Shown here: one piece after another, positions 1 to 64,000 of the stretch
Layout of the letters: the number at the start of each line of letters is the position of its first letter
Numbering within the stretch: the stretch's first letter is position 1
Assembly: GCA_008632985.1 (NCBI GenBank)
Contig: QPGO01000118.1
Location: 1-64,000, forward strand
Origin: Psammoneis japonica
Lineage: Eukaryota
DNA: 64,000 bases
Direction of reading: 5' to 3'
Program-made: the position numbers and the translations under genes
The notes under the pieces: model-generated
What the model was told of the DNA's origin: nothing
Seen by the model: only the letters and a program-made list of their open reading frames with translations
Databases searched by the model: none

Positions 1-1742
1 CGGGGGGCGAAGAACGGGAGGTCGTCATGGTCGAGTTGTCAAAACGCGTTTTTTTGTGCAGAGAAAAAGAGCTCCCAAAAGTGCACTTCCGACCCCTTGG
101 TTTTTGGTGGCCAGAGTTTTAGGGGAGAATGTGGTTCAGGATTTTTCCTGCTGCTGTTGGCATTTGTGTGCAAATGCACAAACAAATGTGAGGACATTTA
201 TCTCACGCACGCAGTGCGCGGTTGTTAGACTGTGTGGGTGTGGGTGCACGTGTGTGAGGTGCAAGTAGAGCATGCGTAGAAGTGCTGCTGAGTGAGTTGA
301 CATGCGGTGGATTTTCCGCCGGTGCACAATCTGCGTGGTCCACATGGAAGATAAATTTGTGTTGATCTCCGAAGCTTTTGCATGTCATTAAAATTTCTTT
401 CGTCTTTAAAATGCACGTGCCGCAATTCAAAAATCTCACAGAACACCCCGAAAGAACTCTGGAATCCGGATAAAAAAAATTTCCATTTAACGGTGCGAAC
501 AGAGTTGTCACGAAGTGCTTCTCAAAACAACTTGAAATTGTGTGTGGTGAAACATCTGCCATCACCAAAACACAGTGACTGTCGGATGAATAGATCCCGT
601 GTTCTTCATGCGCAAACAACACGACAACACACAACAACACCATGGCAAGAAACGCGAACGCCATCCCCTCATCTACAAGCTGGGAATGCAAGACACTGTT
701 GAAGTGGTTGGACAACATGTGTGCGCTGCACTCATGGGTCAAGTTGGGTTTCTTCTCGCTGCTTGTTGTTGCGTCATTTTACAACGTTTTGACCCACGCC
801 GTGTTCTTTGCTTTCTTGCTTCTGCTGCTCGTGCGCAACCAACAGCTCTTCCTGCAGGGTGTGGCTAGTTGCACGGCTGCATCGAACCCAAATGTGCGTG
901 ACCAACTGGCCCTGCCCCGGCTGGCTCACACAAAAATGTGATGAATGAGATACAAACTGCCGCGCAACCATGACATCACCACATTCTCCCCCACCACAAG
1001 GGTGTTGCCGATCGTGCCACTGTCACCCAAAAGATCTCGGCCGTCCACGCAAGATCCAAGATCAGTCTGAAGTGTCGTCTGTCGAGAGCAACAGGAGCGC
1101 AACGGTCAGATTTGAAAATGTTGTGCCAGGATCGTGCAGAATCCTGTGCATTTCGGACCCAAAATGCGGTCCAGCCAAGTGAACAAACGCGAAATGCCAG
1201 GTTTAGGATGACCGATGGCGCTTTTGCAATCGCATCTGTGATGCGCTTGAATGATTCCTTTTTCTCACGCTTGGTCCATCGGACGAGCTCCACATTTCTT
1301 TCTTTAAAGACCTGCATCGGCACATGCAAGTTGTGCTTCCAACTGACGCAGTGTTCAACTGATGCACACTGGTTGAATTGGTTGCCAAAGCAACTACAAA
1401 ATGCCATGGTGCTTTTAAGTGCGCAGCAGCTCTCTCTGCTCTAGACAGCTGGATCACCTGTAGAGAATAAAGAGCGAAGGCATGCACCCGCTGGATGACA
1501 GCATGCGGCACAGACGGCCAGGGAGTCGCCTCAAATCTGTTGAAAGTCTAAGCTGTCCCGTCGCGCTCGTGCGTGCAGGCGCGGTGCATCTGATTCCCAC
1601 TGATGACTCTGGCGAAATGGACATTTTTGTGCGCTGCAACACATGTCCGTTGAAGACATTTAATTGCCCTTTCCTTGTGTTAAAATGTTCAGCATCAAAT
1701 GTTGCATCTTGAGTTAACGGTCGTGACTCAACGGACAACCGA

Positions 1743-1935
1743 CTTTCAACAAAAAGTTGTTGAAAGTTAGATCTTTCAACAAAAAAGTTGTTGAAAGTTA
1801 GATCTTTCAACAAAAATCTGTTGAAAGTTAGATCTTTCAACAAAAATCTGTTGAAAGTTACATCTTTCAACAAAAATCTGTTGAAAGTTACATCTTTCAA
1901 CAAAAATCTGTTGAAAGTTATGCTTTCAACAAAAA
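1743..1935. repeat. Tandem array of ~30-bp quasi-palindromic units (ctttcaac-aaaaa..-gttgaaagtta), about 6.5 copies
   Basis: Directly visible head-to-tail units, each with an 8-bp inverted repeat ctttcaac/gttgaaag; no unique spacers. Confidence 0.9.
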
Positions 1936-2984
1936 CCACATCGACACGTGTGGAGACATCGTTTTTAGGGTTGCACTGCAGTCGGGTGACACAAAAGTCA
2001 AAGATCGTGACGAGAACAGCATGAGCGATGCACACCTTGCCAAAGCCTGAAAGCATGGCGTGAAGTTGGCTTAGCAGCTCAGTGCTGGTTTGGTGGTTTT
2101 TAGCAGAAGCAGTTTAACAATGTTTGTGGTGGCAGTTTCAAAGGTTGTGGCGGCAGTTTCAGAGTGCAAAGCATGGCAGTTTCAGAATTTTCGGCTGCAG
2201 CAGTTTCAGAATTGTCAATTTCTTGAAATCTGCTGGCAGTGGAGCACCTTCGATGGCTCCAAGTGAGCCGCCGTCTGGTGTGCTTCGAACCAAGCAAAGC
2301 TTCCACCTGGCAGTGATCTGTCTCCGATCTCACCCAGTGCATGGTCAGGCACCATCTACAGTTCTAAGCGAGAATCATCCCAGTGCCAAACCATTGGCCA
2401 CTCCATCCTCTGAGCCCAGCAATCCCATCCACCATTCCGAGTCTGGGTCCCAGCATGCTGTGCATTGGGTGGTTTCATCCTCGGATTGTGAAAGCGCCAA
2501 GTCACGAGCAACTCCGTCAGTCACACCGAGGTGTGGACTTGGCTCAACACGTCACGTCTCATTGAAATCAATGGAGGACTTAGAAGTGAGAATGTTGGTG
2601 ACAGCACCACTGAGAATCGAGTGGCACTGGCCTGCATGCTTCGTGCATGCCATCAAAAAAAAATTGAAATTGCTTCGAGGTTTCAAACAAAACAGAAATC
2701 CACAATTCTCAATGACACACAATGGGACCAACCCAGAAGGATGCATTGTGCAATTGCTCCCAACAATGAAAAAAGAAACAGGGAAAACGGTGCAAGCATC
2801 GTTGAGACATTGCGCCGCAAAGTGGACACCGTCTGCTCGCTTCATTGTGCTCGCTGCAGTTTGCTGAGTGTGGCAAAGGTGCCACAGCAAATGCTGCGTG
2901 CAATGATGAACAAATGTCAGTCATGCACACCTGTCTTAGATGACGTTGCTTTTCCAATCAGATTTTTGTGCCGACAAGTTTTCT

Positions 2985-3184
2985 GTTGAAGTTGTTGAAA
3001 GTTACGTCTTTGAACAAAAAGTTGTTGAAAGTTGCGTCTTTGAACAAAAAGTTGTTGAAAGTTGCGTCTTTGAACAAAAAGTTGTTGAAAGTCACAACTT
3101 TCAACAAAAAAGTGTTGAAAGTTAACGACTTTCAACAAAAAAGTGTTGAAAGTTGACGACTTTCAACAAAAAGTTGTTGAAAGT
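2985..3184. repeat. Second array of the same 29-30-bp unit family, same orientation, 6-7 copies
   Basis: Units ctttgaacaaaaagttgttgaaagttgcgt and ctttcaacaaaaaagtgttgaaagtt. Confidence 0.9.
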
Positions 3185-3360
3185 CATTTGGCGACAAACA
3201 CTGCAATGACTTTCTTGTTGTCGAAAGCTGCAAAGCTGTGGAAATGAGCAACCATTCATTGCATGTGTGTGATGGGCAATGGGCCAAATTTTGCACAGTC
3301 CAATTCGCCAACAGTGTCGCAATGCAGACATTGCAAAATTTTGTAAAGTTGTTCAAGAAT

Positions 3361-4042
3361 GAATCCCCGTGGGATTCCCGGCCACTGCCTCAGCGGATCA
3401 GCACCTCGATGACGTGCAACAGTGATCCACAGCACTGGATCTAGGGCGTGCAACAGACAGCAGTGGTTGCACCGTAGAAGCAGCAGCCAATGGGAACCCG
3501 GACATGCGAGTCTGAAGGTCTGCAGCAATGTAGCCTGGACAAAATGGAGGACATCCGGCACTGTGCCGAAACAGCCAGGGTGGGAATGAGGTGGGACAAT
3601 TTTGCAATGAGACATGGTCGCTGCAGTGGACCATGGTTGCACCCCTCTGATGCTGACTGCCAAGGGAACAATGCGTGGATTGGTCATGTCTGGGATCTCG
3701 TCACGTCCGTCTGTCCTCCGTCCTTGGCCTCCCATCTGTCCCTCGCTAGTCCACCTCCGCGATGACCCCCGCAACTCACCCAGCCACAGCTTCCTCTCAT
3801 TGCTTGGCTTGGAGTCTAGGGCTAGAAGAATCCCCATGGGATTCCCGGCCACCGCCTCAGCGGATCAGCACCTCGATGACGTGCAACAGTGATCCACAGC
3901 ACTGGATCTAGGGTGCACAATGGACAGCAGCAGTTGCACCGCAGAAGCAGTGGCTGACAGGAAACCGGATGTGCGAGTCTGAAGGTCTGCAGCAATGCAG
4001 CCTGGACAAAACAGAGGACATCCGGCACTGTGCCGAAACAGC
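3361..4042 (-). repeat. 3' split direct repeat block: B2 3361-3575, A2 3598-3667, B1 3828-4042
   Basis: B copies align without gaps over 215 bp; A2 is identical to 12126-12195. Confidence 0.9.
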
Positions 4043-4456
4043 ACATGTCGAGCCGACGCAGCGCATGCGCCTGACAGTGAAACACACCAGAGGCGTGCGC
4101 ACGTCCGCGCCCATGTCATTGGAGGTGAGATCCACCGGAAAAAAGAAAAAAAAGAAAAAAAGAGAAAAAAAAGAAAAAAGAAAAAAGAGAAGAAAGACAG
4201 ACAAAAAAGAGGGGAGCACGGCAGAAATGGAAGAAAAAGGCGGTAAATCGCCACAACTTTCGCACTGCCTCCTCACTGAGGCACATCATCTGTGGCATGA
4301 AGTTGTCAATGAAAATTTCGAATTTGAAGTCGGAACCCATTGATGCACAAGATCAACAGTGTGCGAGCTGATGTCGCCCAGAGAGGGAATGGGTCGCATG
4401 ACACCCGTCTTCACACCCCAAGTTTGGGAGGCCACTTTGTCAGGCACAGTCCCAAT

Positions 4457-5533
4457 TTAGAACAAGTCTGGAAGGGAAACAGCCTTGTCAATGGCGTCGT
4501 TCTTCACCTCCGCAAGGATGTTCATGTTCCGCAGGTGTCTCATGAATGTGCCCGATCTCCAGCAGAGCTCATGTTTAAGGTCCACTGACGACATCCCCAT
4601 GCTGTGGTGCACGCAGCATGCTCCAATTCGGTGCGAGTGGCCAGTCCAATGCTTGACAGCATCGGCATCTCGTGCCGGGTGCAGGGAACACAGCTTTGCA
4701 GCGACGTCCCGAAGTTCCTTTGCAATGTCATTTGCGGCAAGCAGTTGCAGACCGTCCTTCTCGCTTTTGTGTGTCAACAAGGGTGTCTCACAATCGTTCC
4801 GTCCCCGCAACCGCACAAAATGGCACATGATCTGGTGCATCGCTTGGACACAGCTGATCTTCGACGACGCCTTGTGTTTGAATTTGATTTCTTGACCGTT
4901 GTCCCCATTCTTCAGAGTGCGGAACTTGATCCACATCAGATCAATGCTGCTCAGTGGGGCATCGGCAATGTCCACTCCTTTGCGGCGCTTCCTGTCCTTT
5001 GTTTGGATTCAAACATCATGCAGAGCAAATGCTTCGGTGTCGTTCTTGAAATTTTGTTGTGGGTGCTGTGGGCTTTTCTCATTTTTTGACTGAGCATGTT
5101 CACCGCACCGCAAGCCACCAGACAGCGCTGCTTGGCTCCAATCGCCTTGGACAGCAACGAGACCATCCGGCTCCTTTTCTGCTGCGACCTCCCCACGGCG
5201 GATCTGCTCTTGTGTCATCTCCGGGGCAACAGGCTCGCGGCAGTCAGGTTTGTCCTCATGCTCCTGTGTGTGTTTAAACACATTCTTGAGTGGGGGACAG
5301 AACTCCCTCTCCATGGTGTTCATCTTCCGTGTGTCCCTTGCGACCTTGCCAAACAACGCGCAGAAGGTCGCCACTGCAAGCAGGCACTGCTTGATTGTGT
5401 CAAGCTTGATCTGCTTGCAGAACAATGTGCTCCCTGAAGCAAGATGCAACGCATGGGTTGCCATCATGCATTGGCACCTTTCCAGGGAAAGGTTCTGCAT
5501 TGTCATCCCCGGATCGTCCTTGTGCCAATTCAC
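4457..5533 (-). pseudogene. Tyrosine recombinase of the YR retrotransposon, disrupted; catalytic Tyr replaced by His
   Basis: GGLRCGE (catalytic R), HSHRIGAC (HxxR), CWRSGTFMRHLRN where the nucleophile Tyr position is CAC at 4535-4537; split over ORFs 5009-5533 and 4457-4975. Confidence 0.85.
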
Positions 5534-8400
5534 ATCATGGGCGAACCAGAAGCAATGGATTCTGCGCGAACGAACTGTCCCAAATTTCTTGGGATCTCAA
5601 CTGGCGCCGCTGTTGACACTGAGAACAGAGTGGAGCAGAGGCCCTGTGGCAGCTCAGGACTCGGGAGGAAACAGTCCCAGTCCTTCATCACAGGCCACGT
5701 CTGACACATCTGAGCATGACGAATGCAAAGAGGAAGAGCAAAGTTGGGTTGGCGCGAAATGGCATCCGCCAACTCACTCAGTGTCCCCGCAAGCCATCGA
5801 GCGTTGTGCCCGATCCCCGAGTCACGGAGGAGTTCACAGAAAAAGGCAATGACAGCCTGAGCATTGCGCGACGTAGAAGATGCCTCATTGCTCCATTTCA
5901 CGGAGGTGGTGTCATCACATTCGGCAAGTGTAACTGGCCGAGGGGGCACCCCATTCGGAAAGCAACTTTCCGCTTGTTGCCTCGTCATGTTGCGCAGTCT
6001 CATCATAATTCCTGCGAATTGGACAACCACAATTGGGAATTCCAACTGGTTGACATGGAGATGCCCTTGCGTTGATGGCCGAGCATGATTGACCCCATGC
6101 AGAATGCGTTTGCTCCATCCGATGTCAAACCAGAACTTGAGCGTGGGGCAGAACCCACCCCCCCCAGAGTCCGCACAGGCGTCCCCCCAACTGCGGACAT
6201 CGGGGTCTCTTGGCACAACAAAACCAATGTGTTCTGAGAAAGAGTCAGGCGTTGTCTGAAGATGATGCCCAATCAGGACGAGGGAGTGGCGGAGCACGTC
6301 CGACATGCGAATCTTCACTCGCGTTCGCCAGAGCAATGCCGCCATCTCTTTCACGACGATCTGATCAACTCGCTTGCGCTGAGCATTCGGCAGCTGGTGG
6401 AGAATTTGTTCCATCCTCACTTCTTTCTTGTGCTGTCGCCGAACCACATGGAACCGTTGTTTGAAGGTGGCTCGCATTTCGTTCTGAAGTTGGAAAAAAA
6501 GAGGACGTGCCCAATGCACGCATCTCGTGTGATTCTCGAGCAAACCATTGAGACCAGCGGCGTCCACCAGGTCGCAAGTGACAACAGTTTCAATCCATGC
6601 TGCAAGTGTTTCAATCAGCTGTTCCTTTTTGTAGTCCAGCATGCCAGTTGCTGGCGCACAAGAATTAAAGGCCCGCCCGACCACTCGGCCGGTGTGCCCA
6701 AACAGAGTGTTGAGTTTCTCCGTGCTGAGACTCGACGGGACTTCCTCTTGCAGAAAACCCAACACACAGAACAGGGAGAGGGCACTGGCCATCAACGTCC
6801 AAGGCAGGTGCTCCCTCACGTCCGCACACATGTTGTCATCAACATGATGCGTGCAAGGCGGCGCCAATCGAAAACCCTCTTTGTTGTGTGCACCTCTGTC
6901 AGTGGAATCTGCAGTTGCAGGTGCAAATGCTGCAATTTCCTCGTTGCCAGGTGCCTCGCAATGTCAGATCTCCGGCACAAACGGAGCAGTCATTTCAATT
7001 GCTTCCGATGAATGCCACAGCATCCACGCCAGCTGCTGATGTGCCGTTGCAATGACTTGCCAATTTGATGGGTTCGTGTTGTCCCCAAAATTGTTTCCAG
7101 TCTGCAATGTCCCAAACCCTGCCTGGACACTGGCATGCATCGAAACCAGGTTTGGTGGGTGCTCATTGTTGCAAAAAGCCCCCCCGACATCATCGTCTCC
7201 AATCATGATTTCTTCCGTCGGACACGAAATGCGCAAGTTGTAGATCCATTTCATGAGATCCATCTCTGCACTTTCGTCCGAAAGCGGAGGTTCCGCATCT
7301 TTGGAAATCCAATCATTGACAGCCACACTCCACTTCTCTGGGCGAAAAGAGCTGTCAAAAACAGGGTGAGGAGTCTTACACGGTTTGTCCAAATCGATGA
7401 TCCCTTGAGGCGTTACATGACAGTTGAGCAGAAACGGAATCAAGCGCCGATCAAATGGGATTGTGCAGCCCCTCTTCACGTCTTTCACCACCGTTTTAAG
7501 CATTTTCTCTGGATCAGAGTCGACACTTGAATGGTTGCCATGCCGGAAGCATGCTTGGAAATTCGATTCCGTCGATGTTGCATTGCAGAATGACGGCGAC
7601 CCGTGTCGGCACACGGCAACCAGTGGCTTCACATGCTGCTCATCGAGCACTCCACTCAAAAAACGCTCAATCGCGTCAACATGGCGGTGCTGTCCGACGT
7701 GAGGACCGCCAATCCACCGGACAGCAGCAGCTGCGTCCCCGTTAAAATGCAGCAACGCTGCGGACGCCATGTCCACACGTTCCTGGCTCACACTGGTGAC
7801 ATTCTTCCAATCTTTAGTGTGTCCTCGAATTTCTCCGAAGTTGACATCACCATGTTTTGCCAACAGAGCTGTGAACTCCGTGACCTCAGGGATCGCTTCC
7901 GCGAACTGCGTCCATTCCAACACAGTCAGAAACCCCGACTTCTGCAGTGGCATCAGCGCATGTCGCAAACACGCTTCTGCAAGAAAACACTGCGACATTG
8001 ATTCCTTGCCAAATGGTTGATCCAACACTGCTTGAACCAAGGTCAGGAGATGCGTGCTCTTCCATGCCTCGCATTCCACCTTTCGAAACGAATTGCCAAT
8101 GGTGGGAACCAAGTCTTGTGGTGACCCGAAAGTGTCCTTTGTGACCTGTGACAGAACTGGGTAGAAACCTTCCAGTTCGGGAAGCGGATCCACCTTGCTC
8201 CCTGTTGCCTCGTTGGTGTCTGCCTGTGACGGTTCCACGGCCAGACCTGACGACATCACAGGATCAAATCCCAAACTAGAAGCCAATGAATCGGACAACA
8301 GAGGAAAGATTGGACTGGCATTGTGCAATGCTTCTTCATTGCAGTGACAAACAAACACACAAAGATCAAAACAAAGGATCAGTTCGTTGGTGCACACCAT
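5530..8400 (-). pseudogene. Reverse transcriptase / RNase H of the YR retrotransposon, disrupted
   Basis: DDDVGGAF, FGDNTNPSNW, HHVDD (YVDD position, codon CAT at 6844-6846); RNase H motifs WGDAC..GGGG, HVNQLEF, CDDT, LADAISR. Confidence 0.85.
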
Positions 8401-8471
8401 CCATCAGAGATGGAAACAGCAGAGGACAGTGTCACAACCGACGATCGTCTCCAATCGAGCGTCGCTCATGT

Positions 8472-11189
8472 TCAGACAGTTGCCTCACCAGTGGGGCCTT
8501 TTCCAGGTGCAAAACTGAGTCCCTCAGTCTCTTTAACCCAGCCACAGAACTGCTGCTCCTTTTCATTGCCCAACACTTTAGCATTCGTGACATGAGGCTT
8601 CGCACAGTTCGCATTGGCACAGAAATGCCCAACCATCATGAAGTTCGTGCAGCAACGCTCTTCTGCCCTTGAGTTGCGAGACTTCTTGGCATGGACTGGG
8701 CAGGTCTGCGGTGGCTTGCCACTGCCACTGTACACAAGGATGCCAAGCTTCTCACGCTTCTCCTTTTCTTCATCCAAAAGAAGCGTCTTCTGCTTTTTCT
8801 TGGCAGGCTCAGATGCCTCACCATCCGCAGCTGCCGCCGGGGTGGACTTGTCTGACTTGGTCAATGCCAGAATGAGCTTTCTGGCAACGTCCGTGATGGT
8901 GTTGTAGCGTCCCGGGCGGCCCGACAAGATTGCTGTCTGCAACTCCGCAGCAAGCTGCTTCGCGATCACACTCGCCTGGTCGTAGATCCTTGGATCCATG
9001 GCATCCCCAGTGCCAATCGCCTTGCGACACGCTGGCTAGTTGCCGACAATCAAATGCTCTGCCAGGACATTCTGAATGTCCAACAGTGCATTCACCAATG
9101 CCTGGGGTGATTTGGCATTGCGTGCCAGCCACTCGGCGCCACGCTCCGAGTCGAGCACGTCGCAGTGCGACTTGACCGACTTCCACAATGCAGATTGGTC
9201 GAAGTCCAGTGTCAGACACAGTCCAAAAGCACGAAGGTTGCATGCTGCAGCAGTGACATCCTTCGGCGTGTTGATCCTTCCCTGAGCACACAGAACTGAC
9301 GACTTGAGGGCAGACAGTTCCACACCCGACTTTGACTGACTGCGCTGCTCCTGCAGCGGGAGACTGGAATGTTCATCCATGATTGTCTCCCACGTCGAAG
9401 TCGCCGTGTCAGGTTCCAGAAGAAGAACAATGGAAAACTTGGACAGTGGAGCCTGCACGCTGTAGGTTGCAGGCTGCGCATGCACGTGGAACGAACGCAC
9501 ACTCGTGGTGAACGCTTCGTTGATCACCTCATGCGACAAGTGCGCCGACTTGTCCAGAAAGGAACCGCTCGCATGCAACCCAGCCAAGACTTGGGTGACC
9601 AGATCCAAAAATTTGCGGGTGGCCACAAATTTGTCAGTGACCTTGAGCACCACCACGAATTCTGGGCGCAGTTCTCCAAGAACAAACGTCGCTTCACCTG
9701 TTCCACCAGGCGGAGGAGCAACACACCCCGCAACCAACCCCCAGCGCCGGGTGTGCTCAGCAGCAACCTCGAGATGCTCCTCTTCCTTCTGAGCAGGGGG
9801 ACGGGGTGCCGCGGCAATCCCTTGACACAATGCCACAATTTGGTCGTTCGTCACACCGCCATTGTCACCATCATCCGCATCAGCGTCTGCTCCTGGGGAG
9901 CCCCATGCCAGGGCATCAAAAGCCTTCATAGACTGCTTGACCGAACGGCATGAGTCCATGACAGGCGCCAGGATGTTCACATCGACGCGTTCCAGCTCTG
10001 GGTGGGACCTCGCACTGCTGAACTGTGACATTGACAGTTTTTTGAATCTCGTCGCATGTCGCGCACGTAGAATTCTACGTGATTTTTTGACATTTTGTGT
10101 CATTTTGCGGCACACTTGTTGAGCGATCCGTCCAAAAACTTTTGACATTTTTTGTTGCAGCGCAATTCTGTGGTGTCTTAAGAATCGCGCAGGGCAGGTG
10201 CATTTGCAAAAACGTCGAGTGGCAAGAGGCACAATTGCACCACAAACTTGGCCGTTTGTTTGATGTTGAAGACAAACACATCCATCAATTAAATTCTCGC
10301 ACTGCGGAGCTCGCACGCAGAATTCTACGGGCCAAATGTCACACGGAGTCCCACCCAGGGCTGGAACGCGTCCATCATCCACTTGCAACAGACGATCCGA
10401 GATGTCGAAACCATCGAAATCCGCAGCATCGTCAATCTGGCTCGCATTGAACAAAGGGCCGCCCTTCGCAGCCAAGCGCTTGTCGTTGTTTGCTGCAATG
10501 TGTTGCATGCCACGCTTCCATGCAGCTCCCAGAGGGAAATCTGCGTCCAACTCCGGAGTGGGCTCATCCACAGGAATGCCGCTGGGGAAAGTCTTGCCTG
10601 GCGGCAAAGGCAGGAATGGCGGCAGTGCAGAAATCCGCAGATGGTCGTCCACAGCCGCAGGTGGCGGGAAGTGCAGACGCCCCATGGATGCAACCCAGTC
10701 ATCCTCCGGCAAAGTTGTTGGACCGTCAACAACATCCGGTGCCTGATCCGACTTGGGAAGGTGGAAAGCCATGACCGATCGCAGCGCGAGGAGCGAAGTC
10801 ATCGATGCTCGAAAGGAGTCGAGAGCAATGGAGACTGGGGCATGACTCCCAATCTCGTCCGACAAGCTCCCAATGATGGAGGCAGTCCCTGCCGTCGAAG
10901 TGAACACTTGAGGGCGGGTGAGAATCATGATCCGCTTTGAGTGCACGAGTGCAAACTGGGTTGCTTTCGTCGGATCAGATGCGACAGCGTGGCGAACCTC
11001 ATGGTTCACACCCGGTCAAAGCGCAGAAGCCAGGACCATTGCGTTCTCATCAGAGAATGGAAACGCTGTTGTGTGGTGCTGGCCAGCAGCACCACGACCC
11101 CGCTGGACAGCAGCGGCGGAAGGAGCAAACACAGTTGTTGAACAACAACTTCACGGTCTCGTTGCAAATGGCCGACTTCGGAAATTATG
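8472..11189 (-). pseudogene. Gag-like ORF of the YR retrotransposon with a C-terminal Cys/His zinc-finger-like motif, interrupted by a MITE and a stop
   Basis: Position upstream of RT; ORFs 9036-11009 and 8472-8999 in the same frame separated by TAG at 9036-9038; CTNFMMVGHFCANANCAKPH. 5' boundary approximate. Confidence 0.6.
9984..10372. mobile_element. MITE, 389 bp, 25-bp TIRs, 4-bp TSD (CATC)
   Basis: gacgcgttccagctctgggtgggac (9984-10008) versus gtcccacccagggctggaacgcgtc (10348-10372), 1 mismatch; CATC at 9980-9983 and 10373-10376. Confidence 0.85.
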
Positions 11190-11748
11190 AGGAGTCCCTC
11201 TCACAGTGTCCGGCCGTGAACTCTGCAGGTGGAGCATCCTGTCCACAACTTTCGAAAATCGTGATTAAAACGGAGATGACACGACACGATTCCCATGGTG
11301 TTTAGTTCGGATTTTCAAAATTTTCAACGGCTGCAAACAATGTGAACCGCGAACCCTGTGTGACGGTTGCTCTCAAGCAGGCACTGGTGCTTGGAGGACC
11401 CAACACGCTCCGTGCCTGCATCGAAACATTCGTGGCGCCGACAGACATGTCACATGGTCGAGCGCCAAGCGTGCGGGACCGGCAGTTGAACAACTAGTAT
11501 GCAGGAAAGAGAGATGCCATTCTCAGGAGGCACGCATTTATGAACATGTTGACAGTTCCACCCTCGTCCCAGCGAGGGGGTTGACCATGGCCGACAGCAT
11601 GCGGCTGTTGCCGCCGGCGAGGGAATGACCCGCACACCGAGCGGTTGTCAGGAAAGTGGCGTTTGGTTACATAGAGGAGACCGTCCTCTCAATAGCAGGC
11701 ATTGCCGCATTGGCATAGTAAAAAGGAGAGGGGTCGGAAACAACGACT

Positions 11749-11999
11749 TCATCGTGAGACCCCACAAATACGGAGGGACCCTCCTGTAGAGCTCTACGCG
11801 AATTTTTGTATGTGGTACTGAAACATGTAGCCTACATACGCAAAACTGGTACAGTTTCTACGACAAAAATCCGAAAAAACGCCTAGTTCGCGAGATAGCT
11901 CTGGTACAAAACCTACGTGAACAGTCCCCATACATTCACGTAGAACTCTACACATTTCCGGGTTGCGGGTCCCTCCGTATTTGTGGGGTCCCACGATGA
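11749..11999. mobile_element. MITE, 251 bp, 33-bp TIRs, 4-bp TSD (GACT)
   Basis: tcatcgtgagaccccacaaatacggagggaccc versus gggtccctccgtatttgtggggtcccacgatga (1 mismatch); GACT at 11745-11748 and 12000-12003. Confidence 0.85.
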
Positions 12000-12919
12000 G
12001 ACTGTTCATGAGTCGGTTCCGAAATCCCAGTCAAATTGCTCTATCATGAGCGCAGAATTTGATAAAATAAACGTTTGGGGCACGTATATCGCTCCCCGAT
12101 CCTTAGCAATCATCAACAGAGTGTTAATTTTGCAATGAGACATGGTCGCTGCAGTGGACCATGGTTGCACCCCTCTGATGCTGACTGCCAAGGGATCATT
12201 TCAATTTGAGTCGTAGTTTCAACAACTTTGAGGCGACTCCCAGATGGAAGATTTTGAATCATGTCTTACTGCATCCTTCTAGCAATATTTGATTTGTTTC
12301 AAGTTCAGAGTCATCTCACGCGCATTATCTTACAGTAGATTGAATCAGAGTAGCTACCTAATCGAAGCCAAAATGTACAGTACCATGCACTCGCATAGTC
12401 TGCTATGCAGGAACATCTCGAAACATTGACTCTCCAGGACGGGGGCGGCATTACAAGCAAACGCGGGCGGAGTGTTATCTTCTTTCTTCGTCATATCGGT
12501 CAATGGTTTAGGCGAGTGAGCTACATTGAAGACTTGCGCTTCTATCTCTCTACTCTCTAGAGCTAGCAGACTAGTAGTAGAGAGTGGGAAGAGAGAGCGG
12601 TTCCACGGCAGTGTAGTACAGATCCTTCCTCCTTGCGAACTCGTTTAGGATTACGCAGTTAGTATGTCGTTTGGTTACTTTGCGAGGCTTGGCGTTGTGT
12701 GCAAGGTTCCAAGACTTCACACACATGGTGGTGAGAGACCAAAGAATGGCATTTTGTTCTCCGATGACAAACAGGTCACGTGCCCTTTCAACTTCAAAGC
12801 GCAGCCCAAGGGACATTCTATCTTCACAGCCTTTTCTATCCCCTGGATCAGAAAGCCTCAAGCGGCGATCCAGGCCTTGCGGAGTGAGCCCGGAGTCCCA
12901 TCAGAATTCACCGTTTTGG

Positions 12920-14317
12920 CTACTGCGTCATATAAGGGACAATGTGTTTTGAAGCAAACGTGCGAACGATTTCATGTTGTTCACTGTCGTCCACCATATC
13001 TAGCAGATCCAGTTCATTAGCAACGTCTCGGTCCATGGGAGGTGCGAATAGACTCAACGCACCCGCCATGCTCATTGGAGCGCTTCCACCCATACCACCA
13101 GCGGTACCTTGATTGTTTTGGTGTGCTGTACCACTGCTTCTTGACGAGGAGCTCGCATCAGTTCCATATTTTAGATGCCGGTTCGTCCCGTCGGATGGCG
13201 AAGGCTTTGAATCCTGGTCCGGTGAGTCGCTATCATCACGATCAGATTCCCTTCGCACTCTCTTTTTCCTGACGACGCTATTCAAAACGGCTTGAAATGG
13301 CTGCCGACTGGCAAAAGTGGTTGGGAGGGTGTCTCCAGCTGAATTGTCATAAAGGCTGTCCAGGAGGTATTTTGCATCCGCTGTGGCTTCTCTACCATCA
13401 AGGCAAAGCTTGTAGAGAGCCATCCTTGAATCACCCTCCCCAGTTGCAAACCAAAAAAAAGTCCATTTTTGGTTTAAATCTGTCAACACGGAAACAACAG
13501 CGTGGTCGGGATTCAAATAAGACGCCGCAAAGTGTTCACAAATAGTCTGTGGGGTGTGATCCTTTTTTCGCATGTTTGTGGGCGTCTTCAATTCAAGCAG
13601 AGTCTCAATGTTGTTCCGAATCGCTGCATTGCGAACGTGTTCTGATTTTGCGATTGCAACATCCGTAGTTCCACTTATTTTTCGACTCTCCGGCATTCCT
13701 CTGAGCAGTTGTACGGTCAACAGCTTCCTGTTTGGTTGTGCATCCGCCAAAGCATAATGTGCTGGTATTCGCAATATACTGTCTAGATAAGCCATATATG
13801 CTGTGCGGTTTTCAACAGTATCTTCGTCTCCTTTCAGCCACGAAAATCCATTGACGTGCTGGGACACAGCAGGTTTATTTGACCAAGAGGCCCCTTTCTC
13901 TGGCAAATTCAGCATATCCATCAGGTCAGTCTTTGCTGAATATGTAGCATCTGAAAGTACAATTGTTCTCTTTCTTGTCAAATAATCCTCCGCCATGAGC
14001 TCCAGACCAGCCTTCGCTGTTTCCGAGAATTGCGGTGGCGGTTCGTGCTGTGTTTTGTGATTCTCCGCTGCCTGCTGTTTGTTCTTCACCTTTTCTTGGT
14101 GTGCGAGGATGACATCGATAACTGGAAAAGGAATATTTATCTTCTCCAGGTGATCTGATCTTGCGGAGAGCAAATACGGTTCCGTCTTGTAGCCGGCAGC
14201 CAACAGAGCTGCGGCCGCAGAATCTGCATCGGAGTCGTCCACACCAATGGCAACCAAGAACTCGGCAACTCGCCGCTCCGTCAAAATCGCATTCGGAGCA
14301 GTTGCACTTGCAGCCAT
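12920..14317 (-). CDS. Crinkler-like protein: N-terminal SAM-like helical region plus PD-(D/E)xK restriction-endonuclease-like domain
   Basis: Uninterrupted 465-aa ORF with normal Tyr/TA content; ISGTTD...LLELK...PQTICE...VLTDLNQKWTFFWF resembles Crinkler C-terminal REase domains (recalled motif). Confidence 0.65.
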   Translation of the reverse strand: MAASATAPNAILTERRVAEFLVAIGVDDSDADSAAAALLAAGYKTEPYLLSARSDHLEKINIPFPVIDVILAHQEKVKNKQQAAENHKTQHEPPPQFSETAKAGLELMAEDYLTRKRTIVLSDATYSAKTDLMDMLNLPEKGASWSNKPAVSQHVNGFSWLKGDEDTVENRTAYMAYLDSILRIPAHYALADAQPNRKLLTVQLLRGMPESRKISGTTDVAIAKSEHVRNAAIRNNIETLLELKTPTNMRKKDHTPQTICEHFAASYLNPDHAVVSVLTDLNQKWTFFWFATGEGDSRMALYKLCLDGREATADAKYLLDSLYDNSAGDTLPTTFASRQPFQAVLNSVVRKKRVRRESDRDDSDSPDQDSKPSPSDGTNRHLKYGTDASSSSRSSGTAHQNNQGTAGGMGGSAPMSMAGALSLFAPPMDRDVANELDLLDMVDDSEQHEIVRTFASKHIVPYMTQ

Positions 14318-15628
14318 GATCGACCCAAACTTAACAATAGCAATTGTATGCCTTCTCTCTAGCTAGCGGAATGGTGTCGGTCAAGTTATTGCCGTCGCTT
14401 GCTGGTCTGGGTCGTTGCTATCGTACTGTAGTTTTGTTGCACTCCCAACTGGGAGGTCTGTAAGTGGTACGGAAGAAGACAGAGAAGACCTCCCACGGAT
14501 CGTACCATAGACTCACTCACGATGGAGAGTGCGTGCGATCGACACTGTGGCTATTTCTACTCTCTAGAGACTGGCAGCTATCTACAGCTAGAGGGCCCCA
14601 CTACTCTCTCTACTGCTCTAGCTAGAGAAGCTACTTTAGAGCTAGCTCTAGCTAGAGCTCTAGAGACCAGCTGCTAGAGTGTTGGAGCTAGAGAGCGCAG
14701 CGATTGGGCCAGCACTTGTCAGCCCATCTGTGCCTGTCGTGTGATGGGCAGACTGGATGTGGATGATGGCCAGACCATTTAGATAGACGAGCAGATCTCT
14801 CTGAGATCTGCTTCTCACTTTCTCATCTACTGGTGCTCGTGTCATCACAGTCCTGGTGCTTTGGGGAGTCTTTCGCACCTCTGTCACTGTCGACCTTCGG
14901 CACTCTGTCAGGTTGTGGCCATGCGCTGTGCCACAGACCTCTGCGCCAAGCTTTCCATCTCGATTCATTTGTTTTGTGAGCCGATCGAGCAAGCCTCATC
15001 GTCTGATCCGACAACTTTTTGTCTCGCTTTCCCGGCATTTTTCACAACCGTAGAAACACACCAGATTTCTGCGCGTGCATGACCAAAAATGGCTCCACCC
15101 ACTAAAACCATGGCGTCTCCCGACCTTGCAAAAGCCGCTCCTGCGTCAATTGCAGAGATCCACTGCAAATTTGAGGCACATGCAACGACGCCACATCTAC
15201 ATCAGTGCCTGAGTGCGGTTTGTGCAGACTCCACAACTGACCTCGATCGATTTTTTGACGATCCAGAGCACGCGCAACCCAAGAACGATTTTGCGGACAT
15301 GCTTCGCGATTGTTTCATCCATGAAGCGTTTCCACCTCACACAGCTGATCCCATGGATGTAGAATCAATCAAGACGATTGTGGGTCAAGCCCCGTTCAGA
15401 CTTCTTGACCCTCAAAGGCCTTGTCCAGTCCGCCTGACGACTCCGATCTCATCAAAGATGATCAAGACGAATCTTCAGAACGGTGGACAATCTCTGTTCA
15501 TTGTCACATCTACCCAACACATGCATGTTGATCCGGACATGACATGGAACTGTCTCAGCTGGAACGAGTTCTCTCTTGCGCCCTGCCAGAAGAAACAGCA
15601 GCCTCCGTCTTCTTCTCAGAAACCCACG

Positions 15629-16060
15629 TGCAGCATGCATGCAGACAAAAGGTCATTTTTGTCACGACCTTTGTGACATTTAAACTGCAACACGTCGCCG
15701 TGATGCTTTAACTCTCATCAGCAACTGTGTGTTGCACTCCTCCCCATGTGTCACGCGCAGAGCTAACGTGCACTGACACTGCACGTTTTTGGCGGAACAG
15801 TGTGGGCACGCACGAAGGAACGTGCAGAACTGCACAGAGTTTTGCGCGTTCGACAGTGATCAACGTTGCTGCAGACAACTCCCACTCAGGGTTTCGAACC
15901 CCTGGCCTCCTGCCCAGTGGTTGCGATGTGCCACTCCGCCATGAATTCACAATGCAGCATGCATGCAGACAAAAGGTCATTTTTGTCACGACCTTTGTGA
16001 CATTTAAACTGCAACACGTCGCCGTGATGCTTTAACTCTCATTGGCAACTGTGTGTTGCA
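15629..16060 (-). mobile_element. TRIM-like non-autonomous LTR element (432 bp, 108-bp LTRs) nested in copia gag
   Basis: Direct repeats 15629-15736 and 15953-16060 (TG..CA ends, one CA/TG difference); minus-strand PPT ggggaggag (15737-15745); probable 4-bp TSD cacg/caca; removal restores the gag frame (P-T-G-P). Confidence 0.8.
15878..15947 (-). promoter_or_regulatory. tRNA-like Pol III internal promoter (A box and B box) inside the TRIM
   Basis: A box TGGCGGAGTGG (15941-15931) and B box GGTTCGAAACC (15900-15890) in a T-arm-like stem cagggg-ttcgaaa-ccctg, with tRNA-like spacing. Confidence 0.6.
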
Positions 16061-19000
16061 CACAGGACCTGCTACATTGACTGTGACTGACTTGGCAACT
16101 GCACTCAATGCACACGCGTCGAGCCATGCTCCGCCTTCTACAGCTTCTGCCAAGACATCTGGAAGTGCTGCATCTTCCGCAACATCGAAGTGCCTCTTCA
16201 ATCCGAGCACACTTCCTGCAGACGTTCATGCACGCTACGACCGCAAAGAAGACGGAAAAGTTGCTCTTCAGAGCTCTCTCGTCCCTTGCGACCATGGACT
16301 CCGTCACTGTGTTGATGCATCCGATCGTGTCATCCTTGACGATGGTGCCCTTTTCATCATGAGCTTGACTCCTGATCAGAAAATGCTGTTCAGAGAACCT
16401 CCTGCATGTCATGACGACTCTCCCCCTGGGATGCGAGCATGGCACCAAAATCTCCAACGTCACGCCTTTGACTCAGGTTGCCACATGCATCCCCTGTGGT
16501 GTTTTGCTGAGGATCATGGTGGTGAGAAGGGTTTTGAGATCGGCAATGGCAAGGATGATGACTTGCCTCAACGCATGTGCGTCCACTGCAAGGAAGCTCA
16601 GAGTTCTCTCCACAAAATCCTCTCCAAGTTGGATGTGTTCCCCAAGAACAGCAAGCATCATCGGATTGTTGCATCGTGCCACGGCAACGGATGCAAGGCT
16701 CTAAAGCAGATTGTCCACGAGAATCACCCTGCCTTTGATCATGATGCTGCTGGACTTGTTGATTCCCATCCCACCCAAGGCAATCGATCTTCAATGGACT
16801 GCCACATGATCTTCAATGATTTCCTGCAGCTGCGTGCCCACATTTTTGATGCGGACTCTACGTTGAACGATCCACGGGAGATGACTGTCTTCATCAAGAA
16901 CACTGAGTGCTCCAAGTTCTTGTCACGTGCTGCCAGAGATGAACGGAAGTCTCCAGCTGTGCAGAAGAAGTGCACGGATGCACAGATTGTCGAGACTCTC
17001 TCTGTGTTCCTCCACCAACCGGATGGTCCATCCCTTCCCACTCGCACGACGCAATCCAACCCAGCCGCACATGGAATCGAGCAGATGCTTCCACGCGACG
17101 CACACCTGCCAATGTCAACTCCACCCAGATCCCTGAGATGCCCCTCCGTGAACCAGTTGATGACTCTGCCACTGAAGATCCTGGCACAGAATCTCCACCT
17201 CCAGACACCTTTGATGCTCTTTGCAACGAATTGCACGAACTCGAGATCCCATCTACGGACGAAGATCGAATCCTTCACCATGTGTGTTCGGCTTCAGTCT
17301 ATAAACTGAAAGTCACTCCGCATGAAGCCTCCAAGAAACCATGTCTTGTCTGCTCCGGAGAGCATTTGTTTGATGACTGTCCAGTCCTGAAGAATGACCC
17401 GTACATCAAGGGCTTCCACATCCATTTTTGTCAATTCTTAAAACGGGAAGCAGCTGTGCGTGCTTCTGAGTTCCAAGGACCCCAAGGTTTGCTCCCACCT
17501 CATCATGACAATCCTGAAAATCCGCCTCCATCTGGTGCTCAGCCCTCGGATTTTCAATCGGGCCGTCGCAGCTGGTTTCGGATCTCCGACGCTGCCCGTC
17601 ATCTCCTCACCGAGACAAGACCAATGTCAGTGGGATGACCTTGAAAGAGGGACTGACCGTCTCGTCATCTGCCACTGCAATGCCTCTTTCCTCACAGATT
17701 GACATGGATGCCACCCCTTCCACCTCCACGAAGATGTCATTTGATGCCAACACGTCACCCGACGATGACCCTGCTCCTCAAGAAGCCTCCGTCGATGCTG
17801 CTCATGTTCCGGATCCTTTGGAACAGGGGAGGGAAGACCCAGAAACACCGGTTTTTGAGGAACATGTTGATCTCACCTGTGATGATGTGGCTGTTGAAGA
17901 CAGTTTTGCTGCTGTCAATTCTGTTTGTGTTGCTCCGATCGATCCATGCCAGGCGAATCACTCACCTGAGCCGGAACTGCTGCGATCCACTTGTTCTGTC
18001 AATGGGGTAAACTTTGCTCCGAATGAACGTTGTGCTCAGTTGGATGCAGGTGCCAACATTGCGCGTGCAGGCGACCGTGACCTCCTCCATCGCCACCAAG
18101 ACTTCACTCCATCCCATCCCTGTCCCCTTGCCGTCAACCCGGCCCTTGGCCACCAAGCTGTCCCAGTTGGATTCGGCTGTCTTCGCATCCCTGCAGAGAA
18201 CTCTGATGGCCATGTTGAGGTCTGTGCACACCACCACCCACAGATCCAATCTACGTTGGTCGATGAGCGACTCCTCCTTCGTCAAAATGGTTCTCGTCAC
18301 GCAGATTGCAATGTCGATTGCACTCTCAAGTTCCATGATCTCGGTGCCTGCAAGTTTGTTGCACGACACCGATTGTGCAAGAGTCAGGACATCATTCTTC
18401 ATGGAAAATCGATCAATGGAAAATGTTTTGCTCACCCTCTCATTCTCCCGGAATCTAACGATGAACTGGATGCATCTGTCGAGCGCCTCAAGACCGCTGA
18501 TCCTTCTTTTGCCGATGAGTGTGAAGCGGTCTCTGCGTGTGTGATTGAGACTTGTCGCACCCACCAACATGAAGCTCTTCGTGATGAACGCAAGTTGATC
18601 CCCCGTGTCTGTCAAGATGTTCCTTTCGAGAAGCATGCTGAGAAGAACATTCCTGTCCAGTCTCTCAAGGCCAACACGGAACGTCTTTTATGGCATCAGC
18701 GACTTGGTCATCCGAGTGATCACTGCCTTTGTCATGCCCATGAACATGTTGATGGCATCCCCAAGTTTGCCCACGGAACTTCTCCTCTCGACACTTGTCC
18801 CACATGTGCACGAGCCAAGCAGACGAAGGAACCTGCCGGTCCGAACACTGCTTTTACTGCCACCCAACCATGCCAAGGCCTTGCGATTGATTTTTCCTTC
18901 TCTGGCCCATGCTCCAAGAACTCGGAGCGCACCAAGGACTGTGTTGGATTGAATGGCGAGACTTGTTGGATTGCCATTTATGATCATAAAACGAAGCGTC

Positions 19001-22000
19001 TCCATGGTGCGACTCGTGTCTCCAAGGCAACCCCTTTGAATTGGATTCGCCACTTTCTGGAAGAGCACTCGCCAAAATGTCCAGACAAATGTGTGTTTGT
19101 GGATCAAGGAGGTGAATCATGTCAGAACCCAGAAGTTCGCCGACTCTTCGAGGATGACTTTCATTGTGCAATTCGTCCCGCGGGAAAAGATGCTTCAAAT
19201 CAGAGTGGCCCAGTGGAACGCAGTCATTTGTCTGTTGCCAATGCCATCCAGGCGATGCTGATCGGTGCTGATTTGCCCATCAAATTCTGGCCCCATGCTT
19301 TTCATCATTTCATTCGAATCAACAATGCTGTGCCATCCCGCAGACAACCTGCTGCTCCGATTGCTCTCGCCACTGGTCGGAAGGATGATTTCAAGAACTT
19401 TCGTACGTTTGGTTGTCGAGTGTGGGTGCGTGCGTCGAATCACCGCCCAGCAAAATTTCGGTCTGTCTCTCGCAAGGGAATGTTCTTAGGCCATCTTCCG
19501 GACACTGCCAAGAACATTCTTTGGTGTGATGCTGAGACATCGCGTGCCAAGCTTGCCAAGCACATTTGCTGCGATGAGGGCATGAATGATCTTCCCCACG
19601 ACTCTCTTCCGCCGAATGTGGTTCACTTGGAACGTGCTCAAGATGGCAAGGCTTTACCTGCCGAGACTGAAGAAACCACGATGGATGAATTCCACTTTCA
19701 TGGGAATCCTTTTGCCAAGACCATCAAGCGTGCGATGAAGGGACCATTTGCTGATCCCACGTTTGGACTTTCCTTGGCTACGGACGATCTCTGTCAGCAA
19801 GCATTTGTCTCTGACATTGAGCGTGGTTCTCCTGCTGCGTGTCTTTTCTCCTCTTTGAAGGCTGCCCGTGACAAGATCAAGGGTGCGTGTGTTGCATCGA
19901 TCGATGATCATCCCATGTTCACGGCAGTGGAGGCTGTCAAACGTTTTCAGCAAGTCTGTGATTCTGGCAAGACTCATTTTGAAATTGAATTCGCGCCGGA
20001 ACGTCGCCTGGACTCTCCAGCCCTGCAACGTGCTCTGATGGAACACAACATGTGTGCACCGAGTCCTGATCCTGATGATGAGCATGTTCCAGAAATCACC
20101 AACGCCGACATGCATGCTGTTGCTGCCATCCGCCACCCTGACATTGATTTCTCCAAAACGGACGATGACGATGTCCCTCCGCCATTCTTTGTTGATTGTG
20201 ACAATGGTGTGGTCAACATCTGTGCTGTCTCATCTCACGCTGTTGCTCCAGAGGAACAAGCCTCAGGTGCTTTCACCCGCCATCGCCTCAAGAAGTTGGA
20301 CATGTGGCCTGAATGGCATGCAGGTGAATTCAAACAACTTGACCAGTTCCATGAGTTGGGGATGTTTGGTGCACCAATTGCACGACCCAAGGATGCTGTC
20401 GTACTTCGTCCACATTGGCAATGTGACCTCAAGCATGATGGCACACGGCACTCTCGACAGTGCTGTGATGGATCTCCCCGTGCTGTGTCGATGCTACATC
20501 GACTCTGCTCGACGCACTCGTCCTGTGTTGAGCAGCCTGTCCAATGCATGTTTTTTGCCCTTGCTGCGACCATGAGCTATCCTGTCTTTGGCGGGGATGC
20601 TCGTGATGCCTGTGCACACTCTCCATGACCGTCACACCCCGCATGTGTTGCCACAGACGAGGCATGTGCAACCTGGCACAAGGCTCGGTTTGGCATTGAC
20701 TTGGACAGGAGCATGGTGCTCCCGATGCAACGTGCACTTCAAGGACACCCAGAAGCCGGCGTGCTCTGGGAGACGCACATCAACGGCATTTTGTCTGATG
20801 TGAATCTGCTTTTTCGAAACACTGCTCATGACAAATGCGTCCACTCTGCTGCTTTTGAAGGACACAAGATCTTGCTCCTCCGTCAGGTTGATGATTTCTC
20901 TCTCGCTTGTCCTGAAGAGTCTGTTGCGATCAAGATCTATGACAAGATTGGCAAAGCTCTCCAATTGGAATCGGAAACCTCTCCGCCGTTCAAGTGTCTT
21001 GGCATGATTGACGAATTCAATGGTGTGGACATTCATCAATGCGATGATTCCATTGGCACCGCTGTTCACAGCTGCACAGATCGGGTTTGTGCCTCGCATG
21101 GTTGGTCGACACCGACGGACGAGGAACTTGACGACGACCACAAGGCTGCGCCACTGCCTGTTGACTCTGTTCGCGAACTGTGTGATGCTGTTTTGGCCCA
21201 GCTGAAGGAACCCCGGAGCATGCGGAACTACAACAAGCTGCTGGTTTTGGCTGCCGAACTCTTCTTGGCGAATTGTTGCATGCGCACATTGTCTGTCGAC
21301 TGGACATTGGGCATGCTGTCACTGCTCTATCCAAGTTCTCGACCTGTCCTGCTGTGGTTCACTATGACGTGCTCAAAGGAACATGCAAGTGCCTTCGACG
21401 CACTGAACATTGGGAATTGAACTGCAGGAAGCCTGCCCGAGACTCCAAACCACCCGCCCACCCCTTCGAACGTCTCACTCCGGACCCGACCTTGCCATCG
21501 TTCCCTTGTCCTGCATGTGATCATCAACTTGTTGCTTTCTTGGATGCTGCTCATGGCAATGACCTCCGCAACCGTTGTTCTACGACTGGCTGTGCTTGCA
21601 TGTTGGCTGGTGCTGCTGTGTCTTTTCGGTGCAAGACCCAATCGGTGACCACTGCGAGCTCTGCGGAAGCTGAATTTCATGCTGCTGGAACCACTGCCAA
21701 GCATGTCCCATGCCTTTGTCACGTTCTACAAGACCTGGGCTTCCCTCAGACGGAGCCAACCCCATTGCACATTGACAACGAATCGGCGATCAAGATCATC
21801 AATCACTCGATCCCGACTGAGCGATCCCGTCACATTGAGGTTCAGTTTTTTGTGATCCAAGAATGGAAGGAAGCGGGCAAGATTGTCACGAGACATGTTC
21901 CTGGCATTGTCAACCCTGGCGATGACCTTGCCAAGGCCCTTGGCTGGGTGCTGCACGCTCGCCACGCTCGACGCATGATGGGACACTGCTGTTGACATTT

Positions 22001-22874
22001 TTTTCCGCGGTGGCCTCCCTGCTGCACATTGCCCTCTTGTTTGATGGCATGTTGGGCATGGACACTTCTCGTGTCCCATGTCCAGTCTCTCTATTTTTTC
22101 CTCACATCATCCCTGTTCTTTGGTTTGATCTGCACTGTTCTCTGTGTTGAGACATTGCAGATCAGGGGAGGGTGTCAGCCCATCTGTGCCTGTTGCATGA
22201 TGGACAGACTGGATGCGGATGATGGCTGGACCATTTAGATGGACGAGCAGATCTCTCTGAGATCTGCTTCTCACTTTCTCATCTGCTGGCACTCGTGTCA
22301 TCACAGTCCTGGCACTTTAGGGAGTCTTTCATGCCTCTGTCACTGTCGACCTTCGGCATTCTGTCAGCACTTTTTGTCCCAGTTGCACCGGCCCACAGCA
22401 CTTGCAGCAAGCTCCACTCTAGAGAGAGTGGTCTCCACTTTTATGCATTGATGCAGCAGACCTGCTCTAGAGTGGCCAGAGGGAGTGCGGTGGTGAGAAG
22501 TGCTTGTAAAAAAAGAAAAGACGTTCATCCATTCTACGGTGTGGCACACCTTGGAGCTGTGACGAAAATTGCTGTCATTGCCACTCTTGGTGCCATGGCA
22601 AGACGTTGTTGATGGAAGCATTTGTTTGTTGGCTGTCTTCAGTGGAGGCTACAATTTCAAAAGTGCAAGGTGAGGACACAGTTCGCATCGATCATTCCTC
22701 ATGAGTGGTGCCAGAGAAAACGACAAAGCTCTCTGCGCACTCAATCATGTTTGCGACAGTTTCTGAAAAGACAAATCTGAACCTTGCAATGGAGTTTGCA
22801 GACGTCAAACGCGACCATTGATTCAGTCCAGCATTCAACCATTGTCTTCAGTTCCGTGCATGTCAGTCACTGGA

Positions 22875-22878
<4 letters not shown>

Positions 22879-22914
<36 letters not shown>

Positions 22915-22920
22915 AAGAGA
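22879..22920. repeat. (GA)n microsatellite
   Basis: About 16 perfect GA units followed by GAAA variants. Confidence 0.95.
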
Positions 22921-23288
22921 GTGGTCCTCACAGTCAAGAGAGAAACAGCAGCAGCCAGAGAATTCAGTCCGACAGTTGCAGTGTGTTGCATTTCTGCACA
23001 CAGTGCATGACCATCAATCTGTGTTGGCAGCTTCAATCAAGCCAACAACACACTTCACAGTGGCGCCAAATGCCCAACAGAGCCAGTGACACCAAGTGAG
23101 CTTCTCCACGACCTCCCAGCATTGCTTTGGCAGACATGTCAAGAGCTCCAAGCCAGCGAAACGATTCTGCATGTTTGCTGAGGCTGGGACGTCTCAGTGC
23201 AGCTGCTCCTCCTTCTCAACGAGACTCTCCACTTGTGAGACCAATCCTCATGGTTGTGATTTTGCCTCCAACACACTGCGACAAAAAG

Positions 23289-24692
23289 TCAAGCGTCCTT
23301 GACGTTGTTCAGCGGCTTCCACCTCCCCGCATTGCACGCAGCCTTGTGATCATTCCAGTCATTTGCAAGGCATTCATTGCTGCAGCACCAGGCAACGTCA
23401 CAACGATTGCACACCATCATGTCTTGGGATTCTTGGCCACAGTCTCGACACTGAGGACCAACATGTTGTAAAGGATCTGTCCCCACAGCGGGAATCACCC
23501 AGATGAAAAAAGTGTTTTCACATGCGTTGGATCAGAAAAAGATGGGAATCATCTTCTTGATGTTGGACACAAAATGATGTCGCCAAAAATGACGGCATTA
23601 AATCACACAGTCGATGACAACGTCAATGAATGTTGTCAGTTCAACAAGTCATTGCAATGTTCTGCTGTCATTCTCATTTTCGGCGGGAAAGCATGTGCGA
23701 GCATGCAATTCTATAGAATGATGACAAAAGGACCCTCATGAAAACACTTTTCTGAAAGTCAATTGTGGGTCGAGGGTGATTCCCGCTGTGGGGACAGATC
23801 CGTTGTAAAAAATCTCAGGATTGCGCCCATGAAGTTGTTCCAAGACATTTTCCATGACACAATCACCACCAGCAGCAAGGAGTGCAGAGGGCATGCCTCC
23901 AGCACGTGATTCAGAGAGTGACGCCATGAGATTGCACCCGGCCACCTGAATTCTGTCGTCGCTCGCGAAGCATGCCATTGTGGCAAGAATGGTCGGGATT
24001 CCACCACAGCCGATTAATTCACAAGCAAATGATGACACAAGGAAGTTGTTGGTGCAGAATGTGTTGCACTGCAATGACTGCAGGAGATGCAACGCATCAT
24101 GGCATAAAAGCGTTTGATGCAACTCTTGGCGAAAACTGCTCCTCACATTTTTCAGCACCTCCACAGCCACACGGACCCCGCCAGCTTCGCGCATGGCATT
24201 GACGTGATTGTCTCCAGATGAGATGTTCAACAGAATGAGTGAGCACCCAAAGCATGCCATCACCTTGTCCTCGTCATTGTCCAACGGTGCTTGCCCGACA
24301 AAATTGCTCATGGCAGCAATTGCGGTCGGAATTCCGTCACTCTCTGCAACAGCTCGTCTGGCTCCATCACTGTGGCCTTCTTTTGCAGCTGCAAAAAGCA
24401 GATTGACACCCAAGGATTGAATGGCTGGAACCTGTGGATTCTTCTGCATTAGAGCGATGATGGCATTCATTCCACCTGCTCATGCAAGAGCTGCAACGCA
24501 GCTGCGCCCTTTGTGCAAGTCGTCGCACTCAACAAGGTCCAAAAGATGCAACAAAGAAAGACGAGCCCTTTTCACGTCATTGTCATCTGACACCATACAT
24601 CTGCACGACAACAAGTCAGAGACCAGATGTGAAATCACTTGATGGGGCTGTGGCTTGCCTTTGGCTCTGTCGCTGCGGCTTTTCTTCCCCAT
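23289..24692 (-). pseudogene. ARM-repeat-like protein with C-terminal MYND zinc finger, TA-eroded and interrupted by a MITE
   Basis: MGKKS start at 24692; GGIPTILATMACFASDDRIQVAGC-type ARM-like units; MYND CRDC..CNRC..AWCCSNECL..DW..HK..C with canonical YC changed to CC. Confidence 0.75.
23473..23801. mobile_element. MITE, 329 bp, perfect 28-bp TIRs beginning GG, 8-bp TSD (Merlin-like structure)
   Basis: ggatctgtccccacagcgggaatcaccc at 23473-23500 and its exact reverse complement at 23774-23801; gttgtaaa at 23465-23472 and 23802-23809. Confidence 0.9.
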
Positions 24693-24910
24693 GGTCTCGA
24701 GTTGAATGCGTTCTGGTCGATCGCCCGCCCAGTGTGTGGGCATGTTCGTCCATCTGTCCGTCATCGGCATGAAACAAATTCAAGAATCAACGGGAATCAT
24801 TCGGGTCCTGAGAGTCATCATGTAGAAATTGTGCAGGAGAGCACTGAAAATGATTGTCATCAGTCTGTCCATCCATCCGTGTACGAATGTCAACTTCTCG
24901 GGAAATCAAT

Positions 24911-24983
24911 TGAAATGCTGTCTGATTGACGGCATTTTGATTCACACAGTGAAGGCCAATGCCGTCAATCAGACAGCATTTCA
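24911..24983. repeat. Perfect 26-bp inverted repeat with 21-bp loop
   Basis: tgaaatgctgtctgattgacggcatt (24911-24936) and aatgccgtcaatcagacagcatttca (24958-24983). Confidence 0.9.
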
Positions 24984-25151
24984 GTTCAGTTCCCAAAAAG
25001 TTGTTAGCTCCAATCACTCTCTCGTGTGACATTGTGCGCATTTCCACACGATTTTGTGTTTTTCCTCATGCAAAATGTCAATTGTGACCCACGCGACATT
25101 TTCGAATGATTCCTGTTGCTCACATGTCTCGTGCATTGCAGCATGGCTGCA

Positions 25152-26045
25152 TCATGAGGGCTTTCAGCAAGAAGGGTGCCAAACCCAGTGCAAGCCAGGT
25201 GAGGCACAAATGCAGAGCTCCCTGGTGGCTGTGAGAGCCAGCCACACAAGGAGCTGCTCTGCAGCCACACTCTGGGGGAGCTCACGCGCTGCACTCCTGG
25301 ACCAGCAGTCCCCCTTTCTCTTCTTGGCTTTTTGTCCAAAATCATCTAAAATCTGTTGTCACTGGAAAAAGCACACCACCCTCTCTGCAACCCCCAGATG
25401 TGCAGTTTCACAGGCAGCTCCAAGTGCTTGTCTGTGAAAACAAAGGAGGCTGAAAAGAGAGCACACTCCTTGCAAAAAACAAAAACAAGAAGTGCAAAAA
25501 CGACACACCGTGGGCAGATGCACACCACAAGGAGATCAAGAAAGCCTTCGTCCTGGCCTCAAAATGCTCACTTTCTCACTTTTGCTTGCCCACCCATGTC
25601 CTCTGCTCAAGAGGAAGCATGAGACAAAAGTCAAGATGCACCAGCATGATGCTCCTGTGCTGCAATTTGTGGTTTCTCATGAGGCATGAGGGCTTTGAGT
25701 GCAGGGGGTGTCAAACCCAGCATGAATGGTGCCAAACCCAGCACACAAGTGAGACGAGGCACAAAAGTGCAGTGCGTGCCAAGTTTGAGGGCAGACCAAG
25801 AGCACTGCACACAGAGCTTTGCCTCTTTTCTTTTGGCTCTTTTTTCAGAAACAACCCACGGTCTCCATTGTCATCACAAAAAGACCTACAAGCCACTGCA
25901 ACCCAGATGTGTGTGGTTTTGCGAGCATCTCCAAGCTGGTCTCTGAGGAGAAGACAGTGGCCAAACATGCACAAAGCCATCAAAAATGAGGAGGAGCTCA
26001 AGCAAGAAAGCCTTCAAAATTCTCATTTCTTTGCTCTTGCTTGGA
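25152..26045. repeat. Diverged tandem duplication with period of roughly 500 bp
   Basis: Shared blocks catgagggcttt..ggtg(c/t)caaacccag, ctgcaacc(c)cagatgtg and caagaaagccttc recur in the same order. Confidence 0.6.
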
Positions 26046-27150
26046 TTTGAAATTTGACTTGGGCCACTCTCAAGCATGCCCTGGTGGAGTTAAGAGCAAA
26101 CACTCCTTTCAGGAAGCAGTGCCCCTCTGACAAACAGCCAGAGCATGCTCCACCCTCTTACACTCAACCTCCTCCTCTTGACATCTTTGGCACCCAACAA
26201 TCTTGCACTGTCAATTGCTGCACTTGCACTTGTGTTTTCAAGTTTGCAGCATTCTTTTCTTGTTTGCATTGGCAAAAGATTGTGCACAGCTTGGTGCAAC
26301 TCCCACACACTGCTGCAACAACTTCTTGTCCACAGCTTGTTGCATGCTGCCCTCTGACACCCACTGCATCAGGTGCCAAACACTCAAATTTCCATTCTTT
26401 GTCATTGCTGCCATCATGGCACCTGCTGCCCTCTGCTCAAAAACTCAAGCAGACCCACAGACTGCTGCTGGCTGGCCCAGACTCAGACAATGCTTCAAAT
26501 CTTGTTGTTGTTTTCACTGCAGAAATCAACTTTGGACACCTCACAGGACCAGTCTGCTGGCATTTTCCTCATCCAACTCTTGCTGCCACAAGTGTGGCAT
26601 GTGCTGCTTTGGCACCTCCACTGCCAGCCACACCCAGCCACTGCTGCAGAGGATGCTGTTGAGTTGCCAAGGCCAGTGTGTTGTCACCACGTGTGTCTCC
26701 TCATCATTGGCTTGAACCAGATCTTGTCTGCCTGGATCAATTTGACACTGCAGTGAGCTGCAGCAATGCCCTCACCAAAGCAGAGCTTGGTGAAAATGTT
26801 GCTCAACTGTGCACACTGCCTTTTGCAAGCTCTGGCTGTCCTCTCTGGTTGTGCTCCTCGACCTCGCATCTCGGACTCCTCTGTGTGCTGTGAGCGGTGT
26901 CCTCTCAGATGTGGCAGCGATGATGATGCTCCACGGCCCTCAGTTCACCAGAGGATCTAGACCCTCCTGGTGTGGGGCAGGGGGTCTTGGTGATGACTTC
27001 ATTCCTGGCAGATGCAGGGATCATTCATCGCTGTCCAACAAGGGAGAGACAGGACCACTCCCCGCTGTGTTGGTGCCAGATTGGGCCAAATTGAAAATGC
27101 TGACCGCACGCTCTTCAAAAACAGATTGCAGCAAAAAATCGATCAAACCC

Positions 27151-28256
27151 ATGGCCGATCCCATCATCATTGCCGCTGTCAAGGGTGGAGGTGCAACCTT
27201 TTGTGTTGCAGTGGCAAAGGTTGCAGAGCAGACACATGAGATTTTGCATCGGCACAAAGTTGACTCGAGTCAGGACGACCCTCAAACAACCTTGGAGGAA
27301 TGCGCTCGTTTCTTGATGCAGCACAAACCCAATGCAGGGTGTGACGCATTGGGCGTTGCATGCTTTGGTCCGGTGGGTCTGAATCCATCCAACAGCAAAA
27401 CACATGGATGTGTTTTAGGAACATCTCCGAAAGAATCATGGCGTCATGTCAATCTGCTTCAACCCCTCATCAATGCATGTCACGGCGAAAATGACCCACT
27501 TGCAGCACGAATCGAAACTGACATGAATGCACCCACCTTGGCAGAACACAAGGAGCATTGCAAAACACACTCTTCTGACAGCATTGCATCCTTGGCCTGT
27601 GTGACGGTTGGAACAGGTGTTGGAGTGGGTCTTGTGATTCATGGTCAATGTGCACACGGACGAATGCATCCAGAGGGTGGTCAGGTTGCGGTTCAGCCAC
27701 TGGATGGAGATTTGTTTCAAGGACACTCATGGGGAACCTCCAAGAGTCCCTGTGGTGGAAAACACACGGTCGAAGGGATTGCCAGTTCCGTGGCACTACG
27801 GAGCGGCATGAACAAGACAATGGGACAGCAGGCACGAACCGTTCTGTTCTTAAAGATCTTGCAGATGACCATGAAATTTGGAACCACGTTGCCAATGTGA
27901 TTGCCAATCTCTGTGTGACGCTGTTGTTGACAACATCGATCGAGCGCATTGTTCCAGGTGGTGGTGTTTTAAAGCGCCATGGACTCTTGACCAAGATGCA
28001 ACAACGCACGGTTCAAATTTTGAACGGATGCTTGGAACCACCTGAAGACATGTCAGAATTGATCTCATCCAGTGAATGCGGCAACAATGCTGGTCTCGTT
28101 GGAGCGGTGGTGCTAGCTCAAGGGGCGCATTTCGAGGACAAGGCGGAGAAATCTAAAGGAGGCGGCGACTTTGTAGCTGGTTTTGTGCATGGATTGGCTG
28201 CAGGTGCTGCTCTCGCAACTGTCGCACTGCTGCTCCGGGCAAAGCGATCACAATAG
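27151..28256 (+). pseudogene. ROK-family fructokinase, TA-eroded, frameshift near 27798
   Basis: KGGGATF, CDALGVACFGP, ETDMNAP, SLACVTVGTGVGVG, HPEGG, VEGIASS, NAGLVGA; expected Tyr positions appear as C/H. Confidence 0.85.
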
Positions 28257-28573
28257 CGTGTAATGTAAAGCTTTCTGTTGTGATGGTGGTATTCTTCCTC
28301 TTTTACGACTCTCTACTAGTAGAGAGTAGAGGCCCTCTGTTGCCCTCTCTAGTGGTAGAGAGCTGCTGTACCTGGCATTACTCTATCGAGTAGAGGCGGA
28401 AGATCATCCCATGAGCATATACATTGGATATTCATACTTGAGGTATTTTTATGATACGTATCTTTCTGAAATCTTCCGATGTCTGATATCGACTATTTCC
28501 GACCCCACCTACTAGACTACGGTACCCCACGCAACGCATCGCACACAGTTGTGAGAATAACGATGACAATGCT

Positions 28574-30208
28574 ATGATGCAGTACATCGACGCGAACGCG
28601 GCAGGGAGTCAGACGACAATGCCACGCCGAAAAGGAAGCATGAGATTTGTCGCGGTGTTACTGTTGCTATCAGGCTTCATTCAGAAAACGCATACGTGGT
28701 GCTCACTGAATCCGAGATGTTGTCGCCAACATCATTCATCAAGAGGTTCGTGGCTGCCGTTGGAGTTGGGAGGCATGAATTATCAACTAGAAAAAGATTC
28801 TATTGATTCCACTCATCCTTTGGAAGACCTTGCACGCGATATGGCGGTAAACGCACTCAAAGGGGTATTCAGTGGGAAAAGCAACAGTACTGTAAGCGCA
28901 GAAAAGGCTCTGAAAATAGCACTAAAATCCATAGCAGCTGAAAGTTTCACCTGGCAGGACCGTCATTGGATACGAGCACGGTTGTCGAAACTGATACTGG
29001 GTACATCGATTATGAGACTGCATCATGAGTACCTTTGGAATGCAACAGTTGAGTCCGAAAGAAGGTCCGATAGGGGCAAGATCCGATTCATGGTCGACAC
29101 CCAAGCGCTCTACATTGAAAACAACAATGCATTCCCTGAAATCCAAAGGCTAAACGAAACAACGAAACGTTTATCTATACAGTACAGCCTACCGCTCTTT
29201 TTTGTGGAGAGTCTTGTAGATCAATATGGCGAGAAAGATACCGAGCAGCTATGTCGAATATTCAACCGTCCCGGTCCAATCACGCTGAGATGCAACTCTT
29301 TGAAATGTCCGTCTGCGGATGCTCTCGTGGAACGACTTGAACAAGAGGAAGAAATTATGGCTGCGCCTCTACAGAGTGTTTATCTAGCAACGGTGAACGA
29401 CGACGATTCGTCCTGGACGCCTCCCGCACCATGTAGGCCTATCCGATTACCGGGCCGTCCATGCAAACGGTCCGTTTGGTCGATGCCGAGTTGGAAAGAT
29501 GGATGGTTTGAAGTACAGGATTTGGGTTCTCAGCTCATAGTGCAAGCCACCGAGGCAAAGGCTGGTGAAACCGTGGTTGATTACTGTGCCGGAAATGGCG
29601 GCAAGACACTGGCTCTGGCTTCGCTCATGCACTCGACCAACACAAGTAATGAAGAGTTAAGCGTCATTTGGGCGCACGATGTAGTACCCGAACGGCTGGC
29701 ACAAATACGTGGAAGCCTACAACGAACTGGATTATCAAATCATCCCAATATCCATATCCATGCAACCACCACCATGAATGAAACAGACGGCGTGGCAGAT
29801 GTGGTGCTGGTGGACGCTCCGTGCTCTTCCTCGGGTGTCTTGAGGAGACGACCAAGTCACAGGTGGACCATCACGGACCAAGATGTAAGCGTCACATTTC
29901 CAGAGCTTCAACTCCAAATTTTACAGCTAGCATCCAAGCTTGTAAAGCCAAATGGTGGGCGACTGGTTTATGCGACATGTTCCATATGCAAAAGCGAGAA
30001 TCAAAACGTCGTGGAGGCATGGGAGAATCTTAACAAAAATGGTTTGTGGGATCGATGGGACTTCAATAAAAGGGAATGGCCAACTCAGGAACTTGGGCAT
30101 CATTGCCGAGCACTCTGGCCTCATGTTCATGATACCGACGGATTCTTATTGCTCGGTGGAGACGAAACTGAGCACCACTCTATCTCGATTTTTTTCCGCA
30201 CAAATTGA
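28574..30208 (+). CDS. RsmB/NOL1/NSUN-family RNA m5C methyltransferase
   Basis: FEVQDLGSQ, VVDYCAGNGGKT, VLVDAPCSSSG, LVYATCS, HDTDGF. The true end is probably DGFFIARWRRN* at 30171 if one T is missing near 30146. Confidence 0.9.
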   Translation: MMQYIDANAAGSQTTMPRRKGSMRFVAVLLLLSGFIQKTHTWCSLNPRCCRQHHSSRGSWLPLELGGMNYQLEKDSIDSTHPLEDLARDMAVNALKGVFSGKSNSTVSAEKALKIALKSIAAESFTWQDRHWIRARLSKLILGTSIMRLHHEYLWNATVESERRSDRGKIRFMVDTQALYIENNNAFPEIQRLNETTKRLSIQYSLPLFFVESLVDQYGEKDTEQLCRIFNRPGPITLRCNSLKCPSADALVERLEQEEEIMAAPLQSVYLATVNDDDSSWTPPAPCRPIRLPGRPCKRSVWSMPSWKDGWFEVQDLGSQLIVQATEAKAGETVVDYCAGNGGKTLALASLMHSTNTSNEELSVIWAHDVVPERLAQIRGSLQRTGLSNHPNIHIHATTTMNETDGVADVVLVDAPCSSSGVLRRRPSHRWTITDQDVSVTFPELQLQILQLASKLVKPNGGRLVYATCSICKSENQNVVEAWENLNKNGLWDRWDFNKREWPTQELGHHCRALWPHVHDTDGFLLLGGDETEHHSISIFFRTN

Positions 30209-30574
30209 ATATGTCGAGACAACCACTGAGCCTGTCAATAGCGATGCCATGCATCATCAAATTCACTTTATGCTGAGCCTACCTACTTGTATCGACGCAT
30301 TGCTGACATTCGACAAGCTTTCTTCGTTTAGCACCCGCGACGGAAGCACCACGCTCCGTTGTTTGATCTGCGATCCGTTTGATGTCTCTCTACTCCGGGC
30401 TTGCTAGTGAGACGAGAACGAAGGGCGGAATTTAAAGAATTTTGGCAAGCGTTGCGAACATTGCACACAAGGATTTATAAGTCTGTCAGGATGTACAAGC
30501 TGCGTAGAACGCGTGTTGCCATGCGTGGTCAACAGCCTCCGAGTAATCTTGACGGTGCGAACTCCGCCGTTAAG

Positions 30575-30967
30575 GGGGGTCATCCCCGCGTTTATCCTAA
30601 AATTACCGTTGCATTTGAATAAGGTTTTTTATAGTGTTTATTTTTGAATACAAGAATTATTCATAGTCACACCCGATCGCGCACGAAAACGAGAACCATC
30701 ACCACCGCGACCGAAGCACGACGATGATGACAATCATCGACATTTCTCAAAAACGTAGTTTGCCGTCTACCAACTTTTCATGTATATACAATCTTTGATA
30801 CATAACAAACATAAAATAAATGAGAGTTGGTAGACGGACCACCTCCGTCACAGACTTATGGCTTGTTGTTTTCACCACGGTGAAGCACGGTGAAATTCAG
30901 GAAAAATCATGCAAAACACGAGCTATTCGGCCGAATTCGAGCTAAAAAAAGTAGCAACCGACCACCC
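30575..30967. mobile_element. Possible Kolobok-like MITE flanked by TTAA
   Basis: ttaa-ggggggtc at left and gaccaccc-ttaa at right (short TIR, 1 mismatch); internal inverted repeat ccgtctaccaact..agttggtagacgg at about 30764-30837. Confidence 0.4.
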
Positions 30968-32639
30968 TTAAAGTGTGTAAGTTTATTTCCATTTTACACA
31001 TGTGTTCGTAAAGCAAGAGACCGGACACCGACGACTCCTCATTTTTTCAAGGGATCGCGCATCGCGCATCATTCATCAAAGCACCACACACCATGATGAT
31101 CGGAGCGCCGCTTGTTAGACTGTTGACGATCCTTTCAACAGCACCAACGCTGTCTGCCAGTCTTTGCCTTCACACACAAACAGCTCATGTTGCTTTTTCG
31201 AAGGCAAGCAGCCAATTGTAAGGTGAAAAAAGGATTTTGCATTGACGCCACGGTTCGAGGCTCATTGTCGCTCTCTGTCGCAATCGAGTTGCACCGCGCT
31301 TTTGTTTCGGCATCTCGCTCATTTTCTTTGACATGCTCGTCTTCACAACCATTGCAGAGAAGCTGTTGAGCAACGCATCACCCCCATGGATGAACAATGT
31401 CTCACAGTTTCGTGTCGGTGTCGACACCATTTCTTTTCAACTCATGTTCTTCCTCACATCGGAGCGGGGCTGTGGTGTGTCCTGCACTCTCTTTTGGACT
31501 GAACCAAGCAAGCTGCAGTTGACACTTTCACAAATGATGACAACTGCAATGTGCAATGGGTTGGACATTGACGTCCATGACCTTGCCGAGTGCCGGTCAG
31601 CAGCACTCCCTCGTTCGGGGACTGAAAACTGGGGCAAATCTTGGTGACGTGGAAAGCATGCGATTGGAATGTGAGCAAGGAGGCTGGAATGTTGTGCAGA
31701 CAACTCTTGAGGCTGTGTGCCAAAGAATGGCATGTTTGCATTTAAAGCAGTGTTGATGCATCATGCATTTGCAGTGCCGGCATGACAAACAAACCAACAA
31801 CGTCATTCTCCGTCTCTGTCTTTCCCATCTGGGTGGTGTCTCATTTTTGATTCTTGGCCAGTGATGAGGGGCAATGCATGAAATTTTGGTGCTTCTCTTG
31901 GGCTTCAAGTGATGGACAATGCTTTGGATGAGACGCTTGCATCATGTGTTTTGCGTCACGCGTGTCCTTGCCAGCGGGCGACCCCAAAGTGGATCATTGG
32001 CATGAATCAGCACTTGTCGAAACACATGACAATTTGGCAAACTGCAGCAGCACACATCATCACTCATCGTTGCAACAATCAATCAGTCATTGGGTTGATT
32101 GGCAATCAGCGGCAGATTTTAGAGCTGTGACATTTGAAACTCCATTTCATCTCTGTCTTCATCCACGTGCGCCACCATCACATTTCGTGCCATCGGTTGT
32201 CCCCCCTCCATCACGTTTCGTGTGCCGTCTGTTTTCTCCCCTCCATCACGTTTCGTCTTTGACGCATCTGTGACATTTGTGCATGGATGTTTGTGAATGA
32301 CAAGTTCGTCCCGTCAGAAGCCCTGCGCAGACTGCCGCAAAACGCAGCACAAATTTTGACAGTGTTCGTGCCACGCATGGCAACAGGCTCATGCGCAGAT
32401 TTGCACCGGAGCTTGCACATCCTGACAGACTCATAAATCCTTGATTGCACATGGGTTTCCCACTTTGTTTTACTTGCGATTCATGCGTGATGGCTGGCAT
32501 CCATTGGAGCTCTCCCGAAGTTGGGGCGATCCACGAAACTTTGAAGACTTTGAAAGATTCCACATTCCATGACATTTCTGTAAATTGTTCTGTGTGCAGA
32601 GCTCGTAGGTTGTTGGCACTTTTTAAACAAGGGGCAACA

Positions 32640-34150
32640 GACAAAAGTTCGAACAAACATGTTGTGTGTTTGAAGCTTTTGAACATTGTTCGAAGTGTTC
32701 GAATTTTTGTTGCAAACACACTGCCCTCCAAAGATTTTGATTTGAGTCACTTGTCATTCGAACTTTTCATGTTGCCCTGTTGGTCACTTCGAACTCATTC
32801 GAACAAAGTTTGAACTTGTTCAAACAAGTTCGAAGTGTTCAAACAGTTGAACACAAGCTTTTTTGCACCGACCCCAGTGGCATTCTACATTGCATGCCAG
32901 AATTTTTAATTGTTTGTTCAGTCATTTGCACATCCCCAGCGCGAGCCTAGTTGCACTTTTGTGCAACGGTGGACTGTTTTGGGTCACAGTCATCATTTCG
33001 GTCATTTCCACGACAGTTGCGGAAAAGTGCAACTAGAGCCAGCAATTTCTTAGGTGCCGCACGAGCCTGCACGCTCCAAAATCGTGTTGAAGGCTGCAGA
33101 ATTTTAGTCATGCGCATCAAATGTAGCCCACATGTAGATTGCACGCATTTGTCAGTGCAAACTGGTTGAGTTTTTCTTCAACTATGACCATTTTCAGTGA
33201 TTTTTTTTGCAATTTTTGGTTGGTCTTTGGTGAGCTGTGATGAAGACAGCTTTGATTGTTTGACAAGTTGTGACCCACAGGCCCATTGATTTAAAGACAA
33301 TTGATCGTAGATGGGTGATGGAAGTGTCAAATGACCGGGACTGTTGACATCTGCAAGAAGGTGAAATCCTTGTTGCATTTTTCTTCAACTAGAAAGCGCG
33401 TGCTGGGGACATCATTACGAATTGACAACCACCGATTTTTGGCACGCGACACCACCACGATGACACGTTCCGTCGAACGAGTTCGGGCCCACCCGGAACA
33501 GTCACCAAGCCATTTGGGTGCAGCTGCATCAATGAGGTGCTTGCAGATCATGTGTGTCTCATTGGATTGGCAATTCTTTGTGGTTGACAAACAAATGACG
33601 GCAAAGGATTCACGTGTTGTTTTGTCGTGCCTTGGCACAGAAAACTGGCGCAGGCCTGCTCTGAGCCACAAGCACGTGCAATGAGCTTGCAGCACATCTC
33701 ACACTGCCTGCACTTGTCACTTCGATTGTGCGCACCGCATCTCATCATCTCATTGATGCACCGGCACCGGCAGAAGAGAGCACAAAACAACAACGTGAGA
33801 CAGATGTCATGCCGCATCATGCGTGCACTGCTGTGCCAGCAGTGCATCATTCGGCTCGGCTGCGGATGTCATCGTGACATCATCACTCATCTCCTGCCTT
33901 GCTTTCATTTGTGAGTTGCAAACTTCGAAAGTGTTCGAAGTGCTTCAAAGTGTTCGAACACTTCGAACAACTTCGAACACTGACACTTCGAACAACTTCG
34001 AACACTTCGAACTTTCTTTGGGGCAGTGTAAAGGGCAACAGAGAAAGAAATTTTACAATGTTCGAAGCTTTTGTCCATCCTGCACGAGGTCCACGTAGAG
34101 ATGTGTTGACAGGAATTGGGAATCTCTTGAATGTTTTTCGAAACTTCGAA
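32640..34150. repeat. Two clusters of TTCGAA-based short repeats (about 32640-32845 and 33920-34150)
   Basis: Repeated ttcgaacac/gtgttcgaa in both orientations. Confidence 0.75.
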
Positions 34151-36099
34151 GTTTCCTGGATCGCCCGGGGCTCGTTCATTAGACTGGGATGAAGTGGGTG
34201 ACAGAGAGGGTTGGGAGCACTGGTGGCGGCGGCTGTTCCGAGAGAGAGGCAGGGGTTTCCATCTGTTCAGGGCTCGCATCAGCTTCCGGAGCAGTGACAT
34301 TCACTGCAATGGTGGCTTCCGCCTCGATTGCATCCTCTGCCGTGGGCGCATCGTGAGGCACCGAAGTGTCCTCTGCCGCTGCGTCACCAGCAGAAGCAGG
34401 GTCAGTCTCCGCTGGGGGAGGAGAGACGGGGGAGTCGTCGGCTGACATGGTGACACAGCGGCCTGGAGTGAGGACAGAGTGTCCTGCCAAGAGGATGCGG
34501 TTTTCGAATGGGTGCTGTTGGCAGGGGCCATGGTGAGCGACAATGAAAATAAAAATCACTGTTGATCTCCATGCAGGGGCAGCATGCATCGGATCTCTGT
34601 GGCACGCACCCAGGGAGATCACAATGTGCGTAGAAGGCACACTGATGCCCATGCCAGCAGCCGCAAAAACAAACAGCAATGGCGTGAATCAGCACCCGAG
34701 ACGCAGACGTCATTGTCTTCGATAGAGCGGCAAAGTTTACGATGCAAACGCTCTCTGCCGGTGTCGTCGACAACGAAACGAGAGGAAAATGTGTTGTCGG
34801 CAGTGGCAGAGGAGCCTTGCTTGCATGTCTGTGTGAGCGTTGCTCACAACCTGACAGAGATCCCTGTGTCTAAGCAGGAATGACATGATCCACCAAGAGT
34901 GGGGCATTCAATGAGAATCGGCGAACGTTGATTCACTCATGGTGTCACATGCAAGGCGTGTCAACCACAGGCACACAGGAAGGTGAGATTCATGCGCGAT
35001 TGCATCAGTTTGGGCACTTTTAAAGTCGGGCTTGCTCTCGTGACAAGTGGGAATGAAACAGCGCATTCAAGTTTTTGGCCAAGGAACAGGAACCTGAAAG
35101 TCTTGACCTGAGCCATGTTTTCCCTCTCGGGTGGTGAATCTTGCTGTCCTTGTGTCGCACAGCAGTGAACAACTTAAAGGCCGGGTGGGACCAACATTGA
35201 GGAAACCAACGTCAATGTGCAGGGAGCGGGTGGGACGCTCAATGATTTGTGTGATCTGGCAGTGACACGGTCATCAACTACGACCAAGAAAGAAGGTGGA
35301 AACCACCACAATGCGAAAGACAACAGTCACGTCGCAGACACGAACCGAGGTTGATTTAACCTCAACATGGTGACTTGCGAGCTTCCGGACTGTGCGACGC
35401 GCTTCAATCATTTTGTGCTGAAACAAAGAAGACACAAGACAACCTGCCCTCATGGTGTGTCACTCAAAAGAGCACCAGGCCTGCTGATGCTGGCAACAAA
35501 GCGTCCAGTGCCCTCTGCCACTGCTGCAGGCAGAGGACGACCCACACGATCCGTCTCGATCGGTGCGCCCCGTCGCCGTGGATTTGGAGCCATCACTCGC
35601 ACCTCTCTCTGGGCATGCACGGATTCGGAGCCACCGCCTTGCGCCTCTCTCTGGACGCGGAACGACACTCACAGAGCCGCCTTTCTCCTCCCTCTTTCTT
35701 GTTTTTTCTGTTTGTTTTCAGGGATGGCTTCGATGATGGATGGATGATGAATCACAATGACCAATGCATCAGATGATGTTGTCTGAGACATGCAACAGAC
35801 TTGTTCTTCCATGTCATTTGGTTCGCCAACAGTTTCTTCCGTCTTCTTTTCTTGAACGGCTCCAAGCAGGGTCGCCACACACTGGACAGAACAAGAATGT
35901 GAAGCTCCATTTCCAGAGCCAGAATCAGGTGCGTCCTTTCCTGATTCACAGCAAACACGACAAAGTGTGTGGAACGATTGATTGAATGCATGCATGGCAG
36001 TGCCGCAGGGCTGCGAGAGGACTGGGCCTGGGTGCACTTCATGTCGACAAATGGAACAAGATGCACTTAGAGAAGTTGACGCCTGGTGGAGTGGTTCCT

Positions 36100-37646
36100 T
36101 CAAACTCCGATCACCCACTGCTCATGAGAGGATCCACAGTCTGCTGGTTTCTTCTCGACAGCGCCGGTGAAAGCTTGTTTCTGATGCACATTTAAGATGT
36201 CAGTTGGAACAACAAAAATGGCAGGGCATTTTGCAGGTTTGCCACTTCCTTTCAACAATCCGTCAAGGCATTGCTTGGCATTGGCAGCACCGCTGTTCAT
36301 TGGGTTGTGCGTCTGCGCAATGGTCATTTGGAACGGAATGACTCGACCGTCCGCGCCAAAGTAAAAGCAGTCAAAAGTCGGGAAGTTCGTCGCAGTGGGC
36401 CACAACAGCCGCGGATGGCAGAGATTTGGTCTAGTCTCATCAGGCACTTGCATTGAATTGCAAGGAACTTTCACTGCTGAGAGTTTGTTTCCCTCGACAA
36501 CAATTGGGTCGGTTGTCAAGACAGGAATGTCGACTGCATCCGACTTTGAGCCATCTTCTAAACTTCTCATTTCAAACTTTCCACCGGCGTGCAGAGTTCT
36601 AATTGCACAAGCATCGAAAAGAGTGCCAGCGTGTCCTTCAGCACCAGACAAAGGCGCCACATTCCGCCGAGCATTCTTGAGGTCTTCCATTGTCTCGGCC
36701 GTCAGCTTCTTGGCCACCAGCTGTTCTGTGCACCAGGACACCAACTCAAAGCCAGGTGGGTCAGTGCAACTCTTGCCCTTCTTCCAATGTGTTAATGAGT
36801 GTGCCGCAACAATCTGTTCTCCACGGTTCGATGCTTGCATTGACGCCATTTTGGCAATTCCTGCGGCGCTGACTTCGAGAACTGAATGTCGCACCTTTTC
36901 TTTGGCAGCGCCATGCCTGAAGAAGTGTCGAGCGATTCCTTTCATGCAAGAAAAAATTTCTTTTACAATGTCGGCATCCTTTAGATTCTTGACAAATGGA
37001 CTTGGTGACGCTGAGATCAGGATGGCTCCCTTGAATGCCTCGACGTCCACAAATGTCATGGAGCACCCATCCATTGGGATTGGGTCCAGTTGGCCTTGTT
37101 CGGCTCTCAATTTGTTCTTTACAGCGCCGCATGTGCCCTTGAATTGTTGCACGCCTCCATGCCAGACAACACATTCAATCTCATCTTGGCTTGGAACGCC
37201 GAAATGTCTCTTTGTGCTCTTGGGCACACAACACAAAGCAATGTTCTTAAAACATGTCTCATCCGAACAACCAAATGAGCAAGAAACGTGGATTTGCCAA
37301 CCCCGGAAGACCCGCCGACAACAAACAGCGTGGCAGCTTTGCGCGCTGATCGAAATTTCTTTCGAAGCCTGCGGATCTCTTGTGTCATGTCTTCATGGCA
37401 AGGTCTTGCGCGTGCCTCATGGTCATTCCCGAATGGCATGTCAATGTTGGTTGTGTTGAAATCGCTGTCTCCTGATTCCACGGCATTGGCGATGAATGAA
37501 AGGGGGGCCACGCAACTCTCGTGAAGTTTTGACATTCTTGCTTTTTTGTGTGCTGCTTCTTCTGCGGTTTCTTTCTCTTCCTCCATTGCATCGTCATCAT
37601 CCAAATCTGCATCAATCTTCTCAAGAATGCATTGCTCATCTCTCAT
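36100..37646 (-). pseudogene. Crinkler/RHS-like P-loop NTPase plus PD-(D/E)xK nuclease, TA-eroded and frameshifted
   Basis: VVGGSSGVGKS Walker A; GTLFDAC; WPTATNFPTFDCF..FQMTIAQTH; frameshift around 37230-37260. Confidence 0.75.
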
Positions 37647-38124
37647 CTTGAATCATCTTGCTGCTGGTTTCATGCGAGCGGGTTGACGAGTCACGAGCGA
37701 GTCACGGGTGCAACCTCACTTCCAAGTTCCCACCCCAGCTGAACGGAGAACGGAGAGACCATCACCACATCATCTGCACATGTGTCTCTGAAGTTCACAA
37801 TTTCTGTGCGATGACCCTGATTTTGTTTGGTTTGCCAGACCCAACAGTTCATGTCCCCAATGCGACTCACACTGACACTGGAGCCCCAAGACATGTGCTC
37901 AGAACAGGATTTGCAGTCAGGCAGAACTTGATGATCCAATCATGAGCTCCACAGAAGCACAAGTCAACCCTGATGTGATGTGTGTGCACAAGTCAAGGCT
38001 GTGAAGCAGCCAGATGCTGCTCAGTTCAAAGAAGCCATGGTCAAGGAAATGCAAGACCATGCTGCCCAAGAGCACTGGGAACTCTTTGAGAAATTGGACA
38101 TTTGGCCAGTTTGTTGAAGCAGCG

Positions 38125-39170
38125 ATGGCAAATCTTTTTTCCAACAGAACCAGAATCTCAAAGGATGGGAATTGCATTAAATTGAGCATGGTGGTGGTGG
38201 CAGCACCCCAGGATGACTGTTTCCTCATCTTGCTCAGGATCACTGATGATGGTGAAGAAACTGATTTGGGTTGTGTGATGACAGAATTCAAGTCCACAGA
38301 GGCAATCACCAAGTTTGTTCTTGTGCAGTCATGGGTCCTGTCAAGCAAAGCTGACACTGCAAGCTTCTTGTGGACATTGCTGAGGCCTTTGCATGGCACA
38401 CACACGACCAACATTGCCACCTGACCGATCACCCTCAAAGAAACCAGGTTGATCAACAACTTGAGTGGTCACCCATGCTGATGATCAAGCCAAACTCAGG
38501 CATCAGCCACACCAATGCTTCTCCTCTGAGTGTTGCCACCCCTGTTTCAATTGCTGGTGCACGTCCCTCTGGCAGCAATTGTTGTGAAGAAAGTGCACCC
38601 GCAGCTTGAACTGTCTCCAGTGCTTGCAATCAAGCCCCAGCTCAGGCATCAGCCACTGGTGCTCCTGCTTCAAATGCTGCCACTCTTTTGTTTCAACTGT
38701 GCTGGTGCACTTCCATTGTCCTTGTGAATGAGCTGCACCCACAACTTGAACAGTCGCCGGTGCTCCCAATCAAGCCCCCACTCAGGTGTCAGTCACCAGT
38801 GCTTGTCCTCCAAATGTCACAGATTGTCTTGTTTGGCCTGTCCGTGCACCTGCCTCCTGAAGAAACTGTGGAATGCAGCACCAGCATTGCAGGACAAAAA
38901 TGCAAGTCCTCAAACACAGATGTGTGCACCTCTGGTTTTGAAAACTTGAATTGCAGGAGGATGATTGATGGCATGGGAGGTGCAACACATTCTTTGGAGA
39001 CATGGCACAAACACAACACCGCTCTTCTTTTGGAAGCAAACCACTTGTTGTCCCCCACTGAAATGAAGAACAAATTCAAACTGGGTGTTGGCATTCAACA
39101 CAGGTGCAACTGGGGTTGACACACATGGGTGTGTCAATGTGTCTCATTCTGTGTTGCATTTCTTCATGTG
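38125..39170 (+). pseudogene. Highly decayed paralog of the gene at 45216, with an internal ~140-bp triplication (about 38457-38830)
   Basis: MANLF..RI.KDG.CIKL..VV.AAPQDDCFL aligns with MANLF..RIYK.G.CVKIG..TAAPKGDYFL; clear DNA similarity to 41475-42270. Confidence 0.75.
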
Positions 39171-39243
39171 CAAGCAGCAGTGAGCACCTCCATTTTGTGG
39201 AAAAAAAAAACATTGAACAATTGAGTTGATGGACATGTTTCAA

Positions 39244-39559
39244 TGATCATGTCTCTGGTGCCGCAAACCCTGTTGTCGTCCAAACAAACTCTCAGTGCCT
39301 CGCCCCCCTTTTTGCACATGTGGGGAATTTGGTTCTGCCATTTGTTTTCTCCAGAAATTTGTGCTCAGTCATTTGGCATGGATTTGGCAAAAATTCAGCA
39401 GATTTCAAATTTGTGCCAAGCCTGCATCATTTTGCTCAGATCACATTTCCCAACAAAGAGAATGAGTGAAACAAATTCCTCATGTGAAAAGTGAAAAGCA
39501 AGGGGGTGAGGCACTGACGTTCTGTTGGGAAGACAAGGTTTGCGGCAGAGATGTGATCA
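39244..39559. mobile_element. Degenerate MITE-like foldback with ~65-bp imperfect inverted repeats
   Basis: tgatca..tctct..gccgcaaacc..tcagtgcctc versus gaggcactga..ggtttgcggcagagatgtgatca; TSD not resolved. Confidence 0.5.
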
Positions 39560-41474
39560 TTGAAACACATCCATCCACTGAATCATTTGACGGGAGGTTT
39601 TCCCACAAAATGGAGGTGCTCGCTGCTTGTGCCAAACAGAACTCAGATGTGTTCCAGCCGCGCGTGAACCAAATCATGCACAAAAATGACATTTTTTTCA
39701 ATTTTGCACAGCCCCTGATTTGCGATCGAGCTTTTGCCACCAAAAGCATGCATTCATCCACATGTCAATGTTTTGCAACACTGACAAGACTCGAGTGAGT
39801 GTTGCGATGTCAAAAATGTGATTCAAGCTCAAGAGGCGGCTAAAGTGGCAGTTGCAAGTTGCAGGTCATGGCTGTTGTCTTCATCTTGAATGGACTGCGA
39901 TCATTGTGCTGGGAATTGACAGCTGCAGCTGGTCAGTCTGCTGGTTTCAACAATTGATCACAAGACAGATTTGTTCATTCTCGACCTTTGCAACATGCAC
40001 ACAGGGCTTGTCTCTAAATCAAAAAGAGCTCCAGTCAGATCAGCTGCAGTGTTTCTTGCTTCTAAACTCTGCTGATGTGAAATCTGAAATGCGGTCGCTG
40101 AACCCAGAGATGAGCGATGCAAATGTCCTGTGCATGCAATGAGGATGATTCATTCCAGGGCCCTGTGTGCTCCCACCGCATGAGTGCACATTTGACGGCA
40201 GCTGTGAAGGACGAGTGAAGAAGGTTGGCAGCATGATGGTCAGCATCAAGGACACTGTTGACACTGTCATCAAGACTTTTCATGCTTTTCATGGCATGAG
40301 ATTTCTCAATGTGATTGGCAACCAGCTTGAAGACCTTGGCATCAAAGAATGCATTGTCTGCATCCTTCATTGGTGCAGCTCCATCTTCCCATTTAATGTC
40401 TCATTTGCAAAATTGAGCATGATCCCAAGACTGCTCATCAAGTTGCATCCCATGATCATGTCAAACATTGAAATGAAAAAGAAGGAGTGCCATCCACACA
40501 CAATGTCTTCTCAAGCATTTCATGCTCATCCAATTCAGGCAATGAGAGCTGCATTTTGCATTTGCTGTCAGTTGCAAAGAGCCCTTCCTTGGTTTCCCAA
40601 GCTTTGGGGCAGATTCTTCAGTTCTCAGTTTCTGCATGAATTTGTACAAGATTGTGGTTGGCAATGTTCTGCTGCCAAGAAGAACAAACAGAGGCCTGTT
40701 TTTCTCCTTGCCCAAGGAAGTGTTCATGCAAGCAATGTCTGCTGGGCCAGCATGAGCATGGCATGAGGTTGTTTTTGCTTTTTTTCAGGCTTCCTGAAAT
40801 CCAGCAGTGCATGTGACTTGTCAACAGACCCCAGTCATTCCTTGGGTTCACTGCATGTCATCCGGTCAAATTGGCAGTTTTCTTCACTGAGGGTTTCAGC
40901 ATCAGATTCTTCACCCTTGGGCTTCCATCACACTCTTCAATGAACTCTTGCTTTGAGAGTTTTGTTGGCTGCTTTCTTCCTTGTGAGAGGCACCTCCATT
41001 GTCACAACATGACCACATGTGATTGCCATTCTCATGTTGCCATTTGGGTTCCACTCAGAATTCTCATGGCACTCCTTTGCCAGTCTTTAAATGACCCAGC
41101 ATTCACCCACATTGTGAGTGGTCTTTTGCAGCAGTTGCACCACTTGTTGGGCTCAGAACATTTGGTGCCAGACAGGTGACCATTTTTGGGATGAGATTGA
41201 GATCCAACTTTGGGTTTGGAATCAGACTTGCTGTTGGCATTGCCCTTGACATGAACAGCATCAAAGATGTCCTCTGCAACCTCCAGGGGGGTTGTGATTA
41301 CAAGTGGAAGCATGGCGTTGGGTCCCATGGCTGCGTGCTGCCTGCACGCACACATGCCAGCAACAAAAAACGCGAGTGGGTGACGGCGGTGTCAGCCATC
41401 CTTCCAGAATGCAGGCATCTACATGCTGTTGAGCAACTGGAAGCCCAACTGGGTTTTGGTTTGTTGCAACAGCG

Positions 41475-43040
41475 ATGGCAAATCTTGTTTTGGTTCACGA
41501 CAGAATCAGAATCTTAAAGGATGATGTTTGCGTTAAATTGGGTGTGGTGGTCACTGCAGCGCCCCAGGGTGACTGTTTCCTCATCTTCCTCAGGATCTTT
41601 GATGATCCTGAAGAAGCCGATTTGCGGCACAACGATCGAATTCAAGTCCACAAAGGCAATCATCAAGTTTGTTCTTGCGCAGTCATGGCTGCTGTCAAGC
41701 AAGGTGGATGCTACGAGCTTCTTGTGGACATCACTGAGGTTCTTGCACAGCACGATCACCATGCCCACCCGCCCGATCACCCTCAAAGAAACCGGGATCA
41801 ATCCACAACTCGAGCAGTCGCCCGTGCAGACAATCAAGCCCCGACTCAGGTGTCAGCCACCGGTGCTCCTCCTCTGAATGTTGCCGCTCTTGTTTCAACT
41901 GCCGGTGCACTTCCCTGCAGTGACAATCATCGTGAAGAAACTGCAGAATGCAGAACCAGCATTGCAAGACGAAAACGCAAGCACTCGAATCCAAGATGAA
42001 AACGCAAGCGCTCAAACACAGATGCGCGCACCTCTGGCTTTGAAAACTCAAGTTGCAAGATGACGATCAATGGCATGGGAGGTGTGATGTGTTCCTCAGA
42101 GGCGTGGCTCGAACGAAATGCTGCTCTTTTGCAAGAAGACCACTTGTTGTCCCCTGCTGAAATGCAGAGCAAATTCAAATTGGGTGGTGGCATTGCATGC
42201 TGGTGCAACAAGGGTTGACACATGTGGGTGCGTCAATGGATGCATCTTGTCATGTGTTGCATTTCATGCGTGCCTGATGAAACTTGCAATTTTTTGCTGT
42301 TCAGGACATCCGGCCGTGCTCTTCTGTGCCCAAGTTTAGGTGCACCTGGGTGCCCATGAATCGCCACTCACAGCTGCCATTGTTGAGGAAGCCGCGCTGC
42401 CAGAGCACGAGAGATTGGTTGAAACAGACAAGGGGCATAAAGAGGCTGCGGCAATGGCCAAAGAAACAGTGCGCAAGGTCATCCTGGAGTGCCAGGAGTT
42501 TGTGAATCGATTGCGGCGTGGTCGCGACTGTGACGAGAGAGACGAGCATGAACGACCTGGGTCGAGAGTTTCAGATGACGAGCAGGTGACGGGGCCTCTC
42601 ATGGTGAATTCAATTGGGATTGCCGGGACTGTGTTACCTGCAAGGATTGTAAAAGACACTTTCTCCGAGGCAACGTCAGGGTTGCATTTGTTCGTCCCGA
42701 AACTTTGGAGGGTAAGTTGGCCGCATTAAAATGTGTTGATTGCGCTTTGGAAGCTCTTGAAGACCCCGAAGAGCTCCAGGGGTGGGATGCACTCAACGAA
42801 CGGGACCGTCTTATGATTCAGAGAAAAGTTCGGATGAAATATGGGGGTGCAAGTGCCAGCTCCGTCGAGCGTGAATCAACCACTGCCACCAAATTAAATG
42901 GAGTGAATGGGCACAATTCCACCTCCATGAGTGGTTGAGCCGAAATCATGACTTGAAGCATGACGGACTCTCACATGAAGAATGCCTTGCCATGAGGCCC
43001 ACAAATGTAACGTGGAGACGGAGGCAGCAGAGATGGGTAC
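41475..43040 (+). pseudogene. Decayed paralog of the zf-PARP/AP2-like gene at 45216
   Basis: MANLV..TAAPQGDCFL; HLGAHESPLTAA (AP2-like); CVDC..LQGWDALNERDR (zf-PARP-like); HDGLSHEECLAMRPTNVTWR matches HDTLSHETCLAMKPLNVHWR. Confidence 0.8.
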
Positions 43041-43449
43041 GTTGTGACAAACTTCAAGAAGGAGAAGGGACGCCCGTCCTGGACGCTGTCGACAGTCATG
43101 CTCTGACACTTGTGTTTTGGATGCTTGTCATTTCCACCTTGTGCAAGATTGTTGGGTTTGGAAACAACAGGCCCATTGGTTCATGTCGGCCGTTTCTCCA
43201 TGCAGTTGTCGCGAATCAAAAGGGCGGTCAGATCAGTGCAGCAGTCATTGCTCGCTTCTAACTACACTGTAACGCGATCACCGAACCCGGAGATGAATGA
43301 TGCGAATATCCTGCGCGATGATATTCTCAAATTCACCTTCTCGCTCTTCTCTCAGCTTCTCGCAGTAGAAAGGCCTGCCGGTATGTACCGGTATGCCCTT
43401 TGTTGGAAGGCGTTTTTGACGGCGGCTGAAGAGAAGTGAAGAAGGAACC

Positions 43450-44662
43450 ATGACGATTCTTTACGTTTCGTCGTTTGGCAACACGTTCAACATTGTCAAG
43501 GTGGACGAGAAGGGAAACTTGATTGAGATTGTGGAAACAGTCGACCCAGTCGTGGATCCGATTCCTGAAAGCGTTGACAAAAAAAAGTTAGCGACGGAAT
43601 GGATCGACAAGCACCCCAAGCAAAACTTATTGTATGCCTGACATCCTTTTGGGACAAATCCTTTGCCATATTGACCACGTATCGCATTGTAGATGACACA
43701 AATGGCACGGTAGAAAATCTCGGCTCGTGCGAGACACTGGGATATCAGGCGGCTCACGGTATCTTTTCTGCAGACGGATCCACCTATGTTGTGTCGCACC
43801 ATAACGATGGACGAGTATCCTTTTTTGATGCCACCAAGAATAGAGCTATCAAAAAACCTATACAAGTTATTCGTTTACCTTCTCTGGATCCCGAGAAATT
43901 TAGAGAACCCCAAGACCACCGCATGGGGTTTGGTTTTCCGGGTTGTCACTTCTCCACTTATACACCCAACGGCAAGTACCTTGTCGTGACGGATTGCGTG
44001 CAGGATGTTATCTTTACATATGCCGTCGACAACAAGGGGCGTCCAATACAAGATCATCCACCAATCATTTGGAAATCAAAACGAACCAGCCCTTGGTTGG
44101 AGGCTTGTTGATCAAGACCTTGTCCTATGTGTTTGGCCTCGGATTTCGACCTCGTCGTGCCGTAGTACATCCCAATGGCAAGTACCTCTATGTCCTTTCC
44201 GAAATGAAAAACATGATTCAAGTGTATGCGATCGACAGCGACACGGGCGCCATGGATTCCGAGTGCTTGCAAGAGCTTGTCGTTGCGGATCCAACCCTAA
44301 AGGATGCTTGGTGGGTTGGATTCAGTTTGACCGCGAGTGCCGAACTAAAAGCGACACCAGACTGTTTGCTGCTGTCAGTTCGAGGCTTTAGGAGCTGGGG
44401 TGGTCGCAAAGCCGAATGCAGTGTGCGTAGCCTAGTGTACAAGGATGATGGTCGTACACTCGAGCTACGAGACAAAACGGACGAACCCGCGCCGGTGCGG
44501 CACTTTTATCGTGAAAAGGACAATGACACACTGTGGGTTGGTTTTAACTCGTCCAAAACGACGGGTGTGAGAAAGTATAGAGTGACAAGTGAGGGTAAAT
44601 TTGAGCTTGTTGGCGAAGGAAATGTAGGTGTGGATGCCTGGTGTGTGGTGCCGAAACACTGA
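43450..44662 (+). CDS. Lactonase-family beta-propeller (6-phosphogluconolactonase/cycloisomerase-like) with two apparent frameshifts
   Basis: HPKQNLLYA, CHFSTYTPNGKYLVVTD, PRRAVVHPNGKYLYVLSE, SVRG, PVRHF; normal TA content; frame changes near 43637 and 44090. Confidence 0.8.
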
Positions 44663-45017
44663 GAGGAACTGGAGAAAAGCAGAACCAGTGTGGCTGCGGA
44701 AGGGGAATGCTTCGAACCAAGAACACACTTGGCAACGAAAAAATCACATAAACTTAATTTTGGGCTTTGCTTAGCTAGAAGAATAAAACAGGAGCGGGCC
44801 CTCGCAGTCGCAAGTGACGTCGAGCATTCGCTTTTTCGCGACCAGCCTCTCTGTGTGACGACTCAAAGAGGACGAAAAACTGCAATGAAGAGTGACAGTA
44901 GATAGAGGAATCGTTGGTGTGAGGAGGCGCTGGCGCGACATGATGCTCGAAGCTTCGGTGACATGTGAAAATGATGCGCATTACGAGGTGCGAGGTCACC
45001 GCAAAATCCCAGATCCA

Positions 45018-45120
45018 TCCCTTCAAAACCCGGTCTTACAATCTGCCATCGAAGTAGCAACATGCTATATCCCTTCAAAACCCGGTCTTACACTCTGCCA
45101 TCGAAGATAACAACAAGCTT
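45018..45120. repeat. ~52-bp tandem duplication upstream of the 45216 gene
   Basis: tcccttcaaaacccggtcttaca.tctgccatcgaag occurs twice. Confidence 0.85.
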
Positions 45121-45215
45121 GTCCGCTGGTAGGTATTGAAATACAGCTGCAACCTTGGATTCTCTAGCTAGAAAACAAGCAGTCGCTTCAGTTTCAGAAG
45201 TGTTGCTTTTCAGGA

Positions 45216-47319
45216 ATGGCGAATCTTTTTCAACTTCGTGACGAGGTCAGAATCTACAAGAGAGGCGGCGAATGCGTTAAGATTGGAAAGTTGATGACTG
45301 CTGCACCGAAAGGTGATTACTTTCTTCTCTTTCTTAAGACCGATCATAGAGAAAGGGGTGGGGTTTTAGAGCACGATGCTAAAATCGATGTTCACCGGGG
45401 AGGTCGCAGAATCTGTTCTGGTGAAGTCATGTATGATGCGCAACAAGGGAACCAGTTTTGCGAGCTTGTCTTCAACATCACTGGAGCCTTTGCAGAGCCT
45501 CCCGATCCTCCAAGTGTGGGTGCTGCTATTCCGCCGCCCCCTCGGACAAATAGGGTGCAACCCACAAACAGAGGAACGGCTCCTGCCCCGGCTAGAAGAC
45601 CGGCAGCCACGTCTGTGGTGATTGCTTCGGCTCTGGAAGATTCTTCATGTCAACAAGACGATGATGAACAAAACTTTGAGCAAGGAAGTCCAGCGAAGTC
45701 CAACGGATTCGATCAAATGGTGCCGGTTGCGGTTGAGATGAGCAAGTCTAATCAATCGATTTGCCAGATCTGTGGAAATCGCATCAAGCAAGATGACTCT
45801 CGGTGGATATACCACAAGCCAACGACGAAGATCAATCCTAGTAGATGCCTCTATGCACATCTAAACTGTGGTAAATGGGATGTAGCAAAGGTCGAACACG
45901 TCGAGGGCTTGGAAACCTTGCATGGCGAGGATAGAAAGTGGCTTGAAGCCCGCCTGGGAAGGAAAGTGCCCGGCTTTAAGAATCTGAAAAAGGTAAGGCA
46001 ACGGAAAAGAAAAGGCCCCATGACAAGACTACAGTTGTTGGCATCGGCGGAGAACGATATTCCGCAGCTACCGGATCTTCTCAGTCCTATGACAAGACCA
46101 CAATTGTTGGCATGGGAAGAGAGCGATATTCCTTAGCGGCGTGGCTCCGTCGTAACCCGGCATTATCGGAAGCAGACCACGTGCTTGCACCCGGCGACGC
46201 CAGGATGAAATTTGAATTGGGTCGGCTTATCTACTATGTAGAGAAGCGGCGGAAGTGGGTATGTGAAAGCAGTTTAGGACAAAATCTTGTGTCATGAAAA
46301 TGTTTCTTGGTGCAACTCACAACTCCGCGTGTTATAGAACGTTTTGCTATACTGTTCAACAGAAAAGCGCTCTTTCTACATTGGTTGTTTTGGTTCGCCA
46401 CTTGAAGCTGTGTGTGCGAGGGAGGCTGCGTCGTCGCAACACGACGACTTGATTTCCAAGGGGCAGCTTCACCAAGAAAGTTGGAATCTGGTCAGAGACA
46501 AGGCACTAGCAGCGGCGAAAGAGTACCTTGAGTTCGTGACAGGATTGAAGAAGATTAGCCGTAGCAATGCCACAGAAGAGAATGCATGTCAAGAGACGGC
46601 GAGCCTCCGGGCGAGTTCGATCGGACTGAACCACCGGCCGTTCATTTGTAAGACTTGTAAAATGACTGTTCCACAGGGAAGTATTCGCGTCGAATTCACC
46701 CGTCTCGAGAGCACAGAGAGCAGCAAGCCGGCTGCGTTGCAATGTGTAAACTGCGCGAAGGAACTAATTGACGACCCGAGGGCGCTCGCTGGATGGGATC
46801 GGCTCACCACACAAGATCGACATCAGATCCAGGCGCAGATGGTCGCCAAGGACAATAATGCTGGTGTGGCTTCCACCGAGTATGACATTGCCACACCCAA
46901 GTTGAATGGGATGGACGGAGAGCAGTTTCATCTTGATCGTTGGCTGAGCCGAAATAGTCATTTGAACCATGATACACTATCACACGAAACCTGCCTTGCA
47001 ATGAAACCCTTGAACGTACATTGGAGAGAAGCAATTGGAAGATGGGTAAGCATCAAGTCGGCTTGAGGAAGCAATAACACACAAGGCACCTGCATGTCCC
47101 GGCATCTGACTTTTTACCGTTTCTCACCCTTAGGCTGTCGTAGTGAAAAGTCGAGATATCTGCCATCAGAATTCCTTCCTAGAAGCAGTTGTGGCCCGAG
47201 AGGCGGCATTAGGGTACATGAGAGGATTGAACAGAGGTGAAAAGGAGGTGGACGCGGCCAGACATGCTGCAGCAGAGGCCGTTAAAGCTTACAAGGCATG
47301 GTTAGCGTCTCGCACATAA
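45216..47319 (+). CDS. Multi-exon protein with two PARP-type zinc-finger-like and two AP2-like domains
   Basis: SKSNQSICQIC..I..HLNC..VEGLETL; CKTC..RV..CVNC..LAGWDRL; FYIGCFGSPLEAVCAREAA and SFLEAVVAREAA; plausible GT-AG introns at about 45993-46136, 46259-46337/46363 and 47046-47133. Confidence 0.65.
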
Positions 47320-47655
47320 ATAATGAAAAATAAATTCATCATTGAAGAATGCAGCCAAACAGAGCTAAAACATTGTTTGATTTGGTATATCCTTTCTCCA
47401 GACGGATCCGTCTTGAACCTTTTTTTTGTTTCTGCACTATAAGGTATCCTTTTATGATCCAACAAGGAAGGAGCTATAGAAAGGCGGTATACGTATTTCG
47501 TGTACCCGCTGTGGCTAAAGTGGGGTCGATGGTGTACGAGAGAATGTTTTCCATGTGGTAAGAAATAGCAATTCGTTTATATCATATATAAAAAACATAG
47601 CTTTGGCAAGTAGCACAACAAAGCACAGGATCTAGAACACGGACCCTTCCAAAAA

Positions 47656-48231
47656 TTAGCACGGTAGATATATACCATTGTGTCCACCGCCGCAAACACA
47701 GCATAGTTCGTTGGTAGTGTGGTCACCCATATCAAACCAAGGAAGATCGTTGCAACCATCACCATCAACGTTCTGGGCAGCAACTTGACACATGTAATCA
47801 AAACCCGGAACGTCCTCGCACAGGCATCCACAGCGGCCTGTACATGGCTTTGGAAGCTTTATATTTCCTCCGCCACAAGCGCAGCATGCTTCGTTTGCCG
47901 TCTGCTGGGGATAGCCCCAAAACTGTGTAGGGTCAGGAGGTGGTGGTCCGGGATACCCGTTTCCGTACAGCGCGCAATGATTTCCCTGGGCATACCAGTT
48001 GCAGTCAAAGAAAGGGCCATCAGCGTCGTACCAGGGTTCCACGTCACCACACCCAAAGGTGCGTTTGCGCTGCTGCTGTCGTTGGAGTCTAAGTTTTTCT
48101 TGGTGCTTCTTCTTGGCCTTTTCCACATCGGGTTTTATGCGGTCTTCTTGCTCGCCAAGCTTGGCAGTGGTGAGAGACGGTGCAGCAAGGAGCAGCAGTG
48201 CGACGGCATAGTTGATCTTTACAATGGTCAT
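47656..48231 (-). CDS. Secreted cysteine-rich protein with two CCxCGGG-ending repeats
   Basis: Signal-peptide-like MTIVKINYAVALLLLAAPSLTTA; TANEACCACGGG and TTNELCCVCGGG; normal Tyr content. Confidence 0.75.
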   Translation of the reverse strand: MTIVKINYAVALLLLAAPSLTTAKLGEQEDRIKPDVEKAKKKHQEKLRLQRQQQRKRTFGCGDVEPWYDADGPFFDCNWYAQGNHCALYGNGYPGPPPPDPTQFWGYPQQTANEACCACGGGNIKLPKPCTGRCGCLCEDVPGFDYMCQVAAQNVDGDGCNDLPWFDMGDHTTNELCCVCGGGHNGIYLPC

Positions 48232-49449
48232 GATTTGAGGAAGGGTGTTTTTCGTTTGCGTTTTGGTTTTTCTTCGTTGCAGCAGTGATTTTGATTTTGT
48301 GAGGACTCCTGCGGCGCTGGCACTGGAGATACAACTCTGAGTCTTGCACTCTCGGCCTGCGACTGGGGCCGCGCTTTTTGCACGACCAGCTGCTTTGTGT
48401 GACTCAAAGCCAAGACTCAAAAGAGCGCATGCCTCATCACGTCGACGTCACTCTCCATCGTGAGTCTATGCGTCGACCGTTCTTGGCGCGCGCTCGCACG
48501 CACCCGAAGGTCTCCTGATGTGTAGACGACTCTCACGGAAGTCAAACGGACGGTTTGTTACGATGCCTCCGGAATCCCCGCATGTTTCTACATGCGCAAA
48601 AAACTTTTCTACGGAGAATTCTACACGAAACATGCCAGGAGGGCACGGCAACAAATCGCCCACATGCGACCCTGGTGCGTCGTCCATCTTACAGCACTTC
48701 CGCGAGAGTCTATGAGGCGAGACTTCGGACAGGTGTCTTTCAAATGGGGGCAAATTTTCAGTTCGCCTGTGCCAGAGGCTTGTGCAGCTTCTACGTGGGT
48801 CGTGAGGCGAGTCGAAAAAGACTGGAAACAAGCCAGGAGGTGAGTTGAAAGACTCTCCGCACTTCACCACGATGAGAAAAACGGAGCATTTGAAAAGAGC
48901 ATTTGAAATGGCGTCCCTCCCATTTCAAATGCTGTGTGTTTTCTTCGCGCTTTGTTTGTGGTGATGGGAGTTCCAAGATGAAGCGTGGGAGGGGAAGGCT
49001 GAAGATGCGTTCAAGGCAAGCCGCTGCAGTCCATGTGTGCTTCTCTCTGTTTCTCAAACTCAAACACTGAGCTCTTTGCATTCACAGGAACGGCAATCTG
49101 CATTTTGGCATGAATTTTATCTTGTCTCACTGTGAGCTGTGGATGCCAGCGGAATGAGAAAATTGACACTGAGGACTCTTTTGCTGGACTCTGTGACGAA
49201 TGACTGTTGACGCATTTAGTGCGAGACAGCGCACTGCATGGTTCTGATTTTGTGTCGATTGAAACAATGAATCATGATTCAATGCAAAAGCTCATGGCAT
49301 TTTTTTTGAGTTCGTGTTGATTGCAAGCTCTCCCCTGCTCGACTCGCTCACCATGTCGTGTCTTTCTCTTGCTTGCCGACATCGCGCAACACGCTGGAGT
49401 GGCCACAACATTTCACAACAGTTGTTCACTGTGCGCAAGGAAATGTGGC

Positions 49450-50035
49450 ACAAACAATGTGCTTTCTTTTGGTTTAGTTCTGCAAGCAGAGATCATGACA
49501 TCACACGAGTTTTGCCGAAACAAAGGTGTTGCTCACATTGACTGCCGCTGTCTCACCGTCTCTCTGTCTGTCGACAGCCGCCAGAAACAGACCTCTTGAC
49601 AGATGGGTTGCGAGCGGCAGGATTGCAGGCTTGTGCCGCAGGAGGCAAGGAGCCACTGAAAGAATGTGTTTTCTTTTGGTTTTGATCTGCAAGCACAGAA
49701 AGCACAGACAATGATCAATCTGCACTCTGTTCTCACTCGGCTGTTCTCACCGTGCGCTTCATTCACACTCGGCTTTTCTCGCCGTCTCTCGGTGCATCCG
49801 CAACCGGCTGAAACAATGTGCTCTATTTTGGGTGTTGTTCTGCAAGTGCTGATTATGATGTTAGAGTTTGCCAAACTGTTGGTGTGCATTTTTCTCACTC
49901 TGCTTTTCCCGCCGTGCTCGGTCTCTCGGTGGCCGCCAGTGGCCCCTCGAGACAGCTCGTTGACAGCAAGATTCCAGGATTGAGGCAAAGAAAGGCTGAA
50001 ACAATGTGCTTTCTTTTGGGTGTTGTTCTGCATGG
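49450..50035. repeat. Four dispersed copies of a ~40-bp motif near the left end of the TIR element
   Basis: aaacaatgtgctttctttt..g.tctgca-like copies near 49452, 49657, 49808 and 49996. Confidence 0.6.
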
Positions 50036-50167
50036 CATGTGTGGATCTTGAGTTTAATTGATTTTAAACGCAACATGCATTTCGCTCACAACTCTTGGTT
50101 CCGACTTACAGTGCAGCACTTCTCTGGGTCTCTCGGTGGCCTCTGCCGGTGTTGCAAGCGCGACGAC

Positions 50168-53100
50168 TCAGGGACTCCCTGGGAGGCAAGCAGACACCAA
50201 AATTTCCGTGATGACAAGGTCGTTGAGATCAATTTTTCCTTGGCACAAGCTTTGCAAGATGTGTCGACGTCCCAAGCTGCCCCAATCTTCAAGGGTCGAC
50301 TCATTGGAGAATGAAAATGCCGCCGCAGGCTTTTGGATGTCATGGTGGCAAGCACACAGAGACCCATTTTCCATTGCTTTTAAGTGTGCTGCTGCTTTCA
50401 CACATGTGTGAACAGCACAATCATTTGGCCCTTGTCCCGCAGGTGGAGGAACAAGGTGCTCGATGCCGGGTCTTTCTGGACAGAGTGGTGCACCAACAAG
50501 CTGTTGGCGCAGCTGTTGCAAGATTGCATGGGGCTGGAGGCTATCCGCATGCACCAGAAGCTCTCTTGTGTCACTGCTGGCAGTTGCTCCTTCAAAAGAA
50601 CAATCAATGAAAAAATTTGACCAATGTCCGGCCGTGTTAGATCCAGAAAAAATGGGCATGAGAATGACTTTCGATGTCTCCCAGCCTCCAGACTCGTCAT
50701 CAGCAACTGCTTTCACCCATCTGTCGACATCAGCCCAGCTGCATCGTCGTAGCTGGTTGTAAAAATTGGTGTTAACAACTCAAATGCCAAGTCGAGAAAA
50801 TTGCTGTTGGAGCAAGTTGTGATGCCCCTGTGTGACGTTGTCGTTAATTAGAGTCCCGCTCCAAAGCAGGTCCCACACGTTCGGCGCATTGACAGGAATG
50901 CCATGAGGCAGCCTCAGCACATCAATTTCTCCAATTGCACATGTGCAGTTGTTGTGGTCCACTGGCACTTGCGTTTTGCTCTTGTCCAGCAAAACCTCCC
51001 ATTGCTGATCTCCATTTGTTGGCGTGTGATCTGGCGCGGAGGCAGCCGACTTCACTGCAACCTCCACTGGTTTTCCTCGTTTCCCCACATTCGTCAATTT
51101 GTCACTCCGTTTTCTTTTCAGCTCCTTCTCCTCTCTTGCGCATTGTGCGGGCTGTTTTAGGATGCCATTTCTGCCACAGAACTCACACGAAGACTTGTTG
51201 TGTCCACCACAAATGCTGGCCCGTGCATTGCAAAGACCAGTCCAGGCACACTGCCTGCACGGATCTGACGATTCTTCCTTTCTAGCTTTTTGCTTTTTCG
51301 TGCTCAGAGCATCTTTGCCACAGTGCTTGCAACTTCGTCGTGTCCAGCCATTGCACTGCCATGCCATGTGCTTGCAACCTAAATCCTGACAAGCGCAGGC
51401 TCTGCTTTGCTGCATTGACTTAAATTCAACTTTTTGATGAGGGGCCTGAACAGGAGCAACGCATGTTGAGGCTTTGTCGTCATCACCTCCCAGTGTCGAG
51501 AATTCGGGATTGGATTTCTGTGACACTGCTGAAGGTGGTGGAGCCCTTTGCAGGCAGAGACTCTGAACAATTTTGTTGCACTCGTCCTTCATTGTTGATT
51601 TTGCGTGCTTGATGGCTTCTCTTCCTTTGTCCTTTTCGTGATCGGATTGGACCGTGGAAACAGTTTTGGGAAAAATGTTGATTCCATTAGATCATTTCTT
51701 GTGTGAAGTCATCAGTCGCTCAAAATCAGATCGGTCGGGTGCTCCTGTTGAGCTCAATGACCATTGTTTTTGCATGATGTGGTCTTCCTTTGTTTTGTGT
51801 GGAAGGAAGGGGGTGCCGCAATCCAAGATGCTTCGCCATGAATTTTAAAGACGGAGTCAACACTGGATCTGGCTCATCAGCGTGCTCCACAAATCTCGGA
51901 TCTAGTGTTGCCTTTCCAACTCCAACCCAATCAGTTTGGGTCGGCTTCATGTTCGACAGATTTGTGTGACTGGGAAGCACAAGTGCATTGAAGAGTTTTT
52001 GAACAATGTTCTGCAACTCATCAAGTGTGTGAAGATACGGGTGGCCAATGTTGGGCTCGCCACAGCGCAAAATGCCGGTGTTGACATTGCAGTGGAATGT
52101 TCGGAGCACCAACAGACAGTGTGCAGTTTCAACACCAATCGCTTGACCAACCAAAAGCACCCAAAGTTTCTGATGGAAATTTTCTAACCTGTTCGTTCCG
52201 CTGCCACGCCACCAGAGTCGGAGCCCATCAGAATCTGTGCCTTTCTCTCTGCAAACTGAAACATCGGGAACAGGCTCAAACCAACCTTTCTCTGCTTTCA
52301 TTGCCACACTGACAAACCATTCATCAAGTTCTGGGGTCAGATGCAGCTTGAATGCCTCACTCTCTTGAACAAATTTGTGTGCAACTCGGAGATTTGACGC
52401 GTGGACATCTGCAACGGGACACGGCATGCGGACGCGAGTTCCAACGTGCTCCTTGTTGCAGCACTCATGCTCTTCAATGTCTTCTGGAGAAAAGCCTTTG
52501 GATTTCAACACCTCACACATTGGATTGCAGTCTTTGTCATTCCCAATGAAGGATGCCTCTCGGGCGAGTTCATGCAGGTGGGGAGCAACCGGGCAATCCC
52601 GACGCACGGGAAGTGCACCCATCACATGAAACACATCATTTTTAGCACGGCTACGAAGCTCATTCTTTACATCATCATCAAGGTTTGAAGCCTCGAGAAG
52701 CATGTCCAAGATTTTGTCTGGTGTTGATTTATCCTGGTCGCCAGACGTCTCAGCAGTGTGCGTTTCGGCAGGGTCAGATGTAGAATCGGGCGCAGAGTGC
52801 GGTGCATTGAGCTCTGCACGAATGGTCTCCCTCCTTCCTGCCGCATCATTTTCTAAATGCTCCACAGGCAACTCTGTGTCAGGTGCTTCCGGTGGCGGTG
52901 TTCGAAGATGGCTCGTCTGGAGAACCACTGCATCAGAGCATCCCCTTCTGCAAACGTCTCCGATCGGTGTGCCCTTGCTGCAGTTAGGCTCGACAGCATC
53001 GTCATCCGCAAATCCACACAGCAGCTTCCATGATGGCACCAACACTTCATCAATTTGCACCAGTGCTTTTCCTTGGCCCACAAGCTCGCCGCCATGTTTT

Positions 53101-55449
53101 GTCGACACTCCCATGCCTCTGTAGTTGCCGATTCGAACAACGGCCCTCTGGCTACGACACGTCCTCCACCAACTATGTCAACCATGCTGCCAGGCTTCAC
53201 TAGATTAACCTCTGGCGGCTGACACAAACCTCCAAGCTTTGCAGAAACAAGTTGAAGCAAGCGCACTGTAAGCAGTCTGTGTGCTATTGCATCAGTGGCT
53301 GCGTGTCTCAGTGTCTCCTCGTCCGGGTTGCGCGACGACGACTCGCTCTCATAGTCGGTGTTTTGTCCGGTCTCTTTGTCCAACAATGTGACATTCAGAC
53401 AACGCTCACACAGTGCCTTGACTCCTGTGGATCCACCATCATCATACGTTTTTGCTATCTCTCCAATCTCCAAACGATCATTGACTTTGATTCCATGACC
53501 CCTGAGCAGTCGATTCACATCACCACCAATTTGCCTGCCGCATGGAATGAGCCGTCCATCTTCCAATATTTTCTTCAACCAATGTGGGAACGCCTTCATA
53601 GCATGTGTGTCATTCACAATAACAGGCAAGCCCTCGAAAGACACTTGCAGCCAACACACGGCCGCTTCAACAGTACGGCCACGGTTCCACTCCGCGTCGA
53701 GCCCATAGTACTTTCCGGAAGAACTAGTATGGAGATTAATAATGTTCTCATAATGCTCCTGGAAAAACTGATTTGCATCGGCTGCATCACGAAAATAATG
53801 AAAACTATCACGTGGCAATCGTAAGACCGGTATGTTAGATTTAGGGATGTACGGGCTAACGCCATCCTTCAGCTCTGCGCAAGATAGTGTGGAAAAAAGA
53901 AGACACAAGGTAAGAAAAAAGAAGCACACATTATACGCTTTAAAACAGGAGAATAGCAAGTATTACCTTCAAAACAACGATTCGCCATATTCAAACCGCC
54001 CTTTACATTGTCCGTGTCGAATCGGCCGAGCTTCGGTGCCCCTTGCGCCTTCCTTGCCGCTTGAACGCGACGGAGCATGGGTTAAACTTCGTCTTGCCCT
54101 TTCCCAAATACAGGTAAGCTTGCACTTACTTTACCAGATCCTGCCATGAGATTGCACGACGCAAGGAACGGTTTCACCTGGCTACCATCGGAAAGGTATG
54201 CTTGAACCTTACTCCAGTACTTAAACGTCTCGTCAATAGCAATCTGTGCATCTTGGTTATACTCAAACGAACCCTGCATGTACTCCTCCAGCACATCCTC
54301 CATAAATATATTGAAGCTGTTTGCAACCCTAGCGGCTGACAGTCGTATCCCGTTGTGTGCTCCTGGCTCCGCAAAAGCCGAGTATGGGACAATATCCTGT
54401 CCACGGTATCCAATAGCTTCAACTGGATCCCACCCCAGAAGACTCTTATAGTAGCTGCGTTGCTGCCGAGAATAATCAAATGATCGTGTCTCATTAACCA
54501 TCGATGAAAATGTACCAGAAAAAACAGAATGATTAGCCAAACGGGACAAGCACAACACCATACTCTCGTGCATTCCGGGCCCTCGGCGACTTGTGACGAA
54601 ATCAAATCTCTCTGCTACCTCCGGAGGTAGCTTTGACAAATACAGAGGGTCAATGGTAGCAAATGATTTAGTAATTTTTCCATCATCATCCACCCTGCCA
54701 CAGCAACCTTGGGAGAGACAAAGGACACGATGATGAAGTACCCACGCGGTTTTCATCCACTCAACCATCGGTCGGAATACCAGTCCCTTTGACTCGGTGT
54801 TGGTATCACCACAAAAAGCACAAACATACTTGTCTGGTAAGTGATTCGGATAGGCCATTGGCGGAAACCAAAGATATACCCAGCAACTTCCAAGGTACCA
54901 CTTGTCAGGTTTTGGTGACGAACCCAAAGCAGTACTCAGCGGATCGCAAGGCGGTGGTATCCATTTCACGCCGGATTTGATTTTTGTCATCATTTCACCA
55001 TCTTTCTTTTGTACTTTTGCTTTGATCTTACTCAAATAATTATGGATGGGAGTGTCCTCGGGGGGCATATAGGAGTCGCGGTGGTACACCGCCGACTGCT
55101 GCGTCTCTTGCATAGCAACATCTCGGTCAAGGATGGCGTTGATCTCATCTTGATCGTCCGGGGAACACGGTGCTGCCACCAAACCAGGAACAGAGTATCG
55201 ATTACCTGGATGTTCAAATGTAGCTTGAAGGGCTGGAACAGCTCGCTGTAATGCCTCTTGATACCTATGGCGTTTTTCGTCGGGCGAGAGCTCCTTATCG
55301 GCACGACGTCGAGTGTTCTGCTTTGCTGCCTCAAAAACAGGATACGAAGCTCCCGTTTTCTTCTTTTTCGAATCTACAAAGCTCTTAGATCGCCTGTCAC
55401 CACCAGCACGATGCCCTGGCTTGTTCTTGCTATTCTTTGGACGACCCAT
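50168..55449 (-). pseudogene. DDE transposase with embedded DEDDy (WRN-like) 3'-5' exonuclease and C-terminal Ulp1/C48 protease, disrupted
   Basis: Cys-rich N-terminal domain; IAIDETFK (D1); in-frame TAA 54082-54084; FDTDN (D2); intron 53966-53875; GLDAEWN..LQVS..GGDVNRL..HAATDA exonuclease; NDVFH (DxxH); GTNRLENFH (E); LINDNV, GHWS..DSL..Q.PNDCAV protease. Confidence 0.8.
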
Positions 55450-55818
55450 CTGCGTTCAGTATTATGAGGCTACGACTAGCACAATGTGCAATATAGAACA
55501 TTAAGAACTAAATATTTTATATATTTATATGTTATTCATGTCTTTACGTTGAGTATATAAAATGACTGCACATGACTCTTTGTGTAGAATATGTACCGGC
55601 CTACGTACTTAAGGATCAACAACAACGAGGCTTAATAAAAATGACTAATATTAAGTGATCTGAAAATGTCGAGAATTCTTTTTGCGTACATTATTTAACT
55701 TCCGGCAATTTCAGTACTGCAGTTTACGTGTTTCCTACGATGCCTCTCAGTTTCTGCTCACATTTCTTCGAACGTCAATCCGATTACGGTAACATCTATC
55801 TACTGCTAGCATTTCACT

Positions 55819-55912
55819 ACTTGGCGCCATTGGGCATTCTTGTTACTACTGTCACTTGGAACCATTAGGCATTATTGTTACTACTATCACTTGGTGCCAT
55901 TGGGCATTCTTG
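55819..55912. repeat. 35-bp tandem repeat, about 2.7 copies
   Basis: acttgg..ccatt.ggcatt.ttgttactact.tc at 55819, 55854 and 55889. Confidence 0.85.
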
Positions 55913-56128
55913 AAGCAAGGTGGTCCTTGTTGTCATGAATCAGCAATTTTTGGATTGAATCATTTCGGGTCTGTCGTTGCGTCGATCTGTGGCTCGCTTG
56001 CTTTCAAACAACCACTAGGATAGAAAACCAAACGACGCTAATTTGGTTTGAACATGATGCTGTTATGCTCTACATTGAATGATGATGCATGTGAAAGCCA
56101 ATCACAAGCCATGCATCCCCTTCATCAT

Positions 56129-59100
56129 TCATGCCCCTGCCTCGCCCGGTGCCATCTCACCCGCTGCAAGGTCCCGCTCCCAAGACACCAACTCTTGTTC
56201 CCATGTGCTAATGTGTGAATCCCATTCTTCCTTGGTGATGGTAACTTTGTTTTTCTCCAAGCGCTTCAGGAGTTCCTCTTGCGTCCCACTTGTCGGCAGT
56301 CCTTTGAATCGAAGCACCGTTTTCATGACGTCCGCAGGTGGTTTTTTAGCTGCCGATCGAACAATGTCCCAATGTTCTCCCGACTTCTCCTTTCTAACTT
56401 TCTCTGCATCAACAATCCAAGTTTTGCGCTTTTCAATTTGTCCTTCAAACCGTGTGATTGACTCCGTGGTCTTCTTTGCTTCTTGTTCTTGTTGAAACTT
56501 GAGCATGCCCAAATGAGTGGCAGCTGAATCAATTCCATGCTTTTGTTGTGGAACCCCCATTCCTGGTCCCTTGGTCCGATTAGATGTGTCTTTTTTATCC
56601 CCCCGTGTTGAAAAGAACAAATCCGCAACAGCTTTCTGCGCAAAAAGACTCATGGCGCCCTCGTCACGCCGCGACACCACGACGTCAATGGGGTCGACCA
56701 CGCCGTCAATGTCAGTCTCAACTCGGTCAACAAAGGTGGCCTCCGAACAATCAATGAGTCTCGACAATGATTCTTCTGCATTCTGCTCGTACGTCGATTT
56801 GTTGCCGTTGACAGCACAATTTGCGACAATTTCGTCGTGCGCACGTCGGGCAAGTTCCTCCAGGGTGCTTGAGCGCTTTTTCTTGAAACGCACGAGAACA
56901 AAAGGAAATGCGCGTCAAAGAATAAACTTGTGCATGCAAGAGAAGCAACACAAATGTGAAACGCACCATTGCCATTGCCTTTGCCATGTCGTTTTGTTCC
57001 ACTGCAGTCTCTCGAGCTTTTCTTGCTTTCGATTGGAACAACTTTCTTTTCTCCTCGTCTGAGATGACCGCTTGAGGGCGCCGCACTTTGTGCTCTTCAC
57101 TGTGAGCAAAAGCTTCAATGGAAAGATCCTTTGCTCCTTCTCCAGGTACAAACAGCAGAAATTGATCTTCTGATTGCTTTGTGGCTGTAGACTCCTTGCC
57201 ATCTTGGGTGCGAAACTTGATGGAATCACACAGCGCGACATTGCGCAGGACATTGACAATTGTTGATGCTACAACCTCCTTTGGATTCGATGGCAAAGAT
57301 GGCTTTGTGTCAATGGGCTCATCAGAGCGAACAAAATGACATGCTTTCATTGCCGCGACGCATGCTTCACCCAGCTGGTTCCTGATGCGACCCTTCAGAC
57401 TCTCGGGGTTTTCTCCATGCCTGAAGAATTCGCCCGTCTCCTCGTCTCTGTGGTTAACAAGGAGATTCAGCAGCGCGTACGACCGCTCAACAAAGCCGTC
57501 GTCCATGCTCAAGGATCCTGGCTGGCCGCAGGTGAACGACTCGGCGGGTGCGACAGCCTGAATCCAGGACTTTTCTTGGTCGGTGAGCGGCTCCCGGTCA
57601 ACGCGAACACGGGGGCACCAAGTGCACGGCTTGTCCTTGGGCGGCCACCAAACTTCTCTTGTGCCGCCTTCTGCTTTCGGGCATGGAATTGTCCCAAGGC
57701 AAGCGCGCACTCCCAACCTTTGCAATGAGGGTTGGGAGGGTAAATCCCAGTGAACTCCACACCTGACATGGCCTTGTTCTCACCAGTGGGACCAACAATG
57801 CTCAGCCTTTCCTTGTCAAAGAACTTGGTGAGGCCTGATCGAAGCATTCTATTTAACTCAAGCTGACCACTTGACTTTGCAGCAATGTCCATTCCCGACA
57901 ATCCACGAATTTCCTTTGCTGCATCGGCGCAACAACGGTGGATCAAATGGTCAATCCCTCGGTCGTTTGGTTGACCAAAAAAGCCAGCCTGGGATGGAAG
58001 AAAAATTGGATGCACGTCATGTCGTCTGAGGAACCTCATGAATGCCTTGGAAAACCCAGAGCCGTGTCCATCAACAACAAGTGTGAAAGGCAGCTTGGAC
58101 ATGTCTCCTGAACCCAAACGACAGACACTCGGGTCTGCAGTCTCCACCAAGTGCATTGCATGCTCCATCAAAGTTTCTTTTGTCTGAGACCCATTGTCAG
58201 AGATGGAAATGTGAATTCCCAATGGGTTTTCTACGGCTGTGATCTCACCCTTTTCATTCGTCACAACGTCAAACATCTCTTCCATGAATCTAGACAGAAT
58301 GGGCTTGCCCTTGAGAGTTTCATCATCAATTTGATCAAGCATCTCTGCTCTTTCAAACTTGTCTTTTGGCACATCATTCTCTGCTCCATCACAAGCCCAA
58401 ATCACCTGGAAACCACACGGTCCTTTTTGACCACGGAGTGGAAAGTGATGCTGGCCTGTTGAAAAACACCGCAGAGTGAGCAACGAAACAGGTTCTTGCT
58501 CTGACGATTTAACTTTACGTGCCATTTGCACAAGAGGTGGCAGTGACAGCACCATGACCTTTTGTGCTTTTATTTCCTTCAGGAGCAGCTGTAACTTGCT
58601 GATGCTTGTTCTCACGCCAAAATTCTTCAGACACAAGTGCGTCATGCGCATGCCCCAGTGGACAAAAATTGAGCTCGTCCATGTTCGCAATGCACTCGGG
58701 CGGCACATCTGCAAACCGCTTCCAAGGCCACGCTTCCGGATCTCGACAACACTGCACATGGCAGCAGTCATCGATTGATGAAAAGAAAGTGTCGCGTGCG
58801 ATTCCTCGACATGCATCTAGTTTCTCCGTTCCAAGAGACGAAGACTTCCGCGCCCGGACCTTGTGTCGCTCAAGGCAGTGATCTGTCACACGGCTCGAAA
58901 CAGGCACAATGTCTTCAATGTTGACACGTAAAGAAATGATGCTGTTGACACCAGCTTCGAGGTCTCGCTTGTCTGTTCCAGCACCGGCCACAGCAAACTC
59001 ATCCAAGAGAGCAAATGAGAAGTGCTCTTCCGAATCTGTGAGACATCCATGCGACTCTCCAGGTTTCCCACCCCGTTGAGCAACCATTCCATCAACCATT

Positions 59101-59483
59101 TTTTGTGCAACAGGGTCTTGCCAACGTGTGCCTCGTTCTTTGAAAGAGCCAAGCAAGTGTTGTTCACAGTCCTTCTTGACGGTGTCTTTGTGGCGCCGAG
59201 TGAGATTCATTTGAGCACAAGCCACAGCAAAACTGTCTTGTCCGCCACGTGAATGATGTTCATCAAATTTGTCTTGGTAAAAAAGAGCTTTGAGTGCGTT
59301 TCGACAGTGTTCATCACTCATTTTCATGTGCTCCCGTCTAGATTCTACATCAGCACTGTCGATGTCAATTGCCATGCCAGAAAAGCTGCTAGCCTGACTT
59401 GTGATTGATGCTCCTGTGTCCCGCTGAGAGCCATGCATGAGTTGCGAGCAGGGACGCAATTCGGTGCTAGGAGGAGCTGACAA
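56129..59483 (-). pseudogene. Pogo/Fot1-like DDE_1 transposase with downstream SAP domain, TA-eroded and frameshifted
   Basis: IANMDELNF, SDNGSQT, LVVDGHGS, FLPSQAGFFGQPNDRG; SAP-like MKTVLRFKGLPTSGTQEELLKRL. Boundaries approximate. Confidence 0.75.
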
Positions 59484-61349
59484 TGCTCAACAAGGTGGTG
59501 GCCGAGATGGTGGAACTGGGGAGTTGCTTCGAGACGGCAAAGGGGAGACCCAACTCATGCTCGACAAAGACACCAAATCAGCAGGCGAGGAATGACACTG
59601 TTGCTGTGTGGGTTGAAATTGCACTTGCAGCGGTGGTGGCATTGAAGACCTTCGCACAGGGAGAGACAGAGTTGGTGAAGGACGCTGCCGCTGCGGCGGT
59701 GGCGGTGGTGGCGGCGATGCGGAAGCAACAACACGTGACGCCATGCTGCCATTTCTTTGTTGATGCCGCCACTGGCCAAATCCAGCATTGTTCTCACCCC
59801 ATCCAAATGGTGGAGGTTGCTGTGGCCAGTTCGTAGACAGAGGACGAGGTGAAGCATGATGAGGTGGTGGGGATGGAATGCACAGGCTTTGGCCACTGTG
59901 AGAGAGATCATCGGCACAAAAAGTGTGGCTCTTGGGATTTGACAATGCTGTCCCCGACAACACACCGAGAATGGCGGCCTTCCCTCAGAACAAGCCGCGA
60001 AGCCCATGAGCAGACATGGCTGGGACTGAAGGCCCATGCAGGGCTCTGAACTTCTGATCTTTTGATCCTGCTCCTTGGACGGAGGGGGTTGAAACGGTGG
60101 TCTTGCATCGATGTTGCTTTTTGCTTTTTCACACGTGGCTCACCAAAAAAGTTGCTGCCAACACCGGCCACATCTTTGACAAAACACAAGAACATTGACA
60201 TGTTTTATGATGCAGACGGAGTTGACAAAGCAACATAAAAATTTTAGAAAGAATTTGAGTGGGTGACATTTGCAAAACCTTCTAAATGCAAGTGACAGTG
60301 TGGTTTTTTTAGAACAAATTGAGTGGGTCACATCTGCAAAAAAGCTGCAAATGTTTTCCTTAAACCGTTGTCGTCAAATAACGAAGTACAAAAGCTTTCA
60401 TGCAGGTGTTCGGGACGTTTTTTACAGTTCACATTGTGCCAGTCGTAACTCCATGCTGGCATGGGGGGGGAACTGATGTTGATTGTGATTGATGCGTCAA
60501 CGCGCGCGACGCGTTGTTCATCGTGGACGTCTGCACTTTGCTCCCAAGGCGAGTTGAATTGGAGACTCGAGTCTTTTTCAGTTCGCCTGCCCCTCTCTTG
60601 CTTCCACGTGGCGATGAAACAGAACAAAACCCGGATGCATTGCGTTCAAAAACACATTTGAAAATGGTCTGGCAGTCATGCGGTCGAGGGGTCTCTCTTT
60701 TTCTGCACAGGCAAATGCGCACAACTCTCTAGAAAGTCCCATCGTTCTTTCTCGTTTTCAAATGCTCCGCCCCCAGTTGAAAAACACCTGCCAGACTTCG
60801 GGTGTGCGCGCACACGACAACGGTCGACGCATGGACTCACGATGGAGAGTGCGTTGACGTCCCTCACCATGACAGCTTGCACTTCCTCAAAGGCGCTTTG
60901 AATACAAGAATGGAACCGGCAATTCGAGTCGTCGTGGGAATGGAGACGGAGCAATGCACCGTTGTGTTGAGAATGGTCTCTTCTTCAAGTCCCCAGCAAG
61001 TGAACGACAGAATCGTCATTGTGGCGGAATCCGCAGAGACAACAGACCAAAAGAAATTGTTTTCTTTTAACGATGTGTGGTTGCCATCTTGATCTCATGT
61101 GTATTGCATCCACACATAAGATGGCTTGGCAATGCTCGGTCTCGAGTGAGTCCTCAAGTCCGGACTGATGGATGCCACACAGCACAAAGAAAACAACAGT
61201 TTTTTCTCTGACGGACGGTCGGACAGAAAAAATGGCGGGAAATGCGTCTGTCCACACAACCCGCAGACGACCGCAGCTGTTTTATTTTTCTTGTTCTCTT
61301 GTCATTCTTTTTTGCTTTTTGCGAACGCCTGTCGTTTACATTGACAAGA

Positions 61350-62498
61350 ATGCACAACATGGTCTGTCAACGGCGACTGGTATCGTCGTCCTGGCACTGT
61401 ATAAGAAAACTAGAAGCGTCTCTTGGAACAAACAGCCATGCTTCGAAAGCATATTTGCGACAAATTTCATTTCCCAGAAATCGGCAGCAACAGCGACTCT
61501 TTTCTAGTGATATGGCTGCAGAAGTAGCTTATTCAGAAGATCACCAAGATGAAACTTCTAAGAACAAGCACTGTAATACATGTACCTGCAATAAACAGCC
61601 TCAAACCGCGATTCCGCAGAGCGACGATGAACCCCTCCCTCCACCTCTTCCGACACCCACGTATTCGGTTTACAAGCGAGTCTTGCCTCCCTCATTAATA
61701 GCTCTGTCATCGACACGAGGCCGCCGCTTCTTGATGGAATCGCTGCAACAAGGCACGGCCGAATCGTACTGGAGTCTGTCGGAACACTTTATCAATCAAT
61801 CCGACCCTGCCTTTTGCGGCGTCACGACGCTCGTCATGGTGTTGAACAGCATGAGTGTCGATCCCAATGTCCGATGGCGCGGCGGATGGAGGTACTTTGG
61901 TAACGAAAATGTGCTCTTGTCGAAATGCTGCATTTCGTCCGAACGAGTCAAGCGAGTGGGAATTACCGTGACGGAATTTGCGTTGCTGGCAAAGTGTCAA
62001 GGCGTGCACGTCACATTGAAACAACCGGACTCTACAACAAATTCAGTGGGTGAATTTCGAAACGATATTTTACAAATATTACAAACCAAGGAAAATAACA
62101 TTGGCATACTCGTGGTTTCCTTTGCTCGATCGTCCTTGGGACAAACGGGAGAGGGCCACTTTTCACCCATTGCCGCCTACCACGCCGCGTCCGATTCGGT
62201 ATTGATTTTGGACGTGGCCCGATTCAAGTATGCACCCTATTGGGTTACCGTAAGTGACTTGTACAGAGCCATGGAGCCATTGGATCCAGCCACGGACAAG
62301 CCACGGGGATGGTTTCTCATGGTGCCTCCCGAGAAAAACGCCTATGCCACCGTGACGGAGGAACACCGACGACCGGTGGAAATTGTGCCCGAGTCTGGCG
62401 AGGCTGATATTTGTCCCATTGGAAAGTTCAAAGTCGAGTACTGCTCTGCGAGACGACGAGAACAGGTGAATGCAGAAAAAGTGTCAAATCTACAATGA
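61350..62498 (+). CDS. PCS: Phytochelatin synthase (glutathione gamma-glutamylcysteinyltransferase)
   Basis: NQSDPAFCG (catalytic Cys), W.GGWRYF, GQTGEGHFSPIAAYH (His), LILDVARFKY.PYWV (Asp); first in-frame ATG at 61350. Confidence 0.93.
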   Translation: MHNMVCQRRLVSSSWHCIRKLEASLGTNSHASKAYLRQISFPRNRQQQRLFSSDMAAEVAYSEDHQDETSKNKHCNTCTCNKQPQTAIPQSDDEPLPPPLPTPTYSVYKRVLPPSLIALSSTRGRRFLMESLQQGTAESYWSLSEHFINQSDPAFCGVTTLVMVLNSMSVDPNVRWRGGWRYFGNENVLLSKCCISSERVKRVGITVTEFALLAKCQGVHVTLKQPDSTTNSVGEFRNDILQILQTKENNIGILVVSFARSSLGQTGEGHFSPIAAYHAASDSVLILDVARFKYAPYWVTVSDLYRAMEPLDPATDKPRGWFLMVPPEKNAYATVTEEHRRPVEIVPESGEADICPIGKFKVEYCSARRREQVNAEKVSNLQ

Positions 62499-62637
62499 GC
62501 TAGACTCTCTCGCTTTATAGAGTCTTCTGGCCCACGACTACGTAATTATTCTCCCAGAGATCAAAAGCGCCGCTTGCTTTTCCAACAGTTTCTAGTTGTT
62601 TGGGCACCATAAGGCATACTAACAACTCCCATCACCT

Positions 62638-63560
62638 TCAGTATTCTATAATTCTCGGTTCTTGCTCTGGCTCTTGCGCTTTTTTATGCAGTTGCATTTG
62701 AAAAAACAGTATAGTCCCAACCACGACACAGATGGTCGTCCATTCGGCTCCGTCCTTGTTGTACCTCCAATGCCACAAATCCAAGTGTTGGAATAATAGC
62801 TGCTCGCCAAGGGCACAAATCGATCCGGCCAAAATTCCCGCCGCGTGTCCCCACAAGTCTTGTTTCTGGAAAAAGGGATAAAGCACGGCGAGTTGCAACA
62901 CGTGCACCAGAGGAATGGGCATGCTGACCAGCGCGTCCAGTACAGTTGGGGCATTTTCAACAAGCCAGTTTGATACAAATTCGGGCACGATGGATTCGTT
63001 GTAATGATAAGAGGAAAAGGCATTCAAGGCCAGCACGACACCGGTAAAGCCAATGCGGCTCGTGAACGTATCGCCCGGTTGCCACTCTTTGACAATCCAA
63101 ACATTCATTACTCCCACCAAGAAGACTAAAAACACCACAAAGAGAAAATAACCCAGAGCCGGTAGTGTCGATTTGCTCTCGACTGTTGACAGTTTCATCA
63201 AGCAAAGCACCGAAAAGAGCAAATGCACCTTGTTGTAGTGAATCAACTGCCCCGTCCAGATACGTGTCGCTTTTCCCTCCAGGATGGAACCCGGTTGAAA
63301 CGAATACAACATGTTGAAGGATGGATCGATCGTTGGAGTTCCTCGAACAAAGTGTTCTCGTAGTTGTGCATAAATCATGACGAGAATCAAACTCGACGTG
63401 ACGGGTGCCAGTCTCGACATGCTTGATGAATAGACAACATAGGAAAGACCGACACACGTCAAAAACAACAGAGCATCGACTTGTTTGTTCGATATGATGG
63501 CATTCAGTGTTGCTTAAAGGAATTTTGGGTGTTGGGTGCTGCTGCAGTGGCGCTACTCAT
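62638..63560 (-). CDS. Rhomboid-like multi-pass membrane protein
   Basis: RIWTGQLIH...HLLF, IGFTGVV (GxSG position has Thr), WGHAAGILAG. The ATG at 63560 joins the ORF only if one base is missing near 63514. Confidence 0.7.
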
Positions 63561-64000
63561 GGTGAATTGCTGCTGCAACCTGCAACGTGTCAAAAGCGGT
63601 CATTGTGAGCTGTCGCTGAAATCCTGAAAGAAAAACGATCCGTCAGTAGGCGGACAGACGGAGAGTTGAGTCTTGGGAATGAATGAAATCGAGTCGTGCT
63701 TTTCCAAGTTTCAGATTTCGGATTCGGATGTTGTTTTGCCAGCTGTCACACGCTGACACCGGGATATTTGCTTGAAGCAGCAACCGAAAAGGTGAAATGC
63801 AGGAAAAGCAAAAACGAGCTATAGCGCTGCAAGTCTACGAGACTCACACACCCTCATTTGCTGTCGTCCAGTAAACAAGAAATGCAAAAGGAGGAGTCTA
63901 ATCGCACCGTCTGAACCATCCCTCTAAAAATGTTGATTCAACTCGAGAACAATCCCAATCTCGAACGATTGGCATGGGGCGCATGCATGATTTTCTCTGT

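Follow-up and report, generated by a model that had tools for sequence, protein, structure and literature searches.

Domain-limited loss of TpA from transposon-rich DNA of a diatom-like genome: probable A:T-to-G:C hypermutation of the kind seen in Bigelowiella natans

The 64,000-nt stretch of DNA analysed here (the window) raises the question of why the dinucleotide TA should be almost missing from long blocks of a genome and present in the gene islands between them. In five blocks that together make up 47,350 of 64,000 nt (74% of the window), TA occurs 316 times, compared with 2,901 expected (observed/expected, o/e, 0.11), versus 723/1,124 (0.64) in the pooled islands. The block limits, obtained by two-state segmentation, fall within a few hundred nucleotides of those proposed in an earlier, sequence-only reading: 22–11487 (block 1; 83 TA, o/e 0.12), 14796–28111 (block 2; 71 TA, 0.09), 31036–43257 (block 3; 69 TA, 0.09), 48037–53120 (block 4; 47 TA, 0.15, with an intermediate zone continuing to ~53700), and 56075–61336 (block 5; 46 TA, 0.14), each 5–13 kb long. 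Per kilobase, TA o/e is 0.01–0.25 over 1–11000, 15001–28000, 31001–43000, 49001–53000, and 56001–61000, and 0.4–0.87 in the stretches between. The change is confined to domains with edges only 100–500 nt wide: TA per 100 nt falls from 12 to 2 at the start of the 5′ LTR in block 2, climbs from 0–1 to 11 past the ROK gene described below, and falls from 7 to 1 at 31000, and TA-rich intergenic DNA within the islands is spared. TG and CA are in excess in the blocks (o/e 1.56 each, compared with 1.18 and 1.17 in the islands), CG is reduced (0.68 versus 0.95), GC content is raised (0.505 versus 0.479), and AA is without depletion (1.23). The surplus of TG plus CA, 3,298, approximates the TA deficit of 2,585 plus the CpG deficit of 958.

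The blocks hold mobile and repeated DNA. Block 1 contains 30-nt repeats in tandem, and among its ORFs are some that show RT-like (HHVDD) or tyrosine-recombinase-like motifs; its putative RT/RNase H ORF, so named from one Atlas lead, gave no match in a Pfam search. Block 3 carries a repeat pair (38109–38597 / 41459–41945) and CpG-poor stretches, and block 2 includes a stretch at 25001–27000 in which CpG is very low (CG o/e 0.11–0.26). The best-defined element is a complete Ty1/copia-type LTR retrotransposon (14717–22366, plus strand), recognized from its 194-nt LTRs of TG..CA form (14717–14910 and 22173–22366), a target-site duplication of 5 bp (GCACT) at either flank, the position of the candidate primer-binding site, and a purine tract, AGGGGAGGG, just before the 3′ LTR. 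Directly after the 5′ LTR stands GGTTGTGGCC, and the primer-binding-site reading proposed earlier, GGTTGTGG, is found immediately 3′ of that LTR; the canonical form with which it was compared is presumably the right one. The gag-pre-integrase/integrase part of pol lies at 17518–20628 (plus strand; Pfam; 1036 aa from stop to stop), and the RT part follows in other frames (20629–21420 and 21186–21995).

The proteins show what the blocks have lost. The copia pol ORF has 2 Tyr, 49 Cys, and 59 His, the ORF at 5530–6963 (minus strand) has 1 Tyr, and the ROK ORF has none, compared with 11–20 in island ORFs; the low counts first reported for the copia and RT-like frames are thus correct. Set against 76 homologues whose Tyr content is normal, copia pol retains none of eight conserved-Tyr columns (three are His, CAY; three are Cys, TGY; two are Trp, TGG, a codon out of reach of a single TA>TG step), versus 166/209 other conserved columns. 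Opposite the Tyr residues of the closest homologue, P0121, stand 9 Cys, 8 His, 2 Phe, and 1 Tyr. The altered motifs FWPHA, FLGH, STTGC, and CRTLLGELLHAHIVCRLDIGHAV are all present as described earlier, and Tyr occupies the FWPHA site in 48/76 homologues and the FLGH site in 38/76. Also in place are the His of HVDD (6844–6846) and the His codon CAC at 4535–4537 (context ...FMRHL), the latter within what we take to be a degenerate form of the canonical tyrosine-recombinase box. No window ORF of at least 110 aa matched zf-MYND in Pfam, the domain in which a further Tyr-to-Cys change had been read.

Not all of the affected DNA is mobile. A host gene of the ROK family (fructokinase-like; 26794–28256, plus strand; Pfam and homologue alignment) lies inside block 2 as two ORFs that can be joined by a candidate GT..AG intron of 71 or 80 nt starting at 27785. 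Compared with 120 homologues (mean Tyr content 2.2%), all five conserved Tyr residues of the first ORF and the one in the valid part of the second have become His or Cys. As in copia, the two outcomes occur in similar numbers. By gene names, the linkage of ROK to phytochelatin synthase is common to the window and to scaffold 4 of Nitzschia sp. Nitz4, and the named relatives of two host genes are diatoms only. At the edge of block 4, in the TA-intermediate zone, lies the 3′ exon of a 3′–5′ exonuclease gene (WRN/DNA_pol_A_exo1-like; 52853–53962, minus strand; Pfam and alignment), which a spliced X2 contig joins to an upstream exon at 53967–55423. Its Exo III tyrosine is His, HAATDA standing opposite YAATDA of the WRN exonuclease, a replacement that the alignment bears out as originally read. 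The view that TA is normal in the gene islands obscures that one depleted domain has engulfed the conserved ROK gene, which is hypermutated, and that the exonuclease exon lies at the edge of another.

The direction of change can be read from DNA as well. We projected 54 environmental copia copies on L015 and took the majority of 30 TA-normal copies as the ancestral state. These relatives come from outside the window's genome and are ~50% identical in protein, and choosing ancestral copies for normal TA is partly circular, a circularity offset by the protein outgroups and by the split outcomes at single sites, since at 73/133 changed TA sites both products, TG and CA, occur in different copies. 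In depleted copies, A:T>G:C changes have struck 25–43% of TpA positions, versus 3–5% of other A/T positions; transversions amount to 0.8–2.7% and non-CpG G:C>A:T changes to 3–5%. Such an excess of A:T>G:C transitions agrees with the B. natans-type process. Sorted by the preceding base, A:T>G:C changes affect 320/983 sites after T (0.326), 65/1548 after A (0.042), 125/2100 after C (0.060), and 67/1936 after G (0.035), so that A after T has changed ~5–9 times as often as any other A. Both strands are hit (187 sense and 133 antisense TpA changes). The base after A matters too: the rate at TpA is 0.42 before T and 0.43 before C, compared with 0.17 before G and 0.23 before A, a roughly twofold preference for TAY over TAR. 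The TA left in the window follows this rule as well, with block/island ratios of 0.05 for TAT, 0.12 for TAC, 0.19 for TAG, and 0.31 for TAA. The ancestral state is TA and the products are TG and CA, with substitutions enriched at TpA by context, as the sequence-only reading had anticipated.

Repeated sequences within the window place these changes in time. The two copia LTRs differ at 18 positions: five TG/CA doubles, three TA/TG differences, three of CpG type, and two others. In a direct repeat pair in block 1 (3361–3575 / 3828–4042, from repeat comparison), 16 of the 22 mismatched positions fall in eight TG/CA doubles, two are of TA/TG type, three of CpG type, and one is other. From the numbers of kept and singly changed CpG sites, fewer than one of the five doubles in the LTRs and fewer than one of the eight in the repeat would be expected to derive from CpG. 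Because the two LTRs of one insertion diverge mainly at TA-derived sites, the TA-specific changes postdate integration and occurred in chromosomal DNA. In two repeat pairs, ~82–89% of ancestral TA has changed per copy and other sites differ by 0.5–1%, which, with counts this small, would mean, as a rough estimate, that TpA changes a few hundred times faster than background. Outgroup proteins, polarised DNA, and the LTR and repeat pairs together sustain the core of the first interpretation, namely that in silenced or repeated DNA, TpA undergoes A:T-to-G:C change on either strand.

The depleted domains carry a second, weaker signature of CpG decay, seen in the reduced CG of the blocks, in CpG transitions of 5–25% in all environmental copia copies, and in Arg replaced by Cys, His, or Gln in copia pol. 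As the sole cause, decay of 5-methylcytosine is rejected, since CpG>TpG/CpA cannot remove TA. A C-to-T process such as fungal RIP is rejected as well, because TpA is lost, GC content goes up, and the outgroups make TA ancestral; the earlier statement that neither process accounts for the loss of TA stands. RIP acts mainly on CpA, creates TpA, and raises AT content. Here the direction is opposite, although what we see resembles RIP in its outcome: repeated or silent DNA undergoes heritable hypermutation by transitions at one particular dinucleotide, transposons are killed, methylated cytosine decays in the same DNA, and host genes that adjoin or lie within it can be damaged.

A closer parallel exists. 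The sequence-only reading could name no system described as leaving such a signature. TpA>TpG/CpA mutation arising de novo in mutation-accumulation lines of B. natans has, however, been reported in a bioRxiv preprint (Mettrop et al., 2026; 10.64898/2026.01.13.699255). According to the preprint's text, two silent viral inserts received 231 of the 302 mutations, at a rate in cultured lines ~1000-fold above background; TpA-poor, CpA- and TpG-rich clusters occur genome-wide (124 of at least 3 kb), and RT and DDE transposase domains are over-represented among low-TpA genes. As far as the preprint's text goes, the two cases agree in that only A:T>G:C changes occur, at TpA and on both strands, that particular foreign or silent regions are affected next to normal DNA (here five blocks with copia and repeats, putatively silent), and that TpA-poor, CpA- and TpG-rich clusters are left behind. 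They differ in lineage, a rhizarian there and a diatom-like stramenopile, of another supergroup, here; in strength, an o/e of 0.09–0.15 over 74% of the window being far below the Rho of 0.45 given for the NCLDV insert; in targets, which here are LTR retrotransposons, other repeats, and one host gene; in the +1 pyrimidine preference, which the preprint's text does not mention; and in kind of evidence, de novo events as opposed to a footprint read from sequence. In the literature on diatoms, we found no report of the signature. We consider it likely that the window records a real hypermutation of TpA that took place in DNA, was limited to domains, and would be the same kind of process as that seen de novo in B. 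natans. TpA-specific A:T-to-G:C hypermutation would then have struck chromosomal DNA in putatively silent, transposon-rich blocks after the elements inserted.

An explanation without any mutation process, whether through artefacts of assembly or base calling or through elements that were TA-poor from the start, appears very improbable. One X1 contig equals 58533–60434 (1902 nt) with 0 differences and others match depleted stretches elsewhere letter for letter, which speaks against an artefact even though X1, the sole DNA run matching the window, may be the assembly's own source sample and so not fully independent. Environmental contigs of other projects bear the same signature, graded among related elements in metagenomes (TA o/e below 0.25 in 4/80 loci and 0.25–0.5 in 16/80), and inborn composition predicts neither the loss of catalytic and invariant Tyr residues nor LTR divergence at such sites. 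We give just as little credence to ADAR- or ADAT-like editing of transposon transcripts fixed through reverse transcription. A 5′ U preference is, as the preprint puts it, common to ADARs and tRNA A34 deaminases (10.64898/2026.01.13.699255), and the modest sense-strand excess of 187:133 would suit such a route. ADAR hyper-editing of repeat-derived dsRNA likewise leaves A>G clusters in repeats. The route is largely refuted by the TA-derived differences between the LTRs of one insertion and by the change in ROK, a non-mobile host gene at a conserved locus, and both strands are changed. ADAR hyper-editing, moreover, acts on RNA in metazoans and favours a 3′ G, which is the least favoured base here. 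Equally remote is error-prone synthesis by a Y-family polymerase during heterochromatin repair, one of the mechanisms first suggested: Pol eta-like WA>WG errors do yield A>G at TA, but A after A is spared (0.042 versus 0.326 after T), and AA is not depleted in the blocks.

An alternative of greater weight, though still unlikely, keeps the same domain-limited DNA process and moves the chemistry to thymine, as T>C at 5′-RTA-3′, for example through a modified thymine (5-hydroxymethyluracil or a base-J-like TET/JBP product) mispairing with G, or through an unrepaired TpA lesion in untranscribed chromatin. A change of T>C at TpA cannot be told from one of A>G in the complementary strand, so that the pattern would be identical, with TAY preference reappearing as RTA; the UV TA photoproduct is a TpA-specific lesion, and CpG decay in the blocks points to at least one base modification there. 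None of our results supports a modified thymine, however, and the sharp edges, the few-hundred-fold excess, and the sparing of TA-rich intergenic island DNA count against this alternative, as does the line-to-line on/off behaviour reported for B. natans, which suits a recruited enzyme better than passive damage. Our tentative preference, at somewhat below even confidence, is that a TadA/ADAT-like or other deaminase-fold enzyme, which might be recruited to, or admitted by, silent chromatin, deaminates adenine in 5′-TA-3′ to inosine, with replication fixing I as G. In TadA and ADAT2–ADAT3, the target adenine likewise follows U, as U33–A34 in every substrate tRNA, and the TadA substrate reads UAC, compatible with TAY. 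These are RNA enzymes by default; DNA-acting forms include the evolved TadA of adenine base editors and, as cited in the preprint (10.64898/2026.01.13.699255), amphioxus BjADAT2. Only the sequence context fits a TadA/ADAT-like DNA adenine deaminase (HxE...PCxxC fold). A Pfam search of the window's ORFs found no deaminase domain, in keeping with the initial impression that no responsible enzyme is evident there.

Since the process removes TAA and TAG codons and makes no new ones, long ORFs persist in dead elements: the window holds 166 of at least 110 aa. Hypermutated element proteins also escape Pfam, and gene finders would consequently over-call genes, and transposon annotators under-call elements, in such genomes.

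To our knowledge, mutational genome defence of the RIP type has been regarded as peculiar to fungi, and hardly any case is known in which chromosomal DNA undergoes natural A-to-G editing. The sole report of the present signature has been one preprint on one rhizarian alga (10.64898/2026.01.13.699255), in which the lasting footprint is weak. The diatom-like window would bring in another lineage, distant from the first, in which the footprint is much stronger: a near-saturated signature on ordinary transposons and on a host gene, extending the phenomenon to major marine primary producers. New here are the sequence rule of TAY over TAR and the accrual of changes after insertion. A second lineage also becomes available for an enzyme search by comparison. 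More speculatively, and on balance rather doubtfully, diatoms and chlorarachniophytes may have in common an old defence in which chromatin guides the editing of DNA adenine, a counterpart of RIP with opposite chemistry that reads silent chromatin rather than repeats as such, prefers 5′-TAY, acts at several hundred-fold the background rate, and can spread over adjacent host genes and kill them. If so, two distant lineages would possess it and other diatoms might not, which would allow genome comparison to identify the enzyme, by nature a DNA adenine deaminase, and the defence would have shaped gene loss and genome composition too.

Over the entire 64-kb window, TA is found at 0.26 of its expected frequency, with observed/expected (o/e) ratios of 1.46 for TG, 1.45 for CA, and 0.75 for CG. 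Two-state segmentation shows that the deficit is uneven along the window: five TA-poor blocks, numbered 1–5 from left to right (22–11487, 14796–28111, 31036–43257, 48037–53120, and 56075–61336; 47,350 nt summed), are separated and followed by five TA-normal islands (16,569 nt). In the pooled blocks, TA is observed 316 times against 2901 expected (o/e 0.11; TG 1.56, CA 1.56, CG 0.68, GC content 0.505), and in the pooled islands 723 times against 1124 expected (o/e 0.64; TG 1.18, CA 1.17, CG 0.95, GC content 0.479). The combined TG and CA excess in the blocks (3,298) is close to the sum of the deficits in TA (2,585) and CpG (958). Block edges can be placed to within 100–500 nt, near 11490, 14717, 28200, 31020, 43260, 48030, 53100–53700, 56070, and 61340. 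They are narrow, with the number of TA per 100 nt falling from 12 to 2 where the 5′ long terminal repeat (LTR) of a copia element begins and from 7 to 1 at position 31000, and climbing from 0–1 to 11 directly past a ROK/fructokinase-like gene; the single graded edge is at 53100–53700. The block coordinates, the tyrosine counts, and most of the motifs cited in the sequence-only reading were recovered as given, and no Pfam match to the MYND motif that it also claimed was found in the window ORFs. In two sub-blocks (25001–27000 and 38001–41000), CpG is nearly absent too (CG o/e 0.11–0.36, TG/CA 1.6–2.0); these are perhaps elements of greater age or heavier methylation.

An artefact confined to this assembly does not explain the depletion. 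Contigs from sequencing run X1, possibly the source sample of the assembly, are identical to the window across depleted DNA at 58533–60434 (1902 nt, 0 differences), as is an X1 contig, with the same possible origin, over 52523–53399 (0 differences). Metagenome contigs from other projects carry the same signature in related elements and provide independent support. Blocks 4 and 5 match 328 X1 records, 163 at identities of at least 99%, 71 at 95%–99%, and 94 at 90%–95%, and the many contigs at 90%–99% imply that at least parts of these blocks are repeat families or a second haplotype. Mismatches to the X1 contigs are symmetric in direction and unpolarisable (A>G 75, T>C 86, G>A 78, C>T 62). In the gene islands at 44001–48000 and 60967–62769, X1 contigs are ∼1% divergent from the window (e.g., 10/843 nt) and contigs from a second run, X2, match exactly; the organism appears to be heterozygous, with two haplotypes. 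The X2 contigs, labelled “DNA?”, omit three short island segments bounded by GT..AG or CT..AC, as spliced RNA would; none is listed over 48670–53338 and 56007–61342, which is not evidence of silence. A third run, X3, yielded no contigs over the stretch compared (44001–64000). The summed depth of X1 contigs is very high at 48003–48669 (925) and 60009–61342 (218–367), and contig joints tie ∼48450–48720 to ∼60790–60850, which suggests that one high-copy repeat family lies on both sides of a 12-kb segment with an expressed island.

Both mobile elements and host genes are found in the window. Block 2 contains a complete copia element (14717–22366) with 194-nt LTRs ending in TG..CA, a 5-bp target duplication (GCACT), GGTTGTGGCC following the 5′ LTR, a purine tract preceding the 3′ LTR, and Pfam matches to gag-pre-integrase, SH3, and RVT_2. 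The ORFs of block 1 carry HHVDD and a GHSHRIG...WRS...FMRHL box and look like parts of a tyrosine-recombinase (“DIRS-like”) retroelement. We keep this label as a lead because the RT-like and recombinase-like ORFs have zero Pfam matches at E values up to 10, a homologue search with the ORF at 5530–6963 (minus strand) returned two proteins only, and RT/RNase H clusters are indicated by Atlas alone. A 30-nt tandem repeat also occurs in block 1, in two clusters (1725–1980 and 2929–3184) of five copies each, ∼1.1 kb apart. By Pfam, the island genes encode an RsmB-type methyltransferase, a lactonase, a WRN-like exonuclease, a phytochelatin synthase, and a rhomboid. All named relatives of the phytochelatin synthase (61212–62498) are from diatoms (Nitzschia, Seminavis, Fragilariopsis, Pseudo-nitzschia, Cylindrotheca, and Asterionellopsis), as are those of the ROK gene (Nitzschia, Pseudo-nitzschia, Seminavis, Mayamaea, Epithemia, Cylindrotheca, and one MMETSP record), with top identities of ∼60% for both. 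These affinities place the window in a diatom-like stramenopile rather than in Bigelowiella.

To what TA was lost can be read from the copia protein (ORF 17518–20628), which contains 0.2% Tyr, 4.7% Cys, and 5.7% His; most of its best 150 homologues have ∼3% Tyr, ∼2% Cys, and ∼4% His, and 16 of the 150 have <2% Tyr. When compared with 76 homologues of at least 400 residues and at least 2% Tyr, the window protein retains Tyr in 0/8 conserved columns, which now hold three His (CAY), three Cys (TGY), and two Trp, and retains 166/209 other conserved residues (Gly 24/27, Asp 13/14, Trp 5/5). In a pairwise alignment with the closest homologue (P0121), Cys stands opposite Tyr nine times, His eight times, Phe twice, and Tyr once, and seven further close homologues give the same pattern. 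Conserved Arg is replaced by Gln or Cys in 3/16 columns, and in pairwise alignments Arg stands opposite His, Cys, or Gln; these losses show CpG decay acting as a second process.

Environmental relatives of the element provide polarised changes at the nucleotide level. A scan of metagenome contigs yielded 80 loci coding for relatives of the window copia pol, with TA o/e <0.25 in 4, 0.25–0.5 in 16, and ≥0.5 in 60; in these loci, depletion spans the element and weakens in the flanks. We aligned 54 copies to one locus (L015) at ≥78% identity and set the ancestral state at 3,862 columns by the majority among the 30 copies with normal TA. In depleted copies, A:T>G:C changes affect 25%–43% of ancestral TpA and 3%–5% of other A/T, and 5%–19% of CpG and 3%–5% of other G/C have changed. 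Pooling seven depleted copies, with L075, L059, and L053 excluded as near-duplicates of L072, L060, and L051, A>G changes are found at 320/983 sites after T, 65/1548 after A, 125/2100 after C, and 67/1936 after G. The TpA rate depends on the next base (T 0.42, C 0.43, G 0.17, A 0.23) and little on the base two before (0.26–0.40), and the changed A is on the sense strand in 187 cases and on the antisense strand in 133. Among 145 ancestral TA sites, 133 are changed in at least one of the seven copies, and 73 are TG or CA depending on the copy, which means that the copies were mutated independently from TA. Surviving TA in the window follow the same context rule (block/island ratios of 0.05 for TAT, 0.12 for TAC, 0.19 for TAG, and 0.31 for TAA), with ATAT and GTAT almost gone (1/492 and 1/618). 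Graded TA loss is seen in loci L013, L032, L072, L077, and 16 others from several metagenome projects, and copies of the same family with normal TA are found beside them; wild populations of at least one other organism therefore undergo the process.

The two LTRs of a retrotransposon are identical at integration. Those of the copia element now differ at 18 positions, 10 of them in five TG/CA double changes, three TA/TG, three CpG-type, and two other, and a repeat pair (3361–3575 and 3828–4042) differs at 22 positions, 16 of them in eight double changes, two TA-type, three CpG-type, and one other. Kept and singly changed CpG occur in a ratio that predicts less than one CpG-made double per pair, and the doubles are therefore derived from TA. 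Assuming that hidden same-way double hits equal the visible doubles in number, these small counts give rough estimates of ∼82% and 89% of TA sites changed per copy in the two pairs, with other sites differing by 1% and 0.5%, i.e., a rate excess at TpA of roughly a few hundred-fold. Together with the protein outgroups and the polarised environmental copies, where TpA>TpG/CpA is enriched as the sequence-only reading had anticipated, the LTR and repeat pairs bear out its view that TA was lost by mutation.

The host ROK gene (26794–28256) lies wholly within block 2. Going by record names, Nitzschia sp. Nitz4 carries ROK and phytochelatin synthase genes on one scaffold, ∼35 kb apart, as in the window, and this common linkage indicates that the gene is not a mobile copy. 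It encodes no Tyr: all five conserved Tyr in its first ORF and one in the valid part of the second are replaced by His or Cys, and CpG-type changes are found at invariant positions (E130K, A248T, and V244M). Only 116/149 conserved columns are retained. The frame can stay open via a candidate GT..AG intron, yet the product is most likely dead, and this host gene appears to have been killed by spread of the mutation process. The WRN-like exonuclease gene (52853–55455, minus strand) has two exons, as seen from a spliced X2 contig that skips 92 nt bounded by CT..AC at 53874–53967; its domain-coding exon lies in the graded TA zone (53100–53700) at the margin of block 4, and the Exo III tyrosine, present in WRN, is His.

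The process is thus a TpA-specific, TAY-preferring A:T>G:C change that acts on both strands, within limited domains, and after insertion, with CpG decay in the same domains. C>T processes change bases in the wrong direction. An inborn TA-poor composition is rejected since catalytic residues have been lost, and GC-biased gene conversion since, in depleted copies, A:T>G:C changes outside TpA (3%–5%) are as frequent as G:C>A:T changes outside CpG (3%–5%). ADAR-type editing fixed through retrotransposition is disfavoured because the two LTRs have diverged from each other, the changes extend to a host gene, and G is the least favoured base after A. Pol eta-type WA-to-WG synthesis, a candidate in the sequence-only reading, is disfavoured by the sparing of ApA.

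The known tRNA A34 deaminases all share a rule of T (U) before A, and the site of TadA itself is UAC. By this analogy, we tentatively favour adenine deamination as the chemistry, in which the adenine of TpA would be deaminated by an activity following a tRNA-A34-deaminase-like rule; the thymine may be altered instead.

The same reading knew of no described system with this signature, a statement outdated by a few months: a preprint, the sole match to our literature search for hypermutation in Bigelowiella natans, reports it in its main text (Mettrop et al., 2026; 10.64898/2026.01.13.699255). As described there, 231 of 302 de novo mutations fall in two viral inserts, 230 of the 231 being A>G or T>C; all GC-biased ones are at TpA, at ∼1000-fold background and in some lines only; the genome has 124 clusters of TpA-poor, CpA- and TpG-rich windows; RT and DDE domains are enriched in low-TpA genes; and an ADAT2 homologue is the authors’ candidate. 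The words “diatom” and “trinucleotide” are absent from that main text, whose figures or supplements may hold a trinucleotide logo, and our literature search for the TpA>TpG/CpA signature in diatoms found no report. Compared with the main text on B. natans, the near-saturated footprint, the preference for TAY over TAR, the proof of post-insertion action, and the host gene caught inside a domain are new in the window, which is a second, distant lineage of a very recently described kind of hypermutation.

The process also bears on how such DNA is annotated. The blocks contain 252 TAA and 190 TAG versus 2,144 TGA, and this loss of TAA and TAG accounts for the abundance of long ORFs (the 64-kb window has 166 stop-to-stop ORFs of at least 110 residues, found on both strands, and many of them overlap), so ORF length in the blocks is no sign of function. 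In DNA of this kind, gene finders would call too many genes, and Pfam overlooks the mutated proteins of transposable elements.

Follow-up and report, generated by a model that had tools for sequence, protein, structure and literature searches.

Relation to described hypermutation systems

In 2026, TpA to CpA/TpG hypermutation of single-copy viral inserts was reported from the alga Bigelowiella natans, where de novo mutation was measured at about 1000 times the background rate (bioRxiv 10.64898/2026.01.13.699255). The changes it describes are almost exclusively A:T to G:C at TpA, yielding CpA or TpG depending on the strand (10.64898/2026.01.13.699255). The 64,000-bp stretch of DNA analysed here, which we call the window, shares this spectrum and further features: discrete kilobase-scale blocks lie next to normally mutating DNA, and the long-term footprint is low TpA with high CpA+TpG. 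The targets in B. natans are single-copy, and summed sequencing depth hints at the same for affected DNA of the window. Reverse-transcriptase and DDE domains are reported as enriched among the TpA-poor genes of B. natans. Foreign or mobile DNA is targeted in both cases, in the window a copia element and a MITE, yet a host-type ROK fructokinase gene is affected too. B. natans is a rhizarian, whereas the proteins of the window are diatom-like by their homologs. Its reported targets are giant-virus and virophage inserts, whereas those of the window are an LTR retrotransposon, a MITE, unannotated DNA and two host-type genes; Pfam found no viral domain among 122 scanned ORFs of at least 120 aa in the window. 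A further difference is that CpG decay co-occurs in the window.

Fungal RIP uses cytosine-methyltransferase-like machinery and operates premeiotically. As known from ascomycetes, it resembles the process described here in that it hypermutates DNA irreversibly, by transitions that depend on a dinucleotide context; it leaves skewed dinucleotide blocks, degrades transposons and can damage neighbouring single-copy genes. RIP, however, changes C to T, mostly CpA to TpA, and raises TA, whereas in the TA-poor blocks of the window TA is destroyed (o/e 0.11) and GC is slightly up. It also needs duplicated sequence, whereas the window's DNA of unique-level depth is equally affected, depth being a hint only. 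CpG decay of methylated transposons is likewise the loss of a palindromic dinucleotide to TG/CA in silent, repeat-rich DNA, and it is co-present in the TA-poor blocks of the window, but the main process targets TA, which is out of the reach of cytosine methylation. ADAR (A-to-I, on RNA) and APOBEC (C-to-U, on cDNA) also produce clustered transitions with a 5' neighbour preference and inactivate mobile elements. Their action is strand-biased and precedes or accompanies reverse transcription, whereas the window shows LTR divergence after integration, equal effects on both strands and involvement of non-retroelement DNA.

Composition and sequence context of the TA-poor blocks

Two-state segmentation with our own parameters assigned 46,649 bp of the window (73%) to TA-poor blocks with a TA o/e of 0.09-0.14. 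Five such blocks (4.4-13.3 kb) alternate with five TA-normal islands (2.7-5.5 kb) that hold intact genes, and the edges are resolved to about 150-300 bp. This is near saturation, whereas the NCLDV insert of B. natans has a Rho of 0.45. In the TA-poor blocks, TA o/e is 0.11 and CA+TG o/e 1.56; GC is slightly raised, at 0.504 against 0.48. Positions 23289-28256, within and just beyond the end of one block (Table 1), contain 25 TA in 4968 bp (o/e 0.081), with a CA+TG o/e of 1.69. CG o/e is 0.68 in TA-poor blocks versus 0.95 in normal islands, falling to 0-0.3 within 25001-27000. Per bp, the losses of TA (0.0361) and CG (0.0121) together equal the gain of CA+TG (0.0482), of which CpG decay makes up only a quarter; the normal baseline here is the gene islands, an imperfect reference, since transposons may have started from another composition.

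Table 1. Features of the TA-poor block and its surroundings.
Feature	Position	Strand	Evidence and properties
TA-poor block with ROK and MYND genes	14829-28113		TA o/e 0.09, CA+TG o/e 1.61, CG o/e 0.61; segmentation, 500-bp profile
Ty1/copia-type LTR retrotransposon	14712-22371	+	Pfam gag_pre-integrs, SH3_retrovirus, RVT_2
Short nested insertion in copia element	15629-16061		109-bp terminal direct repeats
MYND zinc-finger coding segment	23289-23468	-	Stop 23289-23291; Pfam zf-MYND E=1.5e-7, 31 bits vs cutoff 22.7
MITE-like insertion	23473-23801 (with duplications 23465-23809)		Terminal inverted repeats of ~28-31 nt; repeat search, sequence reading
ARM-like open frame, upstream of MYND	23814-24779	-	In-frame TGA 24480-24482; ORF list
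Unannotated spacer	24780-27150		TA o/e 0.054, CpG o/e 0.24; contains 113-bp palindromic element 24891-25003
ROK fructokinase pseudogene, frame 1	27151-27795	+	215 codons from ATG; Pfam ROK E=6e-16; 62-64% identity to best homologs
Putative 1-nt deletion, frame shift	27796-27800	+	CTACGG where homologs read V-A-L-T-E-R; assembled sequence vs homolog alignment
ROK fructokinase pseudogene, frame 2	27798-28256	+	152 codons; stop TAG 28254-28256; Pfam ROK E=5.2e-9
Graded edge of TA-poor block	28114-28256		4 TA, CA+TG o/e 1.24
TA-normal island	28257-30984	+	Intergenic 28257-28573 and intact NSUN/RsmB-type methyltransferase ORF; homologs; run of sensitive-context TA

Relative to the normal islands, survival of TA is 0.006 in ATAT, 0.019 in ATAC/GTAT and 0.07 in GTAC, rising to 0.20 in CTAG, 0.45 in CTAA/TTAG and 0.80 in TTAA. 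R-T-A-Y sites are the most sensitive and Y-T-A-R sites the least. In the main text of the B. natans preprint we found no flanking-context analysis with which this hierarchy could be set side by side. On the + strand, CA versus TG lies within +-0.045 per block, and the same-neighbour fraction is 0.475-0.51 against an expected 0.5; both strands are affected equally, in interleaved order.

Such a pattern might also arise if silent chromatin carried a heritable base modification at TpA, the changes to CA/TG being passive decay by mispairing with no dedicated mutator. TpA, being palindromic, could bear such a mark symmetrically, and its decay would parallel that of CpG at methylated cytosines. Candidate marks are 5-hydroxymethyl- or 5-formyl-uracil (oxidised thymine), or a modified adenine. 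The target dinucleotide is palindromic with perfect strand symmetry, and the palindromic order of sensitivity, RTAY >> YTAR, would suit an enzyme reading duplex DNA. CpG decay in the same blocks argues that they behave like epigenetically marked DNA. In dinoflagellate DNA, 5-hydroxymethyluracil occurs preferentially at TpA and TpC. TpC-type loss is, however, not seen in the window, where TC/GA and CC/GG frequencies are similar in both block types. Mutation bursts in B. natans occur in only some lines and are interpreted by the authors as regulated activity (10.64898/2026.01.13.699255). Together with the speed of change in the LTRs (see below), these points leave passive decay of a modified base with a low, though appreciable, probability.

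A probably erased fructokinase gene

The initial annotation recognised a fructokinase gene in which Tyr had given way to Cys or His. The four motifs concerned, AGCDALG, THGCVL, LAEH and SLACVTVG, are all present, each at a place where homologs have Tyr. Not one of the 367 residues of the ROK is Tyr, against 7-11 in each of 17 diatom-type homologs. All seven columns with a Tyr majority among these homologs have Cys or His in the ROK, encoded by TGT, TGC, CAT or CAC. These Cys and His residues are not shared by the 17 homologs, in line with the annotation's reading. The neighbouring NSUN gene, taken as a control, keeps Tyr in six of eight majority-Tyr columns (ROK versus NSUN, Fisher p=0.007).

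Mismatches were classed as TA-type where one CA/TG to TA reversal restores the homolog residue, and as CpG-type where a CpG reversal does so. At 163 conserved columns the ROK has 21 mismatches (11 TA-type, 5 CpG-type, 5 other), whereas the 24 mismatches at 166 conserved columns of NSUN comprise 1 TA-type, 2 CpG-type and 21 other. The spectra differ for TA-type changes alone (Fisher p=4e-4) and for TA-type plus CpG-type (2e-5). The CpG-type changes include E11K in the EGGGT motif, at a position that is E in 17/17 homologs; H178Q in HPEGGH, where 17/17 homologs have H, is among the five unexplained ones. We take both motifs to be conserved catalytic/metal motifs of ROK fructokinase. Judged from the sequence, the locus probably no longer encodes a functional ROK fructokinase: the frame is broken, E11K and H178Q are both present and every conserved Tyr is gone. 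TpA and CpG processes and one putative 1-nt deletion explain most of the damage, so that the kinase has the appearance of a gene conserved until recently and since erased, not of an old pseudogene. Its TA o/e (0.068 over 27151-28113, versus 0.105 in the copia element) bears out the suggestion that it has been damaged like the adjoining transposons, and it is also frameshifted.

The block edge and the NSUN gene

The NSUN ORF is open from 28487, with its first in-frame ATG at 28574, 317 bp past the ROK stop, and its stop at 30206-30208 (Pfam Methyltr_RsmB-F E=3e-34). It is intact and TA-normal, as the annotation had it: TA o/e is 0.59 in the gene body and 1.16 in the intergenic stretch 28257-28630. 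The reappearance of TA noted in the end of the fructokinase is likewise real, with sites at 28114, 28154, 28174 and 28254 in the last ~140 bp. Three of these four have contexts (CTAG, CTAA, GTAG) in which TA also persists well within TA-poor blocks, the fourth being the ATAG of the stop. No sensitive-context TA lies between 24882 and 28254, and P=0.015 for finding none in 140 bp at the normal rate, so we read the tail as a graded edge and not as normal DNA. The gradation spans ~150-300 bp at the stop codon of the ROK, the place where the gene unit of NSUN starts.

The MYND gene

The second host-type gene had been read as ARM-MYND. Its MYND segment is recognised by Pfam, and a PDB alignment places Cys (WCC, codon TGC) where the MYND finger of SMYD2 has Tyr (FYC). 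The ARM part is weakly supported, by a Pfam ARM_LRRK2 match at E=0.078 and by language-model feature matches to ARM clusters at 0.95-0.96, and it does not share the reading frame of the MYND segment even after removal of the MITE that stands between them. That insertion is flanked by an 8-bp target duplication, GTTGTAAA, at 23465-23472 and 23802-23809. The gene has the composition of the damaged DNA around it and carries an in-frame TGA and the MITE. No homolog was found at E<=0.001, so its substitutions are not scorable. The ORFs of the adjacent spacer gave no Pfam match.

Repeat pairs date the process to integrated DNA

The copia element retains an intact 5-bp target duplication, GCACT, at 14712-14716 and 22367-22371, and its LTRs (TG...CA) lie at 14717-14910 and 22173-22366. 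The LTRs agree at 177 of 195 positions; the remaining 18 nt comprise five CA/TG doublets (10 nt), three sites with TA versus CA or TG, three CpG-type and two other transitions, and no transversion; 13 of the 18 are TA-derived. Since two LTRs of one insertion differ by CA/TG doublets and by TA versus CA/TG, the hypermutation acts after integration and on both strands. In each LTR ~80% of TA sites are converted, against 2 ordinary differences in 195 bp (an indirect ratio), which would be very fast for passive decay of a modified base.

The terminal repeats of the nested insertion, in which ARAGORN called no tRNA, differ by a single CA/TG doublet and retain both TTAA-context TAs; the empty-site joint 15624->16063 is present in one public DNA run (X1). 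The pair 3824-4042 versus 3356-3575 has eight doublets, two TA-type and three CpG-type differences and one transversion. Older pairs are far less clean: 41459/38109 shows 13 doublets, 27 other transitions and 26 transversions, and 2989/1754 no doublet and 14 transversions.

ADAR-like A-to-I hyper-editing of transposon transcripts, fixed by reverse transcription, could have been envisaged, as the largest element of the block is a retrotransposon and A-to-G change with a 5' U/T resembles the ADAR neighbour preference discussed in the B. natans preprint (10.64898/2026.01.13.699255). The LTR comparison contradicts such an RNA-level origin: LTRs copied from one template start identical, yet these differ by the doublets and TA-type sites above. 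The DNA-type MITE, unannotated DNA and two non-retroelement genes also share the signature, and both strands are equally affected, interleaved. We regard this origin as extremely improbable.

The signature could also be an artefact, if modified TA sites were systematically miscalled or misassembled, or reflect the composition of intrinsically TA-poor foreign DNA. Modified bases can cause systematic miscalls. Contigs of X1, however, agree without a mismatch with TA-poor stretches of 1181, 830 and 423 bp at depths of ~29-33, although the assembly may itself derive from that run. Identical repeats would share miscalls, yet here one copy has CA where the other has TG, and intrinsic composition offers no explanation for Tyr to Cys/His at 7/7 conserved sites. 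We consider such an artefact very improbable.

Depth and the question of repeat sensing

The annotation had offered two explanations for the loss of host-type genes, RIP-like sensing of duplicated copies and spread from adjacent TEs. Summed contig depth in X1, which is not a copy number, is 39-78 over 25407-28074, like NSUN, whereas the copia/SINE parts reach 1,700-39,000. Single X1 contigs of 1181 and 413 bp match the 25407-28074 region with 0-1 differences. Between X1 copies and the window there are 325 transitions and 83 transversions, among them CA<->TG doublets at 24584/5 and 25372/3. These depths hint, and no more, that most affected DNA in the block is unique.

A homology-triggered mutator acting on repeats might nonetheless have leaked a few kb into unique DNA, or both genes might themselves be duplicated. 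The block is anchored on the copia element (summed X1 depth ~1,700-3,700, the nested insertion up to 39,000), further repeats lie at 23473-23801 and 24891-25003, and the whole block is within ~2.7 kb of a repeat. A joint 23431->23835 in X1 may reflect another MYND-type copy that lacks the MITE. Depth at the unique level over the ROK and most of the block is, however, a hint against RIP-like sensing and for a domain-wide process. TA o/e stays at 0.03-0.10 across 25001-28000, as in the copia element, and shows no gradient although the nearest high-depth repeat is as much as 2.7 kb away, which favours a domain-wide process over a decaying leak. Position 30540, in a TA-normal island, has a depth of 989, so repeated sequence can remain TA-normal. 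Compared with fungal RIP, direction and context are reversed, and the main B. natans target is single-copy (10.64898/2026.01.13.699255). We therefore do not favour sensing of duplicated copies and hold the RIP-like explanation to be improbable. Spread from adjacent TEs is the closer of the two suggestions, but a domain-wide process with a defined edge fits better than a leak that decays. Once saturation is reached, leakage from repeats would look the same, the longest repeat-free stretch of the block being ~2.7 kb.

Proposed mechanism and implications

We consider it likely that the ROK and MYND genes lie in a 13.3-kb block under near-saturated hypermutation that acts on DNA and changes A:T to G:C specifically at TpA. 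The process would have run almost to saturation, converting ~85% of TAs to CA or TG, and would have struck the adjacent copia retrotransposon, MITE and unannotated DNA in the same way. CpG decay of the methylated-DNA type would have proceeded alongside. Targeting probably followed chromatin or expression domains, in silent DNA with methylated cytosines, and not sequence homology, and the chemistry may be adenine deamination by a DNA-acting deaminase with a 5'-T preference.

This would be a new, saturating case of TpA hypermutation in a diatom-like genome, one in which host-type genes are also destroyed. More tentatively, it may represent a diatom mirror-image of RIP, homology-independent and chromatin-domain-targeted, that turns RTAY into CA/TG in silent DNA. 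The palindromic preference for RTAY would suggest that double-stranded DNA is read, or that TpA bears a heritable mark much as CpG bears methylation. As the same signature is found in a rhizarian alga, such a system would be an old, SAR-wide genome defence. If so, conversion would proceed at hundreds of times the background rate and stop at the borders of expressed genes, and conserved host genes caught in a silent domain could be deleted.

Block structure and dinucleotide balance

The window is a mosaic of five TA-poor blocks alternating with five normal islands, mapped by a 500-bp dinucleotide profile and a two-state segmentation whose parameters we set ourselves. Of its 64,000 bp, 46,649 are TA-poor. 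The observed/expected (o/e) frequency of TA is 0.09-0.14 in the blocks, with CA+TG o/e of 1.44-1.63, and 0.49-0.74 in the five islands; the loss of TA is real and far beyond chance. In strand-symmetrised frequencies, the TA-poor blocks differ from normal DNA by -0.0361 TA and -0.0121 CG per bp and by +0.0482 CA+TG per bp, the exact sum of the two losses, and the remaining dinucleotides shift by 0.002 to 0.01 per bp between block types (GC and AT most). Two dinucleotide-specific processes therefore distinguish the block types. The main process is TA to CA/TG conversion, with CG to CA/TG conversion as a weaker companion. Neither strand bias nor processive runs were seen in the CA/TG counts and neighbour order of all blocks: plus-strand CA and TG are equally abundant within +-0.045 in every block, and their order is random (same-neighbour fraction 0.475-0.51).

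Conversion of CG is strongest in certain sub-blocks, for example 25001-27000 (CG o/e 0-0.3). In this sub-block and in 38001-41500, CpG is almost absent (o/e 0-0.3) in addition to the loss of TA, and CA+TG o/e rises to 1.85-1.92. The stretch 25407-27407 has no Pfam hit and lies at unique level in the summed contig depth of X1, a public DNA sequencing run, this depth not being a copy number.

Features of the window
Feature	Position	Strand	Remark
TA-poor block	1-11494
TA-poor block	14829-28113
TA-poor block	31010-43258
TA-poor block	48712-53121
TA-poor block	56072-61282
Repeat pair	3356-3575, 3824-4042
Successive long ORFs	5533-11015	-	477, 479 and 659 aa
copia LTRs	14717-14910, 22173-22366		TG...CA ends; GCACT at both flanks
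Nested insertion	15629-16061		433 bp; 109-bp terminal direct repeats
copia gag/integrase/RT	17518-21417
(GA)n microsatellite	22866-22926		between copia 3' LTR and MYND gene
MITE in MYND gene	23473-23801		329 bp; 8-bp target duplication GTTGTAAA
In-frame TGA in MYND gene	24480-24482
Palindrome	24891-25003		113 bp; 55-nt arms, 84% complementary; 3-nt loop
ROK fructokinase	27151-28256	+	ATG 27151; stop 28254-28256
NSUN 3' end	30146-30208
TA-normal stretch 3' of NSUN	30500-31009
3'-5' exonuclease ORF	52856-53962	-

A Pfam scan covered 122 ORFs (30 + 92) that run from stop to stop over at least 120 aa, six further ORFs being scanned separately. The islands encode intact-looking genes for an NSUN/RsmB methyltransferase, a lactonase, a 3'-5' exonuclease, a phytochelatin synthase, and a rhomboid protein. 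The TA-poor blocks yielded the domains of a copia-type LTR retrotransposon, a ROK fructokinase gene, and a MYND finger; the remaining matches were all weak (SAP, AAA, and low-complexity SR-25 at 3912-4340), and nothing else matched. Long meaningless ORFs occur in all six frames of these blocks because TAA and TAG are nearly missing, and the stop-poor ORFs contain 0-3 Tyr each. Three successive long ORFs without a Pfam hit in the first block may represent a single large degraded gene or element, or else stop-poor noise. The exonuclease ORF continues into TA-poor DNA past a block edge (~53122-53174), so that it has either lost its true stop or has a 3' end within the mutated domain.

Sequence context of TA loss

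Loss of TA depends on the flanking bases: RTAY contexts are far more sensitive than mixed ones, which are in turn more sensitive than YTAR. By our own arithmetic, an additive per-strand model predicts the non-palindromic classes reasonably well from the palindromic ones. An attempt to split -2 from +1 effects via tetranucleotide gains failed: CpG decay contributes to the products as well, and the gains therefore come to 0.5-1.9 of the losses.

Survival of NTAN tetranucleotides in TA-poor blocks relative to normal islands
Context	Survival
ATAT	0.006
ATAC/GTAT	0.019
ATAG/CTAT	0.056
GTAC	0.07
ATAA/TTAT	0.10
GTAA/TTAC	0.19
CTAC/GTAG	0.20
CTAG	0.20
CTAA/TTAG	0.45
TTAA	0.80

Erosion of the ROK fructokinase gene

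Both halves of the fructokinase match Pfam ROK. Its closest relatives share 62-64% identity with it; those that are named come from the pennate diatoms Nitzschia, Cylindrotheca, and Fistulifera, and no nearer relative was found by a library-wide HMMER search. The reading frame is lost at the V-A-L-T-E-R of the homologues, where the assembly sequence reads CTACGG and so shows a 1-nt deletion relative to 17 homologues.

The initial annotation held that this host-type gene carries a Tyr to Cys/His signature and was erased by the process that acts on the transposons, while the neighbouring NSUN gene is pristine. Comparison with homologues bears out all three points. All seven columns in which Tyr is the majority residue among the 17 homologues read Cys (TGT/TGC) or His (CAT/CAC) in the fructokinase, which is Tyr-free over its 367 residues, against 7-11 Tyr in each homologue. 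Among 163 conserved columns, defined by the same residue in at least 14 of the 17 homologues, 142 match and 21 do not. A single CA/TG to TA reversal restores 11 of these mismatches and a CA/TG to CG reversal another five, including E11K of the EGGGT motif, leaving five without explanation (H178Q among them). NSUN, scored identically against its own 17 homologues, has an intact ORF, matches at 142/166 conserved columns, and retains six of eight majority-Tyr columns; only one of its 24 mismatches is TA-type and two are CpG-type. The two genes differ in TA-type mismatches alone (Fisher p=4e-4), in TA-type and CpG-type mismatches together (p=2e-5), and in Tyr columns (p=0.007). As its mismatches are mostly of these two types compared with NSUN, the kinase shows scant ordinary divergence outside the two targeted processes. 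It seems to have been conserved until recently and then rapidly erased. The final ~20 residues of NSUN are unlike all 17 homologues, with eight consecutive conserved-column mismatches, which points to either a small intron or another 3' end.

TA had also been reported to return in the tail of the fructokinase. The last 143 bp of the gene do contain four TAs (CTAG, CTAA, GTAG, and the ATAG of the stop), but no efficiently destroyed context occurs before the stop: the density of such contexts is zero between 24882 and 28254 and 0.03 per bp from 28254 to 30984. Finding none in 140 bp has P=0.015 at the normal rate, and finding three refractory TAs has P=0.04 at the TA-poor rate, so the tail received an intermediate dose. 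The block edge is graded across ~150-300 bp, ending at the fructokinase stop codon, 317 bp before the first in-frame ATG of NSUN (28574).

The MYND gene

The MYND finger scores above the Pfam cutoff, and the frame upstream of it is ARM-like by a sub-threshold Pfam hit and language-model features only; a host-type gene is plausible. In a single case, the Tyr of the SMYD2 finger (FYC) is replaced by Cys (WCC, codon TGC). A search of proteins 122-389 aa long gave no homologue of the ARM-like ORF at E<=0.001, so Tyr to Cys/His change cannot be scored for this gene. Its damage comprises an in-frame TGA, a MITE insertion, and a one-base frame offset between the MYND and ARM-like parts. The proposal that it too was erased by the transposon-type process is upheld by composition and gene breakage only.

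Contigs of both X1 and a second public run, X2, contain a joint 23431->23835 that skips 403 nt. An intron of the MYND gene was rejected, as the ends are CT..AG on the gene strand and the frame is not restored; the joint may derive from another MYND copy or an allele without the MITE. A near-perfect palindrome nearby, whose bin is deep in X1 (4,762), is probably a short repeat of the foldback or MITE-like kind. X1 reads appear cut at the (GA)n microsatellite.

Conversion after integration

The matching GCACT duplications place both canonical copia LTRs in a single insertion, so the two were identical at the start. They now differ at 18 of 195 aligned positions: five adjacent CA-versus-TG doublets (10 nt), three TA versus CA or TG, three CpG-type, two other transitions, and no transversions. 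Each doublet means that the two copies converted the same ancestral TA separately, on opposite strands. As a rough estimate from this pair, ~80% of TAs would have been converted per LTR (range 0.6-0.87) and ~0.5% of ordinary sites changed, a rate ratio in the hundreds. The repeat pair in the first block shows eight doublets, two TA-type and three CpG-type differences, and one transversion. Two older pairs (77% and 71% identical) have 13 doublets each plus many other changes, and one pair has no doublets. The terminal repeats of the nested insertion differ by one doublet only, both TAs in TTAA context being kept. Such divergence after insertion rules out RNA editing before reverse transcription. 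The CA/TG differences speak against systematic miscalling too, as identical repeats would then be misread in the same way.

Between the X1 copies and the window there are 325 transitions and 83 transversions, and CA<->TG doublets at 24584/5 and 25372/3 lie in unique-depth DNA, a hint that alleles or copies are still diverging via TA to CA/TG conversion. The insertion nested in the copia element has the highest X1 summed depth of the stretch compared (~39,000), and empty-site joints 15624->16063 mean that copia copies without it exist. ARAGORN called no tRNA in it, despite a T-arm-like GGTTTCGAACCC motif.

Targeting by domain or by homology

The initial annotation offered two explanations for eroded host genes: recognition of duplicated copies, as in RIP, or mutation spreading from adjacent transposons. 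Within block 14829-28113, TA o/e shows no gradient (fructokinase 0.068, spacer 0.054, copia 0.105). X1 summed depth, which is not copy number, is 39-67 over 25407-28074, 40-78 over NSUN, and 1,700-3,700 over the copia element. The fructokinase region is matched by single X1 contigs of 1181 and 413 bp with 0-1 differences, a hint that run X1 lacks a second copy at least 90% alike. Conversely, a depth of 989 at 30540, in the TA-normal stretch 3' of NSUN, indicates that repeated sequence can stay TA-normal. Flat TA o/e, unique-level depth, and this TA-normal repeat together favour domain over homology targeting, and RIP-like sensing is accordingly disfavoured. Spread from adjacent transposons comes closer, but a domain-wide process limited by the adjoining gene unit is favoured.

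X2 shares its sample with X1 and has no recorded library type. Its contigs cover TA-normal 11400-14734 and 28075-31399 and none cover 24073-28074, uncovered sequence being uninformative; half of the aligned contigs continue into unlike sequence, as spliced RNA would. This pattern is given no weight on expression or chromatin. No RNA run was listed as containing the sequence, an absence that carries no information on expression.

Relation to known systems and significance

A single matching description of TpA-directed hypermutation was found, a 2026 preprint concerned with viral inserts in the chlorarachniophyte Bigelowiella natans (10.64898/2026.01.13.699255). According to this preprint, accumulation lines acquired 302 new mutations, of which 231 fell in two integrated viral regions, nearly all being TpA to CpA/TpG at ~1000x the background rate. 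Mutation was directed chiefly at a silent, single-copy NCLDV insert, the genome holds 124 TpA-poor clusters, and an ADAT2-like adenine deaminase is proposed. Diatoms and flanking context are both absent from the preprint's main text. A title- and abstract-level search of a limited collection returned no report of TpA depletion in diatoms and no other matching description, only fungal RIP and unrelated uses of 'TPA'. The window shares with B. natans, as far as the preprint describes it, the signature, the block structure, and perhaps independence of copy number. It differs in its diatom-like proteins, near-saturated depletion, transposons and host-type genes as targets, and CpG decay alongside TA loss. 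Compared with fungal RIP, the process is opposite in direction. It could proceed by deamination of adenine or through a base mark at TpA.

The Tyr-free, Cys/His-rich 'proteins' of TA-poor blocks will mislead gene finders and homology searches. The LTR comparison offers a handle on the enzyme, integrated DNA being its substrate, and the tetranucleotide hierarchy gives a specificity against which candidate enzymes can be matched. CpG decay alongside TA loss would link the process to marked chromatin. What is affected is ordinary transposons (an LTR retrotransposon and a MITE) together with unannotated sequence, rather than viral inserts. The host would pay a price as well, since an otherwise conserved metabolic gene has been almost wholly lost to TA conversion. 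A saturated case across most of 64 kb of a diatom-like genome would broaden the phylogenetic range of TpA-directed hypermutation.
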